Of a stretch of 64,000 nt of DNA, positions 1 through 64,000 are shown in pieces. The stretch is from IMG/VR virus record IMGVR_UViG_3300030673_000007; one strand, given 5' to 3'. The stretch comes from an uncultured virus (IMG/VR IMGVR_UViG_3300030673_000007). Taxonomy: Duplodnaviria > Heunggongvirae > Uroviricota > Caudoviricetes. Position 1 is the stretch's first letter. Every line of letters begins with the position of its first letter. A program made the position numbers and the translations under genes. The notes below the pieces were generated by a model that saw only the letters and a list, made by a program, of their open reading frames with translations, did not search any database and had not been told where the DNA came from.

Positions 1-43
1 GGCCCAGCGCGTACAGGGCGATTCCGCCAGCAATGAACTTCAT
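1..43 (-). CDS. 5' part of a leaderless early gene running off the window (MKFIAGGIALYALG...)
   Basis: ATG at 43-41 lies 6 nt after the TAAGAT -10 box. Confidence 0.6.
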   Translation of the reverse strand, partial: MKFIAGGIALYALG

Positions 44-49
44 GTCTCT

Positions 50-78
50 ATCTTAGGACACACAGAGGCCCGTGTCAA
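50..78 (-). promoter_or_regulatory. Early sigma-A-type promoter
   Basis: TTGACA-N17-TAAGAT-AGAGAC-ATG; TTTCGAGAAA at 82-91. Confidence 0.85.
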
Positions 79-111
79 CTCTTTCGAGAAACACGGGCCG
101 GGTAGTTGGGG

Positions 112-396
112 TCAGTTGATCTGGATGAAGAGTGCACCGGGAGCGAACCCAGTGCCGTGGTACAGCTGCTCCCGGGTCATGGCCGGGGCGTCGTAGTTGT
201 TCGTCTCGATCATGATGTCCAGCATCCCGTCGAGGCGAGCGGTGAGGTAGGCGACGTCCGCCTTCGCCTTGCGGTAGACGGCGGTGTTCTTGGCGGTGTT
301 CCGTGTGAGCCACCGGGCCTCTGACAGCTTGGCGTCGAGGTCCTTGTACTTGCTGGAGATGGAGTCCAGCAGGGCCTTGGGGAGTGTGCTGCTCAT
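112..396 (-). CDS. Hypothetical protein (MSSTLPK...)
   Basis: ORF with phage-typical GC3 codon bias, abuts upstream gene. Confidence 0.75.
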   Translation of the reverse strand: MSSTLPKALLDSISSKYKDLDAKLSEARWLTRNTAKNTAVYRKAKADVAYLTARLDGMLDIMIETNNYDAPAMTREQLYHGTGFAPGALFIQIN

Positions 397-398
397 GA

Positions 399-524
399 CT
401 ACTTGCCTTCCGTGCAGGTGGAGCAGATGACCGTGACGGCCTTGGAGTAGGAGGGGAACGTGTGGACTGCGGTGGCGATGTTCTCGATCCGCCCGCATTG
501 GGGGCAGTGGAACTGGATGTTCAT
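399..524 (-). CDS. Small zinc-ribbon protein (41 aa)
   Basis: MNIQFHCPQCG...ICSTC, two CxxC pairs; purine-rich RBS upstream; not in ORF track. Confidence 0.65.
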   Translation of the reverse strand: MNIQFHCPQCGRIENIATAVHTFPSYSKAVTVICSTCTEGK

Positions 525-659
525 GGGGGGAACCTTCCTGTGTTGAGAGAGCCCTTCGCTCTGTAGCCCCTGCGCTGTTGATCAGACTCAGGGTTCCAGC
601 TCAGCATCCATGCCTTGCTGCCAGTGCTTGTCTTCGGGCTCTCTCTTGCTTATGTACCT

Positions 660-688
660 AGCTTAGGTCATGGGAGGGCCCGTGTCAA
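660..688 (-). promoter_or_regulatory. Early sigma-A-type promoter
   Basis: TTGACA-N17-TAAGCT; TTTCAAGAAA at 693-702. Confidence 0.85.
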
Positions 689-806
689 GCTATTTCAAGA
701 AATAGATCGAAGGAGTTTGGGGCAACCCTGCCCCTTCCCGCCCAGCTGGGAGGGCTTGTACCGTTTGTGCTGCGGGGCCCCCCGTACCCAACTAGAGAGG
801 CGCACT

Positions 807-1112
807 GTGGCGACTATCCACATCCACCTCCACCACGACTACCCAGACTCCATCGACAGAAAGCTGGACATCATCATGGCCGACCTCACCGCATTGCAGT
901 CCGCTGTCACTCAGGTCCTGTCCGAGATCGAGGACGCTGTTGCTGCCCTTGCCGATCTCTCCACGAAGGTTGCCAACGGCACCGTCGTACAGGCCGACAT
1001 CGATGCCATCACCGCCAAGCTCACCGGCGCGGTCACCTCGCTGGACTCCGCGGTCGACACCAACGACCCCGACCTCGCCGACACCGATGAGCCGCCTGTG
1101 GAACCCGTCTGA
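807..1112 (+). CDS. Coiled-coil hypothetical protein
   Basis: GTG after GAGAGG; heptad-like A/L/D-rich helix. Confidence 0.75.
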   Translation: MATIHIHLHHDYPDSIDRKLDIIMADLTALQSAVTQVLSEIEDAVAALADLSTKVANGTVVQADIDAITAKLTGAVTSLDSAVDTNDPDLADTDEPPVEPV

Positions 1113-1230
1113 CAGTTTCAGAATCTTCCTCAGTTCCCACGCAGGAGGATCCGCTGAACAAGGCGTACTAATCCCAGACAGGGCAAGGCCCCCGGTTCGA
1201 TGATGAGCCGGGGGCCGAGCTGTGTGTGGA

Positions 1231-1533
1231 TCAGGCTGCATAGGCATCGACCAGACCCGGGTTGAGGTAGGTGTGCTTCTGGAACAGGTGGAGGATCCAC
1301 CCGTCACGGACGACGTTGCCCTTGGCGTCCCACTGCTTGACCTCGATGCCCCCCATGATGTCTGCTCCCGGCCAGTAGCGCAGGCGGGCGCTGATGTCGG
1401 ACACGTTGCCGTCCCAGTACCTGATGGCGTCTTCCAGCTTGTCGAAGGTGGTGGGTTCGGGAAGCTCGATGGCTTCGACGATGGCGGTCAGCTCGATGCT
1501 GACCTTGTACTCGTTGCGGACTGGAGTGTTCAT
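1231..1533 (-). CDS. Hypothetical protein
   Basis: ORF with strong codon bias. Confidence 0.75.
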   Translation of the reverse strand: MNTPVRNEYKVSIELTAIVEAIELPEPTTFDKLEDAIRYWDGNVSDISARLRYWPGADIMGGIEVKQWDAKGNVVRDGWILHLFQKHTYLNPGLVDAYAA

Positions 1534-1536
1534 GGC

Positions 1537-1614
1537 TCAGACCTCCATGGTGCGGCGGGAGACGGTGATCCAGATGCCGAGGATCCGGATCCTGCGGGTG
1601 GTGGTGACCTTCAT
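1537..1614 (-). CDS. 25-aa peptide MKVTTTRRIRILGIWITVSRRTMEV
   Basis: Follows promoter and conserved GAAGGGCAACAGCC-ATG leader. Confidence 0.55.
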   Translation of the reverse strand: MKVTTTRRIRILGIWITVSRRTMEV

Positions 1615-1647
1615 GGCTGTTGCCCTTCCTTGATTGGGTATGTACCT

Positions 1648-1677
1648 AGCTTAAGGCATGTACCTAGCTTGTGTCAA
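1648..1677 (-). promoter_or_regulatory. Early sigma-A-type promoter with internal direct repeat
   Basis: TTGACA-N18-TAAGCT; AAGCTAGGTACAT occurs twice. Confidence 0.85.
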
Positions 1678-1692
1678 GTGGTTTTGAGAAAC

Positions 1693-1998
1693 TCAGTCGT
1701 GCTCCCAGTAGCTGCCGCCGTTGGGGCAGAACCCGTCCGTGTTCTCGAAGTCCGTGCGGCGCACGAGGCACCCGGTGTCCTTCACGTGGGTGCGTACGTC
1801 GGACAGGGCGAGCTTCCAGTCCATGGGGGCAGGCTCCTGTGCCGCCGCTGCGGCGAGCTGGGGTGTGTGAGTGGTCCTGCGGGAGCGGGCTACCACGATG
1901 GTCACGGTGGCCCACACGGCACAGAGCAGGGCGACCCCGGCATGTCCCATGGTCAGCAGGCCGATGGCCAGCGCGTACAGAACGAGGGAGAGCTTCAC
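1693..1998 (-). CDS. Membrane protein with Cys-containing C-terminus
   Basis: Two N-terminal hydrophobic segments; GTGA overlap. Confidence 0.7.
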   Translation of the reverse strand: MKLSLVLYALAIGLLTMGHAGVALLCAVWATVTIVVARSRRTTHTPQLAAAAAQEPAPMDWKLALSDVRTHVKDTGCLVRRTDFENTDGFCPNGGSYWEHD

Positions 1999-2210
1999 GA
2001 ACAGACCTTCTTCTTGAGGTGCTTGCGCCCGTGGTGCTTCATGAGAGCGATGAGGCGATCAGGGGTGGACTCGAAGTAGCTGATGCCATTGACGTCCGTG
2101 ACCCTGTAGACCGTGCCTGAGGGCACGAAGACGATGTTCAGGCCCATGAAGCGGTCGACCTTGATGCACTCGGGGTTGAGTGTGTAGTTCAGAGGGGGGG
2201 CTGTGTTCAT
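1995..2210 (-). CDS. Hypothetical protein, leaderless
   Basis: ATG 6 nt after -10 box. Confidence 0.75.
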   Translation of the reverse strand: MNTAPPLNYTLNPECIKVDRFMGLNIVFVPSGTVYRVTDVNGISYFESTPDRLIALMKHHGRKHLKKKVCS

Positions 2211-2216
2211 GTCTCT

Positions 2217-2245
2217 AGCTTAGGCCATGTAGCTGCCGCTGTCAA
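2217..2245 (-). promoter_or_regulatory. Early sigma-A-type promoter
   Basis: TTGACA-N17-TAAGCT-AGAGAC-ATG; TTTCAGGAAA at 2249-2258. Confidence 0.85.
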
Positions 2246-2250
2246 GCGTT

Positions 2251-2424
2251 TCAGGAAACGAACGCTGCCTGCATCCCGAGCTTCACGTCGAGGATCGTCG
2301 AGTCCACGTACTGCGTGATCAGGCGCTCAGCGACGGCGAACTCACCCAACACGATGGTCTCGCTGATCGAGTAGAACGCCACGATGCGGTCGAGCGCGGT
2401 GAGGCGGACAAGGGCGGTGGTCAT
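2251..2424 (-). CDS. Hypothetical protein
   Basis: ORF with GAGAGG RBS; start uncertain (2424 or 2451). Confidence 0.6.
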   Translation of the reverse strand: MTTALVRLTALDRIVAFYSISETIVLGEFAVAERLITQYVDSTILDVKLGMQAAFVS

Positions 2425-2502
2425 GATGGTGCCTCTCGTTTTCAGAATCATCTATGGGTGCAACCCGGCGTGGCCCGAGGATCACTCCCCGGGCCCAGCT
2501 GG

Positions 2503-2925
2503 CTACTTGGTGAAGTCGTAGTACTCGTCGCGGTGACCCACCCGAAGGATGGTGCTTCCCATCCGGAGGCTGCACCCGTCGGGGGCCTTGTCGTTCAGCT
2601 CGGCGTACACGTTGCGGAAGGGCTTGCCGTTCACGCTCTTGAACACCTCGCCGATGTCCTCGGAGAACGGGACGTCAAGCGGGGGCTCGGTGGTGAACTC
2701 GTAGTCCTGTGACTCGGAGAAGCCGTTGCTGTCGGTGCGCCGTGCCTTGTCCCTGCTGGCCCTGATGGTGATGGTCTTCCCACTGGGGCTGACCGTGACC
2801 GTGCGTACCGTGTAGGCGTGCCTGTCGCTGTAGAGGAACATGGTGGCCCCATCCCCCACTGAGGGGACGGTGGTGACCGCTGCGCCTTCCTGCATCCTGT
2901 TGATGAGCCCGCCGTAGAACTTCAT
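2503..2925 (-). CDS. Hypothetical phage protein (GDGAT...SDRHAYTV...YYDF)
   Basis: ORF with GGGAG RBS and codon bias. Confidence 0.75.
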   Translation of the reverse strand: MKFYGGLINRMQEGAAVTTVPSVGDGATMFLYSDRHAYTVRTVTVSPSGKTITIRASRDKARRTDSNGFSESQDYEFTTEPPLDVPFSEDIGEVFKSVNGKPFRNVYAELNDKAPDGCSLRMGSTILRVGHRDEYYDFTK

Positions 2926-2926
2926 G

Positions 2927-3127
2927 TCAGTTCTCCCGTTCCATGTTGAAGGAGCCAACAGTCTGGCCGTTGAGGTCCACGAGGGTCCCAGCGAACTGGC
3001 CCTCCTTGACGTGCTTGGCTGCGATGTTGAGGAGGCGGTTCAGCTCCCACTCAGGGGAGAACACTTCCTGATCCTGTCCGTCATAGAACGCTGACCCTGT
3101 GGCCTTGATGGTGAGTGTGAACTTCAT
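2927..3127 (-). CDS. Hypothetical phage protein (..DLNGQTVG..)
   Basis: ORF downstream of promoter and conserved leader. Confidence 0.75.
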   Translation of the reverse strand: MKFTLTIKATGSAFYDGQDQEVFSPEWELNRLLNIAAKHVKEGQFAGTLVDLNGQTVGSFNMEREN

Positions 3128-3167
3128 GGCTTCTGCCCTTCGGTTGTTGTTCCGGCTTGATGTCTCA

Positions 3168-3260
3168 AGTTTATGGCATGTACCTAGCTTGTGTCAAGCG
3201 AATACTCGATCAATCTTTTTCTGGAAACGACTTGCTATACGCGCGGGCGTGTACTAAGCT
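3168..3260. promoter_or_regulatory. Divergent pair of early sigma-A-type promoters
   Basis: Minus: TTGACA-N18-TAAACT (3197-3168). Plus: TTGCTA-N17-TAAGCT (3232-3260). TTTCTGGAAA between them at 3218-3227. Confidence 0.8.
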
Positions 3261-3266
3261 AGAGAC

Positions 3267-3440
3267 ATGAACAAGCCGCAGCCCAGCAACCGGAAGTGCA
3301 CCGTCGCGACCATCACCGATGCAGCAGACGACATCGAGTTCACGTGGACCGAGTGGGCCGACGAGGACGTCATCGAAGCCGCAGAGGCAGCTGTCGAGGC
3401 CCTCAGGGCGCTCGCCAACACGATCCAGAACAGGAAGTGA
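3267..3440 (+). CDS. Hypothetical protein, leaderless (MNKPQPS..., 57 aa)
   Basis: ATG 6 nt after TAAGCT; not in ORF track. Confidence 0.65.
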   Translation: MNKPQPSNRKCTVATITDAADDIEFTWTEWADEDVIEAAEAAVEALRALANTIQNRK

Positions 3441-3442
3441 CC

Positions 3443-3685
3443 ATGAACGCGATCATCACCTCCCCGGGGGCTACGACCTACAAGGGCGAGACCTACCGGT
3501 TGGAGCGCAGGGAGATCTGGAGCCCCAGCTCGCGCACCGGCACCCGTGTGGTGTGGTGCTGGGAGATCAAGTCCGGCCCCGGGCGTGGGGACTACGGAGG
3601 CAAGTGCGGATCCAAGCGTGAGGCCGAGACCACGGTCAAGCGCGCGATCCGCGCCTACGCAGCAGAGGAGGCAGCCAAGAAGTGA
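3443..3685 (+). CDS. Hypothetical protein (MNAIITSPG...)
   Basis: AGGA RBS, codon bias. Confidence 0.7.
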   Translation: MNAIITSPGATTYKGETYRLERREIWSPSSRTGTRVVWCWEIKSGPGRGDYGGKCGSKREAETTVKRAIRAYAAEEAAKK

Positions 3686-3697
3686 GCCCAGCTCACG

Positions 3698-3731
3698 GCC
3701 CCTCGTTCCTTCGGGAGCGGGGGGCTTCTTC
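3698..3731 (+). terminator. Intrinsic terminator-like hairpin
   Basis: GCCCCTCGTTCC-TTCG-GGAGCGGGGGGC followed by TTCTTC. Confidence 0.6.
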
Positions 3732-3961
3732 ATGCCCAGCTGGAGCTGCACCGGTTTTCTGAACCAGCTCGGTGCAGGGATCCACGCACGCTCGTCGAGG
3801 CGGAGCTGCGCCCGCAGTGTTTCAGAATCTTCTCGGGCTCCCCTCCCAGTAGGGAACGCTCGAACAAGGCGCACTAATCACTCGCCACTAATCCGGAGCT
3901 GAACGTGGAAGACCCCCCGCTCCCGGTCGAAGGGGAGAGCGAGGGGCCTGTCCAGCGTAGC

Positions 3962-4159
3962 TCAGTCGAAGGGCCACACCAGCCCGGCACGCCTGATCGA
4001 GGCGCGGAGGTTCTTGTCTGCCCGGTGGTCGGAGGGAGTGAGGTGGAAGGACGTCGAGGTGATGCCGTCGGGGAAGCCGACCCACCAGCCGCAGTGCTTC
4101 CGCTTCATCGTGCACCCTTGGGCCTCCAGCGAGGCTGCAAGGGCTGCGTAGCGCTTCAC
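3962..4159 (-). CDS. HicA-like protein
   Basis: 65 aa basic protein with HLTPSDHRADKNLRASIRRAG, the signature of actinophage HicA-like proteins. Confidence 0.65.
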   Translation of the reverse strand: MKRYAALAASLEAQGCTMKRKHCGWWVGFPDGITSTSFHLTPSDHRADKNLRASIRRAGLVWPFD

Positions 4160-4371
4160 AGGAGGGGGGCTGCGTGGGCGAGGTCACCGACGGCTGCGAG
4201 GCGCTCCTGAATGCTCAGGGCGAGGTCGGAGTAGGGCTGCACGATCAGGCTGACCGGCTTGCGTCCCGGGGCTGCTGCCTTGAGGAGGAGCGTGTTGTCG
4301 GGACGGTGCCATTCGAGGATGGTGAGGTCGCCGTCGAGGTAGGTGGTGTCGGGTTCTTGGTAGCTGCTCAT
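4156..4371 (-). CDS. Hypothetical protein, leaderless
   Basis: ATG 6 nt after TACTCT. Confidence 0.7.
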   Translation of the reverse strand: MSSYQEPDTTYLDGDLTILEWHRPDNTLLLKAAAPGRKPVSLIVQPYSDLALSIQERLAAVGDLAHAAPLL

Positions 4372-4377
4372 AGGTAA

Positions 4378-4469
4378 AGAGTACCAAGCTAGGGACAGAC
4401 TGTCAAGGGTTATTTCAAGAAACTAATGTCCAGATTGGCTTGACTATGCGCGTGCGTGTGTACTAAGCT
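4378..4469. promoter_or_regulatory. Divergent pair of early sigma-A-type promoters
   Basis: Minus: TTGACA-N17-TACTCT (4406-4378). Plus: TTGACT-N18-TAAGCT (4440-4469). TTTCAAGAAA at 4413-4422. Confidence 0.8.
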
Positions 4470-4510
4470 AGAGACATCAAGCCGGAACAACCTACCGAAG
4501 GGCAACAGCC

Positions 4511-4936
4511 GTGAAGATCCACTCCGACGTACTGACCAGCGCGAACCTGCGCACCGCCACCACCTACCGGGGCATGACCGGTGTCCACCTCTCCGAATGG
4601 ATCACGCGGGGCTCCCGCTCCCGGGCCCGCTCCTTCGACGTCAAGCTCACCGGCAACAGCCCCAGCCGCCCGAACTTCGGCGCAGGCGAGGGCGACGACC
4701 ACGCAGCCCGCTGGGATGAATGGGGCATCTTCATCGAGTACCTGTTCACCATCGATCCGGAAGCCATCGTGGGGGTCTACAAGGACTACGAGACGTTCCG
4801 CAAGGTGACCGGTGGCCGCTTCGACACCCTCACGGGTGACCAGACCCACCGCAGGCACAAGTGGGTCCCGAACGGCGACTACACCGCCAACTGCTCCTGT
4901 GGGGCCTTCACCGCTTGGGGGCCTGCCGCTGAATGA
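4511..4936 (+). CDS. Hypothetical phage protein
   Basis: Conserved leader GAAGGGCAACAGCC-GTG; codon bias. Confidence 0.8.
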   Translation: MKIHSDVLTSANLRTATTYRGMTGVHLSEWITRGSRSRARSFDVKLTGNSPSRPNFGAGEGDDHAARWDEWGIFIEYLFTIDPEAIVGVYKDYETFRKVTGGRFDTLTGDQTHRRHKWVPNGDYTANCSCGAFTAWGPAAE

Positions 4937-4951
4937 CACAGACCGTGGATG

Positions 4952-4977
4952 CACTCCCCCCTTCGGGGGGGAGTGTT
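4952..4977 (+). terminator. Terminator-like hairpin
   Basis: CACTCCCCCC-TTCG-GGGGGGAGTG. Confidence 0.65.
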
Positions 4978-5020
4978 CTGCGTTGTGCCCTAAGTTGTCG
5001 AGGTTGTTTCTCGAAATGAC

Positions 5021-5049
5021 TTGACGTAGGGACAGTGGTGTACTAAACT
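5021..5049 (+). promoter_or_regulatory. Early sigma-A-type promoter
   Basis: TTGACG-N17-TAAACT; TTTCTCGAAA at 5007-5016. Confidence 0.85.
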
Positions 5050-5089
5050 TGAGACATCAAGCCGGATCACCTACCGAAGGGCAGCAGCC

Positions 5090-5722
5090 ATGACAGACCT
5101 CTCCACCACCGACACCGTCAAGGACCACGCCGACGACGTTACCGAGATCGACGAGACCTACGGCAACGCACGGATCGAGTGGGGCAACGGTGACGACAAC
5201 CAGCCCGCGATCATCTGGAACGAGCACATGCAGTTCCACAACGAGCGGCTCGACGACGGCGAGCACTTCGGCCACTACTCCACCATGGCCACCCGGACGC
5301 AGGAGGTCTTGCAGGGCCTGCTCCCCGTCGGCTTCGAGTGCGCCGTGCAGTGGAGTGATCAGGACGAGCAGGACGGCCACCCGTTCCTCGAACTGACCGT
5401 GTGGTGCACTGAGGAGATCCCGGGCTCAACCCCGGTGGCAGCCGCCTACGGCATGTTGTGGCCTGCCATTGCCACCCTGTTCAACATCACCGACCCGGGG
5501 ACCTTCAACAGCCCGTACCTGTTCAGCACGCTGGCACTCCCGGCCACGACCGATGGGCAGCGCGCCGAGCTGGAGTACCTGCGGGGTGAACTGGACGCCG
5601 AACGGATCAGCACTGGGGAACTGATTGAGCTTCAGGGCCTTGCCGAGTACATCGCACCCGGGGACGTGCAGCTGCTGGAAGCGGCAGGCGTGCCTGAGTA
5701 CCCGCAGCGGGGCAGGAACTGA
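5090..5722 (+). CDS. Acidic hypothetical protein
   Basis: Conserved leader, codon bias. Confidence 0.8.
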   Translation: MTDLSTTDTVKDHADDVTEIDETYGNARIEWGNGDDNQPAIIWNEHMQFHNERLDDGEHFGHYSTMATRTQEVLQGLLPVGFECAVQWSDQDEQDGHPFLELTVWCTEEIPGSTPVAAAYGMLWPAIATLFNITDPGTFNSPYLFSTLALPATTDGQRAELEYLRGELDAERISTGELIELQGLAEYIAPGDVQLLEAAGVPEYPQRGRN

Positions 5723-5723
5723 C

Positions 5724-6002
5724 ATGGCCAAGGTCAAGACCATCGGCGACCGCAGCCGCGACGGCTTGCTGGAGATCATGGACACCAGCGTGAGCAATGA
5801 GGGCATCCACCGTGTGACCATCCGGGAGACGGTAGGCGGCAACTGCCTGATCGGTGGCTTCCCGGAATCCAAGGCCCGCACGCTGGCCAAGGCGACGATG
5901 AAGGGTGCCAACCGGACCAGCATCGTCAACCGCTTCACGTACCACACGTGCGAGTACGTCACCGTCGAGGTGTGGAAGCGGGAGGTCATGCCGCACAACT
6001 GA
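5724..6002 (+). CDS. Hypothetical protein (MAKVKTIG...)
   Basis: AGGA RBS directly after previous stop. Confidence 0.7.
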   Translation: MAKVKTIGDRSRDGLLEIMDTSVSNEGIHRVTIRETVGGNCLIGGFPESKARTLAKATMKGANRTSIVNRFTYHTCEYVTVEVWKREVMPHN

Positions 6003-6126
6003 GCACGGACAGTGGGAAGGGCTCGGGGAGAGATCCTCGGGCCCTTGCCTTGCGTTCACTTGTCGTACTGACACCGGCCACGGTATCAGTCTTCTGGCCC
6101 CTGCGCTAGTTCTTCAGAATCTTCTC

Positions 6127-6300
6127 TCAGATCCCGGTCGAGTGCATGTCGTGGCTGAGCGAAGGGCGCAGCACCCTGCCCCTCGGGGTATTGATCCACG
6201 GGTGACCCCGCTCCATGAAGTAGCGCTCCGGGATGTCCGCCCGGTTCAGCCTGATCCGCAGGCGTGTCATGTACGTTGCAAGCTCGTCGGAGACCATCAC
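6127..6300 (-). CDS. Hypothetical protein (57 aa)
   Basis: GTGA overlap with 6297-6569; not in ORF track. Confidence 0.5.
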   Translation of the reverse strand: MMVSDELATYMTRLRIRLNRADIPERYFMERGHPWINTPRGRVLRPSLSHDMHSTGI

Positions 6301-6569
6301 GGTCCACCCTCCCCGTCCCTCGTGTCACCCGGAGGGGGACTTGCAAGGGATCTCAGGATTCCAGTCTCCACCCGTTCGAGGGAATCGGCTACGGCCAGCT
6401 GTGCGTACACCGCCGCCAGAGCTGTCGCCTGCGCGTCGTCGAGGGGATGAAGCAACACGGAGCTGGCAAGGGACAGAGCACGCTCGTAGGGGGTCTTCTC
6501 GGGCTCCTGAGGGGGCTCAGGATCTGTCTCCGGGTCCCGCTCAGGGTCGGGCTGCTCGAACTCGGTCAC
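6297..6569 (-). CDS. Hypothetical protein
   Basis: GTGA overlap, codon bias. Confidence 0.65.
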   Translation of the reverse strand: MTEFEQPDPERDPETDPEPPQEPEKTPYERALSLASSVLLHPLDDAQATALAAVYAQLAVADSLERVETGILRSLASPPPGDTRDGEGGP

Positions 6570-6880
6570 CCGGCCAGCCCCTTCCGTTCCAGCTCGTCGG
6601 CAATGGTGTCCGAGAGCAACAGGGTCCACTCCATGAGGTGCCGTTCCGCGAGGAGACGGTAGGCGCGGGCCTTGGCTGTCCGCTTGGCGACCTCCACGGG
6701 CTCCTGACCGCGCTCGTGGTCCTCCCGGTACCGCTTGGCCCTGTCGACCTTGGAGACGGCTGCACACGGGTCACAGAGCTTCTCGTGGTGCCTGTGGTGG
6801 CGACGCACCGCAGCGATGGTCCCGTGCGGGGCCAGCCGGTTGCTTCCACGGGCTTCGTTTTCACTAACGAGGTCGGGCAT
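6566..6880 (-). CDS. Putative metal-binding protein (HGT..RRH..CxxC)
   Basis: GGAGG RBS; PHGTIAAVRRHHRHHEKLCDPC. Confidence 0.65.
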   Translation of the reverse strand: MPDLVSENEARGSNRLAPHGTIAAVRRHHRHHEKLCDPCAAVSKVDRAKRYREDHERGQEPVEVAKRTAKARAYRLLAERHLMEWTLLLSDTIADELERKGLAG

Positions 6881-6994
6881 ATCTCTTCCTCCACAGGGTG
6901 CGGGTGATGGCGGTGATCTGACAGAGGGAAGCAAGAACAAAAGCACCAGTCAGGAACCAGTTGGCCATTGCTCTCCCCCCAGAGTTGATACGCC

Positions 6995-7405
6995 TCAACC
7001 TCCCGTGAACTCACCATCGAGCTTCACGAACTCCCCGGGGTGCTTGACCTTCGTTGCGCCGTACTCGCGAAGAAGGCGGGACTCCTCAGAATCTTCCTGC
7101 ACTGGGTGGTGCCTGCGCCAGCAGTTGATGAAGTCGATCTCGGCCAGTGCGATGAGGGCCTCGAAGTCGGTGAGCTGAAGCCGGGCTGCGGCATCGACGG
7201 CGAGGTCGGCAAGGAGTGCCTCGGGCTTGCCTGCGTCGAACAGGATGACCATGGGCCTGCCGTTGGCCAGCTGGGCGTCGAGCCTGCTCACTTCCCCGGT
7301 GGAGCACCACCAGTAGTGCTTGACCCACACCACGCCGGAGGTGTCGAGGAGCACCGACGCATCGACCAGCTCGGCGAGATCGGCCTCGGAGATCACAACC
7401 CTCAC
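6995..7405 (-). CDS. Hypothetical protein
   Basis: ORF with GTGA overlap. Confidence 0.7.
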   Translation of the reverse strand: MRVVISEADLAELVDASVLLDTSGVVWVKHYWWCSTGEVSRLDAQLANGRPMVILFDAGKPEALLADLAVDAAARLQLTDFEALIALAEIDFINCWRRHHPVQEDSEESRLLREYGATKVKHPGEFVKLDGEFTGG

Positions 7406-8367
7406 GGCAGCAACCAGCTACCAGCGGAGCCCTGTGGGGGGTCCACGGGCTCAGCAGCACCTTCCGTGGGTACTGGTATGGGTCCGGGGCTGGGAGGGGC
7501 TGAGATCGAAGAATCTGCCTCGTCCTTGGCGATCTGGGCCTGTGAGCGGAAGTCTCCGAAGAGCACCCCGCCGAAGTTCTCGGACACGACCACGCCCTTC
7601 TCCGGGCCGAAGTGGGCCTGTCCGACGTTCCGGGTGAGTGCGATTCGTCGATCCCCCTCGGCCATGGCTTCCTCAAAGTGGGCCTGTCCGACGTCGAAGC
7701 CGTGGAAGGGCTCCCGGATGAAGCCACGAGAGCTGATCTGCCCGCTCCTGTCGACGATCCCCACCGGGCGGGTGCCATTCATCCGCGAGGTGAGCACGAC
7801 CTTCTCCAACACGCCCTCGGAGTCGAAGACCGGCTCGGCGAAGATGACGGTGCCGGGAGCGAAGGAGTGTTCCTCGATGCGCCGGAGCTTCTCAGAATCT
7901 TCTTCGGCCTTGTCAGAGCCGGATTCGTTTCCCGAAAGGTCGTCGAGACCTCTGGAGCTGCGCTGCTCCCGGACCACGGCCACCGGGTCCCGCCAGTCGA
8001 GGAGGGGCCGGGGCTCGAAGATGTCCGCCGTCATGGCGGCATGCGCTTCCTGCCACGCCGAGTTGATGTTGGCCTGTGCCCGCTCGACGATCCCCACCAG
8101 CTCCTCATCGGACTTGTCCAGCCAGTCCAGCTCACCCCACACGCTGGCCGCGAGGTCCTCAAGGTTGGCGATGTCCTCGGGGTACGGGTGTGCCAGCCAG
8201 CGTTCGGTGGCCAGAGCGCGTGTACGGGCAGTGGAGGAGGACTCGATCCACGGGCAGGGGTGGTAGATCGTGCTGATCCCGCCGTTGGACCACACGCAGC
8301 CCTCCACGAGGATCTGGGCGAGGTTGTCCCGGTTGCGGATGAAGAAGCGGCGCGGCGGAGTGGTCAT
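7402..8367 (-). CDS. Hypothetical protein, probably leaderless from a middle promoter
   Basis: ATG at 8367 follows CGTATCAAC; internal VGQAHF repeat. Confidence 0.7.
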   Translation of the reverse strand: MTTPPRRFFIRNRDNLAQILVEGCVWSNGGISTIYHPCPWIESSSTARTRALATERWLAHPYPEDIANLEDLAASVWGELDWLDKSDEELVGIVERAQANINSAWQEAHAAMTADIFEPRPLLDWRDPVAVVREQRSSRGLDDLSGNESGSDKAEEDSEKLRRIEEHSFAPGTVIFAEPVFDSEGVLEKVVLTSRMNGTRPVGIVDRSGQISSRGFIREPFHGFDVGQAHFEEAMAEGDRRIALTRNVGQAHFGPEKGVVVSENFGGVLFGDFRSQAQIAKDEADSSISAPPSPGPIPVPTEGAAEPVDPPQGSAGSWLLP

Positions 8368-8459
8368 GGTTGTTGATACGCCGGGGGAAGAAGGATCCGC
8401 AAGGCGGGTGCGTTCAGAATCATCTTCGGCGGGGCGGAGCCGGTGGGGCCATTCGTCCA

Positions 8460-9539
8460 TCAGGCGCTCGCCTTCGTTTCCAGATACTTGATGAAGAGTT
8501 CCACCGCGTAGTCCAGCTGGATCCATTCGACCTCGAAGCCTGACGACTCGGTCTCGACCCGGGTGCGTCCCCGCTCCACCACCGCAGCGAACCAGCCGTG
8601 CAGCGTGTCGGTGAGTTCCCCGGTGAAGGTGGCGTACCGGGCAAGGAGGTCCTCCTCCTGTGCGTCCACGACGTCGTAGGCCTGCTGTGCGGCCTGCTGA
8701 GCCTTGGCGAGGGTGGGAACACGGGCCAGTGTCGTCTGGAAGCCTGAGAGGGCGCTCTGGGCCCGGAGGATCGATGTTTCGTCAGGGACCACGATGTCGG
8801 CGAGGCGCTGGAGGTTGGGGAGTGTGGGGTCGATGATGGTGACCGCGTCCAGTGCCTGTGAGAGCCGGGCGATCTGCTGGGTGAGCAGGCGGGCCTGCTC
8901 GATGCGAAGCTCTGCTGCTGTGAGTGCGTCGTCCTGTGCCCGCAGTGCCTTGAAGCCCGGGATGCGTTCCTTGATGGCTGCCAGTGATGCTGCGCGGTCC
9001 CGGAGGGTGACGGAGTTGGCAAGCTTCCTGCGGTTGGACTCCCGGGCTGCCTCGAAGATCACGTTGACGTTCGTGAGGGCTCCGAGTGTGCGGGCCACTT
9101 CGGCGGTGGAGTCGTCGAGGAGGAACGGCTTGTCGAACTGACCGGCGAAGATCAGGTTCGAGTTGGCCGGGATGCCCATGAATCTCGAAACGTCCTCGGG
9201 GGTGTCCCCGCCCAGCTTGGCGTAGATCCGCTGGAGGGTTGGCTGGCCGGTGGGCGTGATCGTGTACGCGTTGTCGCTGGAGGCCGATGATCTGGAGCGG
9301 GTGAGTGTGACCGTGCCCTGCTCCGTCTCGGCGGTGATGCTGGCTGTCCGCTCCCCATGGGTGATCCACTCCGTGCCGCGCCGGTTGGACGTGAGTGTCT
9401 TGATGGCACGGGTGAGTGCCGACTTGCCGGAGGAGCTTGGGCCCACGATGACCGTGAAGGGCAGGAGTTCGAGGTTGACGTCGTGGAGGCTCTGGAAGTT
9501 CCGGACGTGCAGGCGGTGGATCGTTGCTGTTGCGCTCAC
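8460..9539 (-). CDS. SMC/Rad50/SbcC-like ATPase, N-terminal half plus coiled coil
   Basis: LHVRNFQSL, Walker A GPSSSGKS, Q-loop FAGQFD; no Walker B or signature motif seen. Confidence 0.85.
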   Translation of the reverse strand: MSATATIHRLHVRNFQSLHDVNLELLPFTVIVGPSSSGKSALTRAIKTLTSNRRGTEWITHGERTASITAETEQGTVTLTRSRSSASSDNAYTITPTGQPTLQRIYAKLGGDTPEDVSRFMGIPANSNLIFAGQFDKPFLLDDSTAEVARTLGALTNVNVIFEAARESNRRKLANSVTLRDRAASLAAIKERIPGFKALRAQDDALTAAELRIEQARLLTQQIARLSQALDAVTIIDPTLPNLQRLADIVVPDETSILRAQSALSGFQTTLARVPTLAKAQQAAQQAYDVVDAQEEDLLARYATFTGELTDTLHGWFAAVVERGRTRVETESSGFEVEWIQLDYAVELFIKYLETKASA

Positions 9540-9556
9540 GTTTGTTGATACGCCGT

Positions 9557-9856
9557 TCAGGGGGTTGAACGCACGGTGAGGGACGGGTTGATCGAGAGCA
9601 TCGCCTCGGCGTCCAGTGCGACGGCGGTACGGGCTCCCTGTGTGATCCGTGCCACCGAGTCCCGGGACAGTCCGGTGAGCTTCATGATGTTGCGCTCGGG
9701 GATGCCTGCTGCCTTGAGTTCGACCATGAGGGCATCGCGGTCTGCTACGGCGTCCCGGTAGGCGTTGCGGGCGTCGGTGACCGTCTCGGCCTGATCCTTG
9801 AGTTCCGACATCACCATGGCGATGGAGACGCGGTGGACTTGTTTTGTGAAAGCCAT
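9557..9856 (-). CDS. Helix-turn-helix DNA-binding protein
   Basis: RDALMVELKAAGIPERNIMKLTGLSRDSVARI; leaderless after TAGACT. Confidence 0.75.
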   Translation of the reverse strand: MAFTKQVHRVSIAMVMSELKDQAETVTDARNAYRDAVADRDALMVELKAAGIPERNIMKLTGLSRDSVARITQGARTAVALDAEAMLSINPSLTVRSTP

Positions 9857-9964
9857 GTGGGGGAGTCTACACACACGTTTGCCGGGGTGAGTGCACGGAC
9901 GTTTTGGGAATCTGAGATCAGCTCGGAAATGAACTTTCGAGAAACGAGGTGGTGGGGTTCAGAA

Positions 9965-10198
9965 TCATGTCCGGTTGAGGCGGGTGATCTCGGCGGTGTG
10001 CACGCGGGTGTTGAAGACGATCCGGGTGGTGGGCGGGTAGTCCCGGTCGTACGACTCCAGCCAGCGCTGCTGGTACGGCTGGAGGTTGACCCCGAGCTGG
10101 CGGCAGTAGGCGACGAACCTGCTCTTGCCCTGCGGGGTGCGGGGCTCGGGGAGGCGGTCCATGCCGAAGCGGGCGCGGAGCTTGCGTGGGGAGGTCAC
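9965..10198 (-). CDS. Hypothetical protein
   Basis: GTGA overlap. Confidence 0.6.
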   Translation of the reverse strand: MTSPRKLRARFGMDRLPEPRTPQGKSRFVAYCRQLGVNLQPYQQRWLESYDRDYPPTTRIVFNTRVHTAEITRLNRT

Positions 10199-10599
10199 GC
10201 GAAGTGCTCCCAGCTCTTGCCGTCGTCGTGGCTCACGAGGACTCCCTTGCGGTACTGGAGGGCCAGCGGTGGCAGCTCGCGGTTGTACTTGACGGCGGCG
10301 GTCTTGGACGTGAAGACCCGGACCTCGTTGTTCATCCGGCGCATCCCGTACAGGGGCTTGGGCGGGACCGGGGTGCAGTCGTGGTACTCGACCACACGCT
10401 CCTCGGTGATCCACCACGCGTCGGGCTTCTGCTCGGCGAACTTCTCGGTGGCGAAGTCGCGGGCCTCCCCGACAGTGGGGATGGTCTCGGAGGTGACGCG
10501 CTGGTTGAAGCCGAAGCGGTCCACGAAGATGAAGACGACGCGGTAGCTGGACTCGGGGGAGGTCGTGGTGATGTCCGTGTCGGTGGTCGTGATGTCCAT
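10195..10599 (-). CDS. Hypothetical protein
   Basis: AAGGAG RBS. Confidence 0.75.
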   Translation of the reverse strand: MDITTTDTDITTTSPESSYRVVFIFVDRFGFNQRVTSETIPTVGEARDFATEKFAEQKPDAWWITEERVVEYHDCTPVPPKPLYGMRRMNNEVRVFTSKTAAVKYNRELPPLALQYRKGVLVSHDDGKSWEHFA

Positions 10600-10601
10600 G
10601 G

Positions 10602-10772
10602 TCAGGACTCCTTCTCGTTGCGGACGGCGGCGAGTGCCGCGTCGGGGTTGAGGTAGGCGTTGATCAGGATCTCGGCCCAGCTGGAGTCACCGAGGTACCA
10701 GCGGGAGGCGGCGCGGGCTGCGAGCAGACCCCGCTGGTTGGGCTCGACGTGGGCGAGGGGCTTGTCTGCCAT
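10602..10772 (-). CDS. Hypothetical protein (56 aa)
   Basis: AAGGAG RBS; not in ORF track. Confidence 0.65.
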   Translation of the reverse strand: MADKPLAHVEPNQRGLLAARAASRWYLGDSSWAEILINAYLNPDAALAAVRNEKES

Positions 10773-10775
10773 GGG

Positions 10776-11120
10776 TCAGGACTCCTTGATGAGGTCGAAG
10801 CGGCGAAGGATGTCGACCAGCTCGGAGTTGAACACGTAGGTGCGCCCGACGTGGCTGAGCAGCTCCCGGATGTCGTCGAGGGCGAGGGTCTGCGGGTCGT
10901 GCAGGACGATCACACGAGCCTCAGGGACGCGGCGGACGGTGGCCCTGTGCTCGACCACGAGGCGGTCAGTGCTGGGGTCCCTGCGCTCTACGGAGGAGGT
11001 GGCCCCGACGGAGCCGGAGACGGAGGCGTTGACGGCGGCGTCCTCGGCGCACTTGCGGCAGTCGCCACAGGAGCCGTGCAGGAGGTCGGTGATCTCGAAG
11101 TGGGATGCGGGTGCGGTCAT
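10776..11120 (-). CDS. Hypothetical protein with CxxCxxC
   Basis: Start MTAPASH..., codon bias. Confidence 0.7.
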   Translation of the reverse strand: MTAPASHFEITDLLHGSCGDCRKCAEDAAVNASVSGSVGATSSVERRDPSTDRLVVEHRATVRRVPEARVIVLHDPQTLALDDIRELLSHVGRTYVFNSELVDILRRFDLIKES

Positions 11121-11249
11121 GGTGTGCTCTTTCTTGAAACTCAGTGGAGGGCGTTGGAGACGGCGGCGGTGATGACGGTGAAGGCGGTGGTCCCGCCGAA
11201 GAGGATCAGGCACTCGACGGCGAGACGGAGCTTGGACGGGCGGGGCATC

Positions 11250-11783
11250 TCAGAACCGCCCTGCGCAGTCCGGGCCGATGCCAGCGGCGCGGCTGGACTC
11301 GTCGGTGAGCGTGCGGTGGCAGCGGCAGCAGCGACCGATCTCGCGACCGAAGCGGAAGCCCGCCTCGTGGATGTCCTCGGCGATCAGGGCCATGACCACG
11401 TCGCGGCGTGCGCCACGGACGGAGTACCGCTCGTCGCTGGCGAGCTGGGAGAGGAACGTGCGGCCTGCCCAGCGGCCCTCGGTGGGGCGGTCCAGCTGGA
11501 AGAACGCGACGGCCTGCGTGTCCCCGGGGACGGAGACGGCGTAGTAGCCAGCGGGGATGTCGGCGTCGGGCGCGACGTCGAACAGGGCTCCCGTGGTGGG
11601 GGCGAGGACGGCGACGCGGGGGCGGGCCAGCAGGGTGTCGATCAGGGTGTGGGCCTGACGGGCGGTGAACCGGTCGAGGGCCTCGGTCACGAGCCCGGTG
11701 GTGTCGCGCTCGACGACCAGCGTCTGGAGCCAGCTCAGCTGGCGGGGGGTGATCGGGGCGAGGGTCCGGGTGGTGGTGCTCAT
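11250..11783 (-). CDS. DUF6011-like zinc-finger protein
   Basis: C-terminal CCRCHRTLTDESSRAAGIGPDC; AGGAG RBS. Confidence 0.75.
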   Translation of the reverse strand: MSTTTRTLAPITPRQLSWLQTLVVERDTTGLVTEALDRFTARQAHTLIDTLLARPRVAVLAPTTGALFDVAPDADIPAGYYAVSVPGDTQAVAFFQLDRPTEGRWAGRTFLSQLASDERYSVRGARRDVVMALIAEDIHEAGFRFGREIGRCCRCHRTLTDESSRAAGIGPDCAGRF

Positions 11784-11822
11784 GGTGTTCTCCTGCTTGG
11801 GCGTTGACCGCTTGATGTCTCT

Positions 11823-11852
11823 AGTATAGGACCATGGGCTGCTCGGTGTCAA
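11823..11852 (-). promoter_or_regulatory. Early sigma-A-type promoter
   Basis: TTGACA-N18-TATACT; TTTCCGAAAA at 11857-11866. Confidence 0.85.
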
Positions 11853-11952
11853 CTCGTTTCCGAAAACAACAAGAGCACCGGTCAGGTAGGTGGCCGGTGC
11901 TCTCGGTACTGGCTGGAGGCTCCACCCCCATGATGTCCCCAGCTGTCTCAGG

Positions 11953-12735
11953 TCAGAACGGGCTCCCTCCCAGAGCCTCACTGACCTCGCTCTTCACGGT
12001 GTCGACCCACTCCTCCAGCTCGGTCTGGTAGGTGTCCCACTCGTCGCGGGTCTGCTCCCAGTCGCGCCAGTCGTCGGAGTCCTGATCGTCCGGCTCGTCA
12101 CCGGGCTCACCCTCGGAGGGCTCGTCGGGCTTGTCGGTGATGTCAGTGCTCTCCAGCTCATCGGCGAAGCTCTCCAGCTCGTCGGCCTGCTCGTTCAGCT
12201 CGTCGCTGGCGGAGGTGGCGTGCTGGAAGCCGTCCTCGATGTTCTGGGCGGACTCCCGCTTCTCCTCGGCCAACTCGCGGAACGAGGCGGCGGCGTCGTT
12301 CAGGATCTCCTGCACGTCGTCCACCTCGGACTCGGAGGTGATCTCCTGCTCCTCGGCGTCGTAGACGATCTGGGCGCAGCGGGCGGAGAGGCTGTTGGAC
12401 AGCTCCCAGACCTGCCAGTCGGGGCAGGTGGCGCAGCGGTACCGGGTGGTGCCACCGTAGGGGCCGGACTTCGGAGTCACGTGCTTGTAGGGCTGGCCGA
12501 TCTCGATGTCCTTGCCGCACTTCCCGCACTTCCGGGCGGGCAGCGGCTGGGTCTTGTCGGTGACGGTGACCTTCATGACCACCGGCTTGCCGGTCTTCGT
12601 GGTCTTCTGGCGCAGCTCACCGTCGCGGCCCTTGACCATGACGGGCGTGACCTTCTGCTCGCCGGTCGCCTCGTCGATGACGGGGACCATCTTGAAGCGG
12701 GGCTGGGCCTTGGCGACCCGGGTGATTCTGGCCAT
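11953..12735 (-). CDS. Zinc-finger plus acidic coiled-coil protein
   Basis: CGKCG...CATC, then a very acidic helical C-terminus. Confidence 0.8.
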   Translation of the reverse strand: MARITRVAKAQPRFKMVPVIDEATGEQKVTPVMVKGRDGELRQKTTKTGKPVVMKVTVTDKTQPLPARKCGKCGKDIEIGQPYKHVTPKSGPYGGTTRYRCATCPDWQVWELSNSLSARCAQIVYDAEEQEITSESEVDDVQEILNDAAASFRELAEEKRESAQNIEDGFQHATSASDELNEQADELESFADELESTDITDKPDEPSEGEPGDEPDDQDSDDWRDWEQTRDEWDTYQTELEEWVDTVKSEVSEALGGSPF

Positions 12736-12786
12736 GACTGGCTCTCTCTCGTCTGGTAGGCGGGGGGTGCCCGCCTTGATGTCTCT

Positions 12787-12816
12787 ATCTTAGGACCATC
12801 AAGGCGGGCGTGTCAA
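12787..12816 (-). promoter_or_regulatory. Early sigma-A-type promoter
   Basis: TTGACA-N18-TAAGAT; TTTCCGGAAA at 12820-12829. Confidence 0.85.
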
Positions 12817-12835
12817 CTGTTTCCGGAAACCCGCC

Positions 12836-13321
12836 TCAGGCGGAGAAGAATCCCTCGTGCTCGGAGCAGTACGTTCCCGTGGCCGCAACCATGGCAGCCA
12901 TCACGAGCATCCCGGTACGGGAGGTCGGGCTGATGTCCTGCCCGAGCATGACGGCGATCATGTTGTCCTTGGTCACGCCCTTGTCGATGGAGCTGCACGT
13001 GGTGTGGCCCAGTGTGCGCAGGGAGGCCATCTCGGCTGCCGTCGGCGTCTCCTTGGACAGGATCGGGATCAGTGCATCGAACCTGTCGTCGGGGCTCTCA
13101 GACTCGACGGTGGCGTCCTCGACAGGAGCTGCCGCAGCCGTGGTGGCAGGCACTGCGGGGGCTGTCACCGCAGCGGTGACAGGGGCCGTGGTGGGCCTGC
13201 CCATGAGGGAGCCTGCTCCCATGAGCAGGGCAGCGAGCACCACCCCGAGGGCGAGCTTGACACCGCCACTCATCGGCTTCTTGGGAGCTGGTTCGGGCAG
13301 GGTGTAGTAGGGATTGGACAT
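12836..13321 (-). CDS. Membrane-anchored exported protein (DUF732-like C-terminus)
   Basis: TM segment, T/A/P linker, GHTTC...AATGTYC; GGAGG RBS. Confidence 0.7.
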   Translation of the reverse strand: MSNPYYTLPEPAPKKPMSGGVKLALGVVLAALLMGAGSLMGRPTTAPVTAAVTAPAVPATTAAAAPVEDATVESESPDDRFDALIPILSKETPTAAEMASLRTLGHTTCSSIDKGVTKDNMIAVMLGQDISPTSRTGMLVMAAMVAATGTYCSEHEGFFSA

Positions 13322-13367
13322 GGTGCCTCCTGTTGCGTTGACCTTGTTTTCTAAAACGTACTGGGTA

Positions 13368-14279
13368 CTACTCGGCGGAGCGTTCCTCGACGAAGTCGGA
13401 GACCTCATCCCACAGGCTGGAGACCATCCGGAGCTTGTCGCGGCCCTCGGACTGCTCGTCCTGCCGGAGCTGGAAGGTGGGCCGGTGGATGTAGGTGTCG
13501 ATCTCCTCGGTGATCAGGGCGTTCAGCGTGGCCGGATCAAGAGCGTCCAGCTCCCAGCTCTCGTCCCCGAAGCGCTCGATGTAGCCCTCGGCGCGGGAGT
13601 CGGTGAGCTTGGCCGGGTTCGGCGGCGGGCTGTACTGCTCGATCTGGTCATAGTTGAGCGCGATCCGCTTGACCGTGGTGCTGGCCCCGAAGAGCCGAAG
13701 GCGGTCCCGGATGTCCCGGGTCATGTCGATGCCGCTGGGGTCGTGGTCACCGAGGTGGACGACAACCATGTCCTGCCCCTCGTTCTCCCAGTACCGGTGG
13801 CGCATGGCGGCGGCGTGCATCTCCGACTGGGAGACGTAGCCACGGCAGGAGAAGTAGTTGCAGCCCCGGGCCTTGGCGGCGCGCTCGATGACTCCAGCGA
13901 GGGCTTCCTTCTCCACCCACACCTCGACGCGGGTGTCCTGCGTCTCCCACAGGTCGATGTAGAACTTGTCCACGACGGACTCGATGATGGCTGCCGGGTC
14001 GTCGTAGGTCTGGTTGCCTGCGAGGTACCGGGTGCGGTCCACGATGTAGTTCCAGTCCAGCAGACCGGCGCGACGGGCCTTGTCGATGACCGTGCCCAGC
14101 ATCTTGTACTGGCGCTGGTTGTTCGGGATCTCGCCCCGGGAGACGAACTGGTAGTAGAGCTGCCGGAGCGTCAGGTCGTAGCCCTGCGCGCGGTAGTCGG
14201 CGCAGATCTGGTTGGCGGTCTGGATGAGGGCGAGAGAGGTGCCGGTGGGGTTCCAGTTCTCGTACTTGATCTTGGCCAT
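13368..14279 (-). CDS. Topoisomerase VI-A/Spo11/JetD-like winged-helix plus TOPRIM protein
   Basis: TLRQLYYQ (catalytic-Tyr-type motif), VEVWVEKEAL, RGYVS, LGDHDPSG (DxD). Confidence 0.8.
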   Translation of the reverse strand: MAKIKYENWNPTGTSLALIQTANQICADYRAQGYDLTLRQLYYQFVSRGEIPNNQRQYKMLGTVIDKARRAGLLDWNYIVDRTRYLAGNQTYDDPAAIIESVVDKFYIDLWETQDTRVEVWVEKEALAGVIERAAKARGCNYFSCRGYVSQSEMHAAAMRHRYWENEGQDMVVVHLGDHDPSGIDMTRDIRDRLRLFGASTTVKRIALNYDQIEQYSPPPNPAKLTDSRAEGYIERFGDESWELDALDPATLNALITEEIDTYIHRPTFQLRQDEQSEGRDKLRMVSSLWDEVSDFVEERSAE

Positions 14280-14371
14280 GGTTGGCTCTCTTTGTCGAAA
14301 CGATGGTGGTCCCCGAGCCGAGCACGGGCTGCTCGGCTGCGTGAATGAATCTCGGCTCGGGGTGTGTCCTT

Positions 14372-14401
14372 ATCTTAGGACACGAATCAGTGCGGTGTCA
14401 A
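14372..14401 (-). promoter_or_regulatory. Early sigma-A-type promoter
   Basis: TTGACA-N18-TAAGAT. Confidence 0.8.
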
Positions 14402-14695
14402 CAGCTTGGGTGCCTTGCCCCGTGGGCGGTCGGCGAGGCGCTGGAGCACGGTGGCCCAGTTCTCGGCCTGCCATGCCTCCCATGCCCCTGCTCCGGCCTT
14501 GCTGACCACCTTGTGGCGGAAGACCTCCTCCAATGCGTGGTCGTGGTGGAACTTCAGGGCGTAGTCGACGTCGATCTCCACGTACTCCCGGCACTCGACG
14601 CACCACGCGAACGGAGGGTGCTCCCCGGCGTGAGCCACGAAGGCGCGGTCGACCGGGTGGTGGGTGCACTGCTCGGGCGGGATGCTCAGAATCAT
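14387..14695 (-). CDS. Hypothetical protein (CxH...CxxC)
   Basis: ORF, codon bias. Confidence 0.65.
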   Translation of the reverse strand: MILSIPPEQCTHHPVDRAFVAHAGEHPPFAWCVECREYVEIDVDYALKFHHDHALEEVFRHKVVSKAGAGAWEAWQAENWATVLQRLADRPRGKAPKLLTPH

Positions 14696-14698
14696 CTC

Positions 14699-14965
14699 TC
14701 AGCCGATCTTGGTGAAGCTGGTGAAGGTTCCGTCGGAGTGCTTGGCGGCGTGGTAGTCCGGTCCTTCGGTGGGGACCAGCTGGCCATCGACCTTGACCAG
14801 CCCAGCACCCTTGCGAGTGTTCCAGACCTTCAGGTCGAAGCTCGCGATGTTGGGATCGGCGAAGGCGTCGAGGACCATCTTGTCCACGACGTCCTTGCTC
14901 CGGAAGGTCAGCTCCCGGGTGGTCTGCTGGCCGTGGATGTGGGTGGCAGTGATCCGGATGAACAT
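14699..14965 (-). CDS. Hypothetical protein (MFIRIT...)
   Basis: TGATG overlap, AAGG RBS. Confidence 0.7.
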   Translation of the reverse strand: MFIRITATHIHGQQTTRELTFRSKDVVDKMVLDAFADPNIASFDLKVWNTRKGAGLVKVDGQLVPTEGPDYHAAKHSDGTFTSFTKIG

Positions 14966-15095
14966 CAACGCACCTTCTTCTTGGACCACTTGGAGCGGCG
15001 GGCGTCCTCGGTACGGCGCTCGCGCGCCTCGGCAGCCATGTCCTTGGCGTAGTCCCGGCCCTCGTCGAGGTACTCGGTGATCGGCTCGTTCATGG

Positions 15096-15344
15096 TCAGT
15101 TCCCCTTGGAGCTGCGCTGGGCTTCCCAGCTGGTGAGCTGGGTCTTCTGGATGTCTTCGGGGAGGGCGTCGAACTCGTCGACCTCCATGAGGTAGCCGGA
15201 CTTGAACTCGGAGCCCTGCGTGTCCAGCAGGGGACCGTAGGGGGTGACCGAGCCCTGCACACGCAGCATGTCGGTGATGGCAGCGGACCTGCCCGCGAGG
15301 AAGGCGGGGGTGGTCACAAGCGTCTGGTACACGTGGTTCGTCAT
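15096..15344 (-). CDS. Hypothetical protein, leaderless
   Basis: ATG 6 nt after TAAGAT. Confidence 0.75.
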   Translation of the reverse strand: MTNHVYQTLVTTPAFLAGRSAAITDMLRVQGSVTPYGPLLDTQGSEFKSGYLMEVDEFDALPEDIQKTQLTSWEAQRSSKGN

Positions 15345-15350
15345 GTCTCT

Positions 15351-15380
15351 ATCTTAGGACCTGTCTCTACCTTATGTCAA
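15351..15380 (-). promoter_or_regulatory. Early sigma-A-type promoter
   Basis: TTGACA-N18-TAAGAT; TTTCGGGAAA at 15385-15394. Confidence 0.85.
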
Positions 15381-15856
15381 GTAGTTTCGGGAAAGAGGTG
15401 ATCGTCGTTGCGGCACTGGAGCTTCCCGCAGACCTTGCAGCGATCCTCGTCCCGACCCGTGGTGTAGTCGTAGCGTCCCGGCTGCCCCTTCTTGGGGGAT
15501 GCTCCCCACTGTGCAGTCAGGGCGGAGTGCTCTTCCAGCCACTTGGCCTTGACCAGCTCCCACTGCCGGAGAGCCTCGCGAGCCTGCTCAGGGGTCGGGG
15601 GGACGTACCTGCGCTTGGACCTCTGGATGGTCTCCAGCAGGTCGTGCAGCCAAACCTCGTCAGCCTCATCCCACTCGTGGGGTGGAGTCCGGTCCCTGCT
15701 CGTAGCCCAGCGCAGGGCGAAGGTGGCCTCCTTGAGGAAGCGCCGCTCGATCCCGGCTGGGGTCTCAGCGAGCAGCTGCTCGGCCTCCTCAGCAGTCCCG
15801 GTCCAGAGGATGAGTCCCCAGACGTTGGACCAGTGCGGGCTGTCGAAGATGCTCAC
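15377..15856 (-). CDS. Hypothetical protein with C-terminal CxxC..C..H
   Basis: AAGGAGG RBS, GTGA overlap. Confidence 0.7.
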   Translation of the reverse strand: MSIFDSPHWSNVWGLILWTGTAEEAEQLLAETPAGIERRFLKEATFALRWATSRDRTPPHEWDEADEVWLHDLLETIQRSKRRYVPPTPEQAREALRQWELVKAKWLEEHSALTAQWGASPKKGQPGRYDYTTGRDEDRCKVCGKLQCRNDDHLFPETT

Positions 15857-16230
15857 AACCCCTCCTTGAGGATGTCGCGGATGCGGGTGAGCTGGCTGAG
15901 GGACGCACGAGCGTAGGCCTTGAGCCCGTAGTTGTGCTCGACCCCCAACGTGCGAAGCTCGTCGCGAACCTCCTGTGAGGCGGCGTACTCGGCCCACCCC
16001 TGCTCGGTGTAGGCCGTGCGGGAGGAGCCGAACTTGACCCGCTCGTCACCACCAGCGATGGTGAAGGCGTGCTCACTCCACTTGTCTGCCTTGCCGGTGG
16101 AGCTGGCGTAGAAGTACACCCGGGAGACCCTGCTGACGATCAGCCTCTCGGCATTCATCTTGCGCCCCATGTCGTCGTAGGCGTAGATGACCTGCCCGAC
16201 CTCGACGTGCATCTTGGGTCCGTCGATCAT
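15853..16230 (-). CDS. Hypothetical protein
   Basis: Start MIDGPK...; codon bias. Confidence 0.7.
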   Translation of the reverse strand: MIDGPKMHVEVGQVIYAYDDMGRKMNAERLIVSRVSRVYFYASSTGKADKWSEHAFTIAGGDERVKFGSSRTAYTEQGWAEYAASQEVRDELRTLGVEHNYGLKAYARASLSQLTRIRDILKEGL

Positions 16231-16231
16231 G

Positions 16232-16513
16232 TCAGAGCGCCTTGAAGGCTGTGGTGGCGGCGTCGACACGGGTGGCCGTACCGGGCAGCTTGAAGGTCAC
16301 CATGTGCCACACGAGGGGGCTCCCGATCTGGCTGGTGAGCATCCCGTAGAGGGCGATGGCTCCGGTCATCATGCTGTAGGCCTCACGGATCGCCGCCTTG
16401 GACACCCCGTAGCTGGGGTGGTCCCTGCGGTTGCTGACCCGGCTGAGCATGGTGGAGGCGAGGGCGCGGATCTCGCGCTCGGCGAGGATGGTCTGTGCTT
16501 CGTTGAGGTCCAT
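16232..16513 (-). CDS. Hypothetical protein
   Basis: ORF in tight operon. Confidence 0.7.
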   Translation of the reverse strand: MDLNEAQTILAEREIRALASTMLSRVSNRRDHPSYGVSKAAIREAYSMMTGAIALYGMLTSQIGSPLVWHMVTFKLPGTATRVDAATTAFKAL

Positions 16514-16515
16514 GG

Positions 16516-16917
16516 TTAGCCCACAATCCGGGGGTTGAGGACGGCGTCGCCGTCGTAGTCGAGGGCCAGCAGGAACTTGTTCAGCATGGAGGCGTAGATG
16601 TCGTCCAGCTGGAAGTGGACGGTGTCGCCGACCACGGAGCGGCGGGCGGCGTAGCGCACGTCGATGTTGTAGAGGTCGTTGGAGTTCAGGGTGACCGTGA
16701 CCCGCATGATCCGGGCGGAGGAGCCCCGAGTGCCGTCCTTGCGGAAGGCGATGATCTTGGCGAGGAAGGTGTAGCCGGGGAGGAAGAGCCCAGTGCCGGG
16801 CTCGTTGGACGAGACGGCAGCGGAGTGGAAGCCGAGGCTCATCTTCACGCCGGTCTGGATCAGGCGGCTGATCTCGGCTGCCACCTCGTGGGCGGCGACG
16901 GTGTCGGTGCGGTTCAT
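16516..16917 (-). CDS. Hypothetical phage protein, leaderless
   Basis: ATG 6 nt after TAAGAT; VTLNSNDLYNI motif. Confidence 0.75.
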   Translation of the reverse strand: MNRTDTVAAHEVAAEISRLIQTGVKMSLGFHSAAVSSNEPGTGLFLPGYTFLAKIIAFRKDGTRGSSARIMRVTVTLNSNDLYNIDVRYAARRSVVGDTVHFQLDDIYASMLNKFLLALDYDGDAVLNPRIVG

Positions 16918-16923
16918 GTCTCT

Positions 16924-16952
16924 ATCTTAGGACTAGGTTGGGCAGATGTCAA
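16924..16952 (-). promoter_or_regulatory. Early sigma-A-type promoter
   Basis: TTGACA-N17-TAAGAT; TTTCAGGAAA at 16957-16966. Confidence 0.85.
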
Positions 16953-16958
16953 CACGTT

Positions 16959-17207
16959 TCAGGAAACGAGCCTCAGCTCCCTTGGCAGGCGGTAGATGAA
17001 CCGGAGCCTCTTGGGCCCACCCGCTGACAGCTCGATGACCAAGTCTCCGATGTTGAAGACCCGCCCGTACAGGCGGATGGGGCGCTCGTTCACAGTGAAG
17101 GGCTGGACCACCGGCAGGAGGCGCTTGTGTCCGTAGACCGTGGTCTCTACCAGCTCCCCCACCAGCGGCCACCACTCGTCCTCGGTGACCGGGGGAAGCT
17201 CAGGCAT
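16959..17207 (-). CDS. Hypothetical protein
   Basis: ORF overlapping previous stop. Confidence 0.65.
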   Translation of the reverse strand: MPELPPVTEDEWWPLVGELVETTVYGHKRLLPVVQPFTVNERPIRLYGRVFNIGDLVIELSAGGPKRLRFIYRLPRELRLVS

Positions 17208-17505
17208 GGTTCAGGCACCACGTCGCCATCATCTCCAGCTCGCGGGGCCACATAGGCATGGCCGTGCGCCCGGTCGCGCCGATGTCCTCGTAGAGGTAGT
17301 CGCGATCCACCGCTGCGCCGGAGGCCAGTGAGGCGAGGGCGCTGCCGACAGTGCCGGAGGACTGCCACCACGACGCGATGGTCTTGGCTGCCGCGTCGGA
17401 CAGCTCACCGTTCTCCGTGGGGATGGTGCCGAGGGCGACGGCGAGGATCTCGTGCCGGGCCTGCTCGGATGAGGCTGCGGGCTCGGTGATCTGGATGCTG
17501 GCCAT
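17200..17505 (-). CDS. Hypothetical protein
   Basis: AGGAGG RBS. Confidence 0.75.
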   Translation of the reverse strand: MASIQITEPAASSEQARHEILAVALGTIPTENGELSDAAAKTIASWWQSSGTVGSALASLASGAAVDRDYLYEDIGATGRTAMPMWPRELEMMATWCLNHA

Positions 17506-17544
17506 GGTTCCTCCTGTTGTGCAAGCTGACCGCTTGATGTCTCT

Positions 17545-17574
17545 AGCTTAGGCCATGGAGATGTCCCAAGTCAA
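17545..17574 (-). promoter_or_regulatory. Early sigma-A-type promoter
   Basis: TTGACT-N18-TAAGCT-AGAGACATC. Confidence 0.8.
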
Positions 17575-17679
17575 GCTAAGTGCGAGGTACCACCTCTCGC
17601 TCCCGGGGATCAACCAACTCGGTGGACGTCTCCACCTTCCCACCGTCAGGTACGTGACGGTGCCCGGCCCACTCGTGCC

Positions 17680-17928
17680 TCAGACAGTAGCCCTCGGGTG
17701 ACGCTCGAAGGTGATGTGGATGTCATCGCTGGCCAGCCGGGCTGCGTCGAACTCGGCGAACGCCTCCGGGTTGTTGACTCCCATCGTGATCTCGCCAGTC
17801 GGTGTCGCCGACGCCCACTCCTTGTTCGCGCCGTTGGCGTAGGACGGGCGCAGCCTGACGGTGCCCTGATCGTCGCGTCCGGCGTACTTGGTGACCTCGG
17901 AAACGTAGAACCTCGCGGTGATGGCCAT
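17680..17928 (-). CDS. Conserved small phage protein (..NKEWASATPTGEI..)
   Basis: Start MAITARF...; codon bias. Confidence 0.75.
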   Translation of the reverse strand: MAITARFYVSEVTKYAGRDDQGTVRLRPSYANGANKEWASATPTGEITMGVNNPEAFAEFDAARLASDDIHITFERHPRATV

Positions 17929-18056
17929 GGTGTCTTCTCTCTGTGTGGGGACGCAGTCGCGTCCGGTGTGGACAGCGGCTGCGAGCACCCCCTCTGGGGT
18001 CACCCGACCGAAGCCAAGGGTACCAGCATGGGACTCTGACCATGCTGATCTCAGCA

Positions 18057-18485
18057 TCAGACGCAGTCGGTGTCGGCGAGCAGGTTCGGCTCGCGCTTGG
18101 GCATGTCCTGTGCGGCGGCGCGGATGTCGGGCCTCGGCTGGCACGCCTCCTCATCGGAGATCGGCTTGACGTCCAGCTCTGCACCGTTGAGGGAGATGGC
18201 TCCGACGGGGATCCCCAGCAGCATCTCCAGCACGATGTCGGCGTTGTCCACCACCCCGTAGCGTGGGTGCCGCCCATGCCCCTGAAGCTCCCCATTCTGC
18301 AACTGCCCCAAGGTGATGATCTGCTCAGGCCTGAGGCGAACCCCCATCAGGGTGGCCTGCCTCTTGACCCACCCGGCCTGCGGTGAGTTGGCGACGATCA
18401 TGATGGCATCGGGATCGGCTGCGGTCAGCTTGATCATCTCGGAGGTCTTGCCTCCGGCGCGGCCCCTGACCACGACCCGGATCAT
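18057..18485 (-). CDS. Small protein with P-loop-like motif
   Basis: GRAGGKTS near N-terminus; VVDNAD. Confidence 0.6.
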   Translation of the reverse strand: MIRVVVRGRAGGKTSEMIKLTAADPDAIMIVANSPQAGWVKRQATLMGVRLRPEQIITLGQLQNGELQGHGRHPRYGVVDNADIVLEMLLGIPVGAISLNGAELDVKPISDEEACQPRPDIRAAAQDMPKREPNLLADTDCV

Positions 18486-18703
18486 ACGACCACCTCAGTT
18501 CCGAGATCCACGATGAAGCGGATCTCCTCACCGTCAGACTCGACCGTGACCACGTCGTCGAACGTGCGGTTCGGGATGCTCGCAGCAATCAGGTACTGCT
18601 GGACCCCAGCGAGCATCTTGGACACCTCAGCCCAGTTGCTGGGTGTCGGCAGGAAGAAGACCTTCTGGGTGGAGCGCTCGATGCGCTCGGAGTAGTTGGC
18701 CAT
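18482..18703 (-). CDS. Hypothetical protein
   Basis: Overlapping start/stop codons. Confidence 0.7.
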   Translation of the reverse strand: MANYSERIERSTQKVFFLPTPSNWAEVSKMLAGVQQYLIAASIPNRTFDDVVTVESDGEEIRFIVDLGTEVVV

Positions 18704-19014
18704 CAGGCCTCCTCAGAATCATCTTCGGTGTTGACGGTGATCGTGTACTGGCCATCGAGCCGGATCCACTGCTCGCCGGAGCCGAACACGGGGGCGGCGC
18801 AGATCGTGTCCCGGCGCAGGTCGAGGTCCGACAGCTGGGCGTCCCGGTACACCATGGTGGCGTTCGGAGCGGCGAGGAGGGCCACCTTGCCGTCTTCCAA
18901 GAGGATCTCCATGGTCAGGCTCAGGCCCCTGATCGGGGGCTGTGCCGAGACGAAGCCCTGAGGCAAGTGGGTGTCCCTGTGGTGCAGCTGAGCTGCCTCG
19001 AATCCCTCGGCCAT
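18703..19014 (-). CDS. Hypothetical protein
   Basis: TGATG overlap. Confidence 0.65.
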   Translation of the reverse strand: MAEGFEAAQLHHRDTHLPQGFVSAQPPIRGLSLTMEILLEDGKVALLAAPNATMVYRDAQLSDLDLRRDTICAAPVFGSGEQWIRLDGQYTITVNTEDDSEEA

Positions 19015-19502
19015 CAGAAGTCCTTCGGGTGCTGGAGGATGGTGCGCCGGGCCATGAGCAGCTCGCCCAGCATGTTGATGCCCTTGCCGCCACAGGTGCG
19101 CCGGGTGCACAGGCAGCTCCCCCAGAAGTTGTCGTGCCAGTCGTTGATCTCGATCAGCATGGTGCTGTCCGTGTCGATGAGCATGGCCGCGAGGTTGGGC
19201 AGGATGGGGCGGAAGGGGAGGCTGAACTTGGCCGAGATGACCATGGACATGGCTGCCACACGGCCACCTGCTTCCCAGCCCTCCCGCAGGGGTGCCTTCC
19301 GGCCCAGCCCCTTGGCCTGCCCCGGGGTCGTTGCCTTCAGGATGGCCTCACGGGTGGCCGTATCGACCGTCTTCAGGGCGTTGTAGGCGTGCTCCCCTGT
19401 GGGAGCCATCATGCCCAGCCTGCCTATCCACAGGGGCTGCTCGTAGAAGTTCGACAGGAAGAAGTAGTCACCCCGGAACCCAGACTCGGTGAAGCTAGCC
19501 AT
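19014..19502 (-). CDS. NADAR (YbiA-like) family protein
   Basis: FLSNFY, EHAYNALK, AKGLGR, AKF, LIE..WHDNFWG, G.NMLGELLM. Confidence 0.9.
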   Translation of the reverse strand: MASFTESGFRGDYFFLSNFYEQPLWIGRLGMMAPTGEHAYNALKTVDTATREAILKATTPGQAKGLGRKAPLREGWEAGGRVAAMSMVISAKFSLPFRPILPNLAAMLIDTDSTMLIEINDWHDNFWGSCLCTRRTCGGKGINMLGELLMARRTILQHPKDF

Positions 19503-19966
19503 CAGAGTTCGTCCAGCAGGATGTCGATGTCGCTGACCACGCCGGACTCATCGTTTTCGGAAACGTCCTTGACGTGGGAGATGGTGCCGGTGTCGTTGAG
19601 CTGCCACGTCCGGGCGAGGTTGACCAGCAGCTTCTCCTGCACGGCGTTGGCGAGGTCCTCGATGGTGTAGCCCTCGAAGGTCAGCTGGGACGCCAGCACG
19701 ATGAGCACGTCGGCGGCTTCCTTCAGCTTCTCGTCGGTGTCGTGCTCGGCCTCAAGGAACTCGGTGACCTCCTCGGGCAGCTTCAGCTCGGGCTGGGCGG
19801 TGGTGTGCGTGGCGTAGAGCGCGACCCACTCCACCAGTGTCTTCTGGACCTCGTCCCAGATGGCGGCGCGGGAGAGCTTGGCGGCGACGGCGTCGGCGAT
19901 CTCAGCGGCAAAGAGCGGAGGGTTCTCGACGGTCATGACGATGTTGAGGGTTGCAGGATGTGCCAT
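19502..19966 (-). CDS. MazG-like / DUF550-type nucleotide pyrophosphohydrolase
   Basis: KLPEEVTE...EAADVLI...KLLVNLARTW..SHVK. Confidence 0.75.
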   Translation of the reverse strand: MAHPATLNIVMTVENPPLFAAEIADAVAAKLSRAAIWDEVQKTLVEWVALYATHTTAQPELKLPEEVTEFLEAEHDTDEKLKEAADVLIVLASQLTFEGYTIEDLANAVQEKLLVNLARTWQLNDTGTISHVKDVSENDESGVVSDIDILLDEL

Positions 19967-20016
19967 ACCTACTGGTACGCCGCAGAACCGGGGATCCGCA
20001 GTCGATCTTCAGAGAC

Positions 20017-20166
20017 ATGTGCAACCACGAAGGAACCCCCGCCTGTGGATGGACGCTCGTCTGCCACCAGAAGGCAGGCCACCCCGGCTCCCATCAGGCC
20101 TACTGGTCCGACCGACTGTGGGAATGGGACACAGCCCCGCTCCTCGTAGGCGCAGCTAAGCCCTGA
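20017..20166 (+). CDS. Small Cys/His protein, leaderless from a late-type promoter
   Basis: GTCGATCTTC-AGAGAC-ATG; MCNHEGTPAC...CHQKAGHPGSH. Confidence 0.5.
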   Translation: MCNHEGTPACGWTLVCHQKAGHPGSHQAYWSDRLWEWDTAPLLVGAAKP

Positions 20167-20200
20167 CTCCCCTACGGGGGGGATTAGGGGAGTCAGGGCT
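20159..20200. terminator. Hairpin between convergent genes
   Basis: AGCCCTGACTCCCC...GGGGAGTCAGGGCT. Confidence 0.7.
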
Positions 20201-20226
20201 CGCGATTAGTCTACGGCAACTATTAC

Positions 20227-21588
20227 CTACCGATGAGCGTTCAGGTACTTCTGGAAAGCAGTCGAGGTCTTGGGACCCCAGTCGCCGTCCTTGGACACAC
20301 CGATCTTGGACTGCAACGCTCCGATGACACCGGAGTTCAGGACGTCACCGTCGCTGTAGCCGAGCCACTTGCGGAGCGCGCGGTAGGTCTGGCCCCCGGT
20401 CTGGCCATCGATCTCGACCCCGAGGAACTCCTGCACCCGCTTCCACGACTTGGTGCCGAAGTCACCGTCCACCGCGAGTGCGGCGGGCTTGCCGTAGGCC
20501 GACAGGAACGCCCGGTAGGCCGACAGTCGAGCGTCCCAGCCAGCCGGGTACTTCTCGCCGGAGGCGGTGCCCATGTTGACGGCGGTCTGGACCCTCTGGA
20601 AGTCGCCGGAGTTGCCGTAGCCCCACAGCTTGCGCGCTGAGAAGTACCAGATGCCTCCGACCCACGCCCACCCGAGCTTGCCGAGTTCATCCGGGTGGTC
20701 GACGAACAGGTTGGCGTCGGTGATGAGACCCCGGCTCTTGGCCCAGACCCCGAACGCCGCGTAGTTGTCCTTCCACGTGATCTGCTCGAACGACCGGCCC
20801 CGGTAGGGGTCGTAGCGCTTCTTGTCCGCGCCGTACTCGACGGTCGTGGCCAGCCATGCAGACTCCTGAAGCATCGTGCCGACCCACGCAGCGACGCCGT
20901 GACGGGTCAGCTTCTGACCCTTCAGCGCCACAGTGGCCATGGCCGCGAGGTCCTTCAGCGAGGTGGCGGTGTAGACCCGCTCACCCTTGGCGTTGTACCC
21001 GGTGCAGACCTTCGCGCGGACGGTGCTCGAACCGGCAGCCTTGAGTGCGGCAGCCAGCTGGGCCTCGGTGATGACGATGCCGGGGACCACGACAGGCACC
21101 GGCTTGGTGACGGTGGTGTACTGCGGGCGGATGATGTAGGTCCAGCCACCGGGGCGGTTCGCCAAGGTCCTGAAGCCGACCTCCTTGCCCGTCTGGTCTC
21201 CAGCCTTGCCACCGGATGCGCGGCCACGCTCGTCCTGATGGGCCGAGAACATCTTGGTCTCGCTGTAGACGAACTCGACGTGATGGCCCGGGGTCAGGAG
21301 GAAGTCGCCGACCTTGACCTGCGACATCGACTCGAACCGGATGACCTTGCAGCCAGCGGCCTTCATCTTGATGGCGTAGTTGCCGGTGTAGAACGTGCCG
21401 GACAGGACGACCGGGATACCGGCCTCCTTGGCGATGGCTCCACACACGGTCGAGCAGTCACCCTCGGTGGCTCCGAGCACGAGCTTGCCGTTGCGGTAGA
21501 AGTCCCACCGTTCGCCTTGGTCGTAGCCGATGTTGGCGACCTTGTCGAGCCGCAGGCAGAAGGCCTGTGCGTCCGCGAGGAGGATCAT
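20227..21588 (-). CDS. Endolysin: NlpC/P60-like peptidase + GH19-like glycosidase + peptidoglycan-binding repeats
   Basis: GYDQ..R..GDCS..GHHVE; QES...EY...YRGRSFEQITWKDNY; VDGDFG/DGDWGPKT repeats. Confidence 0.9.
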   Translation of the reverse strand: MILLADAQAFCLRLDKVANIGYDQGERWDFYRNGKLVLGATEGDCSTVCGAIAKEAGIPVVLSGTFYTGNYAIKMKAAGCKVIRFESMSQVKVGDFLLTPGHHVEFVYSETKMFSAHQDERGRASGGKAGDQTGKEVGFRTLANRPGGWTYIIRPQYTTVTKPVPVVVPGIVITEAQLAAALKAAGSSTVRAKVCTGYNAKGERVYTATSLKDLAAMATVALKGQKLTRHGVAAWVGTMLQESAWLATTVEYGADKKRYDPYRGRSFEQITWKDNYAAFGVWAKSRGLITDANLFVDHPDELGKLGWAWVGGIWYFSARKLWGYGNSGDFQRVQTAVNMGTASGEKYPAGWDARLSAYRAFLSAYGKPAALAVDGDFGTKSWKRVQEFLGVEIDGQTGGQTYRALRKWLGYSDGDVLNSGVIGALQSKIGVSKDGDWGPKTSTAFQKYLNAHR

Positions 21589-21725
21589 TCCGGCATCCCG
21601 TCGGTGCCCTCGATGGAGGGGTCGGCAGGCGGCTGGTTGGCTTCGAGTTCCTCGTCGGAGATCTCTTCGTCTTCGATCTCTTCGACCGGCTCAAGCTCGG
21701 GACTCAGTGCAGGGTCTATGGACAT
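21585..21725 (-). CDS. Acidic 46-aa peptide
   Basis: ATGA overlap with endolysin; follows late motif. Confidence 0.5.
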   Translation of the reverse strand: MSIDPALSPELEPVEEIEDEEISDEELEANQPPADPSIEGTDGMPE

Positions 21726-21747
21726 GCCATAGAAGATCGACCTAGCT

Positions 21748-22095
21748 CTAGCCCAGCACCTTGACCATGCCGTTGGGCAGCGGCTTCTCGGCCACGACCA
21801 CCTTGACCGGCTCCTGATCCATGAAGACCGCTGCGACCTCCCTCAGGAGGGCTCCAATGCCCCTCAGGCTCTCCGGGAGCGTGTCCCCTGCCGCCAGTCC
21901 ACCTGCGGTGACGTCGACCACTGTGGCCCCGTCTGGGTCCGTGCCGAAGCGCATCAGGATGGTGGGAGGCAGGCCGTCACCGAGGGTGATGTCGGTCTTG
22001 GCGATCTTGCCCGAGCCGGTGGGGTAGACAGCTCCCCGGACCCGCCATGCGACAGGCTCCAGCGGGATGTTTTCCTCGGCGTGCTTCTTGCTCAT
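21748..22095 (-). CDS. Hypothetical protein
   Basis: TGATG overlap, AAGGA RBS. Confidence 0.7.
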   Translation of the reverse strand: MSKKHAEENIPLEPVAWRVRGAVYPTGSGKIAKTDITLGDGLPPTILMRFGTDPDGATVVDVTAGGLAAGDTLPESLRGIGALLREVAAVFMDQEPVKVVVAEKPLPNGMVKVLG

Positions 22096-22616
22096 CAGAA
22101 CAGTCCTTCCCAATCAAAGTCGATGTTTTCTGAAACGGGTTCCGGAGCTGGCTGGATGGGGACGCGGGGCTCCTCCCGCTTCACCCACGGCAGCCGGATC
22201 GAGCTGTACCCACGAGCCTTGGTGGCCTCGAAGTAGCCCTGCTCCAAGATCCCGGCGTGCACCATGGCAGCCATCAGGTTGAGGTACTGGCCCCAGTCCA
22301 TGGGGTGATCGATGATCAGGTGGTGGTGCCCCGGGGTGGTGGAGGGCAGCAGGATGCACGGGATGTCGAGGTCGAGCACCGGGGCGTGCTGGCAGGCCCC
22401 TCCCACGAACTCCTGCTCCTCGTCGTAGAGGAACTCCGGCAGCTTCGCCTCGATCACGGAGGTGATGACGTTGGCCTCCTCGACCTCGGCCACCACCGGC
22501 TCGTCGTAGCAGTTGTAGGCGTGGCCCTGATCGGAGAGCTTCTTCTTGGCGACGAAGTCAACCTTGCGCAGGACGCGGCGCACAGCACCGGGAACGTCGG
22601 AGAGGGTACGGATCAC
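22095..22616 (-). CDS. Protein with AEP/PrimPol-like DxD and HxH motifs (paralog of 37078-37518)
   Basis: HAPVLDLD...PSTTPGHHHLIID; GTGA overlap. Confidence 0.65.
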   Translation of the reverse strand: MIRTLSDVPGAVRRVLRKVDFVAKKKLSDQGHAYNCYDEPVVAEVEEANVITSVIEAKLPEFLYDEEQEFVGGACQHAPVLDLDIPCILLPSTTPGHHHLIIDHPMDWGQYLNLMAAMVHAGILEQGYFEATKARGYSSIRLPWVKREEPRVPIQPAPEPVSENIDFDWEGLF

Positions 22617-23179
22617 TGGAGCACGTCCACGACAACACCCTTGACGCAGTAGACCCACGTCTCGGCGTTGAAGGGGCTCAGGGGCAGGAAGCCCAGCGTG
22701 ACACAGGCTGCCTGTGCGTCGGCCTTGGAGGGGGTTCCCGGTTCGCCGCTGGTGTTGGTCACCGACATCACGTCGCCCTTGACGCAGACCCACTGGTTGT
22801 TGTCGCCGACGAAGACACGGTTCCCGCCCGTGGCGCACTCCGAGACGAACTCGTTGCGGTGGGTGGCCTTCTCGTCGAGGGTGGCCAGCACGGACTGGAT
22901 GAAGACCGCAGCTCCGAACGCGGCGAACAGCAGGACGATCCACACCCCGATCCGGTTGACCATCTTCAGCATGAACTTGCGGCGGTCTGCCCTGTCCTGA
23001 ATCAGTGCATTGCTCCGGTCGGCGGCGACCGTGTGCTCAGCGGCCATGGAGTCGTGCTCAGCAGCAGCCGCGTGCTGCTCGGTGACGGACGCATCCACCA
23101 CCGCCGCCACGGCCTTCTCCACGGTTGCTTCCACGGCCTTGGATGGGGTCACAGTCCCCGGGTGGTCTTCATTGCTCAT
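22613..23179 (-). CDS. Membrane protein with Cys-rich extracellular domain
   Basis: One TM segment; two C..G..WVC-type repeats; leaderless after CGTACCAGT. Confidence 0.7.
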   Translation of the reverse strand: MSNEDHPGTVTPSKAVEATVEKAVAAVVDASVTEQHAAAAEHDSMAAEHTVAADRSNALIQDRADRRKFMLKMVNRIGVWIVLLFAAFGAAVFIQSVLATLDEKATHRNEFVSECATGGNRVFVGDNNQWVCVKGDVMSVTNTSGEPGTPSKADAQAACVTLGFLPLSPFNAETWVYCVKGVVVDVLQ

Positions 23180-23274
23180 ACTCACTGGTACGCCTCTCTT
23201 GGTGCATTACGCAGAACCGCCCCCGAACAGCCTCATACGAGGGCGGGGGCGGTTCTTCCTGTAGGTAGCGAATC

Positions 23275-23814
23275 TCAGGTCAGTGGGGGGTCCTCTTCGT
23301 CCACCGACGCGGCCCGCTCCGGGGCGTAGTCCTCAACAATCTCAACCGTAGGGATGCTGTTGTTCGTGATGACGATGGTCCCTGCGGGAGCGACCACGAC
23401 TGCCGGGGAGGAGGCCACGTTCACACCGGGGATGACGATCAGGGAAGCCTGCATGGCAGTGGCTGCTGCGGAGGCGAAAGCGCCCAGCAGGAGGGTCGTC
23501 CACGGCACGTTCTCAACCAACAGGATGGTGCCAATGCCAGCGATCATGAACTGGGTGAACTGGCGGATGAACCTGCTGCCAAGGATCTCCCAGAAGCCCG
23601 CATTGGGTCCCGGTTCAGGGAGCCCCTTGAAGGAGGTCAGCACGGTGATGATCAGGACCAGAACGACCTGCGACACCACCGCCAGCGGGAGGATGGGGAT
23701 GCCTGCGGAGTAGGCCAGCAGGAAGGGGAACACTGCCGCCACGAAGGTGCGGAACAGTGCGAAGCCGATTCCTTTCCAGAAATCCGGCGTGAGCAGTACG
23801 GACAGGGATGTCAT
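23275..23814 (-). CDS. Holin-like multi-TM membrane protein
   Basis: Four hydrophobic segments in two repeated halves; near endolysin. Confidence 0.6.
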   Translation of the reverse strand: MTSLSVLLTPDFWKGIGFALFRTFVAAVFPFLLAYSAGIPILPLAVVSQVVLVLIITVLTSFKGLPEPGPNAGFWEILGSRFIRQFTQFMIAGIGTILLVENVPWTTLLLGAFASAAATAMQASLIVIPGVNVASSPAVVVAPAGTIVITNNSIPTVEIVEDYAPERAASVDEEDPPLT

Positions 23815-23864
23815 TGGGTCCTCTTCTTGTACGTGGTCAGTCCTTCACACCCATGAAGATCGAC

Positions 23865-24434
23865 TCAGCGGTGATCCTCGAAGAGAGTGGGCTGGAGGTG
23901 ACCTGCCCGAGCAGTGACGATCATCTCGGCGGCGTTGTCGCTGGCCTTCTCCAGCAGGTCGGCCAAGATCACCGGGACGTTCTCCAAGTGCTCGTTCAAG
24001 GCCCCCTGAGTTTCCTTCATCCCGGAAGTAAGAGAGGCGACATCGACCTGTGTTTTGGCCACTCCTTCATTGAGAGTGGCGACCTCCTTGCGGAGGTTCT
24101 GTAGCTCTTCTGCGAGCTTCAGTTCGGAGCCATGGTTCGGGGTCACCTGCGACTCGATGGCTTCCAGCTTGGCGGTGTTCTTGATGATCTCGTCGCCGTG
24201 ATCCTTGAGGGTGGCCATGACCCCGGGACGCCCATCGACACCCTTCCGGTCAGGCTCTCCGTTCCAGTCCTCGAAGAAATGCTTGAGTCCCACAGCCAAC
24301 GGGGAAACGAACCTCCACGCAGCCACGATGGCCCCGATCCCGACCAGAACAACAAAGATCTGACCGACAGTTATGTCCGCCAACCACTGCGGGATGTTGG
24401 ACAAGTTGGACCCCTCCTGAATGTGCTTTCCCAC
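23865..24434 (-). CDS. Lysis-cassette membrane protein (TM + coiled coil)
   Basis: TM segment, DWNGEP.R.G..RPGVM, PNHGS motif. Confidence 0.7.
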   Translation of the reverse strand: MGKHIQEGSNLSNIPQWLADITVGQIFVVLVGIGAIVAAWRFVSPLAVGLKHFFEDWNGEPDRKGVDGRPGVMATLKDHGDEIIKNTAKLEAIESQVTPNHGSELKLAEELQNLRKEVATLNEGVAKTQVDVASLTSGMKETQGALNEHLENVPVILADLLEKASDNAAEMIVTARAGHLQPTLFEDHR

Positions 24435-24460
24435 CTCAGAAGATCGGCCCGTGATGATTT

Positions 24461-25090
24461 CTACTCAGGGGCTGGTAGCGATCTCACCCAATCACGGTAG
24501 CTCTGGGCCTCACGGAGGTGGGCCTCCACGTCGTTGAAGGCGCGGTGCACCTTGGCGTCCCCGTAGCTGGCGAGCTGGGGGTTCACCACGTACTGGCCTG
24601 CGGCACTCGCGATGCACCTGCGGAAGATGCCCCAGTCGTAGGGGTAGTAGGCCAGCCAGCTGGCGACCTTGGGCATCTTGGCCTTGACCAGTGGGTGGTC
24701 GAACGCAGCCACGCCGGACCCTGCGATGGCCCACATGCCCTTGGCCACGCCCGTCTCGGTGAGCCACTCGTCCAGCTCGGTGTCGATGTCGGCCAGCGTC
24801 TGGGTGGCGCGCGAGCAGTCCACGATCAGACCGTTCTCCTTGTGCATCTCCCGGGTGATCTCGTTGGCACGCAGGGAGTCCGCAGCTGCCATGGTGAGCT
24901 TGGTCACCGCCTGATACCCACCACCGCCGAACTCGGTCATGATGTTCAGCCCGACGTCGGTGAGGATGACCCCCACCTCCAAGATGTGCACCCCGGTGAA
25001 GTCGATGATCTCGTCGTGCTCGGTGGGCAGGGTGGTGGACTCGACGTCCAGCCAGAAGCAGTGGGTGGCGGTCGGGAACTTGCTGGACAT
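24461..25090 (-). CDS. orn: Oligoribonuclease-like DEDDh exonuclease
   Basis: WLDVEST, ILEVGVILTD, MHKENGL, AGSGVAAFD, HRAFND. Confidence 0.85.
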   Translation of the reverse strand: MSSKFPTATHCFWLDVESTTLPTEHDEIIDFTGVHILEVGVILTDVGLNIMTEFGGGGYQAVTKLTMAAADSLRANEITREMHKENGLIVDCSRATQTLADIDTELDEWLTETGVAKGMWAIAGSGVAAFDHPLVKAKMPKVASWLAYYPYDWGIFRRCIASAAGQYVVNPQLASYGDAKVHRAFNDVEAHLREAQSYRDWVRSLPAPE

Positions 25091-25114
25091 CGGGTGCCTC
25101 TCGATTCATGAAAC

Positions 25115-25168
25115 GGTGCTGGGCCCCCACCCCCTACCCCTAGATGGATGTGATGGGGCCCAGCACCG
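25115..25168 (-). terminator. Terminator-like hairpin
   Basis: CGGTGCTGGGCCCC...GGGGCCCAGCACCG. Confidence 0.6.
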
Positions 25169-25175
25169 GGCTTGA

Positions 25176-26342
25176 CTAGCTGGCGATCATCACCAGCGGC
25201 TCGTACGGGTTCAGCTGCTCGGCGTCAGCAGCGTGACCCTCGCGCCAGACACGGGCCTTCAGGGTGTCGAAGGTCGTGGTCGGAAGGGCTCCGCCGATCC
25301 GCATCAAGCGGTCCCGGCGACGGTCCTCCATGTCGGACTCGTTGGCCACCTCGGTGATGGCCTGCATGATGTGGTACATCGTGATCTCGCCCATGCCCAC
25401 CAGCCGCGTCATGATCGACTCGCGCTGGCTGACCGGCACCTCGTACTGGGCGAAGATCTCGCGGAGGACGTCCGGGGTGTTGCCGGTGACGTTGAGCTGG
25501 GTCAGCGCCTGCACCTGATCGAACATGTGCTCCATGCCACCGAGGATCTCGTTGACGGAGGTGCGCGCCCACTCGTAGACGTCCTCCTCCTGACCGTCGC
25601 GGCGACGGCTCCAGCTGCCCAGCGAGTCGAGCGTCGTGGTGCAGCCGTTGGTGCACCACCAGCGGAACATGAAGGCCTCTTCCGAGGTCTGCGTCTTGCC
25701 GATCAGGGAGTTGGACAGGTGGATCCCGGCCAGCCACGTATCCCACGAGCCCTCGGGGATGTCGTCCATGTTGGTGTCGTCCATGACGCGCTCGGCCTCG
25801 GGGACGATGAGCCGGATGTCAGTGCGCAGCAGCGAGTTGGCGTACTTGTAGTCGGCGTAGATCGGGGTGTTGGCCCCATGGATCTCCTGAATGCCCTCGA
25901 CCACGCTGTTGAGCAGCTGGATGTTGGAGAAGGGGACCAGCGTCGGACGGGTGAACGCACTGATCCGGTCGGCGACGGACAGGACCTTGAAAGCCTCCGA
26001 GCCCATGCCGGTGGAGTAGTGGTGGTTGAGCAGGCCCTCGGCGAAGTTGGCCGGGATCTTGCGCATGTAGGCACCCGGCAGGCCGAAGTTGGCACCGGCC
26101 TGAAGGACGGCCTCCTTGGTCATCTGGCGGTCGGTGCCGTTGATGGTCATGGTGACGTCGACCGGAGCAGTACCGGCGACGGTCTCGATGCCGTGGGCCC
26201 AGTCCGGGGTGAAGCGGAAGCGGACCTTCGACTCGTTGTCGATCCGCTCGTCGGTCAGCGGCTCCGTCTTCTGGAGCTGCTGGGTGATCTCTTCGATGGA
26301 CAGCAGCTTGTGCGCCATGTCCGAGAGGGTAACGGTGGCCAT
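25176..26342 (-). CDS. DUF932-like protein
   Basis: GIHLSNS..G....AFMFRWWCTNG; AAGGAG RBS. Confidence 0.7.
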   Translation of the reverse strand: MATVTLSDMAHKLLSIEEITQQLQKTEPLTDERIDNESKVRFRFTPDWAHGIETVAGTAPVDVTMTINGTDRQMTKEAVLQAGANFGLPGAYMRKIPANFAEGLLNHHYSTGMGSEAFKVLSVADRISAFTRPTLVPFSNIQLLNSVVEGIQEIHGANTPIYADYKYANSLLRTDIRLIVPEAERVMDDTNMDDIPEGSWDTWLAGIHLSNSLIGKTQTSEEAFMFRWWCTNGCTTTLDSLGSWSRRRDGQEEDVYEWARTSVNEILGGMEHMFDQVQALTQLNVTGNTPDVLREIFAQYEVPVSQRESIMTRLVGMGEITMYHIMQAITEVANESDMEDRRRDRLMRIGGALPTTTFDTLKARVWREGHAADAEQLNPYEPLVMIAS

Positions 26343-26399
26343 TACTGGCTCCTTCCGTGCTGTCTTGAGCTGTCTAGGTGACCGCTGTTTCTAAAAAGG

Positions 26400-26428
26400 A
26401 CGATAGCACTACCTGTTTCAAGAAACAA
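26400..26428 (-). promoter_or_regulatory. Sigma-A-type promoter overlapped by two palindromic sites
   Basis: TTGTTT-N17-TATCGT with TG extension; TGTTTCAAGAAACA at 26414-26427 and TTTCTAAAAA at 26388-26397. Confidence 0.6.
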
Positions 26429-26435
26429 GTCCTGC

Positions 26436-27701
26436 CTAGATGTCGATCCTGTTGCCTGCCGTTGAGGCCCCGACCAGCTCGTCCAGCTCAGCGCCGTCGA
26501 TGCCATCTTCGTCATCGTCCTCACTCTCTGGTACGCCCAACTTGGCCACGGACGCAAGTGAGGCCACGTTCTCCAGTGCGACCACCTTGGCGAGGTCGAT
26601 CATCGCGGTCCTCCACTCGGTGTGGGCGTCGGCGCTGGAGAAGACCCGAGCCTCCCCGTGGAGGTAGGGGCGCTTGGTCCCGGTGGTCTCCCGGCCCATC
26701 CACTCGGCGGGGATCTCCTCGATCAGGTTGTGGAAGTAGTACCTGCCGTTGGCGTAGATGATCTTCTTGTTGGCCAGCAGGATCTGCATGGCGGTCCAGA
26801 AGTCGTCGAAGCCCCTGCCGAAGCGGACCCGCACGATGCACTCCCGGAACGGCGGAGCGACCTTGTTCTTGACCACCTTGACCTTGACGTCGGTGGCCAC
26901 CGGGATCTCGATCTCCTGCTTGGTGAGGGCGTCGATCATCTTGCCCTTGACGTTGCGGATCTGGCGGAACTGGAGCCGGACGCTGGCGAAGAACTTCAGC
27001 GCCTTGCCCCCCGGGGTGGAGGTGGGGGCGGGCATCCCGGGCCGACGGTTGCCACCCATCTCCATGGTCTCGATCTCGTGGTTGATGAAGATGACCGTGC
27101 CGTTGTTGTTCTTCAGCACGGCGTTCAGGTTGGTGCCGAACACCTTCATCAGCTTGGCCTGCACCGCCGGGAGGGACTTGCCCACCGAGTCGGCCTCAGC
27201 CTGCGCGGAGGGGGTCATGGCCGCGACGGAGTCGACGATGGCCAGCCGGACCTCACCGGTCTTGAACGCCTCCATCAGGAAGTCCGCGCCCTCCTCCAGC
27301 ATGTCGGGCTGGCCGAAGAGGAAGGACTTGTGGCTGGTGTCGAGCCCCAGCGCATGGGCGTACCCGGCGTCGAAGGCCTGCTCGTAGTCGAGGTAGATGA
27401 TCGAGTCGTCCGGGCCGATCCCACGGGAGGGGTCTCCGCCGCTCAGGATGACCCGCTGCATCTCCACAGCGGTCTGGATGCCCAGTGTTGTCTTGCCCGA
27501 GCTGGGAGGCCCGTAGAACTCCACCGTGCGCCCCATGGGGACGCCGCCACCGATGGCGTGGTTGATGGCGATGTTCCCGGTGGAGATGAACACGGTGTCC
27601 GTGGCGATGGAGTCCAGCGTGCCCACCGCGAGGTTGTACTTCTTCTCGGACTGGGCCAGCAGGAGGGCGAGGCCGGAGACCTTCGGTTTTGCGACAGCCA
27701 T
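26436..27701 (-). CDS. recA: RecA-like recombinase
   Basis: ISTG, GGGVPMGR, YGPPSSGKT, IVDSVAA, IFINH, PGGKALKFFASVRL, KNKVAPPF. Confidence 0.95.
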   Translation of the reverse strand: MAVAKPKVSGLALLLAQSEKKYNLAVGTLDSIATDTVFISTGNIAINHAIGGGVPMGRTVEFYGPPSSGKTTLGIQTAVEMQRVILSGGDPSRGIGPDDSIIYLDYEQAFDAGYAHALGLDTSHKSFLFGQPDMLEEGADFLMEAFKTGEVRLAIVDSVAAMTPSAQAEADSVGKSLPAVQAKLMKVFGTNLNAVLKNNNGTVIFINHEIETMEMGGNRRPGMPAPTSTPGGKALKFFASVRLQFRQIRNVKGKMIDALTKQEIEIPVATDVKVKVVKNKVAPPFRECIVRVRFGRGFDDFWTAMQILLANKKIIYANGRYYFHNLIEEIPAEWMGRETTGTKRPYLHGEARVFSSADAHTEWRTAMIDLAKVVALENVASLASVAKLGVPESEDDDEDGIDGAELDELVGASTAGNRIDI

Positions 27702-27710
27702 GAATCCTTC

Positions 27711-28310
27711 TCAGAGTGAGGCGGTGGAGACGCCGGGCATTCCCGACAGCTCCTCGAATGTGAACCGGCTACAGAACTCAGCCATCAGGAATGCGGAGAT
27801 GTAGTCGGTCATCGACTTCTCCAAGACGTTGGTGTTCTTCTTGAGGACCTTCTTGCCTTCCGGCAATCCGGAGACGTATTCGGAAACAAGATCCGGGGGT
27901 GTGTAGCCCAGCCTTTCAGCGTGGATTCTTGCCGTCTCGATTCGCTCTTTGTCGGAGGCGGATTTCGTCAGGCCCTTGGTGGTCGCTACCTGAATGCCCG
28001 GGTAGTCCTTCATCCACACGGAGGGACCCATGAACAGGGTCTTGCTCACGCTCTGGGTGACCGACAGGTAGGACAGCAGGGCTCCCTGCAACCGCAGCAC
28101 GGGCTTGATCATCATCTGGTTGGAGATGCCGTAGGGCACGTCCTCCACGACCACGATGTCAGCTTCGTCGGCGGCGTACGCGATCTCCCGGAGGAAGCGC
28201 AGTGGGGGCTTGTCCCGGGAGTCGAACTGGGCGGTGACCCCACCACCAGCCCCCCGCAGGATCACTGCGGAGAGCTTGGCGGCGAGATCCACCGAGAGGA
28301 TCAGGCTCAC
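27711..28310 (-). CDS. RuvC-like Holliday junction resolvase
   Basis: N-terminal ILSVDL, VVVED, late D; located beside recA. Confidence 0.6.
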   Translation of the reverse strand: MSLILSVDLAAKLSAVILRGAGGGVTAQFDSRDKPPLRFLREIAYAADEADIVVVEDVPYGISNQMMIKPVLRLQGALLSYLSVTQSVSKTLFMGPSVWMKDYPGIQVATTKGLTKSASDKERIETARIHAERLGYTPPDLVSEYVSGLPEGKKVLKKNTNVLEKSMTDYISAFLMAEFCSRFTFEELSGMPGVSTASL

Positions 28311-29431
28311 ACCAGACCAGCGAGCAGGTCGTCGAAGTTGTCGACGGCGGGCTCGGCAGCAGCCTTGGCAGGGGCCTTGGTTGCAGCCTTGGCGGGGGCC
28401 TTCTTGACCGGCTCTGCCACCTTGGTCTCCTCCAGCCCCGCAAGGAGGTCGTCGGAGGTTTCCTCGGTGGCTTCCTCAGCCAGCTCCTCAGCGGGCTCTT
28501 CGACCGGCTCCTCAGCCGGGTCGTCGCCGATGCCTGCGAGCAGGTCGTCGGTCAGCACGTCGGGCAGCTCATCGAGCATCTCCCCCGTGTCGAGGTTGAC
28601 CTCGTCGTCGCTGATGCCAACGCCGCCGATGCCATCCAGCAGGCCGTTGAGGTCGTCTTCCAGACCCTCGGTGGATGCAGCCTGAGCAGCCACACCCTTG
28701 ACCTGATTCCACGCCTCCATGACGGCGGCGATGTCCTGCTGGACCCACTGGAGCTGCTTCGGCGAACCGCAGGCGATGGTCAGATCGGGGATCTGGTTCT
28801 CGCGGAAGGAGAGCGCCGTCATGGTCTGACGCTCCTTGTCGCCCAGCCACTCGGCGTTCGCCGCGACGGCGATGTCGAACTGCTGGAAGTTCTCGCTGGA
28901 GCACGGGCCGAGGAGCAGGTCGTGCTTGCGCAGGTCGGTCCACTCCTTCTTGGCGTCGATCAGCTTGTTGAACACCTTGTCGGCGAAGCCCCACACGAGG
29001 ACCTCGACCGAGTACGGCGTCTGGAGCGTGGTGGTCCCGGCCTTGGTGCGGTAGCGGATCACGTGCATGGCGTAGCGGCGCTGCGGCTCCTGCGCGTAGT
29101 CGGGGAAGTCCTTGGCCAGCTTGCACATCGGGCAGTTCTTGGGGTCGCTGCCCTTCTCGCCGAGGATGGTGGCGTCGCCCATGCAGATCGCCTTGGTGAT
29201 GAAGTCGGTCTTGTAGTCCTCGAACGTGGACTTGTCCTTGCGCTCCTTGGTCTCCATCTGCACGACGCCGTTGATGATCTGCGGCTTGCGGAGGGTGTGG
29301 ACGAACTCCATGACGGGGTTCTCCAGACCAACGAGGATGCGGGCGCGCTCCCCGTTCTTGAGCTTGAGCTTCGGGTAGTCGTAGTTCGTGACTGCAACCC
29401 TGTTCTCTTCCTCGAATGTGACTCTGGGCAT
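28307..29431 (-). CDS. Single-stranded DNA-binding protein (T4 gp32-like)
   Basis: KLKNGERARI, H..C..CPMC, acidic tail ending DNFDDLLAGLV. Confidence 0.7.
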   Translation of the reverse strand: MPRVTFEEENRVAVTNYDYPKLKLKNGERARILVGLENPVMEFVHTLRKPQIINGVVQMETKERKDKSTFEDYKTDFITKAICMGDATILGEKGSDPKNCPMCKLAKDFPDYAQEPQRRYAMHVIRYRTKAGTTTLQTPYSVEVLVWGFADKVFNKLIDAKKEWTDLRKHDLLLGPCSSENFQQFDIAVAANAEWLGDKERQTMTALSFRENQIPDLTIACGSPKQLQWVQQDIAAVMEAWNQVKGVAAQAASTEGLEDDLNGLLDGIGGVGISDDEVNLDTGEMLDELPDVLTDDLLAGIGDDPAEEPVEEPAEELAEEATEETSDDLLAGLEETKVAEPVKKAPAKAATKAPAKAAAEPAVDNFDDLLAGLV

Positions 29432-29526
29432 CTGTCTCTTTCTTGTTTCCCGGGAGCCGGATAGTTCCGGACTCGTTGGCTTCTAACTAATGGTACGGAT
29501 CAGCACTGACAATCCGCAGAATGACG

Positions 29527-30033
29527 TCACCGTTCCAGCGAGGACTCGAACTGGAGGGCGTGGAGCGAGGCGCGCAGGTCCTTGCGGATGGCGTCCAGCT
29601 GCCAGTGAACCTGTGAAATCACTTCGTGGGCATCATTGGTAACCGATACCAATCTGTCCCTAAGATAAGCCACCCTTCTTTCCTCAAACGAATCCAGCTT
29701 GGCGTCGGCTGCCCGCTCGGCGGCGGAGGAGAACTCGGTCCTCTTCGCCCCCCGGATCTGGGTGGCCTGCATCAGGGCTCGGTCAGCGGTGAAGGCTGCC
29801 TCCTCCTTGGCCCTACGTGCCCGGCCCCGAGCGAGGGTGACCTTGCTCAGCAGCTCGTCGACCCGGTCGGCGCGTGCCCTGACCCGCAGCAGCAGGTCGG
29901 TCATCTCCGCGATGCTCTCCTGCTCAGCACCGCGCAGCCTGCCCTTGGGGTCCCCTGCCTCACCGTGGCGAAGCTCCAGCGTCTCAGTGACCCACGCCAT
30001 GATCTGGGCCTCGAAGTCGGACTCGTTGCTCAT
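29527..30033 (-). CDS. Helical protein, possible UvsY-like recombination mediator
   Basis: Coiled coil between polymerase and SSB; function inferred from position only. Confidence 0.5.
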   Translation of the reverse strand: MSNESDFEAQIMAWVTETLELRHGEAGDPKGRLRGAEQESIAEMTDLLLRVRARADRVDELLSKVTLARGRARRAKEEAAFTADRALMQATQIRGAKRTEFSSAAERAADAKLDSFEERRVAYLRDRLVSVTNDAHEVISQVHWQLDAIRKDLRASLHALQFESSLER

Positions 30034-32639
30034 ACCAGCATCCCTGCCATCACGTCGTCGGCGTCGGCCACGTCGTCAGCGATCACCAGACCGGCCCCTC
30101 CGAGGATGAGGCTGATGGCTGGCTGATCGTCCGGGGAGATCCGGAACGTGCCGTCGAGCGTGACGACACCCTCCGGGGTCTCGACCTTGACCGTGTCCAC
30201 ACCCTGCCGGAAGTCGAGGTAGGTGGTGAACTTCAGCCACTGCTCCTCGTCGGGCATCTCGGAGATGGTCACCGTGGCGGTCTTGGGGGGCAGCAGTGCG
30301 GCGTTGTGCTCCGCGCTGTGGAACCACCCCGGGTCCTCCTCCTCAGGCTCCACAGCGGCAACGTCGGGCTGCTGGGAGGCATCTGCGGGTTCGGGCAGGG
30401 AGAAGTCTGGGTTGCGGGTGGCGTAGTACGGGGCGGAGAAGCCGAAGAAGCCTGCCTCCCACGCGTAGTACTGGTCCAGCACCTCGTGCAGCGTGGAGCC
30501 CTCCCAGTAGTGGGACTCCTTCAGCCACGGCAGCTCCACCTCGATGTCGAAGCTCTTGATCTGCTTGTTCTCGTCGAGCCGGACCTCGGTCTGGGCACCC
30601 CACTGGTAGCCCTCGTGCCAGTCCGCCCGGATCTCCAGCGGGAAGCCGGGCACCGGGAAGTTGACGCAGGGCTCGATCAGGTCGATGACCTGCTGGGTGG
30701 AGACGGACTCGTGGACGAGGAACTCCAGCGCGTCGTGGACGGTCAGGGTCATCCGGACGAGGTCCTCCAGCCCGGCCTCCTTGATGGCCTTCTTGGCACG
30801 GACCATGGCGATCTTGAGGATGTCGGCGGCGGTGCCCTGAATCGGTGCGTTGACCGACATCCGGTCACCCTTGGCCTTGATCCACTCCTTGGGCTGGTAG
30901 TGCTCCCAGATGGTGTAGAGCCGACCGAAGTGGGTGCGGACCTCCTTGGACTCACGACCGTGCGCCTTCTGGCTGGCGATCCAATCGGCCAGCGCTGGGT
31001 ACCCAGCGAAGTAGTCCTCCAGCATCTGCTCGGCGTCCTCCTTGGTCACCGGGTCGGAGGGGCTGGTCAGCATCTCGGCGATGTTCCCTGCACCGGACCC
31101 GAAGAGGGTGGCGAAGTTCAGGGTCTTGGCCGACTGCCGCTGCTTCTTGGTGACATCTTCGAGGCTGACCTTGAAGGTGGCCGAGGCGGTGGACTTGTGG
31201 AGGTCGAGCCCGTTGTTGAAGGCGTCGATGATCTTGCGCTCACCGGACAGGGCCCCGGCGATCCGCATCTCCACGTTGGCGTAGTCGAAGCCGACGATCC
31301 GGAAGTGGTCCGGGGAGATGAACAGGTCCCGGAAGTTGAGGTCGAAGGTGAGCCCGGACAGCAGCTGGAAGTGGTACGGCTTGGGCCACTGCTGGTAGCT
31401 GACCTGATCCACCGAGAGCCGCCCGGTGAGGGCACCGAACTGGTTGTGGTTGGGGAAGACGTAGCCGGTGCCGGAGTAGCCCAGCTCGTTGATGAACTTG
31501 GTCAGGTAGGACCCGTTGAGCTTCACCACCTGCCGGTACTCAAGGATCATCTTGATGATCGGGTCGGACTTGGCAATCACCTTCAGGGCGTCGTCGCTGG
31601 TGCTGGGTGCCCCGGTCTTCTCCGAGCGCACCTTCACTGGCAGGCCGAGGCCGTCGGGCTTCTCGTCGAACAGGACCTTGGCCAGCTGCGGGACCGAGTT
31701 CAGGTTGATGTTGATGGTCTTGTTCAGCCGCTTGCCCAGCTGGTCCTGAATCTCCTCACCCATGAGGGTGGCGAAGCGCAGGGCCTCCTCGGACTTCTTG
31801 CGGACGTTGGGCCAGTGGAAGAACATGTTGCCGGAGGCGACCCCGGTCTCCGGATCGATGACCCCGGCCTCCATCTCCACCAGTCCCGGGAGCAGGGCCA
31901 TCTCGGTCTTGAAGATGAACGTGTCCTTGAGGGCCTCGTAGTGCTTCTCCCAGACCATGAAGGAGGCGACGGAGTCCTCACAGGCGTAGCCCACGATCAC
32001 GGGGCTGTAGGAGTTGCGGGTGTTGAACCGGATGTACGGCTTGCCACCCCGCTTCATGGCCGGGCCGAGGTCGGTGTCAGTGGTGGGGAAGAGGTCGTCG
32101 AAGTGGGTCATCTCCATGCCGAACGCGGCCTTGGCCACCGACTTCAGGTCCTTGCCGACGCGGAGCGGGTCGTAGCAGGCGGCGAGCCAGACCAGCAGCA
32201 TCGTGTCAGCGAGGATCGGGAACATGCCCTTGGTGCGTCGGATCTCTTCGCCCAGCTCGTCGTCGTTCCACAACGTTTCACGAAACCACCGGGACATGCC
32301 CTTGAGTTCGTAGGCTGCGTTGTGGGCGATCCCCTGCCCGGAGCTGAGCAGCCGCCACAAGGCGCGGGCCACCGGGACGATGTCGTCGATGTTGCCGCCG
32401 CTGTCGTGGGCGAAGGGGATGTAGCGGGCCCACTCGGTGGAGACCGTGAAGGAGATGCCGACCACGAGGTAGTCGGGGTGGTACTGCTGGAGGGAGACAC
32501 CCTTCTTGTCGTCCCCGGTGTAGCCCGCCTCGATGTCGAAGTCGAAGGGCTTACCGCTGGCTGTGATCCGGTCGATGAAGGAGACCGCACCCTTGGACCC
32601 GTAGGCCTCCCGGAGGGCTCCGTAGTTGCGAGTGGTCAC
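30030..32639 (-). CDS. polA: Family A DNA polymerase with 3'-5' exonuclease domain
   Basis: DFDIE, AHNAAYE, YACED; TGRLS; motif A DYANVEMRI; motif B RQSAKTLNF; NAPIQGTAAD; motif C VHD. Confidence 0.95.
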   Translation of the reverse strand: MTTRNYGALREAYGSKGAVSFIDRITASGKPFDFDIEAGYTGDDKKGVSLQQYHPDYLVVGISFTVSTEWARYIPFAHDSGGNIDDIVPVARALWRLLSSGQGIAHNAAYELKGMSRWFRETLWNDDELGEEIRRTKGMFPILADTMLLVWLAACYDPLRVGKDLKSVAKAAFGMEMTHFDDLFPTTDTDLGPAMKRGGKPYIRFNTRNSYSPVIVGYACEDSVASFMVWEKHYEALKDTFIFKTEMALLPGLVEMEAGVIDPETGVASGNMFFHWPNVRKKSEEALRFATLMGEEIQDQLGKRLNKTININLNSVPQLAKVLFDEKPDGLGLPVKVRSEKTGAPSTSDDALKVIAKSDPIIKMILEYRQVVKLNGSYLTKFINELGYSGTGYVFPNHNQFGALTGRLSVDQVSYQQWPKPYHFQLLSGLTFDLNFRDLFISPDHFRIVGFDYANVEMRIAGALSGERKIIDAFNNGLDLHKSTASATFKVSLEDVTKKQRQSAKTLNFATLFGSGAGNIAEMLTSPSDPVTKEDAEQMLEDYFAGYPALADWIASQKAHGRESKEVRTHFGRLYTIWEHYQPKEWIKAKGDRMSVNAPIQGTAADILKIAMVRAKKAIKEAGLEDLVRMTLTVHDALEFLVHESVSTQQVIDLIEPCVNFPVPGFPLEIRADWHEGYQWGAQTEVRLDENKQIKSFDIEVELPWLKESHYWEGSTLHEVLDQYYAWEAGFFGFSAPYYATRNPDFSLPEPADASQQPDVAAVEPEEEDPGWFHSAEHNAALLPPKTATVTISEMPDEEQWLKFTTYLDFRQGVDTVKVETPEGVVTLDGTFRISPDDQPAISLILGGAGLVIADDVADADDVMAGMLV

Positions 32640-32827
32640 TTGGTCGGCGGGAAGGTGTAGGTGTTCTGGGTCAGGGGAGCCTGCGGGACCTCAGCTGAGC
32701 CCGCACTCTTCATGGCTGCCTTGACACCTGCTCCTGCCACCGCGATGGCGAACGACAGCGGCACGGCCAGCGCTACGAGAGCGATGCCTGCCTGCGCCAG
32801 CAGGATCCAGTACGTTGCCCAGTCCAT
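32636..32827 (-). CDS. Small membrane protein
   Basis: Hydrophobic N-terminus, AAGGAG RBS. Confidence 0.65.
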   Translation of the reverse strand: MDWATYWILLAQAGIALVALAVPLSFAIAVAGAGVKAAMKSAGSAEVPQAPLTQNTYTFPPTK

Positions 32828-32872
32828 GTCAGTTCTCCTTGATCTGCGGGGTGCTCCACTTACTGGTACGCC

Positions 32873-33907
32873 TCACCAGAACGCCACGACAACTTCGAGC
32901 AGACCCGTTGTCTGCCCGGAGCGGTAGGCCTCGTCGACCACGGCCAGCGTCCTGCGGATCGCGAGCCTGCGCTTGGCGTTGTAGTGCTTGGAGACGTTCA
33001 TCAGCTCGGTGAGCAGGAACGCCTGCGGACCCAGAGCCTTGGCCATGTCGCCGGGTGACTTGTGGTCCACCTGCATGTCATGGATCATCCCAGCCTTGTC
33101 GAGCTTCGCGTCCAGCAGGCCGATGATGCGCCCGACCTCCTCGCGAGGGATCGACTCGGCGGCGAGCAGTGCGGTCTTGCGGTCCAGCGCCAGCAGGGCG
33201 TCGGTGAAGCTGTCCCGGGGCTGCTCGGCCAGCAGGGTGTTGACCACTGAGATGGTGATCTCACCGGGGAACACGGCGAGCTTCAGGCAGATGTCGCGGA
33301 CCAGCCGCAGGTTCCAGTTCGAGCGGGTGAGCAGGTGCCGGGCGATGCCGTCCCGCATGGGGGCCTTCGACTGGACCCACTCCACGGAGCGCAGCGCGGT
33401 GGCCGAGGTGAACGGCTTGCACTCCACCACGTGGCCCTTGGATCCGATACAGGCTATGTGCGGGAGGGGCTCCGGGCGGGTACCGTGTCTGCGCTCCTCC
33501 GGGGTGGGCTCGGTCTTCGGAACAGCCGCCTCGGAGGAGACCATGACCACGTAGGTCCGGGGGTTGCGCGAGCGGTCCTTGACCCACTGCACGAAGCGGT
33601 CCCACTCATGGATCTTCTCGACGTGCCGGACGATCACCAGCCGGGGTGAGGTGTCCATCGGGTGCTGGTCCAGCGCGGCCCAGATGTCCCGCTCAGAATC
33701 ATCTCCGGCCACGAGGCTGACCCGGTTCCACGGCTCGGGGGCGAGGAACTCCGAGACGCTCCGGACGACCTCCTCCACAAGCACGACCTCCGGCCCGCAC
33801 ACCCACGTGATCTGCCGGGGCTCAGGGGTCTTCTTGGTCCCGGTCAGCCAGCCACTGAAGGTGGCGATGTCAGACCTCCCTCTTCTTACGAGGACGACGC
33901 TTAGCAT
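32873..33907 (-). CDS. DNA polymerase III delta (HolA)-like clamp-loader subunit
   Basis: WVCGPEVVLVEE, RLVIVRHVE, NLRLVRDICLKL, FTDALL; start uncertain. Confidence 0.7.
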   Translation of the reverse strand: MLSVVLVRRGRSDIATFSGWLTGTKKTPEPRQITWVCGPEVVLVEEVVRSVSEFLAPEPWNRVSLVAGDDSERDIWAALDQHPMDTSPRLVIVRHVEKIHEWDRFVQWVKDRSRNPRTYVVMVSSEAAVPKTEPTPEERRHGTRPEPLPHIACIGSKGHVVECKPFTSATALRSVEWVQSKAPMRDGIARHLLTRSNWNLRLVRDICLKLAVFPGEITISVVNTLLAEQPRDSFTDALLALDRKTALLAAESIPREEVGRIIGLLDAKLDKAGMIHDMQVDHKSPGDMAKALGPQAFLLTELMNVSKHYNAKRRLAIRRTLAVVDEAYRSGQTTGLLEVVVAFW

Positions 33908-34337
33908 CGTTGATCCTCTGACACCCCAAGCAGTACGGAGCGCCGGTCGACTTGATCCGCTCGAACTCAGCGCGAAGGTGGAGACCTCTCTTGCACATCT
34001 CTGTCCGGTGGACGTCGTGCATCCGCTGGCGGTTGACCTTCAGGGTCACGAGTTCAAGATGACCTTCCCTGACGCAGTCCCGCTGCAAGCAGAGGTGGTC
34101 AATCTCGTCCTCGCGACCCACCACGGCGCTGCGGATGTGCTGCTCTCCGTGAAGCAGTCCGTAGGAGTACCGGTGGGCCTTCACAGCACGCGGGCCGGAG
34201 TTGTCATCGCGCTGGAGATCGAACACCCCGTACCCATTCACCTTCCTGCCGGTCCAGATCACGCAGGGAGTGATGTACCCCCGGTCTTCATCAAGGGTCT
34301 TGGCGAAGAAGCGCCGGATTTCCTGTGTAGGTCTCAT
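33870..34337 (-). CDS. HNH homing endonuclease
   Basis: CVIWTG..NGYG, AHRYSY, DHLC...CV..HLELVT..N, CKRGLH. Confidence 0.85.
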   Translation of the reverse strand: MRPTQEIRRFFAKTLDEDRGYITPCVIWTGRKVNGYGVFDLQRDDNSGPRAVKAHRYSYGLLHGEQHIRSAVVGREDEIDHLCLQRDCVREGHLELVTLKVNRQRMHDVHRTEMCKRGLHLRAEFERIKSTGAPYCLGCQRINDAKRRPRKKREV

Positions 34338-34627
34338 CAGGCGTGCGGCAGGACCCGGACGCACTGGGCGCAGGCCACACCGCTCACCGGCAGCATCGGG
34401 TTGTCGGAGAACTGGACCTTGGAGACCCAGTCCTGCCGCTTGACGATGTGGTCGAAGTTGATCGTGCACACCCCGCCGTAGACAGCCTGAAAGCGGCGTC
34501 CGATCAGCTCGAACTCCTGCACATCAGCGTTTCCGAAAACAGCCACGGGTTCCTCCTTGATGCCCTGACAGTGGGCGCACGAATACTTCGGCATGTCGGT
34601 CTTCTCGCACAGCTCTTCGCTCACCAC
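34337..34627 (-). CDS. Cys-rich zinc-binding protein
   Basis: C....CAHC...C...CAQC. Confidence 0.65.
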   Translation of the reverse strand: MVSEELCEKTDMPKYSCAHCQGIKEEPVAVFGNADVQEFELIGRRFQAVYGGVCTINFDHIVKRQDWVSKVQFSDNPMLPVSGVACAQCVRVLPHA

Positions 34628-35397
34628 TCGCTCCTCAGCACGCCCATCAAGCTGGAGCGTACGACCAGCCTCGGACGTATCCCGGGGCCTAGCGCGATCA
34701 GGATCCGCAGGGGCAGCTTCCTGCCGATGCCCTCGATCTCCTCAGAGTTGAAGATCCGGTAGCGCCCGGAGATGGCCTCGGTGCATAGCGTCACCATGAG
34801 TTCGGAGTGCTCGTCGCTCCACTTCACGGCGAGGTCGTCCAGAGTGTCGGGGTCCCTCTCGGTGATCGCACGCAGGGCCGACAGCACGACCTGCTTGGTG
34901 TCGACCGTATCGCCTCGATTGAGGGCGTTGCGCATCTGCCCCCCGGCAGCCAGTGCCAGCCTCTTGGCCTCGACCGCGCTGAAGTTCCGGTTCAGCAGGA
35001 TCTCCTCCACAGCCGCGTCGGTGAGCAGCGGGAAGCGGTAGACGGTGCACCGCGAGGTGATCGTCTCAGGGGGCAGCTCAGTGTCGATCAGGATGAACTT
35101 GGTGGCCGTGGTCGAGCACTCCTCCAGCGTCTTCAGCAGCACGTTCTGGGCTGCCTCCGTGGACCGGGTGAGCCGGGCGATGACCAGCCGGGGGGAGGAG
35201 AAGTTGGACAGCACGGTGAGGTCCCGGGCGGCGTCCATGGTGAGGGCCCGGACCCGGATGACGCCGAAGGAGTTGTAGAAGTGGCGACCGAGGGCTTCAG
35301 CGATGGTCCACTTGCCGACCGACGCAGGCCCGACGAAGAGCGAGATCGGCGGCAGGTCATCGAACATGCCCAGCACCGTGACGGGCATCTTGATCAT
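34621..35397 (-). CDS. DNA polymerase III delta-prime (HolB)-like AAA+ subunit
   Basis: LFVGPASVGK, AAQNVLLKTLEE, TITSRC (SRC motif). Confidence 0.85.
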   Translation of the reverse strand: MIKMPVTVLGMFDDLPPISLFVGPASVGKWTIAEALGRHFYNSFGVIRVRALTMDAARDLTVLSNFSSPRLVIARLTRSTEAAQNVLLKTLEECSTTATKFILIDTELPPETITSRCTVYRFPLLTDAAVEEILLNRNFSAVEAKRLALAAGGQMRNALNRGDTVDTKQVVLSALRAITERDPDTLDDLAVKWSDEHSELMVTLCTEAISGRYRIFNSEEIEGIGRKLPLRILIALGPGIRPRLVVRSSLMGVLRSEW

Positions 35398-36062
35398 GAC
35401 TCGAAGACCTCATGGATCTCGGCGCGCAGGGCCTTCAGCCGGTTCCGGATCGTGGTCTCGGAGACCTCGAAGTACTGGGACAGGATTTCAACGTTGGGGC
35501 TGCCGTAGGTGACCGAGTGCTCCAAGGTCATGTTGAACAGGTCCAGCATCTCGCAGCGGCCCCGGGGGTCGGAGAGGGTGGCAAGGTGGTCCTGCACGGT
35601 GAGGACGGCATCCTCGATCATCAGCTGATCGTAGGTGTCGACGTGGGTCTCCCCGTAGTAGTCCATCCACGTGTTGTCGTCACCGGCTGGTGCGTCGAGC
35701 GAGATGGCCTCGCGAGCCTTGGTGATGATCTGGCGGTCCCGGTGGTGCCGGACGTAGATCTTGACGAAGCCGGACAGGAAGGTCCGGAACATGGCCTTGC
35801 GGGTGACCCCACCATGGGTGGAGGTGAACTCGGGGTTGAAGTCGGCCAGCACGTCGTGGGCGAAGAACTTCTCAAGGATGGACATGGTCACGTCCGCACA
35901 GCTCTGGGAGTCGATGCCGGACTTGAAGACGATGCCCCGGACGTAAGGGTAGTAGTGGTCGAACAGCTCGGTGTAGTTGGCTGGGACGAAGTCCGGATAC
36001 CTCGACGATGAGGGCCTTCCGGCCTGCGTGATGGTGCGGGGGGAAACGGTAAGACTGGGCAC
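35394..36062 (-). CDS. ECF-type sigma-70 factor
   Basis: Region 2-like ELFDHYYPYVRGIV..ADVT..FRTFL; region 4 HTH ILSQYFEVSETTIRNRL; GGAGG RBS before GTG at 36062 (alternative TTG at 36119). Confidence 0.7.
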   Translation of the reverse strand: MPSLTVSPRTITQAGRPSSSRYPDFVPANYTELFDHYYPYVRGIVFKSGIDSQSCADVTMSILEKFFAHDVLADFNPEFTSTHGGVTRKAMFRTFLSGFVKIYVRHHRDRQIITKAREAISLDAPAGDDNTWMDYYGETHVDTYDQLMIEDAVLTVQDHLATLSDPRGRCEMLDLFNMTLEHSVTYGSPNVEILSQYFEVSETTIRNRLKALRAEIHEVFES

Positions 36063-36209
36063 AGAAATCCTCCATGGGGTGACCGATAAGTTGACCGCTT
36101 GTTTCTCGTAAAACGCCAAGTGACGGACTCCTTAATGGGAGCCCGTCACTCGCTAAGCGGTCAACTTAGGCAGGAGGTGAAGGGCGTGAACCCTCCAGCT
36201 GCAAGACGA

Positions 36210-36239
36210 AGTATATCCGACCATGAGGCGTAGTGGCAA
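36210..36239 (-). promoter_or_regulatory. Sigma-A-type promoter for the ECF-like sigma gene
   Basis: TTGCCA-N18-TATACT. Confidence 0.7.
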
Positions 36240-36288
36240 CGGGAGTGAAGCTGTGTCTGACCATAGCCCTGAGGGGTGACATATGCAA

Positions 36289-36531
36289 CTAACGTCTGCG
36301 ATCCGGGCGTGTCACAAGCAGCTCCTCCTGAAGCTCGGAAAGAGCTACCACATAACTCGGTTTGGTGCCAATGCGACACACCGTCTTCCAGCCACCCATT
36401 TTGCCCTCATTGGCCAAACGTGCACGTCGGTACGCGTGCTGTCGGGAGATGCCCAAGATCTCTGCGGCCTCGGTGAGGTTGACCCAGCCCTCCAGCTGGG
36501 GGAGGTTCCCCAGCTTCTCGTCCGTGCTCAT
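36289..36531 (-). CDS. HTH DNA-binding protein (excisionase/MerR-like)
   Basis: VNLTEAAEILGISRQHAYRR. Confidence 0.75.
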   Translation of the reverse strand: MSTDEKLGNLPQLEGWVNLTEAAEILGISRQHAYRRARLANEGKMGGWKTVCRIGTKPSYVVALSELQEELLVTRPDRRR

Positions 36532-37091
36532 GCCCGTGCCTCCATCGTTGCCTTCATGACCTTCTTGGTGATGCTCAGCCAGTTCGTGGCGTCATCATCG
36601 GTGTGGACCTTGCGGAGGAGAGCGAGGCATTGGGTGAGCTTGTGCGAGACCGCTTCATCGAACTGGCGTTCCTCCCAGTTCGGGACCATTCTGGCGCACG
36701 CAACCTTGAGGGCTTCGGCCAAGTCTGCCGTGTCGACCACTGGCTTCTCGGACATCAGCGCGTCCCACTGATCCTGATAGTTGGGTGCTACGTACCCAGT
36801 CTCCTCCAGCAGGGCCTCCGCTGCATCTTCCTCGGAGATGTCCCTACTGGTGGAGATGAGCTTGACCGGGTCGTAGTAGCCGCACCCAGCGAAGCAGAAG
36901 GCGCTGTTGGACTCGGCGTAGATCCGCATGGATTTCGACATTCCACCGTCCTGATGGAAGATCTCGCCGAAGGGGCAGTAGACCTTCATCGACGCGGCGG
37001 CGTAGTCGCTGACGTTCATCCCGATCATGTTGCAGGCCTTGGTGATCGAGACTCTCTCGTTGGCGATCCGGAGCAGCTCAGCTCTCTCCAC
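36528..37091 (-). CDS. Primase-type CHC2 zinc-finger protein without TOPRIM domain
   Basis: CPF...H.D....S......FCFAGCG. Confidence 0.75.
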   Translation of the reverse strand: MERAELLRIANERVSITKACNMIGMNVSDYAAASMKVYCPFGEIFHQDGGMSKSMRIYAESNSAFCFAGCGYYDPVKLISTSRDISEEDAAEALLEETGYVAPNYQDQWDALMSEKPVVDTADLAEALKVACARMVPNWEERQFDEAVSHKLTQCLALLRKVHTDDDATNWLSITKKVMKATMEARA

Positions 37092-37518
37092 GATGGTTCC
37101 TCAGCTTGAAGAACATCCCGAAGGTGTAGTGGGTGTTCTCAGCCTCGGTCTTCTTCACCTCGGGTCGGCGGACGAAGGTCCCGCCCCGGCGCAGTGACCA
37201 CCAGAAGTTGCCCTGCTCGATCACACCGGTCACCCGCAGGGCCCACAGCAGGAGCATCATCTTCGGCTGGGACATGGGGGTGTCGATGTAGAGGTGACCG
37301 TGCCCACCGTTGGTGCTCGGCACGTAGTGGTGGGGGAAGTCGAGGTCGATGATCGGCGCGTGCTGGCGGGTGCCCAGCAGGTAGGAGGAGACCAGCTCCC
37401 CCTCTGGGTGAGGCTGACGATCCGCGTCCATGTCGTAGCGGATCAGGGAGAGGATCATCGGCTCGTCGACCACGTTGAGCAGGTCCGCGTGCCAGTTGAC
37501 CCGCTCCACGTCAGTCAT
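37078..37518 (-). CDS. Protein with AEP/PrimPol-like DxD and HxH motifs
   Basis: HAPIIDLD...PSTNGGHGHLYID. Confidence 0.65.
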   Translation of the reverse strand: MTDVERVNWHADLLNVVDEPMILSLIRYDMDADRQPHPEGELVSSYLLGTRQHAPIIDLDFPHHYVPSTNGGHGHLYIDTPMSQPKMMLLLWALRVTGVIEQGNFWWSLRRGGTFVRRPEVKKTEAENTHYTFGMFFKLRNHRGES

Positions 37519-37639
37519 CCAGTAGTCCCATCTTCTTGGCCAGCCATGCGAGTGGGAGCACGATGAAGAGGTACACCATGCCGTAGAGAATCGAGAAGAT
37601 GGCCTCAAGGCCTCCCTCGCCGTCGTCGTAATCGCTCAT
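37511..37639 (-). CDS. 42-aa single-TM peptide, leaderless
   Basis: ATG follows CGTATCAAT; hydrophobic core; not in ORF track. Confidence 0.55.
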   Translation of the reverse strand: MSDYDDGEGGLEAIFSILYGMVYLFIVLPLAWLAKKMGLLDD

Positions 37640-37659
37640 ACCTATTGATACGCCTCAGC

Positions 37660-39141
37660 TCAGGCGCTCAGCAGGCTTTCCATGGTGCCGTTGGTGGAGT
37701 AGTCGAGACCACCCGTACCGAGGGCTCCCAGCATCCGCTTGCTGCGGAAGTGACAGGTGGCGTAGTCGACCTCGACGATCATGCCGTTGGCCGTCTCGCC
37801 GTCCCGGTTCTTCAGGATCTGGAAGGTGACGTCGGCGTGCCGGTCGGTGTTGTCGGTGGGGGCCAGCAGGCTGACGATCACGTCGGAGGAGTTCGTCGCC
37901 TCAGCCGTCTCGGAGAGCGCGGCGGACGTGTACTGCCCGAGGTTCTCTGCGGCCTCCCTGTGCTGTCTGGAGACCTGCCACGGGGACACGAAGGCCACTC
38001 CCCGCCCGTTGTCGAAGGCGACCGACAGGAGCTTGGCGTTCTTCAGCACCTCGGCGTACTCCTCCCGGGCCGTGGTGCGTCTGCGCTCGGCGATCAGCAG
38101 CGCGAGGTAGTCGGCGATGACCAGCTTGATGTTGAACTTCCGCTGGATCCGCAGCAGCCTCTGCTCGATGCTGGCGATGCCTGCCGCCCGAGGGACCTGC
38201 GCGATGTAGATCTTGCCGTAGGCGGGGTTCTTGGCGAGGTCGTCGATCACCCGGGGGAGGATGAGTTCCTGCTCATCCGTCAAGGTGCCTGCCTTCAGAT
38301 CCCGGGTGTTAAGGCCCTCGGGTGTCTCGAAGATCGGCAGCTTGGAGTGGCGGGCGATGATCTTGCGGCGGATCTGGGGACGCAGGGTCTCGGTGGTCAG
38401 GAAGACCACGTTCTGTCCCTGCTCCACGGCGGCGCTCCACGCGAGCTGGACGCACAGGGAGGACTTGCCGTCGCTGGAGTAGCCCGCGAGCAGCACCAGC
38501 TCTCCCGGCTGGAGCCCACCGATCTTGCGGTCCAGCTCGTCGATGCCGAACCGGATGCCGGAGGACACACCCTTGAGGCGCGCGTTCTTCCGCTCGGCGT
38601 AGTCGGCCTTCATCTCGGTGGCCTCGTCTGCGAGGTCCCCCTCCGGCGCGTCCTGCCGAACCAGCTCACGGTCGATTTCCTGAAACGATTCCAGCAGGCG
38701 AGCGCGGGCATCGTTGTGGCCCTGATAGGTCTGGTTGTCGATGGTCTTGCCTCGGCGCAGGATCTCCATGGCCTCAGTCAGGGCTTCGCCTGTGGTCTTG
38801 TCGGCAGCCAGCTCGCGCAGCTGCTGGAGGGACCACGCGAACTCAGAATCTTCTGTCGTGGTCTCCGACAGCATCTCGTAGGTCTCGGTGAACAGCTGAG
38901 CCTTGCCCGGCTCCATGCGGCCACGGAGGTTGTCGTCGAGGTACTTCAGCGGCATGACCGCGCCCCCGGTGTAGTCCGAGAAGCGCATGAGCATGGTGAA
39001 GAGGTCGGCGTGGACCTTCTCCGGGAAGTGGGCTGGCGTCAGGTGGGCGACAGCCTTCTCCAGCAGATCGCGCCTGCCCGCCAAGATGGCCGAGAGGACG
39101 ATCTGGGAGTGTTCAGAGGCTGATGCCAACGGACTCTCCAA
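37660..39141 (-). CDS. dnaB: DnaB-like replicative helicase
   Basis: LDRKIGGLQPGEL, AGYSSDGKS, FLTTE, IADYL, ILKNRDG. Confidence 0.9.
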   Translation of the reverse strand: MESPLASASEHSQIVLSAILAGRRDLLEKAVAHLTPAHFPEKVHADLFTMLMRFSDYTGGAVMPLKYLDDNLRGRMEPGKAQLFTETYEMLSETTTEDSEFAWSLQQLRELAADKTTGEALTEAMEILRRGKTIDNQTYQGHNDARARLLESFQEIDRELVRQDAPEGDLADEATEMKADYAERKNARLKGVSSGIRFGIDELDRKIGGLQPGELVLLAGYSSDGKSSLCVQLAWSAAVEQGQNVVFLTTETLRPQIRRKIIARHSKLPIFETPEGLNTRDLKAGTLTDEQELILPRVIDDLAKNPAYGKIYIAQVPRAAGIASIEQRLLRIQRKFNIKLVIADYLALLIAERRRTTAREEYAEVLKNAKLLSVAFDNGRGVAFVSPWQVSRQHREAAENLGQYTSAALSETAEATNSSDVIVSLLAPTDNTDRHADVTFQILKNRDGETANGMIVEVDYATCHFRSKRMLGALGTGGLDYSTNGTMESLLSA

Positions 39142-39364
39142 GCGTGAAGGCGCGCATGACGGTGTCGTTTGTGAAAACGAACGACAGCCCGGAGGCGAAG
39201 GAGATCTTGGTCGTGGTCACGTGCTTCTCGATCTCCTTGACCATGCCCATGTCCTGCACGATGTCCCCTGTGTCGAGGTCCCACGCGCGGGTCTGGACCC
39301 AGCGCCTGCCCGAGGTGTTGAGGCTGATGCTGGGACGGGAGAAGGGCTTGGGGATGTGAGCCAT
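39113..39364 (-). CDS. Hypothetical protein
   Basis: ORF in operon. Confidence 0.65.
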   Translation of the reverse strand: MAHIPKPFSRPSISLNTSGRRWVQTRAWDLDTGDIVQDMGMVKEIEKHVTTTKISFASGLSFVFTNDTVMRAFTLGESVGISL

Positions 39365-39365
39365 G

Positions 39366-39560
39366 TCAGTTCTCTTCAGGCTTGGGCCCGGTGAGGGCGG
39401 AGTAGTCGAGCAGGCACGCGCCGTACCCGAGGTCGAAGGCGTCGTCGGGAGTCATGCCGGTCAGCTGCTTCCGGTTCGGGTCCGCCTTCATGGCCGTCAG
39501 GTTGGCGTGCATCTGGATGACGGCATCGTCGGGGGACAGGTCGTACTGCGGATCGGTCAT
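39366..39560 (-). CDS. Hypothetical protein
   Basis: AAGGAG RBS. Confidence 0.65.
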   Translation of the reverse strand: MTDPQYDLSPDDAVIQMHANLTAMKADPNRKQLTGMTPDDAFDLGYGACLLDYSALTGPKPEEN

Positions 39561-39617
39561 GGGGCTCCTTCGGGCTTCACTTACTGGTACGCCTGAGGAG
39601 GTCCCAGACGCAGGTGA

Positions 39618-40364
39618 TCAGGAGCGCGCAGTCTGGACCATGGCGGCGTGGATCAGCAGGATCTGCTGCTGGTGGGTGACCTTGACGGTGGACACGCTGG
39701 AGCCCAGCTCGGCGGCGATCTGGGGGAAGCTCATGCCCATGTAGTACCGCAGGACGATGACCGACTTCTCGAACGACGGCATCCCCTCCATGACCTCGAC
39801 CATGGCCTCCTGAAGCATGTGGGCTGCGACTGATCCCTCGGTGCCTCCCTCAGCTGGGGGAGCCATGTTGCCCCGGTCGCTGTCGCCTGCCATGTCGTCC
39901 AGTGAGACCGGGGGGCACTCGACTGCGTGGGTGATCGCACGGACCCGGTTGACGTCGATCCCGAGGATCTCTGCGGTCTCCTCAGGGCTCCTGCCGGGGG
40001 CCAGCTCCTGCATGTCCTTGTAGATGGTGCGCTGCCTGCGGGGGACGTGGTCCAGCTGGCGCATCCAGTCCTGAATGGCTCCCCCGATGCGGCGCTTGGC
40101 GTACTGGCCGAACGTCAGTGCAACAGGGGGCAGCGCCACGTCCGGGTCGTTCTCCGGGACGATGTTGGGTTCGTACCTCTGGGCGGCGGTGATCAGCCCC
40201 TGATAGGCGATGGCCACGATCTCGTCGCGGTCCACTTCCGATGCGGCTCGTTTCCAGAAAGACATTGCAATGCTCTGGGCAAGGCCCACGTGGGTCCTGA
40301 CCAACTCGCTCTGGTAGTCGGAGAGGGGGACGGGGGTGGCGGCGGTCATTGTCACTGCTTTCAT
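39618..40364 (-). CDS. FliA/WhiG (sigma-28)-like sigma factor
   Basis: GLITAAQRYEP, FGQYAKRRIGGAIQDWMRQLDHVPR, SLD, EKSVIVLRYY..SFPQIAAELG. Confidence 0.9.
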   Translation of the reverse strand: MKAVTMTAATPVPLSDYQSELVRTHVGLAQSIAMSFWKRAASEVDRDEIVAIAYQGLITAAQRYEPNIVPENDPDVALPPVALTFGQYAKRRIGGAIQDWMRQLDHVPRRQRTIYKDMQELAPGRSPEETAEILGIDVNRVRAITHAVECPPVSLDDMAGDSDRGNMAPPAEGGTEGSVAAHMLQEAMVEVMEGMPSFEKSVIVLRYYMGMSFPQIAAELGSSVSTVKVTHQQQILLIHAAMVQTARS

Positions 40365-42112
40365 CCGGAAATGAGCTGTAGAAGGGCCAAGGGTGAGAGG
40401 GCAGTGAACAGCTGGGAATCCTCGTCCCAGATGTGCGCGGCCAGCGCTGCTTCACGCTCCAGCAGGGGGAGGTACTTCTCCTCCTGCGTATTGATGGTCA
40501 GGAGGTTGTGCACGTAGACGTGCTGGAAGGCCGAGCCGTCGCGGCGAATACGTCCGGCCAACTGCTCCATTCTCGCTGGGTTCAAGATCATGTCAATGTT
40601 GACGAGGTGCCGGGAGACCTGAAGGTTCAGGGACTGCTCGATGGCCTTGGTGCCGATCAGCACCTTGCACTTCGGGTCGGTCCAGAACCGCTCCTGTGAG
40701 GCTGCGCGCTTGACCTTGTCGTTCTCCTGCCCCCACACCGTGACGAAGCCCACACCCTCCTCCTTGAGCCGGATCTGGAGGGCCCTGACGGTGTTCTTCA
40801 GGTTGGCGAACACGACCACCTTCTCGCCGCGCTCGCTGAGCCCACCCTCGGTGAGCTGGTTGACCACCCAGTCGAGCTTGACGCTGGTCCCGGGGCCGTC
40901 CTCTTCCCCAAGCGCGGCGAGCCCTGCACAGATGGCCGCACCGTAGTGGATCTTGGCCAGCGCGTTGGGGCGCTTCACCTGCGTGCCCTCCTCGCGGATG
41001 ATCTTCAGCACGCCCTTGCGCAGCTCGGTGTACTTGGCCCGCTGCACGGGGTAGAGGTCGAGCATGACGTCGTTGGGGATGATCGTGGGCAGGTCGACGT
41101 CGTCGAGGTCGGCGGCGGTGCGGCGGAGCACGAGCGGGGCGATCCGGGCCTTGACCGTACCGAGGTCCCGGTAGCCGACCACGACCTCCTTGCGGATGTC
41201 CTTGCCTGACTTCCGGTCGTACTCGGTGATGGTGGCCTTGCGGACGTGGCGGTGGACGAAGGAGTCCATGCTGCCCAGCGCGAGGGTGCCCCCGATGCCG
41301 TCCAGCACCGCGTGCAGCTCGGGCAGGCGCTTCTGGAGGGGGGTGCCGGTCATGATGACGTAGCGGTCGGTGCCGGGACGCAGGCCCTCGACCCCCCGGG
41401 CACCCATCCGGTCCAGCACGTAGGAGGTCTCGGTGGTGGGGTTGCGGAGGGCGTCGATGTCGTCGGTGAGGAAGAGGGAGAGGTCGAAGTTCTCCAGCAG
41501 CTGGTAGTCGTTGCGCAGCATCTCAGGCCCGATCAGGAGGACCTGCCACGGCTGGAGGTAGAACTGGGTGCGCTGCTTGCGGGTGCCTTCGGAGACGAGG
41601 ATGTTCAGGCTGGGCATCATCCGGAGAAGCTCGGTGCGCCACTGGTGGAGGGCGGGGGACCGGGGCACGATGATGACTCGACCCTTGCCACCGTGGGCGC
41701 TGGATCTGTCACGGAAGAGGGACAGCTCCCCGGTCTCGATCAGCATGGCGATCAGCCCGCCAGCCTCGGTGGTCTTGCCCGATCCCATGGTGTCAGCCAG
41801 CAGGGCGTGTTTCTTGAAATAGAGCCACGCCACCCCGATGTGCTGGTGCCTGCGGAAGTGGATCCCACAGTCCCGGCAGCCGGGCTTGGGCCGGTCGTAG
41901 ACGGTGTGGGTCTTGACCTCACCGTCGGTGTCACGGATCTCCTCGACCCACCCGCGCGCATGGATGCGGCACAGGTCGTAGTTCCACACCTTCAGGGGCG
42001 GGAGCTTCCAGTTCACGGACTGGTGGATCCTCCACGCGAGCTGCTCACGGCGAGCTTCGGTGAAGTTCCGGACGTCAAAGTTGAGTGGCAAGGGATTATT
42101 CCTCCTGACCAC
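40361..42112 (-). CDS. SNF2-family helicase/ATPase
   Basis: LLADTMGSGKT, MTGTPLQ, EKVVVF, SLNLQ, NPARMEQLAGRIRR. Confidence 0.9.
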   Translation of the reverse strand: MVRRNNPLPLNFDVRNFTEARREQLAWRIHQSVNWKLPPLKVWNYDLCRIHARGWVEEIRDTDGEVKTHTVYDRPKPGCRDCGIHFRRHQHIGVAWLYFKKHALLADTMGSGKTTEAGGLIAMLIETGELSLFRDRSSAHGGKGRVIIVPRSPALHQWRTELLRMMPSLNILVSEGTRKQRTQFYLQPWQVLLIGPEMLRNDYQLLENFDLSLFLTDDIDALRNPTTETSYVLDRMGARGVEGLRPGTDRYVIMTGTPLQKRLPELHAVLDGIGGTLALGSMDSFVHRHVRKATITEYDRKSGKDIRKEVVVGYRDLGTVKARIAPLVLRRTAADLDDVDLPTIIPNDVMLDLYPVQRAKYTELRKGVLKIIREEGTQVKRPNALAKIHYGAAICAGLAALGEEDGPGTSVKLDWVVNQLTEGGLSERGEKVVVFANLKNTVRALQIRLKEEGVGFVTVWGQENDKVKRAASQERFWTDPKCKVLIGTKAIEQSLNLQVSRHLVNIDMILNPARMEQLAGRIRRDGSAFQHVYVHNLLTINTQEEKYLPLLEREAALAAHIWDEDSQLFTALSPLALLQLISG

Positions 42113-42334
42113 TTATACGCCGCTGAACTCCATGTCCTCAGAACGGGCGACAACTACTGCCTGCTGGCTCCCGACGGTGGCCATCTCAATGGCATACGAC
42201 GGGTCAGAGAGAAAAGCCGATACAGCAGCAGCCCACATGGGGCGGAGGCGTTCGAGCAAGGACTCTGGCACGGAGCAGATCGTATCAAGAAACCTACTAC
42301 CTAGTGTCGTAGGTCACGCCCGGCGTGTCGCAAC

Positions 42335-45300
42335 TCAGGTCACTCCGGCCACACGCCGGATGAACTCGTACGACGAGACTCCCTTGATCCCACTCCCCCA
42401 CGAGGAACAGTGCACCCCGACATGGGTGGGGGTGATCGCGCACGACACGGTGGTCCCGGGCACCCACGACACTCCATCAGGAGAGATGTCTGTCCGCCAC
42501 GTAGTACCCCCAAGGAAGACCAGCCGCTCGTACAGCGGACCATGGGGGTACCCAACCGTTGTGGACTGCGCCCCGGCTACCTGATAGTTCGTCATCACTC
42601 GGGTATCCACGCTGAGGGCCCCATTGTTGGTGAACGACAGCGTGATGAGCTGGGTTCCAGCCCCCGATGTGACTCCGTCGGCGAGGACGAGTCCCCCCAT
42701 GACGTAAGCGCCGTTAGAGCCGTTCAGGCTCAGGTGGGTCACGAACGCGTCTCCGGCGATCAGACTTCCCCCCACACCAGACAGGGGGCGCATCATGGCG
42801 TGCAGTTCGGAGGCTGCGTCCTCTCCGTTGTTGAACACAGACAGGACGTCAGCAGCCTCAGTCCAGACCGCTCGGGCGGTGCCTCCCGACTTGTCGACTC
42901 GCACCCACGCGGCGTCCAGTGAGGCGTTGTTGAACTCATCAAAGGACGTCCAGCCAACCGGGACGTTCCAGCGGCGGTCGCCGATTCCAGCGGCTGGGGC
43001 AACCACGGGGGTCTCGGGATTCGACCCGGACAGTTCGCCTGTCCAGACAGTGACGTTGCGGATCCATCCGGTCTCCGTCCGCGAGTAGAGACCGACCCGC
43101 CCCGTGTTGACTGCTCCGGCAGCCGTGATCGTGACCTGATAGACGTGGTCGACGTAGACGTCGAACAGAGTGGGGAGCACAACGGACTGGTAGACCGACA
43201 GGACGTAGTCGGTGTCCAGCGCGAGTGATGTCGCCATCGTGAACGTCGAGCCCCCGACCCCGTACCTGTCCCACCAGATCTTGGACACTGCGCCTGCCCG
43301 CTGGAGACCGATACCCAGCCCGCCAGCTGCCCACGCTCCGGAGGAGTAGAACCCGACGCCGAGCCCGGTCCCGTCGGCGGTGATCCGGACGGTGCACTGC
43401 ACCGCACGGGCCTTGACCCCCAGATCGGTGTTGAACTCCAGCCAGCTGTCCTGCAAGGTTGAGGTCTGGTTCACGCCATACGCACCACCGGAGGTCCACG
43501 TGCCTGAGCGCGATGTCCACCCGGTGAGGTCGGCCATCCCGGACGCGTCCAGCCTCTTCGTCCAGACAGCCTTCATCCCATCGCTGCTGCCTCCGCTGCC
43601 ACCTGAGGGGGTGACTGGCTCCCACTGGGTGCCGGTGTATCCCAGCACCTTTCCAGAAACAGCTCCAGCGGTGGCGACGTCGGTGAGGGAGTCAAGGGTG
43701 GATGCCCCACCACCTGTGGCGGTATCCCACTTCATCCCCGTAGCTGCGGTGGGGTCGGAGGTCAAGACCTTGCCCGCCGTAGCTGCCACAGGAAGCGTGG
43801 TGGCCCCCGGCATCGCTGCCGTGAAGACGATCTCCGGGATGGTCTGGTAGTTGTCGCCGTTGCTTGCACTGATGTAGATCCGGTAGTGGAGGTAGGCGGT
43901 CGTTGTGGTGACCGCGAAGGACTGGGTCTGTCCGATGAGCCACGTGATGCCGGTGTAGGTCGTCAGGTCCACCCACGTGGTGCCGTCGCTCGACCCCTGA
44001 ATCATGAAGTCTCGGGGGCTGCGGTTGGCCGAGAAGGTGTAGATGCGGATCGAGACGGACACCACCTTGGCGATGGCGGAGAACTGAGCGGCGATCCACT
44101 GGGGCATCGCGTTGGTGCTGTGCCAGTAGGTGGCCGAGTTGCCGTCGAAAGCGTTGCTGGCCTGATTGGCTGGGTTGGCGTCAATGACTGTGGCTGCCGT
44201 GACTCCCACGACGGTCGGTGTGTACTGCGTCCCTGTGGCACTAGCTGTGACGAGGTCGCCAATGGCGACGGGCTGAACCACCGTGGCCGGAGCACCGACA
44301 ACGGCCTTGCCGACGGAGACCCAGTCGGATGCGGTGCCCGGCATGACAGGGGACCCGTAGATCTTGAAGACTCCAGCGGAGCCGCCTGTGCGGGCTCCCG
44401 CAGCCGGTCGGAAGGTGGCTCCCATAGCGGCGTAGTTGCCGACCGTCCACGTCTTGATCAGGAGACCCGCTGAGGAGTAGAGGCTGATCGAAGTGGCGGC
44501 GTACCGGATCTCCCAGACGTCGTCGTTGGTGTCGGACGCCAGCGCCATGGTGTCAGCCAGAACGACCCCTGCGACGTAGCACTTCAGGAGGTTGTTGAAG
44601 ACGTCCCACACCACCCCGTAGAACGAGGGGAGGGCCTCCACGGTGGTCGCGACCGTGGCTGACTGGGTGGAGGAGACGATGCCGATGGCAAGGGCGTCCG
44701 CCACAGTAGTGGTGCTGCCTCGCCACTTCAGGGTCAGGGGGGTGGCGAATATGAAGGTCTCGTTGCTGATCACCGAGGCGACAGCACTGCCCGCGTTGTT
44801 GATCAGGGTGACCACATGGTTGGTGGTGTCCACCGATGCACAGTTGTTCCGAGTGAAGGCGGTGCCGTCGACCCCGGTGGTGGTGCTCGCCGAGCCGGAG
44901 TTCAACGGGTCGGTCATGTTCGAGGTGACACACAACCAGAGGATCCCGTTGCGGAGCATGATCTGGCCGGGCAGGTACGTCTTGCCGGGGGTGTAGCCGT
45001 TCTCGTAGAACACCCCTCCGGATGTCCACAGGGCGTCCCCGTCGGTGACCGAGTTCTTCCGGAGGGCGTCTCCGACAGCGCCGCCTATGGGGAGTGCGCC
45101 TCCGCCCCCTGTCTGGGAGACAGGTACCCACTTGGTGCCGTTGAAGCCAAGCACCTTTCCGGAAACAACTCCGGAAGTGTCGACGTCGGTGGTGAGGCCA
45201 GCGAGGGCGGTGGTGCCTCCACCTGTCGGGGTGGTGGGCACCCACTTGGTGCCGTTGTAGGCGAGCACCTTTCCGGAAACAGCTCCGGTGGTGTCCACAT

Positions 45301-47047
45301 CAGTGGTCAAGCCCGCGAGCGCGGTGATCACGGTGGCGGGGGTTGCCGGGGCCCACTTGGTGCCGTTCCACGTCAGGACCTTGCCGGAGGCGATCCCGGT
45401 GGTGATCACGTCAGTGAGGGCTGCCAGCGTGGTGACTCCGGACGATGGCGTGGCGGGGGTCCACTTGCCGGTGGTGGAGTTCCACACCAAGACCTGACCG
45501 TTGGCCAGCCCGACGACAGTGACGTCCGTCTGGGTGGCAAGAGTGGTGGGGCCAGCTGCGCCGACGCCGGGGACCCACTGGATGCCGTTCCACTTCAGGA
45601 CCTGCCCGGAGACGGGAGCGACCGTGGCGGTGTCGACGTCCTTGAGGTAGTCGAGCCCCAGTGTCACGGGGAAGACTCCCCCGGCCTGTGAGTAGGTCAG
45701 GACGTCCCCACCCAGCGCGGAGGCGAGGTGCACGTCCTTGAGCAGGGCGAAGGCGACGGTGGCCTGTGCTTCGCTGCCGGAGGAGATCGGGGTGGAGGAG
45801 GTGCCTCCCAGCGCCGAGCCTCCCATCTTGTCGAGCAGCCGGGTGAGCCGGAGCGCGACCGTCTCGAACTTGGTCATCACGGTCAGCTCGTAGGTGACCT
45901 CGGTGTTGGAGTTGATCCCGATGCTGAGGCTGGAGACCTGCACGACCTCGGTCTGGTACTCACCCGTGACGGGGTCCTTGTCGCCGTTCTCGACCGTGAC
46001 CCAGTCGTTGATCCCGAAGTCGTCAAAGGGGATCCGACCCTCGCGGGCGACGATGGAGAGGGTCCGTCCCACCAGCTTGTTCTGGAACATCTCAAGGTTG
46101 GACTCAGCGACGGCTGCCGCTGCCGTTGCGGAGGTCTCGCTGCCACCCTCAGCCCAGCCCTCACGGATGTGCGGGGTGGCGTCGGAGGTGCCCACTGCGG
46201 TGGCCATGGAGCCGTCGGCAGCCGGGGTGTAGATGTGGTTGGCAATCGTCCGGGTGGAGGACTTGTAGGTGTGACTCTTCTGGTCTCCGCCGATGAAGAA
46301 CTTGATCTCCGACTCCCGGTGGGAGCCGACGGAATCCTGCGAGATGAAGAGCCGGAAGCCCTCCATCATCGTGAACTCCCACCCGAAGGAGTCAGAGAAC
46401 CTCTGGAGGAGGTCCAGAGGGGTCTCTCCGGGGCTAACGCTGACGTCCTGAAGGTCGGTCCACGGCTGACCCTTGGAGTCCGTGTACTCGTCAAATGTCA
46501 GGTCGAGGAACATGAGTCCCCCGCGACCCTGAATGTGGCCGATCAGCCACACCAGAGCAGTCGCTGCGTGCACCCCGAGGAAGTCCTTGGACACGAAGGC
46601 ATCGGTCAGGGCCTCATCATCGAAGGCCAGCATCGGGACCATGACGCCCCACTGGAGGACGGACAGGGTGCCCTGCCCAGCGATGGTGACCTGCTCACCG
46701 CCGTCCTCACCTGCGACGACGTCCTTCTCGACATCCTGCCCGAGCCACTCGCCCCGGAAGGCTCCGTTCTCGTAGACCTTCCACAGGTACTCACGGTCGA
46801 GGATCGTGCCCGCGATACCCGACGGCAGGGGCTCGGTCAGGACGGGAGCGCCCGCGTCAAGGGTGATCGACCCAGAGCCCTGCTCGGCGGAGGAGTCGCC
46901 GTAGGACATGTCCGAGAAGGTGTTGATCCGCGCGATGACGGTGGCCCAGTCGTCCGGGCTCAGGATCACGAACTCCCAGCCGGTGTTCTCCAGCGGGACC
47001 GGGGGCTTGACCGTGACCCAGACGGTGTTCGAGATGCGGATGGTCAT
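42335..47047 (-). CDS. Large minor tail / receptor-binding fibre protein (1570 aa)
   Basis: N-terminal tail hub-like region; repeats L..LTDV...G.VL.(W/Y/F)NGTKW.P; F5/8 discoidin-like domain NAFDGNSATYWHS; lectin-like C-terminal domains. Confidence 0.85.
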   Translation of the reverse strand: MTIRISNTVWVTVKPPVPLENTGWEFVILSPDDWATVIARINTFSDMSYGDSSAEQGSGSITLDAGAPVLTEPLPSGIAGTILDREYLWKVYENGAFRGEWLGQDVEKDVVAGEDGGEQVTIAGQGTLSVLQWGVMVPMLAFDDEALTDAFVSKDFLGVHAATALVWLIGHIQGRGGLMFLDLTFDEYTDSKGQPWTDLQDVSVSPGETPLDLLQRFSDSFGWEFTMMEGFRLFISQDSVGSHRESEIKFFIGGDQKSHTYKSSTRTIANHIYTPAADGSMATAVGTSDATPHIREGWAEGGSETSATAAAAVAESNLEMFQNKLVGRTLSIVAREGRIPFDDFGINDWVTVENGDKDPVTGEYQTEVVQVSSLSIGINSNTEVTYELTVMTKFETVALRLTRLLDKMGGSALGGTSSTPISSGSEAQATVAFALLKDVHLASALGGDVLTYSQAGGVFPVTLGLDYLKDVDTATVAPVSGQVLKWNGIQWVPGVGAAGPTTLATQTDVTVVGLANGQVLVWNSTTGKWTPATPSSGVTTLAALTDVITTGIASGKVLTWNGTKWAPATPATVITALAGLTTDVDTTGAVSGKVLAYNGTKWVPTTPTGGGTTALAGLTTDVDTSGVVSGKVLGFNGTKWVPVSQTGGGGALPIGGAVGDALRKNSVTDGDALWTSGGVFYENGYTPGKTYLPGQIMLRNGILWLCVTSNMTDPLNSGSASTTTGVDGTAFTRNNCASVDTTNHVVTLINNAGSAVASVISNETFIFATPLTLKWRGSTTTVADALAIGIVSSTQSATVATTVEALPSFYGVVWDVFNNLLKCYVAGVVLADTMALASDTNDDVWEIRYAATSISLYSSAGLLIKTWTVGNYAAMGATFRPAAGARTGGSAGVFKIYGSPVMPGTASDWVSVGKAVVGAPATVVQPVAIGDLVTASATGTQYTPTVVGVTAATVIDANPANQASNAFDGNSATYWHSTNAMPQWIAAQFSAIAKVVSVSIRIYTFSANRSPRDFMIQGSSDGTTWVDLTTYTGITWLIGQTQSFAVTTTTAYLHYRIYISASNGDNYQTIPEIVFTAAMPGATTLPVAATAGKVLTSDPTAATGMKWDTATGGGASTLDSLTDVATAGAVSGKVLGYTGTQWEPVTPSGGSGGSSDGMKAVWTKRLDASGMADLTGWTSRSGTWTSGGAYGVNQTSTLQDSWLEFNTDLGVKARAVQCTVRITADGTGLGVGFYSSGAWAAGGLGIGLQRAGAVSKIWWDRYGVGGSTFTMATSLALDTDYVLSVYQSVVLPTLFDVYVDHVYQVTITAAGAVNTGRVGLYSRTETGWIRNVTVWTGELSGSNPETPVVAPAAGIGDRRWNVPVGWTSFDEFNNASLDAAWVRVDKSGGTARAVWTEAADVLSVFNNGEDAASELHAMMRPLSGVGGSLIAGDAFVTHLSLNGSNGAYVMGGLVLADGVTSGAGTQLITLSFTNNGALSVDTRVMTNYQVAGAQSTTVGYPHGPLYERLVFLGGTTWRTDISPDGVSWVPGTTVSCAITPTHVGVHCSSWGSGIKGVSSYEFIRRVAGVT

Positions 47048-47961
47048 CAGGAGCCGTCCGTAACCAAGCGGAAGGAGACGCCCGGGGGGACAGCCTCGAC
47101 GGGGATCTGGACTTCGATCACGGTGTGCTGCATGTCCATCTCACCCGAGAGCATGTCCATCTGCCGGGCGGCTGTGTAGGCGTTCACGGTCGGGGGGAAG
47201 GTCTGCCACGACGTGACGCTGAGCGGATCCCACTCCACACCATTCCTCCACTCCAGCGATCCGGCGTACTGACTCTGAAGATCGCCAAAGCCGAAGCCGA
47301 AGATTCGGATGCCGTCCCCCGCCCTGCCGTTGTCGGGAGTGACGAACCAGATCCGGGGGTCAGGGGTGCCTGTGTTGACGTCTCCCTCGTGGACGTACTC
47401 GACCGCGACCGACCTGCGGGTGACCTCCACGCCATGGTTGTAGTTGACGTACTCCTGTGCGACATCCTCGTGGACCTGCTCGATGCCGAAGTTCTGGAAA
47501 ACGTACTCAGCGTCTGAGCCGACCATGGCCGGGTCGATGCCGAAGTTGGAGTACACGTAGGAGCAGGCAGCTCCGACCACTGTGTTGATGCCGAAGGACC
47601 AGATCGGGCTCCACACAGTCCACGCGGTGGTGCCGGTCTGGGCAGCTCGGGCTCGCCAGTAGTAGTTGGTCAGGTTGACCAGACCGGACGCCAGCGCCGT
47701 CACGAAGCCGTCCGGCTTGTTGGTGAGGGTCACATCCACCACGGGGGAGGAGAAGGTGTTCTCTGTCGCCACCTGAATCTGCACGTCGGTGTTGCTGGCG
47801 TCGGAGGAGGAGACCAGCACCTTCAGGGTGACCGTGGTGGTCGGGCTGGTGGTGGTATCGGATGGCTCGATCTGGGAGACGGCCCACGCGGACACGGCAA
47901 CAGTCGCTACGCCAGTGAGCTTGCGTAGCGCTCCGGTTCCTCCGGTGTCCAAGAAGGCCAT
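47047..47961 (-). CDS. Minor tail protein with Fn3- and IPT/TIG-like domains
   Basis: TNYYWRARA...WS; PRIWFVTP..G..GDGIRIFG.GFG. Confidence 0.75.
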   Translation of the reverse strand: MAFLDTGGTGALRKLTGVATVAVSAWAVSQIEPSDTTTSPTTTVTLKVLVSSSDASNTDVQIQVATENTFSSPVVDVTLTNKPDGFVTALASGLVNLTNYYWRARAAQTGTTAWTVWSPIWSFGINTVVGAACSYVYSNFGIDPAMVGSDAEYVFQNFGIEQVHEDVAQEYVNYNHGVEVTRRSVAVEYVHEGDVNTGTPDPRIWFVTPDNGRAGDGIRIFGFGFGDLQSQYAGSLEWRNGVEWDPLSVTSWQTFPPTVNAYTAARQMDMLSGEMDMQHTVIEVQIPVEAVPPGVSFRLVTDGS

Positions 47962-47971
47962 GGTCCGACTC

Positions 47972-48382
47972 CTACTGCTGGGTGATGGTCAGGCCCCCGG
48001 CGACGATGCGGGGGACATCCCCTGCACCGCTCACGGCGACGGTGGCGGTCAGGGGTCCTGCATATGTCAGGACTCCTCCTGCTGAGTTGTCGAAGGCTGC
48101 CCAGTGGGTCAGGCTGGCCTGCGAGTAGACCCCTGTGGCCGTGGCGAAGACGATGTCGGTGGCGTTGGTCACCGAGACCGCCGACCCACCGATGGTGCCC
48201 CAGAGGGCGATGTCGTTGGTCACGGCCTTGCGGGCGTACCCACCTGTGGAGGTCGGCTCGACACCGGCTCCTTCGGGGTCGCCGTTGAAGAGGGCGAAGT
48301 ACAGGGTGGGCAGGGCGACGGCGCTCTTGTCTGCCCCGAAGTGGGAGCGGAGCGAGATGTTGCGGGCGTTCACAGTGGACAT
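47972..48382 (-). CDS. Minor tail protein
   Basis: LYFALF.GDP...EP...GYAR; phage tail-fibre-associated family. Confidence 0.75.
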   Translation of the reverse strand: MSTVNARNISLRSHFGADKSAVALPTLYFALFNGDPEGAGVEPTSTGGYARKAVTNDIALWGTIGGSAVSVTNATDIVFATATGVYSQASLTHWAAFDNSAGGVLTYAGPLTATVAVSGAGDVPRIVAGGLTITQQ

Positions 48383-48385
48383 CGG

Positions 48386-49189
48386 TCAGCTCCAAGACTC
48401 TGCTTCGGCATACAGGCGGAACGTGTGCAGTCCCAGCTGTGCGTTGGATGGGGTGATCCTCCGGAGGGTGAGGACCCCGGAGATGGCTCCGGGTCCGATG
48501 GCTCCGATGGTCTGCTGGGCAAGGAACAGGGTGTCCTTCGCGATGATGTGCTCCAGCTGGGCCGACGGAGTGGAGTCTGTCGGGGACTCCATGGCCACCA
48601 CGACGTTGCGCGCCGTCAGCAGGGTGGAGGTGTTCTTCACCCGGAAGTAGCGGTCATCGGTCGAGGACCTCGGGACGTTGCCCCAGTCGAAGTTGGAGGG
48701 GGAGACCCGCTCGTCTCCGAAGGCGCTCCACAGGATCAACTGGTCAAGGCTCTGACCCACCGTGTTCTCTCCGTACAGGTGAAGTGCGGTGAGGCTCCCG
48801 GGAGCTGTGAACTTCACAGCCTTGATGCCCAGCTTGGTGGTGCTGGAGTATGCGCGGTAGTCCGGGCTGATGGTGGAGCCGCCGCCAGCGGTGGACACTC
48901 CAGTGACCCACGTGCCGTCCACCCCATTGGTGGAGTCGACCGAGGTCTTCACCCCGATCACGCCTCCTGAGGACCGCAGGAAGTAGCCGTCGAGGTCACG
49001 CTTCTGCGGGAAGATGACGATCAGCTCGTCGCCTCCGGACACAGCCGTCTGCACGGTCTCGTTGTTCAGGTTCACCAGATCGGCTGCGGACAGCTGCGAG
49101 AGGGTGTCGCCGGACAACCGGTAGACCTGTGTGCCGTCCTTGTCGATGGCCATCCGCCACGAGGTGGCATCGGGGTAGTTACCGGCCAT
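48386..49189 (-). CDS. Minor tail protein, paralog 3
   Basis: MAGNYP..SWRMA.D.DGTQ. Confidence 0.8.
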   Translation of the reverse strand: MAGNYPDATSWRMAIDKDGTQVYRLSGDTLSQLSAADLVNLNNETVQTAVSGGDELIVIFPQKRDLDGYFLRSSGGVIGVKTSVDSTNGVDGTWVTGVSTAGGGSTISPDYRAYSSTTKLGIKAVKFTAPGSLTALHLYGENTVGQSLDQLILWSAFGDERVSPSNFDWGNVPRSSTDDRYFRVKNTSTLLTARNVVVAMESPTDSTPSAQLEHIIAKDTLFLAQQTIGAIGPGAISGVLTLRRITPSNAQLGLHTFRLYAEAESWS

Positions 49190-49201
49190 AGCCGTCTCCT
49201 G

Positions 49202-50056
49202 TCAGGCCCATGACTGGGCCTCCGAGAACACCCGGAAGGATCCGGCACCCAGCTGGGCATTGGCGGGGGTGAGCCTCCGGAGGGTGAGGATGCCAGAGAC
49301 TGCGCCGGGGGCCAGCGTGGAGATCGTCTGCTGCGCCGTGTAGGACCCTCCGTTGAGGGACAGGGCGTGCTGGCCCGGTACCGACGGGCTCTGGTTGGTC
49401 AGCACCTCCATGGCCACCCGGACGTTGGTCGCCGTCTTGGTGGGGGACATGTTCTTGATCCGGAACTGCCGGGTGTCCGAAGAGTTGCGGGGCACATCAC
49501 CCCAGTCGAACCACGAGGGAGAGACCCGCTCGTCGAGGGTGGGGTGCCACACGAGGAGGCGGTCCAGCGTCTGACCTGCGGTGATCTCTCCGTAGATGTG
49601 GATGGCCATCAGGGCGGAGGCTCCGGCGAACTTCACTGCTTGAATGCCCAGCTTGGTGGTGCTGACAGCTTCGCGGTAGTCCGGAGCCACCTTGGCGTTG
49701 CCGTCGCTGAACGTTCCGATGGCGAAGGTGCCTGCGGTGGTCCATGTCCCATCCACCCCATTGGTGGAGTCGACTGAGGTTGTGACCGTGGCGGTGCCTC
49801 CTCCGAGACCTCCCGTCCTGCCCTTACCGAAGAAGGCGTCGAGATCCCGCTTCTCCGGGAAGATGAGGACGACCTCCCCGTAATCGAACATGCCGAAGGC
49901 AGTCAAGACGGCATCCCCGGTGGCCTCGTTGTTCAGGTTCACCAAGTCGGTCCCGCTGAGGGGTGTGACCACCCCGCGCACGACGCGGTAGCCCTGAGTG
50001 CCGTCCGTGTCGTATCCCATGCGCCATGACGGCGCGTTCGGGTAGTTACCTGCCAT
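49202..50056 (-). CDS. Minor tail protein, paralog 2
   Basis: MAGNYP..SWRMG.D.DGTQ. Confidence 0.8.
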   Translation of the reverse strand: MAGNYPNAPSWRMGYDTDGTQGYRVVRGVVTPLSGTDLVNLNNEATGDAVLTAFGMFDYGEVVLIFPEKRDLDAFFGKGRTGGLGGGTATVTTSVDSTNGVDGTWTTAGTFAIGTFSDGNAKVAPDYREAVSTTKLGIQAVKFAGASALMAIHIYGEITAGQTLDRLLVWHPTLDERVSPSWFDWGDVPRNSSDTRQFRIKNMSPTKTATNVRVAMEVLTNQSPSVPGQHALSLNGGSYTAQQTISTLAPGAVSGILTLRRLTPANAQLGAGSFRVFSEAQSWA

Positions 50057-50062
50057 GGCTCA

Positions 50063-50914
50063 TCAGCTCCACGTCGCTGCTTCGGCGAACACCCGGAAGG
50101 CGCTGAGACTCAGCTGTGCGTTGGCGGGGGTGATCCTGCGGAGGGTGAGGACGTCGGAGAGGGCTCCGGGGGCCAGCGTGGCGATGGTCTGCTGTGGCAG
50201 GTAGGACCCGCCGCCGATGGACAAGGTGTGCTGTGCCGGTACCGAGGGGGATCCATCGGTCAAGGACTCCATGGCCACCCGGACGGTGTTCGCCGTCTTC
50301 GCTGCGGCGAGGTTCTTCACCCGGAAGGTGCGGGAGGCAGAGGTGTTACGGGGGACGTTGCCCCAGTCGAAGTACGCCGGGGTGATGCGCTCATCAAGGG
50401 TGGGGTGCCACAGCGCGAGCCGGTCGATGCTCTGGCCTGCGGAAATCTCACCGTAGAGGTGGACAGCTGCGGGGTTGAACCCAGTGCCCAGCCCAGCTCC
50501 TGCGGAGATCCGGACGCCCCGGATCCCGAGGGCTGTGGCCGACTGAGCGTGGAGCCGGTAGTTCGGTACAACCGCCTCGACCACGCTGTAGGTGCCGCCG
50601 AGGTTCGTCCACGTGCCATCGGACCCGTTCGTGGTGTTCGTCGAGGTCTGCACCTGCGCGCTGAAGTTGTCCCTGTCACTGCCCGTGATCCAGTATCCGT
50701 CGAGGTCTCTCTTTTCAGGAAACAGGAGGATCAGGTACCCAGCCTGATTCTGGCTGATGCCGATGTTGATGTAGTCGTCAGCTTCGTTGTTGATCGTGAT
50801 GAGATTGGCGTTGGTCAGCTGCGTCAGAACGCCGGAGTTCATCTTGAAGCCCTGCGTGCCGTCGCGGTCGTATGCCATGCGCCACGAGGGCACGTCGGCG
50901 TAGTTGCCTGCCAT
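50063..50914 (-). CDS. Minor tail protein, paralog 1
   Basis: MAGNYA..SWRMA.D.DGTQ; AGGAG RBS. Confidence 0.8.
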   Translation of the reverse strand: MAGNYADVPSWRMAYDRDGTQGFKMNSGVLTQLTNANLITINNEADDYINIGISQNQAGYLILLFPEKRDLDGYWITGSDRDNFSAQVQTSTNTTNGSDGTWTNLGGTYSVVEAVVPNYRLHAQSATALGIRGVRISAGAGLGTGFNPAAVHLYGEISAGQSIDRLALWHPTLDERITPAYFDWGNVPRNTSASRTFRVKNLAAAKTANTVRVAMESLTDGSPSVPAQHTLSIGGGSYLPQQTIATLAPGALSDVLTLRRITPANAQLSLSAFRVFAEAATWS

Positions 50915-50924
50915 GTCGGATCTC

Positions 50925-51764
50925 CTAGTCGAAGTACGCGGGACGCCACTTGATGATTGCCTGACCGGAGCCAGCATCCCGGGTCAGTGTCACAATGTTG
51001 CTTCCGGAGGCGAGTCCGAACCATTGCCGCATACCCGAACGCGTGACCGCTCCAATCAGGTTCGCCCCGTCGGAATCGCGTCTTGCAGACATCTTGTCCA
51101 CGTCCAAGGTCACTGTATCGGCAATAGCGACCGAAGACCCCAACTTGACCCAGTTCTGGGGGGCGAATGTTGCATTGGTGAGGACCGGGTTGGTCAGCTG
51201 ACCCTCGAAGTCCATCGTGATCTTGTGGGTGCGCGCGTCCCCGGGGTTGGCGATCACGACCGTCTCCCCCGCCTCGACCACGGTGGTCTGCTCCTCACCG
51301 AAGAACAGGCCCTCCAGCATGAGCAGGTCGACGGAGAAGGTGGCGTGCGCGTTGCCCTGCATGGTGGGGGCCATGACCCCGGTGTTCTCCACCAGTGCGG
51401 AGGCGGACATGACCTCGAAGGTGTCCGGATCGATCCAGCGCTTGGTCAACGTGAAGGGCATCGAGTCGTCCCTCCAGAAGAGCTGGCGCAGGGCCCTCCA
51501 GTTCTTCTGGAACTCCAGCTCGGTGCTGCGGGCCGTAGGAGCCCCGCCGTCAGCCGTGGAGCCCTGTACCCACATGGACAGCGACAAGGCCTTGGAATCG
51601 ATGGTCTTGGCCTTGTGGAAGGTGCCCGGGTAGTAGGCGAGGTTCACGTTGGAGCCCCGGAAGTTGGCGACGCCGCTGCGGCCTGTGAGGGTGCGGATGT
51701 TCCATGCGAAGTTCTGGATCGAGACGCCGTCCACATCCCAGTAGACCGGGGTCGTGTTGGTCAC
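50925..51764 (-). CDS. Distal tail (Dit)-like protein
   Basis: Directly after tape measure; NPGD, GSNIVT, WRPAY C-terminus. Confidence 0.75.
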   Translation of the reverse strand: MTNTTPVYWDVDGVSIQNFAWNIRTLTGRSGVANFRGSNVNLAYYPGTFHKAKTIDSKALSLSMWVQGSTADGGAPTARSTELEFQKNWRALRQLFWRDDSMPFTLTKRWIDPDTFEVMSASALVENTGVMAPTMQGNAHATFSVDLLMLEGLFFGEEQTTVVEAGETVVIANPGDARTHKITMDFEGQLTNPVLTNATFAPQNWVKLGSSVAIADTVTLDVDKMSARRDSDGANLIGAVTRSGMRQWFGLASGSNIVTLTRDAGSGQAIIKWRPAYFD

Positions 51765-54700
51765 TTGAAGTCACCTGCGTTCAGTCCGAGATGGGCGAGC
51801 TGCTGGGTCTTGGTCGTCAGCGAGTTGGTCGCACGCTCAGGCACCGGGTTCTGGATGATGACGTCGCCGAAGGTCACGCTGTTGACCGTGGTGTTGCCAC
51901 CGCCCCCGAAACTCGGGCCCCTGCCGCCACCGGGTGAGTTGGTGGGTGCCATGGTCGGCACGAGACCGCCACCGTTGAAGACCAGCTGGCTGCCACCGTC
52001 CTTGGGCTTGCGCGAGGAGCTGGCGGCTGCCGCGAGCAGCTGGGCGTAGGACATGACGCCCGAGTTGAGCTTGACGAGGTTGTCGATCCCGACCCTGTCG
52101 ACGATGCCCTTGCGGACGACGAACTCACCGGGAGTGAGTCGTGCTGCCACGGTGTCGCTGTTGCCATGTCCGGGGACGCCGCCACCACCCGCACGGTGGA
52201 TCTCTCCGCCGTTGTGGGGCGTCTGGGTACCGTCGCCATGCCCTGCACCGAACCCTGCTCCGGCGTTGCCCCAGAAGTCCGTCCACCACTTGCCAATGGT
52301 GTTCTTGACGCCGTCCCACCAACGGCCCCACGCGGTGCTCACACTGTCGACGAAGTCGGTGGCGATCTTGGCCAGATCCCTGCCGAAGCCGGGGAGCGTC
52401 ACGTTCCAGAACTTGTCCCACATGGGACCAATGCCGGAGACCCACTTCTGGATCTGCGCCTTGGCGTTGGCCAGCCACTTCGGGAAGGTGACTGCCCAGA
52501 AGTTGTTCCACGCTGGGCCGATGCTGGAGATCCACGAGCGGACGGCAGCCGACGCGCTGGAGATCCACGCGGGGAAGGTGACCGTCCAGAAGGTGGTCCA
52601 TGCCACCCCGATACCTGCGAACCACTGGGTGACGGCTGCGGATGCCTGCGTGACCCACAGCGGGAAGGTGACCGTCCAGAAGGTGGTCCACGCCGCTCCG
52701 ATGCCTGCGAACCACTGACCCACTGCCAGCGTGGCGCTGGTGACCCACTTCGGGAAGGTCTCGGTCCAGAAGGTGGTCCATGCCGGGCCGATGCCCTCGA
52801 ACCACTTGACGGTGGCTCCCAAGGCGTACCCCGCCCAGTAGGGGAACGTCTTGGTCCAGAAGTCGGTCCACGAGGTGCCAAGGTCGTCGAACCACTTGGT
52901 GGCCCCAGCGCCGAGGTCGTTCCAGAACTTGGGGACCTGCACCCCCCAGTACTCATCCCACAGCTTGCCGAAGTCGCCGAACCACTTGCTGATGCCCCCG
53001 GTGAGGTCGTTCCAGAACTTGGGGACCTGCACCCCCCAGTACTCATCCCACAGCTTGCCGAAGTCGCCGAACCACTTGCTGATGCCCCCGGTGAGGTCGT
53101 TCCACCACTTGGGGAGGGTGGTGCCCCAGAACTCGTTCCACCCCTTGACGAAGTCGGTGAAGAACTGGTCGATGTCCTCCTTGGCGGAGCCGAAGAATCC
53201 CACGAGGGCTCCGATGAGCCCACCGATGATCGCGCCGGGGACTGCCCCGATGCCACCGAACAGCAGGCCGACAGAGCCACCGATGCCTGCGCCTGTGGCT
53301 GCCCCGGAGAGGGTGTTGCCTCCGAGCCGCTGGCCGGATCCGTCCTTGCCCTCGGGGGCGTTGTTCGAGATGACGTCGCCCACGATGGTGCCCAGAATCG
53401 ACGCGATGGCCGCGAGCGGGCCACCTGCACCCTTCAGGATCGACGCGAACCCCTTGAGGCTACCGAACCCCTTGATCAGGGTGGAGAAGCCCTTCAGACC
53501 TCCCCCGGAGAGGAGGACCTTGAAGCCATCGAGCAGGCTGCCTAGCCACTTGAAGCCCTTCAGCCCACTGAGGAGCTTGGGCAGCCCCTTGAACAGGCCG
53601 AACAGCTTGCCGAGCTTTCCGAAAAGGAACTTGGCTCCGTCGGCGATCCCATAGAACATCGCCTTGATGAAGCTGAGTCCGGTGTACCGCTTCCCGGTGA
53701 TGCCGAAGAGCTTCATCAGGACGGTCTTCAGCGACTCGAAGAACTTGAGGATGCCACCGGTCTTGTAGAGCTTGATCAGCCACCCGATGAGGTTCTCAAG
53801 GCCGGTGAACTTGGCCACGAAGGACATGGCTCCGATAGCTGCGGCGGCTCCGATGAGCATCTGGAGGACGGGGCCGATGACTGGCATCTTGATGACGGTC
53901 AGCAGGATGTCGAGGAGCCCGTTCAGGGTGTCGAAGAAGACCGCAGTGCCGGGGCCATCCACCAGTGTGGTGATCAGGTCGACGATCTTGATCAGCGAGT
54001 CCACGAACTTGGGGCCAATGTTGGCCTTGCTCAGGGCATCGAACAGTGACGCCAGCTTGGGACCAAGATCGTCGGTGATCTTCTTGAAGATCTCCGTCAT
54101 CTGCTTGATGTTCTTCGGGTCGGCAGCCTGCTTGCCGAACCACTTGAAGAAGGTGCCGAACATCCGGGAGATCTCGGACAGGAGGGGCTTGATGTCCTCA
54201 AGCCATTTCTTGAAAGGAGATCCCTTCTTGGTGGCTGCCTCGGAGGACGCCAGCCAGCCCTCGGTGGTCTTCTGGATACCGTCGGTGATCCAACCACCGA
54301 ACGCCTCCGCCGCCTTGGCGAAGTTGAACAGGGTCTTGGCGATGTTCTTGATGATCTGCCACCACTGGCGCAGCGTCCCGAGGACACCCTTCGACCCGGT
54401 CTCCTTGTCACCCATCAGCCACTTGCTGAGGGACCCGCTCTTGCGGGCCTCCTTGACCATGGCCGCGATGTTCTCGGCACCCTTCTTGAACCCCTTGGCG
54501 AGTTCGATCAGGAATGGCATCGCGATGACGGTGAGGTCCTTGAAGACGCCCCACAGGACGTTCAGCCCGCCACCGATGGCGTGGATCAGAGGGACGTTCT
54601 GCTTGCCCAGCAGGATCAGGTCGCTCTTCCACTCCGGGGAGGAGATCATCCCGATGAACTCGTGGGCGACGTCGCCGAGCGCACCTGCGGTGTCAGACAG

Positions 54701-56176
54701 CAGGCTCTGGATGGTGGGCAGCATCGAGCGCAGCTTGCCGGTGTCGTTGACGATCTTGGAGAAGAAGGACTCCTGCACGGTCCTCTTGACCTTGGTCCAC
54801 GCCTTGTCCATGGCGAGGATCGCCTCGACGAACTTGCGAGCCGAGGGGGAGAGCTTGGCCAGTGCGGCGGCGAGCGCGTTGTTGGCGGAGGCCCCACCAC
54901 CGGAGGCCTTGGCGTCGCCCTTCTTGGCGTTGATCAGCGCGATCTGTGCGTCCCGCTGAGCCCAGATGGCATCGGTCAGGGCACGCTGGGCCATGATGAC
55001 CGCCCGGTCACCCTTCATGCCCTTCTTCTTCATGTCCTTCAGGTCATCCTGAAGTTTCGCGTTGTTGTCCTTGGCCTTCTGCTCGGCGGTCTTGGCGTCC
55101 TCGACGGCTGCCTGCGCGGCCATCTTCTCGGCCTTGGTCGAGTTCGGGTCGGCCAAGATCCGAGCGAGGTTCTTCTCCGCGTTCTCCCGCTGGGCGGTGA
55201 GGCGCTTCTCCGAGGCAGCTGCATCCTTGGCGGTCTGCTCCAGATCCTTCAGCCTCTGGAGGTAGTCCTTGCGGGCGTCGGCGAGATCCTCTTCAGCCCA
55301 CTTCAGGTTCTCCGTGGCGCGGCGCAGGTTCTCCCGGGCGCGGGCGACCTTCTCGGCCTGCGAGATCTCGGCCTGTGAGCTTCCACCGCCGCCTCCGCCA
55401 CCCCCACCTGAGGCTCCAGCCTTCTTCGCTGCCTTGAAGGCCGAGAACACCCCTCCGATGCCGCTGAAGGCCACCTTGAGGGCCCCGACGATGGAGAGCA
55501 GGGAGAACAGTGCCGGGATGGCTGCGAGGGCCGCTCCGGCGACCTGACCGAGGCTGGAGGCCAGCCCGATGCCCGCGCCGCCCAGTGCGCCGATGCCTGC
55601 CACCAGAGGGTTCATCAGGGACAGCAGGCCAGCGATGATCGGGACCAACGCGATGAAAGGCGGCGTCAGCTTGGGTCGCCACTTGCCGAGCTTGTCGAAG
55701 CCGTTGTTGATCTTCTCGACCCACGGGACCGCGCGCTGCACCCCGCGCTGGAAGTTGGTCATCTTGGAGGCTGCCGGAGTCAGCGCCGCCCCGACGCGCT
55801 CGGTCTCGGTGGCCATCCTCCGCGCCTCACCAGCGTGCTTGGAGATCGTGGAGGTGGCGCTCTTGAGGACGGTGTCAGCCTTCGAGGTGGCATTCCCGAG
55901 GGCGCTCGCAGCAGCTCCACCCTCCTTGAGGACGGTGTTGTGATCCCGGTGCGCGTTGGCACTCTCGTGCACGGCGTTGGTGTCGTTGCTGATGGCCTTG
56001 GTGTGGCCCTGCGTGGCCGCTGTGGACGCCTTGGCCCCCGAGACGGACGCGGCGTTGAGGCCAGCCTCCTCGGCCTTCAGAGCCGCGATCTCAGCCTTGG
56101 CCTTGCGTGCCTCCCGGGCAACAGCGGAGAAGTCGGCAATGGCCTTGTAGATGACCCGAGTCTCGTTCTCAGCCAT
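51761..56176 (-). CDS. Tape measure protein (1471 aa)
   Basis: Long A/G/K-rich helical protein with W/F-periodic repeats; C-terminal ARLTPGEFVV; follows tail chaperones. Confidence 0.95.
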   Translation of the reverse strand: MAENETRVIYKAIADFSAVAREARKAKAEIAALKAEEAGLNAASVSGAKASTAATQGHTKAISNDTNAVHESANAHRDHNTVLKEGGAAASALGNATSKADTVLKSATSTISKHAGEARRMATETERVGAALTPAASKMTNFQRGVQRAVPWVEKINNGFDKLGKWRPKLTPPFIALVPIIAGLLSLMNPLVAGIGALGGAGIGLASSLGQVAGAALAAIPALFSLLSIVGALKVAFSGIGGVFSAFKAAKKAGASGGGGGGGGGSSQAEISQAEKVARARENLRRATENLKWAEEDLADARKDYLQRLKDLEQTAKDAAASEKRLTAQRENAEKNLARILADPNSTKAEKMAAQAAVEDAKTAEQKAKDNNAKLQDDLKDMKKKGMKGDRAVIMAQRALTDAIWAQRDAQIALINAKKGDAKASGGGASANNALAAALAKLSPSARKFVEAILAMDKAWTKVKRTVQESFFSKIVNDTGKLRSMLPTIQSLLSDTAGALGDVAHEFIGMISSPEWKSDLILLGKQNVPLIHAIGGGLNVLWGVFKDLTVIAMPFLIELAKGFKKGAENIAAMVKEARKSGSLSKWLMGDKETGSKGVLGTLRQWWQIIKNIAKTLFNFAKAAEAFGGWITDGIQKTTEGWLASSEAATKKGSPFKKWLEDIKPLLSEISRMFGTFFKWFGKQAADPKNIKQMTEIFKKITDDLGPKLASLFDALSKANIGPKFVDSLIKIVDLITTLVDGPGTAVFFDTLNGLLDILLTVIKMPVIGPVLQMLIGAAAAIGAMSFVAKFTGLENLIGWLIKLYKTGGILKFFESLKTVLMKLFGITGKRYTGLSFIKAMFYGIADGAKFLFGKLGKLFGLFKGLPKLLSGLKGFKWLGSLLDGFKVLLSGGGLKGFSTLIKGFGSLKGFASILKGAGGPLAAIASILGTIVGDVISNNAPEGKDGSGQRLGGNTLSGAATGAGIGGSVGLLFGGIGAVPGAIIGGLIGALVGFFGSAKEDIDQFFTDFVKGWNEFWGTTLPKWWNDLTGGISKWFGDFGKLWDEYWGVQVPKFWNDLTGGISKWFGDFGKLWDEYWGVQVPKFWNDLGAGATKWFDDLGTSWTDFWTKTFPYWAGYALGATVKWFEGIGPAWTTFWTETFPKWVTSATLAVGQWFAGIGAAWTTFWTVTFPLWVTQASAAVTQWFAGIGVAWTTFWTVTFPAWISSASAAVRSWISSIGPAWNNFWAVTFPKWLANAKAQIQKWVSGIGPMWDKFWNVTLPGFGRDLAKIATDFVDSVSTAWGRWWDGVKNTIGKWWTDFWGNAGAGFGAGHGDGTQTPHNGGEIHRAGGGGVPGHGNSDTVAARLTPGEFVVRKGIVDRVGIDNLVKLNSGVMSYAQLLAAAASSSRKPKDGGSQLVFNGGGLVPTMAPTNSPGGGRGPSFGGGGNTTVNSVTFGDVIIQNPVPERATNSLTTKTQQLAHLGLNAGDFK
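52913..53092. repeat. Perfect 90-bp tandem duplication inside the tape measure gene
   Basis: Two identical copies encoding TGGISKWFGDFGKLWDEYWGVQVPKFWNDL. Confidence 0.85.
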
Positions 56177-56194
56177 TGCCCACCTCCTTTGTGC

Positions 56195-56755
56195 CTAGAG
56201 CATCTTTCCCCGCTGGTCGAGGCCCCCTACCATGCCCCGGAGCCTCTCGAAGGACCCGTTGCTGTTCTTCGCTAGTGCCCGAGCGATGGCCTCGTTCGGA
56301 TCGATGTCAGGTGCCTTGCCGTTCTCTGTCGGAACAGAGGGTGAGGTCTGCCTGTCGGGAGTGGCCCCGAGCATTGCGGCCTCGATGTCGTCGTACGCGA
56401 GGGACCCTGCCTGAGCCAGAGGCTCCTTCTTGTCCTTCGCATCCGCCATGTATCCGTTGACGATGAACCCCGCGAGGTTCCGTGCCAGCCATGAGAAGCG
56501 GCCATCCTCATCTCGTTTCTGGAAGAAGCGCCGCTGCTGGATGGCTGCGGTGATCTGCCGGAAGCGTGCGAGGGGAAGCTCCCAGATGACCTCGTCGGCC
56601 CAGCCGTACTCCGCCGACACGAGGTCGAAGGCAGCTGAGAACCCACCGAGGAGGCCATCGGGGTCTAGGACCGCGAGCTTCTCTTCGAGGATGCGCCCTG
56701 CTTCGCGACTGCGCTCGTCTGCTGGACCTTCAGCAGAAGAGCTAGACGTTTTCCC
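56195..56755 (-). CDS. Tail assembly chaperone, -1 frameshift extension (gpT-like part)
   Basis: The -1 frame is open from the slippery site through VSAEYGW to the stop at 56195. Confidence 0.8.
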   Translation of the reverse strand, partial: GKTSSSSAEGPADERSREAGRILEEKLAVLDPDGLLGGFSAAFDLVSAEYGWADEVIWELPLARFRQITAAIQQRRFFQKRDEDGRFSWLARNLAGFIVNGYMADAKDKKEPLAQAGSLAYDDIEAAMLGATPDRQTSPSVPTENGKAPDIDPNEAIARALAKNSNGSFERLRGMVGGLDQRGKML

Positions 56756-57198
56756 AGTGCCACGATGTGGGGTGCCTCGACCTTGATGATCTGCTCCAAG
56801 ATGGTGACGAGGTCATCGATCTCCGGGTCAACCAGCTCCAGACGAAGCTCGGCTTCGGCCTGCTCGTTCTCGGCCTTCTCGATGGCAGTCAGGCGGGCCC
56901 CGTCGTGGAGACCTGCCGGGAAGACCATCCGGTTGATGAACTCGACGGCCTCGTCCTCCGCCTCCGGGATGGCGATGATGACCGCCCCCAGCAGCTGGCC
57001 GGTGAACGCCTCGGTGGAGGTGTTCGGGTCGAAGCTCAGGGTGGGCAAGACCTCCGATGCGCCTCGGGTGAGGATCTTCAGCAGGGACATCAGGGCCCGC
57101 GTCTTGAGACGCTCGACCTTGATCTGGGTGCCGGACACCAAAGCCACCGGGGTTGCCTCCGGTGCCAAGGTGTCGATGTCAGTGTTTCCGGTCGTCAT
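56665..57198 (-). CDS. Tail assembly chaperone (gpG-like)
   Basis: Between major tail and tape measure genes; G GGA AAA slippery heptamer at 56755-56749. Confidence 0.85.
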   Translation of the reverse strand: MTTGNTDIDTLAPEATPVALVSGTQIKVERLKTRALMSLLKILTRGASEVLPTLSFDPNTSTEAFTGQLLGAVIIAIPEAEDEAVEFINRMVFPAGLHDGARLTAIEKAENEQAEAELRLELVDPEIDDLVTILEQIIKVEAPHIVALGKRLALLLKVQQTSAVAKQGASSKRSSRS

Positions 57199-57243
57199 GC
57201 GACTCTCTCTCCTACTTAGTTGTTTTTGGAATCAGCTCCAGCG

Positions 57244-57822
57244 TCAGAGCGGACGGCTCAGCAGGTGTCCGATGCGCTTGGTCGGCTGGCCGGTGCGGCT
57301 GTCGAGGACCGGGTTGCCCTTCTCGTCGGTCGAGGAGAACAGTGCGGAACCGTTGTAGTTCAGCAGCAGGCCTTCCTTGTACGACGGGCCGTCAAAGCTG
57401 AAGGGCTGGAACTGGACCTTGTAGAGCACGAAGTCCAGCAGGCGCACGACACCGTCGGCGTCCTTGGACGGCACCCGCACGACCATCGGTCGCGGCTTGG
57501 TGTTCATCGTGTTCTCTTCCCACAGGGGGAGAGTGAAGGTCTGGTTCGCGCCCGTGCCGGAGCTGGCCACGACCGAGCCGGAGATCAGCGACAGGGTCTG
57601 GAACGGGATGTAGCCGCCCTGCACCGTCACGTTGACCTTGTTGGCCCAGTACCACGTCGACAGGATGGTGTCGTCGCCGGTGTTGTCGTAGCTGTCCTGA
57701 TCAAGCTCCATGGAGCCAGACCGGATGCCGTAGATGTCACCAAACTCCTCTTCGAGACCGGTGGCCCCGTCAAGGATGGCGGCGTGAGAGATGCTGAAAC
57801 CCTCAACTGTCGGGTTGCCCAT
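57244..57822 (-). CDS. Major tail protein
   Basis: Position, size, beta-rich sequence, strong AAGGAG RBS. Confidence 0.8.
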   Translation of the reverse strand: MGNPTVEGFSISHAAILDGATGLEEEFGDIYGIRSGSMELDQDSYDNTGDDTILSTWYWANKVNVTVQGGYIPFQTLSLISGSVVASSGTGANQTFTLPLWEENTMNTKPRPMVVRVPSKDADGVVRLLDFVLYKVQFQPFSFDGPSYKEGLLLNYNGSALFSSTDEKGNPVLDSRTGQPTKRIGHLLSRPL

Positions 57823-57899
57823 GGTCGATCTCCTTCAGAACGAGTTGGCAAGTGAACAGGTTCGAGTTCTTGCCTACCTCTGAAGATCGGCCTCAGCCC

Positions 57900-58124
57900 T
57901 CAGGGCTGGTAGACGGCCTCCGACTCCACCAGATCGCCGATCAGGTTGAACCGGTGGAGCACTCGCAGCACCGGCTTCCCCTCCCGCCGCATGGTCTTCT
58001 TGCAGTCATCACAGGACAGCTCCACGAGGTTGCCGTCCACGATCTTGGGGTGTCCTCCGGCCACAACGGTCTTGGCCAGCAGGCGGCGTGGTCCCACTGG
58101 GCAGCGAAGCTCAACGATCTGCAT
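57900..58124 (-). CDS. Small zinc-binding protein
   Basis: ELRCP...ELSCDDC...H. Confidence 0.7.
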   Translation of the reverse strand: MQIVELRCPVGPRRLLAKTVVAGGHPKIVDGNLVELSCDDCKKTMRREGKPVLRVLHRFNLIGDLVESEAVYQP

Positions 58125-59271
58125 GTTCGCTTCTCGCGATCTGGGCCAAGGTCCACAGGCGTTCGCCCTGAGCGGCGGGGAGGTTGTCCTTGAGCTTCAG
58201 GAAGAGCTTCGCCACGACGGCATCCCAGCTGTGTGCCTGCGGGATGATGCGGGCAGCCAGCTCGCCCTTCTCGTGGGCCTCGTTGCGGTGCTGGAAGACG
58301 TGGATCATCAGCCGGGCGAGGTCTTCGATGGACGCCCGAGCGTTGAACGTTTCTGGAAAATCAGAGCTGACCGGCTCCAGCGTGTAGGCCAGCGGGTAGG
58401 AGTAGGCAGGGTCGAGCCACTGGGTGTGGCCTGCCCAGTTGGTGGCGATGACCGTGCCTCCGGTGCTCATGAACTCCAGCGCCGGGACGTTCTTGCCCTC
58501 ACCCCGGGACGGGGCCAGCAGGCAGTGCTGGACCTTGTAGAACTGGCGGACCACCTCGGTCGGCCAGATGTCGTAGAAGATCCGCAGGGAGGAGAACTCG
58601 TCACCGGTCTCCGGGTCGATGTCCCGGTACAGGTCCTCGATCTTGTGGTGCAGGCCGGGGGCAGTGGTCTTCAGGCTGAGCCGGGCCCAGCGCCAGAACT
58701 CCGCGTCCATGGTGCGCGCGAGCCGGAACGCCTCGATGGTGCGGAAGGGATCCTTGCGCTCGCTGAGCACACCGATCTGGGCGAAGTGGAACTCCTTGGT
58801 GTCCCACTCCCGGTCGAACATGTGGGGCCACTCGGCGGGGTCGAAGCCGCCCTGAAGGACGAACAGCGGGCCGTCGAAGTAGGGCCGGAAGCAGTCCGGG
58901 TCGACGTCGGAGTAGCCGATGAAGGCGTCGAAGTTCTTCAGCCGCTTGCGCAGGTCCTTGCGAGACTTCTTGGCGAGGTTGAGCAGGTTGGAGTACTCCC
59001 ACATGGTCCATGCGACCTTGACCGCTGCGTGGGGTACGACCTCGTCGGGGCACTGGAGGTTGGCCGGGTCGACGTGGTTGATGTAGAGGTCGAACGGAGC
59101 GGCCAGCTCCTTGGTCAGCAGGTTGGCCACGTCCTGCGGGAGGGGGGCGTCCACTGAGGTGGCCTGTAGGTAGACGTCGGCTCCGGCGCGCATCAATGCC
59201 TGCGCCAGTCCGATCCCATCGTTGCCATAGCCGGAGTACCGACTCATCGGTGTGCGGAGCAACACCTTCAT
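58111..59271 (-). CDS. GT-B fold glycosyltransferase (GT4 / Glycos_transf_1-like)
   Basis: SGYGNDG, ERKDP, LLAPSRGEGKNVPALEFMSTG, SWDAV. Confidence 0.85.
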   Translation of the reverse strand: MKVLLRTPMSRYSGYGNDGIGLAQALMRAGADVYLQATSVDAPLPQDVANLLTKELAAPFDLYINHVDPANLQCPDEVVPHAAVKVAWTMWEYSNLLNLAKKSRKDLRKRLKNFDAFIGYSDVDPDCFRPYFDGPLFVLQGGFDPAEWPHMFDREWDTKEFHFAQIGVLSERKDPFRTIEAFRLARTMDAEFWRWARLSLKTTAPGLHHKIEDLYRDIDPETGDEFSSLRIFYDIWPTEVVRQFYKVQHCLLAPSRGEGKNVPALEFMSTGGTVIATNWAGHTQWLDPAYSYPLAYTLEPVSSDFPETFNARASIEDLARLMIHVFQHRNEAHEKGELAARIIPQAHSWDAVVAKLFLKLKDNLPAAQGERLWTLAQIARSEHADR

Positions 59272-59307
59272 CTTGGACCTCCTTGGGTCTCTCTTTTTGG
59301 AAACTGC

Positions 59308-59817
59308 TTAGGGTACGTTCACGCCGTAGGTCATGCGGCCCATGTAGGCCCCGTCGGTGTCCCGGATGGGAGACAGGGTGGGTCCGTCCACGCGGTGGCT
59401 CCCAGCGACCACCACGCCCGTCTTGGAGGCCACCTGATCGGTGGTGCCCCAGATGTATGGCATCCCCTGCCGGGTGCCTGCGTCGGTGAGGTGCAGGTGC
59501 TTGTCGAGGAGCTTCTGGATGCGCTCGATCTTGGACTTGGCGTCGTTGACCTTGACCGAGCGGTCCTCGTTGCGGGTGGGGTCGGCCCAGATGTCGATGT
59601 AGACCCGGGGGAAGCGCATCGTGTTGTGGTCGTTGGGGGACGTCCACGTGCCGTCCTCATTGATCACGAGCAGGCACTTGCCGGTGTTCTCCACCTTCAC
59701 GTTGATCGGGTTCTCGTCGAAGATCCACGTGTCCCAGCTGATCGAGCGGCCCAGCAGCTCCCGCAGCCCAGCGTCCTGCGCGAGGTAGTTGCGGATGGCC
59801 AGAGAGAGGTCGGTCAT
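59308..59817 (-). CDS. Tail terminator-like protein
   Basis: Position; AIRNYLAQD, PRVYIDIWAD. Confidence 0.65.
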   Translation of the reverse strand: MTDLSLAIRNYLAQDAGLRELLGRSISWDTWIFDENPINVKVENTGKCLLVINEDGTWTSPNDHNTMRFPRVYIDIWADPTRNEDRSVKVNDAKSKIERIQKLLDKHLHLTDAGTRQGMPYIWGTTDQVASKTGVVVAGSHRVDGPTLSPIRDTDGAYMGRMTYGVNVP

Positions 59818-60299
59818 TTCCGGAGTCCTTCCAAGTATCGGAGCGCGGACTGAATCCTGCTCACTGAGTCCCGGAAAGCCCCCAGTCCGGTATTGCACGA
59901 GTAGCACAGTAGGCCTCGAACACAGGCCCCACAGGAACGCTCTCCGGGGCAACAGGAATGGTCATGATCTACTGCCAACCGACGGGGAAGGCCGGTCTTC
60001 TGGTGGACGGCTGTCTCCGGCTCCTTACAGACCGCACAGCACCCGTTCTGGGATTCGAGCAGCGCGTCGTACTGGGCAGGGGTGAGGCCGTACTTGGAGA
60101 GCAGGTGGTATCCGTGGAGGTAGTCAGGGTTGCCCCTGCGCCACTTGGCATGAGTCTCCGCCGTGGCCTCTCGCGTGCTCTCGTACTGAGCCGATGACCT
60201 CCTGTTGCAACAGCTGATGCACTCAGCTCGGTAGCCCTTGCGGTACTTGTAGAACTCGGTCAGGTCCTTGACCGCACCACACATGGTGCAGCGCTTCAC
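59814..60299 (-). CDS. Endonuclease VII-like homing endonuclease
   Basis: KYGLT..QY..LLESQNGCCAVC, LAVDHDH, VRGLLC..CNTGLG. Confidence 0.9.
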   Translation of the reverse strand: MKRCTMCGAVKDLTEFYKYRKGYRAECISCCNRRSSAQYESTREATAETHAKWRRGNPDYLHGYHLLSKYGLTPAQYDALLESQNGCCAVCKEPETAVHQKTGLPRRLAVDHDHSCCPGERSCGACVRGLLCYSCNTGLGAFRDSVSRIQSALRYLEGLRK

Positions 60300-60673
60300 T
60301 TCCGGAGTCCTTCCAGCATCGCTTCCACCCACAGGGGGTGCAAGTCAGCCAATGGTCTCATAAAGTCGTGGTCGCCACGGGCTGCGGACTTCCCCACCCA
60401 GTGGGTGCCCCGGCGCTTCTCGTAGATGGCGTAGTCGACCGGGCCAGCTCCGCCGTACTGGATCTCACCCTCCCACGTCTCTCCGCCTCCTGAGACTGAG
60501 ATCTTGCCGGACGCCTTCAGGGCTCCGGACTCCACGTGGACAGCGGCCTGAGTCTGGGCGAAGCCGAAGTCGAGCACAGCGTGCAGTGCCGCCTTGGCCT
60601 TCATGGTGGGCATCATCATGAGGCGGTCCAGCTCGCGCTCCACGTCGGACCAGTCGGTGGTGACCTCGATCAT
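60296..60673 (-). CDS. HK97 gp10-like head-tail protein
   Basis: VHVESGALKASG, DYAIYE, DFMRP. Confidence 0.7.
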   Translation of the reverse strand: MIEVTTDWSDVERELDRLMMMPTMKAKAALHAVLDFGFAQTQAAVHVESGALKASGKISVSGGGETWEGEIQYGGAGPVDYAIYEKRRGTHWVGKSAARGDHDFMRPLADLHPLWVEAMLEGLRK

Positions 60674-61122
60674 GGGACGAAGTCCTCAATGGGCTCTTCG
60701 GACGGCCAGTTCTCGCCGGTCAGCTCCTGACCGGTCTCGATGATCTGGACCTCGATGTGGTGCCTGTCGGCGAAGGCCACGACCTCGTCAGGGATCGAGC
60801 GGATCTCGAAGGTGCCAGCCACCGGGATCGCTCCGCGCTCGTTGGGGATGGTCACGATGCGGTCCCCGGCCCTGATGGGGGCGTAGGGGCCTGTGAGCAT
60901 CACGCCCACCCGGTCGGGTGCCTTGCCCGCGACCATGGCAGGGAGTGCGTCCTTGCCCTCGCGGATGAAGTTCATGTCGAGTCGGCACCGCAGGAACTGG
61001 AGAGCGTCGTTGATCGCCGGGTCCGGGTCGGTGGCCTGCGAGTAGGCCATGGTGGCGACACCGTCGTCAACGGTCAGCGTGAGTCGCTCGACCCGCACTG
61101 CGGAGTTGAACAGGTGCTCCAC
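60670..61122 (-). CDS. Head-to-tail stopper-like protein
   Basis: IRAGDRI, HHIEVQI; position. Confidence 0.7.
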   Translation of the reverse strand: MEHLFNSAVRVERLTLTVDDGVATMAYSQATDPDPAINDALQFLRCRLDMNFIREGKDALPAMVAGKAPDRVGVMLTGPYAPIRAGDRIVTIPNERGAIPVAGTFEIRSIPDEVVAFADRHHIEVQIIETGQELTGENWPSEEPIEDFVP

Positions 61123-61126
61123 GTCG

Positions 61127-61666
61127 TCACACCCCTTCGACGATCACCAAGGCGTTGGGGTCCCAGCCGAAGGTGGTCGAGAGGCGGCGGTCCACGGGGG
61201 ACAGGTACTCCACGTTTCCGGAAAGGTGTCCGGCGATGAAGGTGCCGTCGTGCTCGAACATCTCGATGCCGCCCCGCTGGAAGTCCCCGCTCGCGCGGTC
61301 ACAGACCGACAGCTGGCCGACGGCCATGTCGAACCACATGATGCCGGTCTCCAGCCCCTTCTGGGCAGCCTGAGCCACCTTCGAGTAGGAGTAGGAGCCG
61401 ATGGACTCGGAGTTGAACGGGGAGGCCTTGGCAGCCTGATACGGAGCGGAGAGGTGGATGGCGTCGGCCATGGAGATGATCGCGAAGTCAACCAGCTGCT
61501 GCTGGTCAGCCGTCAGCAGCTCGGGGTCGAAGATGCAGGTCCCGATCTTGAACAGCAGCATGGCCTGAGGGATGGCGGAGGAGGCGATGAACGTTTCAGG
61601 AAATGAGGCTGCGGGCCTGCCTGTGAACGCCGCGATCATCTCCCGGTCGTAGGTCTTGTATGCCAT
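61127..61666 (-). CDS. Head-to-tail adaptor-like protein
   Basis: SESIGSYSYS motif; position. Confidence 0.75.
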   Translation of the reverse strand: MAYKTYDREMIAAFTGRPAASFPETFIASSAIPQAMLLFKIGTCIFDPELLTADQQQLVDFAIISMADAIHLSAPYQAAKASPFNSESIGSYSYSKVAQAAQKGLETGIMWFDMAVGQLSVCDRASGDFQRGGIEMFEHDGTFIAGHLSGNVEYLSPVDRRLSTTFGWDPNALVIVEGV

Positions 61667-61684
61667 CCCTCAGGTTCCCTTCTG

Positions 61685-62287
61685 TCAGGCTCGCGGCAGC
61701 GGGACTGCCCGGCCACGCCGAGCATCCTGAGCGACCATGTCGTCATCGAACGTCTCGCCGGGGAAGGCCACGAACGGCCCCGGGCTGAAGTAGTGCTTGC
61801 CCCAGCGGCGGATCTGGGCGTTGGGGTCGTTGGCGAGATCGAGCCACGACTTGCCGGTGCGGTCCTGCGTGCGCTTGAAGGCGTCGCCGCCGATCTCGAA
61901 CTCCAGCTCCTGACCCCGGTACCAGTTCTCGCCGAAGGCCACGAAGCCGTCGTAGACGAAGTGGATCACGAACTTCTCGCCGTCCCCGGCCTTGGCGTAC
62001 TGGGTCGGGGAGTTCTCAGCGATGATGGCGTTGCGCTTGGCCATCTTGTCCTCAAGCTCCTTGATCCGGAGCTGAGCTGCGGTCAGCTCGACCGGCTCTT
62101 CCACGACGTCGAAGGAAGGCATCGGGGCGGAGAGCATGGCCTCCAGCTCGCGGATGCGGGCCTCTTCCGGGTCCTCGGGAGCCGTGTCTGCCGGTGCCTC
62201 AGTGACCGGCGTGTCGTCGGCTGTGAGGTCGAGCAGGTCGTCGAAGTTGTCCACCAGTGCGTCCGTTGGCTTCTTGGGGTCAGCCAT
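61685..62287 (-). CDS. Hypothetical protein of the head module
   Basis: GGGAGG RBS after late motif. Confidence 0.7.
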   Translation of the reverse strand: MADPKKPTDALVDNFDDLLDLTADDTPVTEAPADTAPEDPEEARIRELEAMLSAPMPSFDVVEEPVELTAAQLRIKELEDKMAKRNAIIAENSPTQYAKAGDGEKFVIHFVYDGFVAFGENWYRGQELEFEIGGDAFKRTQDRTGKSWLDLANDPNAQIRRWGKHYFSPGPFVAFPGETFDDDMVAQDARRGRAVPLPRA

Positions 62288-62379
62288 TGTTGTTGCCCTC
62301 CCGGGGTCTCTATTGAAGATCGGCCTGTAACCGCTTGGGACAATGGTACCGGAGTCCCTACCTTGGCGCACACAGCGAC

Positions 62380-63717
62380 TCAGTAGGTGTAGACCACCAT
62401 GTAGCCCGTTCCCCCGGCTCCACCGTTGCCTCCGAGGCCCGGGTTCATCCCGACGCCGCCACCGCCCCCACCTCCACCACCGAGCCCACCATTGCCGCCG
62501 TTACCTCCAGCAGCGCTTGCGAACTGGGTGACGCCACCGCCACCACCCCCGCACCCACCCTGCATGGTGTTGGCAGCAGCTCCAGCGGTTCCGGCTCCAG
62601 CAGACCCTGTGGTCGAGTCCGTGCCGACAGCGCCACCGTTGCCTGCCGTGTACGTCCCGGACTTCCCTCCGTTGCCTCCGGCGATGTTGGTGGTCGTGGC
62701 CGAGTGGGATCCTCCTGCGCCACCCCCGGATCCGCCCTTCAGGGAAGACCCTCCGTGGCTGCTGGCCACCGGGGTGGCCGCGATGCCTGCGCCTCCGGCA
62801 CCTCCGAACTCTGCGTTGGCTGTGGTTGCCACAGCTGCGGTGCCCGTAACTCCTGCGCCGCCTGCGCCGTTGGTGCCTGCCGTGGGAACACCTCCGGACC
62901 CTCCCGAGGTAGACCCGACGCTGCCCTGACCGCCTGCACCACCCCCACCGCCGCCACCTGTGACGACAGCCGTGATCGCTCCACCGTTGCCACCCCCGCC
63001 GCCGTATGCGGTCACGTAGGACCCGAAGGTCGTGTTGCCGCCAGCGCCTCCGTTACCACCAGCTGCACCAGCTGCACCACGGGCTCCAGCAGTGCCTGCG
63101 GTGCCGAGCCCAACAGCCACAGTGGAGGAAAGCTCAGAGGCAGCCATGACCCTGTGGACGCAACATCCTCCTCCTCCGCCGCCGCCACCCTTGGCAACGA
63201 CCGCAGTGGCCAGAGAAGCTCCTGCACCACCGCCACCACCGCCGCCGATGGCCTCCACGATCACGACCTTGGGGGTGAAGGAGGTCGGCATGGTCCACGT
63301 TCCACCCACGGTGAAGATCTGGACGTCGGCGTTGCCCAAGCCACCTGCGGAGAGAGGAATGCCTGCCGAGTTCGAGTGGGAGACGCCGACACCGTCCATG
63401 AACGCCATGCGCTCACCGGCAGCGAGGAGGGTGTTCTCGATGTCGTAGGAGGTCGCTCCGACCTTCTTGCGGATGGTGACCGAACTCGCAGTGGTGGCGT
63501 GCTTGTTGCTGATCGAGATCCACTTGATGGCTCGTGTGGTGGAGACATCCGGGGCGTCACAGATGGTGGTGGTGGTGGCGGTGTTGATGGCGATCTCGTG
63601 AGAGCCCGGGAGGGCTCCGGTGTCGGTGAGGTCCGCGTAGGTGACCACCACGTCGAGGGTGGCCGTCGAGCTGGTCACCAACTCCAGCAGCTGGTCGGTC
63701 GCAGAGAGAATGATCAC
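62380..63717 (-). CDS. Glycine-rich virion protein
   Basis: IGGGGGGGAG and GGAGGNTTFG repeats; GYMVVYTY C-terminus. Confidence 0.8.
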   Translation of the reverse strand: MIILSATDQLLELVTSSTATLDVVVTYADLTDTGALPGSHEIAINTATTTTICDAPDVSTTRAIKWISISNKHATTASSVTIRKKVGATSYDIENTLLAAGERMAFMDGVGVSHSNSAGIPLSAGGLGNADVQIFTVGGTWTMPTSFTPKVVIVEAIGGGGGGGAGASLATAVVAKGGGGGGGGCCVHRVMAASELSSTVAVGLGTAGTAGARGAAGAAGGNGGAGGNTTFGSYVTAYGGGGGNGGAITAVVTGGGGGGGAGGQGSVGSTSGGSGGVPTAGTNGAGGAGVTGTAAVATTANAEFGGAGGAGIAATPVASSHGGSSLKGGSGGGAGGSHSATTTNIAGGNGGKSGTYTAGNGGAVGTDSTTGSAGAGTAGAAANTMQGGCGGGGGGVTQFASAAGGNGGNGGLGGGGGGGGGVGMNPGLGGNGGAGGTGYMVVYTY

Positions 63718-63721
63718 GGAA

Positions 63722-64000
63722 CTACACCCCTATCCACATGCGCGCCGCAACCTGCGGGGCGGTCAATCCAGCGGCTGGAGCATCGGCCCAGATGATGTCG
63801 AAGTCTCCGTCGCTGTTCTTGGTCAACACCTGCCCTGTCCCCCCAGCTATTGGGATCGGATGGGAGGCCGTGGAGAACGCTGTCCAGCTAACGTAGTCCT
63901 GATCTGGGGGAAGGTTCCCGGGCACTGATGATGCGACAGCACTCGTGCAGTACCAGAAGTCTGTGGCTCCGACGGAGTACCGGACCACCTTCCCGATGCT
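63722..64000 (-). CDS. 3' end of a virion fibre/decoration-like protein entering from the right
   Basis: GGTGQVLTKNS.GDFDIIW resembles a segment of the 1570-aa fibre. Confidence 0.6.
   Translation of the reverse strand, partial: SIGKVVRYSVGATDFWYCTSAVASSVPGNLPPDQDYVSWTAFSTASHPIPIAGGTGQVLTKNSDGDFDIIWADAPAAGLTAPQVAARMWIGV

What the first reader, a model, noticed from the sequence alone, without database searches (positions are those of the whole stretch)
1118..38853. Strand-polarised asymmetric 11-mer TCAGAATCWTC repeated 12 times
Seen on the plus strand at 1118, 2442, 3822, 6114, 7086, 7892, 8414, 9959 (one mismatch), 14686, 18713, 33693 and 38843. I found no copy in the opposite orientation and none in the structural region. 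Inside minus-strand genes it reads GAW GAT TCT GA, giving recurring EDSE/DDSE peptides in unrelated proteins (including DnaB and the delta-like subunit) with T-ending codons rare here. It also occurs intergenically, so selection appears to be on the nucleic acid. Established: asymmetric, orientation-biased intragenic sites are the hallmark of L5-type stoperators and of Chi/KOPS-type signals. Inference: a second protein-binding or RNA-processing signal confined to early and middle genes, possibly for shutting them off.
Basis: partly seen in the sequence, partly recalled or inferred. Interest (0 to 1): 0.76.

Follow-up and report, generated by a model that had tools for sequence, protein, structure and literature searches.

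The report
Polar 12-base phage regulatory motif
A 12-letter DNA word repeated in one direction through the non-structural genes of an uncultured relative of Microbacterium phage Magritte is real and selected as nucleic acid, most likely a protein-binding stop mark for transcription, but its function is untested.

Summary
TCAGAATCWTC occurs 11 times exactly, plus once with one mismatch, on the + strand and never on the - strand.

Nearly all genes lie on the - strand, so the sense reading is (A)[G/C]A[A/T]GATTCTGA[G/A].

Codon or amino-acid usage does not explain it. Synonymous shuffles give a mean of 0.03 copies in genes against 5 observed. All 5 [ED]DS[ED] peptides in the window are spelled by the motif with rare codons. 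7 of 12 copies lie outside called genes, against 8% non-coding sequence.

The flanks carry no -35 box and no hairpin of their own.

Copies are kept in relatives 70-90% identical. A variant, AAGATTCGGAGC, plays the same part in Magritte and G002.

Copies sit at all convergent junctions. They often lie 13-28 nt behind a hairpin. One lies at +1 of an early promoter. Several lie where homology between variants breaks.

Best reading, at 0.35: a stoperator-like, orientation-dependent protein roadblock for transcription of early units. Rivals are an RNA-level site, a recombination or nick hotspot, and a -10-like element.

It is a new variant of the repeated asymmetric motifs known from actinobacteriophages. 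No binder or activity is shown.

The parts
1118..1128 (-). Motif copy, sense reading GAAGATTCTGA. It lies at a convergent junction, 102 nt after the stop of the last - strand gene (1231-1533) and 5 nt beyond the stop of + strand gene 807-1112.
1054..1087 (.). 13-bp hairpin, 30 nt downstream (in the sense direction) of the copy at 1118.
   Evidence: comprc 91772-91805
2442..2452 (-). Motif copy GATGATTCTGA, intergenic. It lies 19 nt after a 10-bp hairpin. It is followed by a Shine-Dalgarno sequence (gagagg) and an ATG 17 nt later.
2472..2495 (.). 10-bp hairpin ending 19 nt upstream (in the sense direction) of the copy at 2442.
   Evidence: comprc 90364-90387
3822..3832 (-). Motif copy GAAGATTCTGA at a convergent junction, between - gene 4156-4371 and the + block 3267-3685.
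6114..6124 (-). Motif copy GAAGATTCTGA at a convergent junction. It lies 2 nt after a TGA that ends the small ORF 6127-6324. A hairpin lies 23 nt downstream in the sense direction.
6067..6090 (.). 10-bp hairpin, 23 nt downstream (in the sense direction) of the copy at 6114. It is conserved with G003.
   Evidence: comprc 86769-86792
7086..7096 (-). Motif copy in gene 6995-7396, at codon 100 of 133, read as EDSE. Homology with the G003 orthologue ends here.
7892..7902 (-). Motif copy in gene 7402-8367, at codon 155 of 321, read as EDSE. It lies at the border between the conserved N-terminal part and a variable middle part.
8414..8424 (-). Motif copy GATGATTCTGA, intergenic. It lies 35 nt after the stop of the SbcC-like ATPase gene (8460-9539) and 46 nt before the next start. 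In G003 an HTH_3 gene is inserted directly behind the matching copy.
9959..9969 (-). One-mismatch copy CATGATTCTGA. Its first TGA is the stop of gene 9965-10198. Identity with G003 falls from 38/40 to 23/40 across it.
14686..14696 (-). Motif copy GATGATTCTGA, 2 nt after the stop of 14699-14965. Its ATG is the called start of 14387-14695. Homology with G005 collapses right after it.
18713..18723 (-). Motif copy in the last codons of 18703-19014 (DDSE, codon 97 of 103). It is directly followed by ggagg and the ATG of 18482-18703. Homology with G005 ends at its last base.
33693..33703 (-). Motif copy in ATPase gene 32873-33907, at codon 68 of 344, read as DDSE. It is kept in G005/G004 and in G006 as GAAGATTCTGA.
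38843..38853 (-). Motif copy in the DnaB-like helicase gene 37660-39129, at codon 92 of 489, read as EDSE. It is kept in G005/G004. In G006 the same place reads GAT GAC GGC GAG.

Best explanation
What the motif is. It is a compact, non-palindromic signal. Read on the strand of the genes it is (A)[G/C]A[A/T]GATTCTGA[G/A]. It belongs to the non-structural (early and middle) part of a phage of roughly 125-135 kb related to Microbacterium phage Magritte.

Shown here:
- It is selected as nucleic acid.
- It always points with local transcription.
- It is enriched outside genes.
- It is kept in diverged relatives.
- It has no partner box and no fold of its own.

Inferred mechanism. It is the binding site of a sequence-specific, probably monomeric, phage-encoded DNA-binding protein that blocks elongating host RNA polymerase in one direction, in the way a stoperator does.
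- A polymerase halted against such a block would stop some 14 nt before the site. That stall distance is recalled from work on protein roadblocks and was not tested here.
- With the motif 13-28 nt behind a hairpin, the 3' end of the RNA would then sit within about 14 nt of the stem. At the middle gaps (16-24 nt) it would sit 2-10 nt from it, near the spot where a hairpin can release the transcript.
- The motif would therefore seal the ends of the many small early transcription units, back up weak terminators, and shut off read-through into the next unit or into convergent genes. The copy at +1 of an early promoter would act as a plain operator.
- Because it is the only stretch that stays identical in a fast-changing arm, it is also where exchanges between related phages resolve.
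For: - Exact and polar: 11 exact plus 1 near copy on one strand and 0 on the other in the window. In G003 there are 19 on the gene strand. The 1 reversed copy lies inside a reversed block that has its own reversed promoters.
- Nucleic-acid selection: synonymous shuffles give 0.03 against 5 observed. All [ED]DS[ED] peptides (5 of 5 in the window, 9 of 9 in G003) are spelled by it with rare codons.
- Sharp 12-13-nt information block with nothing conserved at -35 or downstream, over 28 unique contexts.
- Position: 7 of 12 copies lie outside called genes, and a copy lies at all 6 convergent junctions examined, 3 in the window and 3 in G003.
- Hairpin spacing: 16 copies in four genomes have a hairpin of 8 bp or more within 120 nt upstream. 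In 11 of them the gap is 13-28 nt, against 3.2 expected (P 7e-6; the range was chosen after seeing the data).
- In Magritte and G002 the variant AGAAGATTCGGAGC lies behind canonical hairpin-plus-T-run terminators and ahead of the next promoter. Little RNA should be made there.
- One copy starts 5 nt after the -10 hexamer of an early promoter in G003.
- The flanks do not keep the motif unpaired in RNA folds: mean z -0.44, n = 28.
- Known precedent: L5-type stoperators are 13-nt asymmetric sites, found in 20-30 copies, oriented with transcription, lying in short intergenic gaps plus an operator at the early promoter. They lose their effect when inverted (passages read in PMC6550527 and PMC9283540).
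Against: - No binder was identified. There is no immunity-repressor or integrase family hit among the window's 92 (PHROGs) and 69 (Pfam) proteins, nor among 57 proteins of the G003 arm.
- The two HTH candidates give no useful match to solved structures.
- No gene follows the motif's distribution among Magritte, G002, G006 and G007.
- The phage looks lytic: no integrase or repressor is annotated among Magritte's 250 features. A stoperator system here would serve a purpose not yet described.
- Six copies sit deep inside genes needed for replication or repair, such as the DnaB-like helicase, an ATPase and an Mre11-like gene. A block there would cut expression of those genes.
- Several copies sit directly in front of a Shine-Dalgarno sequence and start codon, which suits an RNA or translation role equally well.
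- At 3 junctions the motif precedes the hairpin, so the hairpin-then-block geometry does not apply there.
- No expression data exist.
Confidence: 0.35

Rival explanations
1. RNA-level signal. The motif would be read in the transcript by a sequence-specific endoribonuclease or RNA-binding protein, phage- or host-encoded. That factor would cut or cover early mRNAs. The effect would be to remove protective 3' hairpins, create new 5' ends, or block the adjacent ribosome-binding site. This would be comparable to early-mRNA shut-off by T4 RegB or RegA, which is recalled and was not read here.
For: - The sense-only orientation follows local transcription.
- Five copies abut a Shine-Dalgarno sequence with a start 10-17 nt downstream (window 2442; G003 74136 = window 18713; G003 95886, 97025 and 100222), and at a sixth (G003 78163 = window 14686) the called start ATG lies inside the motif.
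- In Magritte the variant contains GGAG, with an ATG 8-9 nt later, at 3 of 11 copies.
- At 5 of 6 convergent junctions the copy lies in the sense 3' untranslated stretch, before a hairpin.
- The motif is an A+T-rich island in 64% G+C RNA.
- The phage encodes a ProQ_C-like protein (window 15856-16230).
Against: - Copies lie behind canonical terminators with T-runs in Magritte and G002, where little RNA should exist.
- The flanks do not favour an unpaired motif (combined Z -2.33).
- Copies at operon ends, with no gene behind them, make no sense for a translational repressor.
- No nuclease candidate was found.
Confidence: 0.25
2. Polar recombination hotspot. The motif would be recognised on one DNA strand by a nuclease/helicase in a Chi-like manner, or nicked like the strand-specific nick sites of phage T5 or Pseudomonas phage tf (recalled, not read here). 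The 3' end produced there would invade a co-infecting relative and copy what lies downstream. This would drive cassette turnover in the variable arm.
For: - Breaks of homology fall at the motif in 7 of 7 site pairs whose flanks differ, and in 5-6 of those 7 the break is on the 3' side. Two further pairs, G003 54006 and 59156 against G005, are conserved on both sides.
- G003 against G005 at 74136 and 78163.
- Window against G003 at 82890, 84435/84456, 84957/85121 and 85763/85813. At 86735/86963 the break is on the 5' side.
- Two of the breaks lie inside open reading frames.
- The motif is nearly invariant, as enzyme recognition sites are.
- The phage encodes UvsX/RecA-like, SbcC-like and Mre11-like proteins.
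Against: - At 11-13 nt it is longer than the 5-8 nt recalled for Chi sites.
- The reversed copy lies in a reversed gene block, and the tie to stop codons, hairpins and a promoter start points to transcription.
- Any sequence kept identical by selection will be where alignments of diverged neighbours appear to break, and most gene borders in this arm are breakpoints anyway.
- The 3'-side bias of 5-6 of 7 is not significant.
- The cluster is not at a genome end in Magritte (84.5-104.5 kb of 133 kb).
Confidence: 0.1
3. A -10-like element read by RNA polymerase itself. [G/C]A[A/T]GAT keeps the A at position 2 and the T at position 6 of the phage's own early -10 hexamer TAAGAT. It would act either as a promoter without a -35 box for a phage-modified polymerase, or as a sigma-dependent pause site on the non-template strand.
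For: - It resembles TAAGAT.
- A purine is conserved 6 nt after the hexamer.
- Five copies are followed at once by a Shine-Dalgarno sequence and a start codon.
- The phage's two other single-block motif classes behave like promoters. GCGTACCAGTA carries a TGCGT box 16 nt upstream, and GGCCGATCTTC lies in the structural region.
- Two sigma-like genes are present.
- The position behind terminators is where promoters usually lie.
Against: - No -35 box, TG extension or other partner is conserved.
- 5 of 12 window copies are inside genes, and 3 point into the ends of convergent genes.
- One G003 copy runs into a terminator stem 7 nt after it begins.
- In Magritte the GGAG that serves as ribosome-binding site would lie upstream of the predicted RNA start.
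- A pause with the active site on the motif would put the hairpin 22-37 nt behind the RNA 3' end, too far for it to act.
Confidence: 0.12
4. Chance, or a by-product of coding for acidic peptides.
For: The motif can be read as E/D-D-S-E, a plausible linker peptide. At the ATPase site the S-E is conserved in all relatives compared.
Against: - Dinucleotide shuffles give 0.09 against 11 observed.
- Synonymous shuffles give 0.03 against 5 observed.
- 7 of 12 copies are non-coding.
- Every [ED]DS[ED] peptide uses the same rare codons.
Confidence: 0.01

Closest known systems
[quoted passage not shown]
   Same: - A short (13-nt) asymmetric site in some 20-30 copies.
- Almost always oriented with transcription.
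- Found mainly in short intergenic gaps, with one site acting as operator at an early promoter.
- The consensus differs between related lineages.
   Different: - L5 sites occur in both arms of a temperate genome and serve lysogenic silencing by a known HTH-plus-stoperator-domain repressor.
- Here no repressor or integrase was found and the phage family looks lytic.
- The sites avoid the structural genes.
- About a quarter of the sites lie deep inside genes in one fixed reading frame.
- Many sites keep a set distance from a hairpin.
Start-associated sequences of Cluster K mycobacteriophages, and the SAS-like and 18-bp asymmetric motifs of Microbacterium phage clusters EF and EC (passages read in PMC3203893 and PMC7302621)
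   Same: - An asymmetric motif of about 13 nt, in 10-20 copies and one orientation.
- Confined to the non-structural half of the genome.
- Conserved in front of unrelated genes, with function unknown.
- The Magritte variant even contains GGAGC, as does GGGATAGGAGCCC.
   Different: - SAS lie 3-7 nt from a start codon and contain the ribosome-binding core.
- Of the 12 window copies, only 2 lie 9-17 nt before a start and one contains the start ATG.
- The window motif has no GGAG.
- Copies also lie at operon ends and inside genes.
PeSL cassettes (early promoter plus stem-loop) of T4-type phages (abstract and outline read in PMC2839356; search listing of PMC4122927)
   Same: A repeated regulatory element scattered through a hyperplastic region of small early genes. 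Insertions, deletions and replacements between close relatives begin and end at it.
   Different: - A PeSL is a composite of a sigma-70 promoter and a terminator.
- The motif here is neither of these. The phage has separate early promoters (TTTCNNGAAA-TTGACA-N17/18-TAAGAT) and separate hairpins.
Chi sites (recalled, no paper read)
   Same: A strand-specific short word that is over-represented and is associated here with one-sided breaks of homology.
   Different: - Longer, at 11-13 nt against 5-8.
- Clustered in one region rather than spread genome-wide.
- Tied to gene ends, hairpins and a promoter.
- One reversed copy lies in a reversed gene block.

Membership tests
L5-type stoperator system | Asymmetric site of about 13 nt repeated many times in the genome. 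| tested here: met
   12 copies in the window and 20 in G003. The information block covers positions -2 to +11 only.
L5-type stoperator system | [quoted passage not shown] | tested here: met
   12 of 12 in the window and 20 of 20 in G003, including the one copy on the other strand, which lies in a reversed gene block. One weak antisense copy of the GGA variant occurs in G002.
L5-type stoperator system | Mostly in short intergenic gaps, plus an operator at an early lytic promoter. | tested here: met
   7 of 12 copies lie outside called genes against 8.1% non-coding sequence. One G003 copy begins 5 nt after the -10 hexamer of an early promoter. However, 5 of 12 window copies are inside genes.
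L5-type stoperator system | A cognate phage repressor (HTH plus stoperator domain) and a temperate life style. | tested here: inconclusive
   No repressor or integrase family was found in the proteins scanned, and none is annotated in Magritte. The two HTH candidates give no match to solved repressors. Fast-evolving small proteins could have been missed.
L5-type stoperator system | A bound site halts elongation only in one orientation. | not testable with these tools
   This needs a reporter assay or in-vitro transcription.
Start-associated sequences (Cluster K) | Lies 3-7 nt upstream of a start codon. | tested here: not met
   In the window, 2 copies lie 9-17 nt before a start (2442, 18713) and 1 contains the start ATG (14686). 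The other 9 are elsewhere.
Start-associated sequences (Cluster K) | Contains the Shine-Dalgarno core AGGAG. | tested here: not met
   The window motif has TCTGA at that place. Only the Magritte/G002 variant has GGAG.
Promoter (sigma-70 or ECF type) | A second conserved box at fixed spacing, and a position upstream of genes. | tested here: not met
   No column outside -2 to +11 exceeds 0.4 bit in 28 contexts. Copies occur inside genes and at convergent ends.
Intrinsic terminator | A G+C-rich hairpin followed by a T-run within the element. | tested here: not met
   The motif has no inverted repeat. Hairpins are separate elements 13-30 nt away.
Chi-like hotspot | A 5-8-nt word with genome-wide skew relative to replication (recalled definition). 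| tested here: not met
   The motif is 11-13 nt and clusters in the non-structural part of the genome. Its orientation follows a local reversed block.
Chi-like hotspot | One-sided stimulation of exchange next to the site. | tested here: inconclusive
   7 of 7 site pairs whose flanks differ break at the motif, 5-6 of them on the 3' side. The sample is small and gene borders are breakpoints in any case.
Known RNA families or tRNA | Match to an Rfam model or a tRNA. | tested here: not met
   0 Rfam matches at gathering score and 0 tRNA genes in the window.

The most novel reading that the evidence does not exclude
The 12-mer is a punctuation mark with two linked jobs. A phage factor reads it on one strand. 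That factor stops RNA polymerase about 20 nt behind hairpins. It also leaves a nick or a protected 3' end at the motif's last base. From that end, replication copies whatever lies downstream in a co-infecting relative. One short word would then both insulate the early transcription units and act as a polar, Chi-like engine of gene-cassette replacement in the variable arm.
Probability: 0.08. Interest if true: 0.8.

Novelty: new variant of a known kind. Interest (0 to 1): 0.5.

Why it matters
Large lytic actinobacteriophages carry arms of dozens of small early genes, and how these are timed and how they turn over so fast is not understood.

This motif offers a handle on both questions:
- It is sharply defined.
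- It is easy to mutate synonymously or to invert.
- It has a sister variant in a cultivated phage (Magritte, on Microbacterium foliorum) in which it can be tested.

If it is a roadblock site, stoperator-type control would extend from lysogenic silencing in Cluster A phages to temporal shut-off in lytic phages.

It also gives a concrete case where a DNA signal forces a peptide (EDSE/DDSE) into unrelated proteins.

Finally, the window's regulatory layout could be read from sequence alone: early sigma-A-type promoters with a palindrome, an ECF-type class, a late class, and this motif. That layout may help to annotate the many relatives found in environmental data.

Tried and rejected
- RNA evidence: no RNA holder is listed among the 24 runs that hold the stretch. 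All four runs laid are contigs, which cannot show RNA ends. The tables were truncated, and contig ends could not be tested against the sites.
- Earlier notes of this scan: nothing by place or by sequence.
- Rfam and tRNA scans: nothing.
- Search for a partner box: none.
- Binder by distribution: tblastn of 163 G003 proteins against Magritte, G002, G006 and G007 found no gene that follows the motif. The only gene shared with Magritte and G002 but weak in G006 is a histone-deacetylase-domain gene.
- Two HTH candidates against solved structures: only a weak RpoE match, E 0.27, for window 35397-36062.
- RNA accessibility: the flanks do not keep the motif unpaired.
- Fifteen more distant relatives found through the capsid protein: 0-5 sense hits each, mostly ordinary K-I-L coding. 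The high-copy motif is therefore lineage-restricted.
- The attempt to test orientation against local genes in G013 and G008 was inconclusive, because my codon model does not fit those genomes.
- Idea that reverse-block transcripts carry the complement of the motif in their 3' ends as an antisense regulator: in 4 of 6 convergent junctions a hairpin lies between the reverse gene and the complement, so this is unsupported.
- GANTC methylation site (GATTC is one): it is symmetric on both strands, so it cannot explain the polarity. Not pursued.
- Complementarity to the tRNA T-loop or to the 16S rRNA tail: only about 5 nt by eye, from recalled sequences. Not pursued.
- Literature: no paper holds 'Microbacterium phage' together with 'Magritte'. 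A six-term search on asymmetric intergenic repeats in actinobacteriophages returned the Cluster K, Cluster A and Microbacterium papers, none of which describes this sequence in the passages I read. Supplementary figures of those papers were not opened.

Full report
**1. The observation**

TCAGAATCWTC occurs 11 times exactly on the + strand of the window, at the coordinates given, and never on the - strand. One hundred dinucleotide-preserving shuffles give a mean of 0.09 and at most 1.

Allowing one mismatch adds 9959 (+) and a single - strand hit at 47299. That makes 13 hits, against 1.64 expected.

The window from 10918 to 64000 is identical to virus record G001. G001 runs on for another 28.9 kb and holds one more copy. 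In the joined 92,858 nt the heptamer TCAGAAT occurs 15 times on one strand and 0 on the other, and 13 of the 15 are motif copies.

**2. What the window is**

It is a tailed phage with 64% G+C. Nearly all genes lie on the - strand. In transcription order:
- Structural genes run from 64000 down to 42335.
- Then come a SNF2-type helicase, a sigma-70-family gene with regions 2 and 4 (39621-40349), a DnaB-like helicase, a clamp-loader-like gene, an HNH endonuclease, DNA polymerase I, a UvsX/RecA-like protein, lysis genes and a topoisomerase.
- An SbcC-like ATPase follows.
- Below about 10 kb lies an arm of small genes, with three short blocks on the + strand.

The closest isolate is Microbacterium phage Magritte (133 kb). 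DNA polymerase is 48% identical over 97% of its length, and gene order is the same.

Read in the sense of the genes, the motif is GA[A/T]GATTCTGA.

**3. It is a nucleic-acid signal**

- Five window copies lie inside called genes. All five are read GAW GAT TCT GAG.
- 1500 synonymous-codon shuffles of the 92 called genes give a mean of 0.03 and at most 2 sense copies.
- Those five are the only [ED]DS[ED] peptides in the window's called proteins.
- In the longer relative G003 all 9 such peptides are spelled by the motif, although GAT, TCT and GAA make up only 15.1%, 4.7% and 13.7% of their codon families.
- The peptide therefore exists because of the DNA word, not the reverse.
- Seven of 12 copies are not inside a called gene, against 8.1% non-coding sequence (P 1.3e-5).

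**4. Anatomy**

I aligned 28 non-redundant copies from the window genome and G003.
- Information is confined to positions -2 to +11: (A)[G/C]A[A/T]GATTCTGA[G/A].
- No other column exceeds 0.4 bit. There is no -35 box, no downstream box and no inverted repeat.
- The motif is nearly invariant. The window has 11 exact copies and 1 near copy on the sense strand, and no further variant within one mismatch there.
- No Rfam family and no tRNA gene match in the window.

**5. Relatives**

- G003 (104 kb) is 99.55% identical to the window genome over 84 kb. It then drops to about 70-77% in patches, in the arm that corresponds to window positions below about 8.5 kb.
- G003 holds 19 copies on the gene strand and 1 on the other strand.
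- That one reversed copy (87853) lies between two - strand genes, behind a - strand hairpin and ahead of a - strand early promoter, so it is sense to its own block.
- G005 and G004 (polymerase 89% identical) keep all 4 copies that fall in the shared part.
- The copy in the ATPase gene is also kept in G006 (59%) and G008. In G013 it reads GAAGATTCGGAC.
- The DnaB copy is absent from G006.
- Magritte has no TCTGA-type copy. It has 11 sense and 0 antisense copies of a sister motif, (A)ACAAGATTCGGAGC or CTAGAAGATTCGGAGC, between 84.5 and 104.5 kb.
- G002 (135 kb) has six sense copies of AGAAGATTCGGAGC-type and one weak antisense hit.
- Fifteen more distant relatives found through the capsid protein have 0-5 sense hits each, mostly ordinary coding.
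- The high-copy signal is thus restricted to two lineages, and each has its own version.

**6. It is not one of the phage's promoters**

The window and G003 carry three separate promoter-like classes.
- Early sigma-A-type promoters: TTGACA-N17/18-TAAGAT and relatives. There are 8 in window 1-20000 against 1.6 expected, and 12 in 20 kb of G003 against 1.8 expected. They are often preceded by a TTTCNNGAAA palindrome and followed by AGAGACATG, so that the ATG lies where transcription should start.
- A second class: TGCGT-N16-GCGTACCAGTA, with the ATG 4 nt later in 5 of 9 copies.
- A third class: GGCCGATCTTC, ahead of structural genes.
- The phage has one clear sigma-family gene and a second, weak candidate at 35397-36062.

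The motif under study differs from all of these in sequence and in position.

**7. Where the copies sit**

- A copy lies at all six convergent junctions examined (window 1118, 3822, 6114; G003 86963, 89177, 94562). In each case it lies on the strand of the main direction.
- Several copies start 1-2 nt after a stop codon, or supply the stop themselves (window 6114, 9959, 14686; G003 93416, 95886, 97025).
- Five copies are followed at once by a Shine-Dalgarno sequence with a start 10-17 nt later, and a sixth (G003 78163 = window 14686) contains the called start ATG.
- One G003 copy begins 5 nt after the -10 hexamer of an early promoter.
- Six unique copies lie deep inside genes, with coding signal in the same frame on both sides.
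- Across the four genomes, 16 copies have a perfect hairpin of 8 bp or more within 120 nt upstream. In 11 of them the gap from hairpin to motif is 13-28 nt. About 3.2 would be expected if the motif could sit anywhere in the free space (P 7e-6, but the range was chosen after seeing the data).
- The spacers of the four cases in the window lineage are unrelated to one another.
- In Magritte and G002 the usual order is terminator with T-run, 11-17 nt, motif, 40-56 nt, then palindrome and promoter.
- At three junctions the motif instead precedes a hairpin, by 23-30 nt.

**8. Breaks of homology**

- G003 and G005 are 87-95% identical up to the last base of the copies at 74136 and 78163. Behind the first the sequences are unrelated. 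Behind the second they are about half identical, until the next promoter restores 97%.
- Between the window and G003, ungapped identity across the copy at 82890 (window 9959) falls from 38/40 to 23/40.
- An HTH_3 gene is inserted directly behind the copy at G003 84456.
- In two orthologous gene pairs, protein similarity is high up to EDSE and is lost or much reduced after it.
- At 86735/86963 the break is on the 5' side.
- In all, 7 of 7 site pairs whose flanks differ break at the motif, 5-6 of them on the 3' side. Two pairs are conserved on both sides.
- A sequence held constant by selection will look like a breakpoint, and gene borders in this arm are breakpoints anyway. This is therefore suggestive, not proof of a recombination role.

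**9. Weighing the mechanisms**

- *Promoter.* Unlikely. There is no partner box. Copies lie inside genes and point into convergent gene ends. One copy runs straight into a terminator stem.
- *Single-stranded RNA site for a nuclease or repressor.* This fits the polarity and the copies beside ribosome-binding sites. It does not explain why the Magritte/G002 copies sit behind good terminators. The flanks also do not keep the motif unpaired (mean z -0.44, combined Z -2.33, n = 28; natural sequence tends to fold more than shuffles, so this is weak).
- *DNA-bound, orientation-dependent block to elongation.* This explains:
  - the polarity;
  - the exactness;
  - the presence both before and after terminators;
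  - the copy at a promoter start;
  - the copies at every convergent junction;
  - the spacing from hairpins.

  On the spacing: a polymerase stopped some 14 nt short of a bound site (recalled from roadblock studies, not tested here) would have its RNA 3' end within about 14 nt of a hairpin that ends 13-28 nt before the motif. At the middle gaps (16-24 nt) the distance is 2-10 nt. Intrinsic terminators release the transcript about 7-9 nt past the stem (textbook knowledge).
- The known model for such sites is the L5 stoperator.
- I put this reading at 0.35, the RNA reading at 0.25, a -10-like pause or promoter element at 0.12, and a recombination or nick hotspot at 0.10.
- No binder was found and no RNA data exist. 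The mechanism is therefore inference.

**10. Comparison with what is known**

- Repeated asymmetric motifs of unknown function are a recognised feature of actinobacteriophages. Examples are stoperators in Cluster A, start-associated sequences in Cluster K, SAS-like motifs in Microbacterium cluster EF, and an 18-bp asymmetric motif in cluster EC.
- This motif meets the tested stoperator features of length, copy number, orientation, intergenic bias and a promoter copy. The defining repressor was not found.
- It fails the two defining SAS features, distance to the start codon and the ribosome-binding core.
- Its place at indel and replacement borders recalls the PeSL cassettes of T4-type phages, but it is neither a promoter nor a stem-loop.
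- I found no paper on Magritte or on this sequence.
- I file it as a new variant of a known kind.

Noticed in passing
window 78-50, 3197-3168, 11852-11823, 12816-12787, 14401-14372, 15380-15351, 16952-16924 (- strand); 5021-5049 (+ strand): Strong sigma-70-type promoters, TTGACA-N17/18-TAAGAT (or TAAACT, TATACT). There are 8 in 20 kb against 1.6 expected. In the G003 map of the same genome many are preceded by a TTTCNNGAAA palindrome 3-4 nt before the -35 box and followed by AGAGACATG. The gene's ATG therefore lies where transcription should start, which suggests leaderless early genes and a dimeric regulator site.
   Followed up: partly
window 19970-19981, 32861-32872, 39582-39593 (written on the + strand as TACTGGTACGCC): A second motif class, in sense TGCGT-N16-GCGTACCAGTA, with the start ATG 4 nt later in 5 of 9 G003 copies. 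It looks like an ECF-type promoter for leaderless middle genes. Copies lie ahead of the dNTP pyrophosphohydrolase-like gene, the DNA polymerase region and the gene after the sigma gene.
   Followed up: partly
window 24439, 57882, 62315 (written on the + strand as GAAGATCGGCC): A third class, in sense GGCCGATCTTC. G003 has 8 copies, 7 of them ahead of structural or lysis-region genes and 6-75 nt before starts, so it is probably the late promoter. Relatives have CCGATATCCCTGA (Magritte), GCCGATACTCC (G002) and AGGCCGATATCACATAG (G006).
   Followed up: partly
window 39621-40349 and 35397-36062 (- strand): One clear sigma-70-family gene (regions 2 and 4). A second 222-aa protein has a weak region-2-like match to RpoE (E 0.27) and a C-terminal HTH. 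Magritte annotates both homologues only as 'DNA binding protein'.
   Followed up: partly
window 1 to about 9960: This arm is only 70-77% identical, in patches, to record G003, which is 99.55% identical over the other 84 kb. Genes are inserted, replaced and re-joined in it. Contigs from four environmental runs break and re-join at many places here, including at promoter sequences near 11832.
   Followed up: partly
window 15856-16230 (- strand); 19017-19502 (- strand): A protein with a phage ProQ C-terminal-like domain, which is a possible RNA binder, and a NADAR-domain protein.
   Followed up: no
L033 12185-13411; L034 2363-3106; L033 4402-4680 (G003 arm, outside the window): The G003 version of the arm carries a histone-deacetylase-domain gene (54% identical to a Magritte gene), an RlaP-like RNA-repair nucleotidyltransferase gene and an HTH_3 gene. 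The HTH_3 gene has no counterpart at the matching place in the window. The stretch holding the deacetylase gene, G003 90.4-94.6 kb, found no match in the composite. The RlaP-like gene at 102.4-103.1 kb lies beyond the part of G003 that matches the composite, so its presence in the window genome is open.
   Followed up: no
window 48386-50914 (- strand): Three tandem paralogous genes of about 270-285 aa behind the tape-measure gene. The DNA copies are 68-75% identical to one another.
   Followed up: no
window 10749-11807 (+ strand): A long + strand ORF picked by my codon scorer overlaps two better-supported - strand ORFs (10776-11249 and 11250-11993; the latter hits DUF6011). It is probably a shadow ORF of the high-G+C sequence.
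   Followed up: partly
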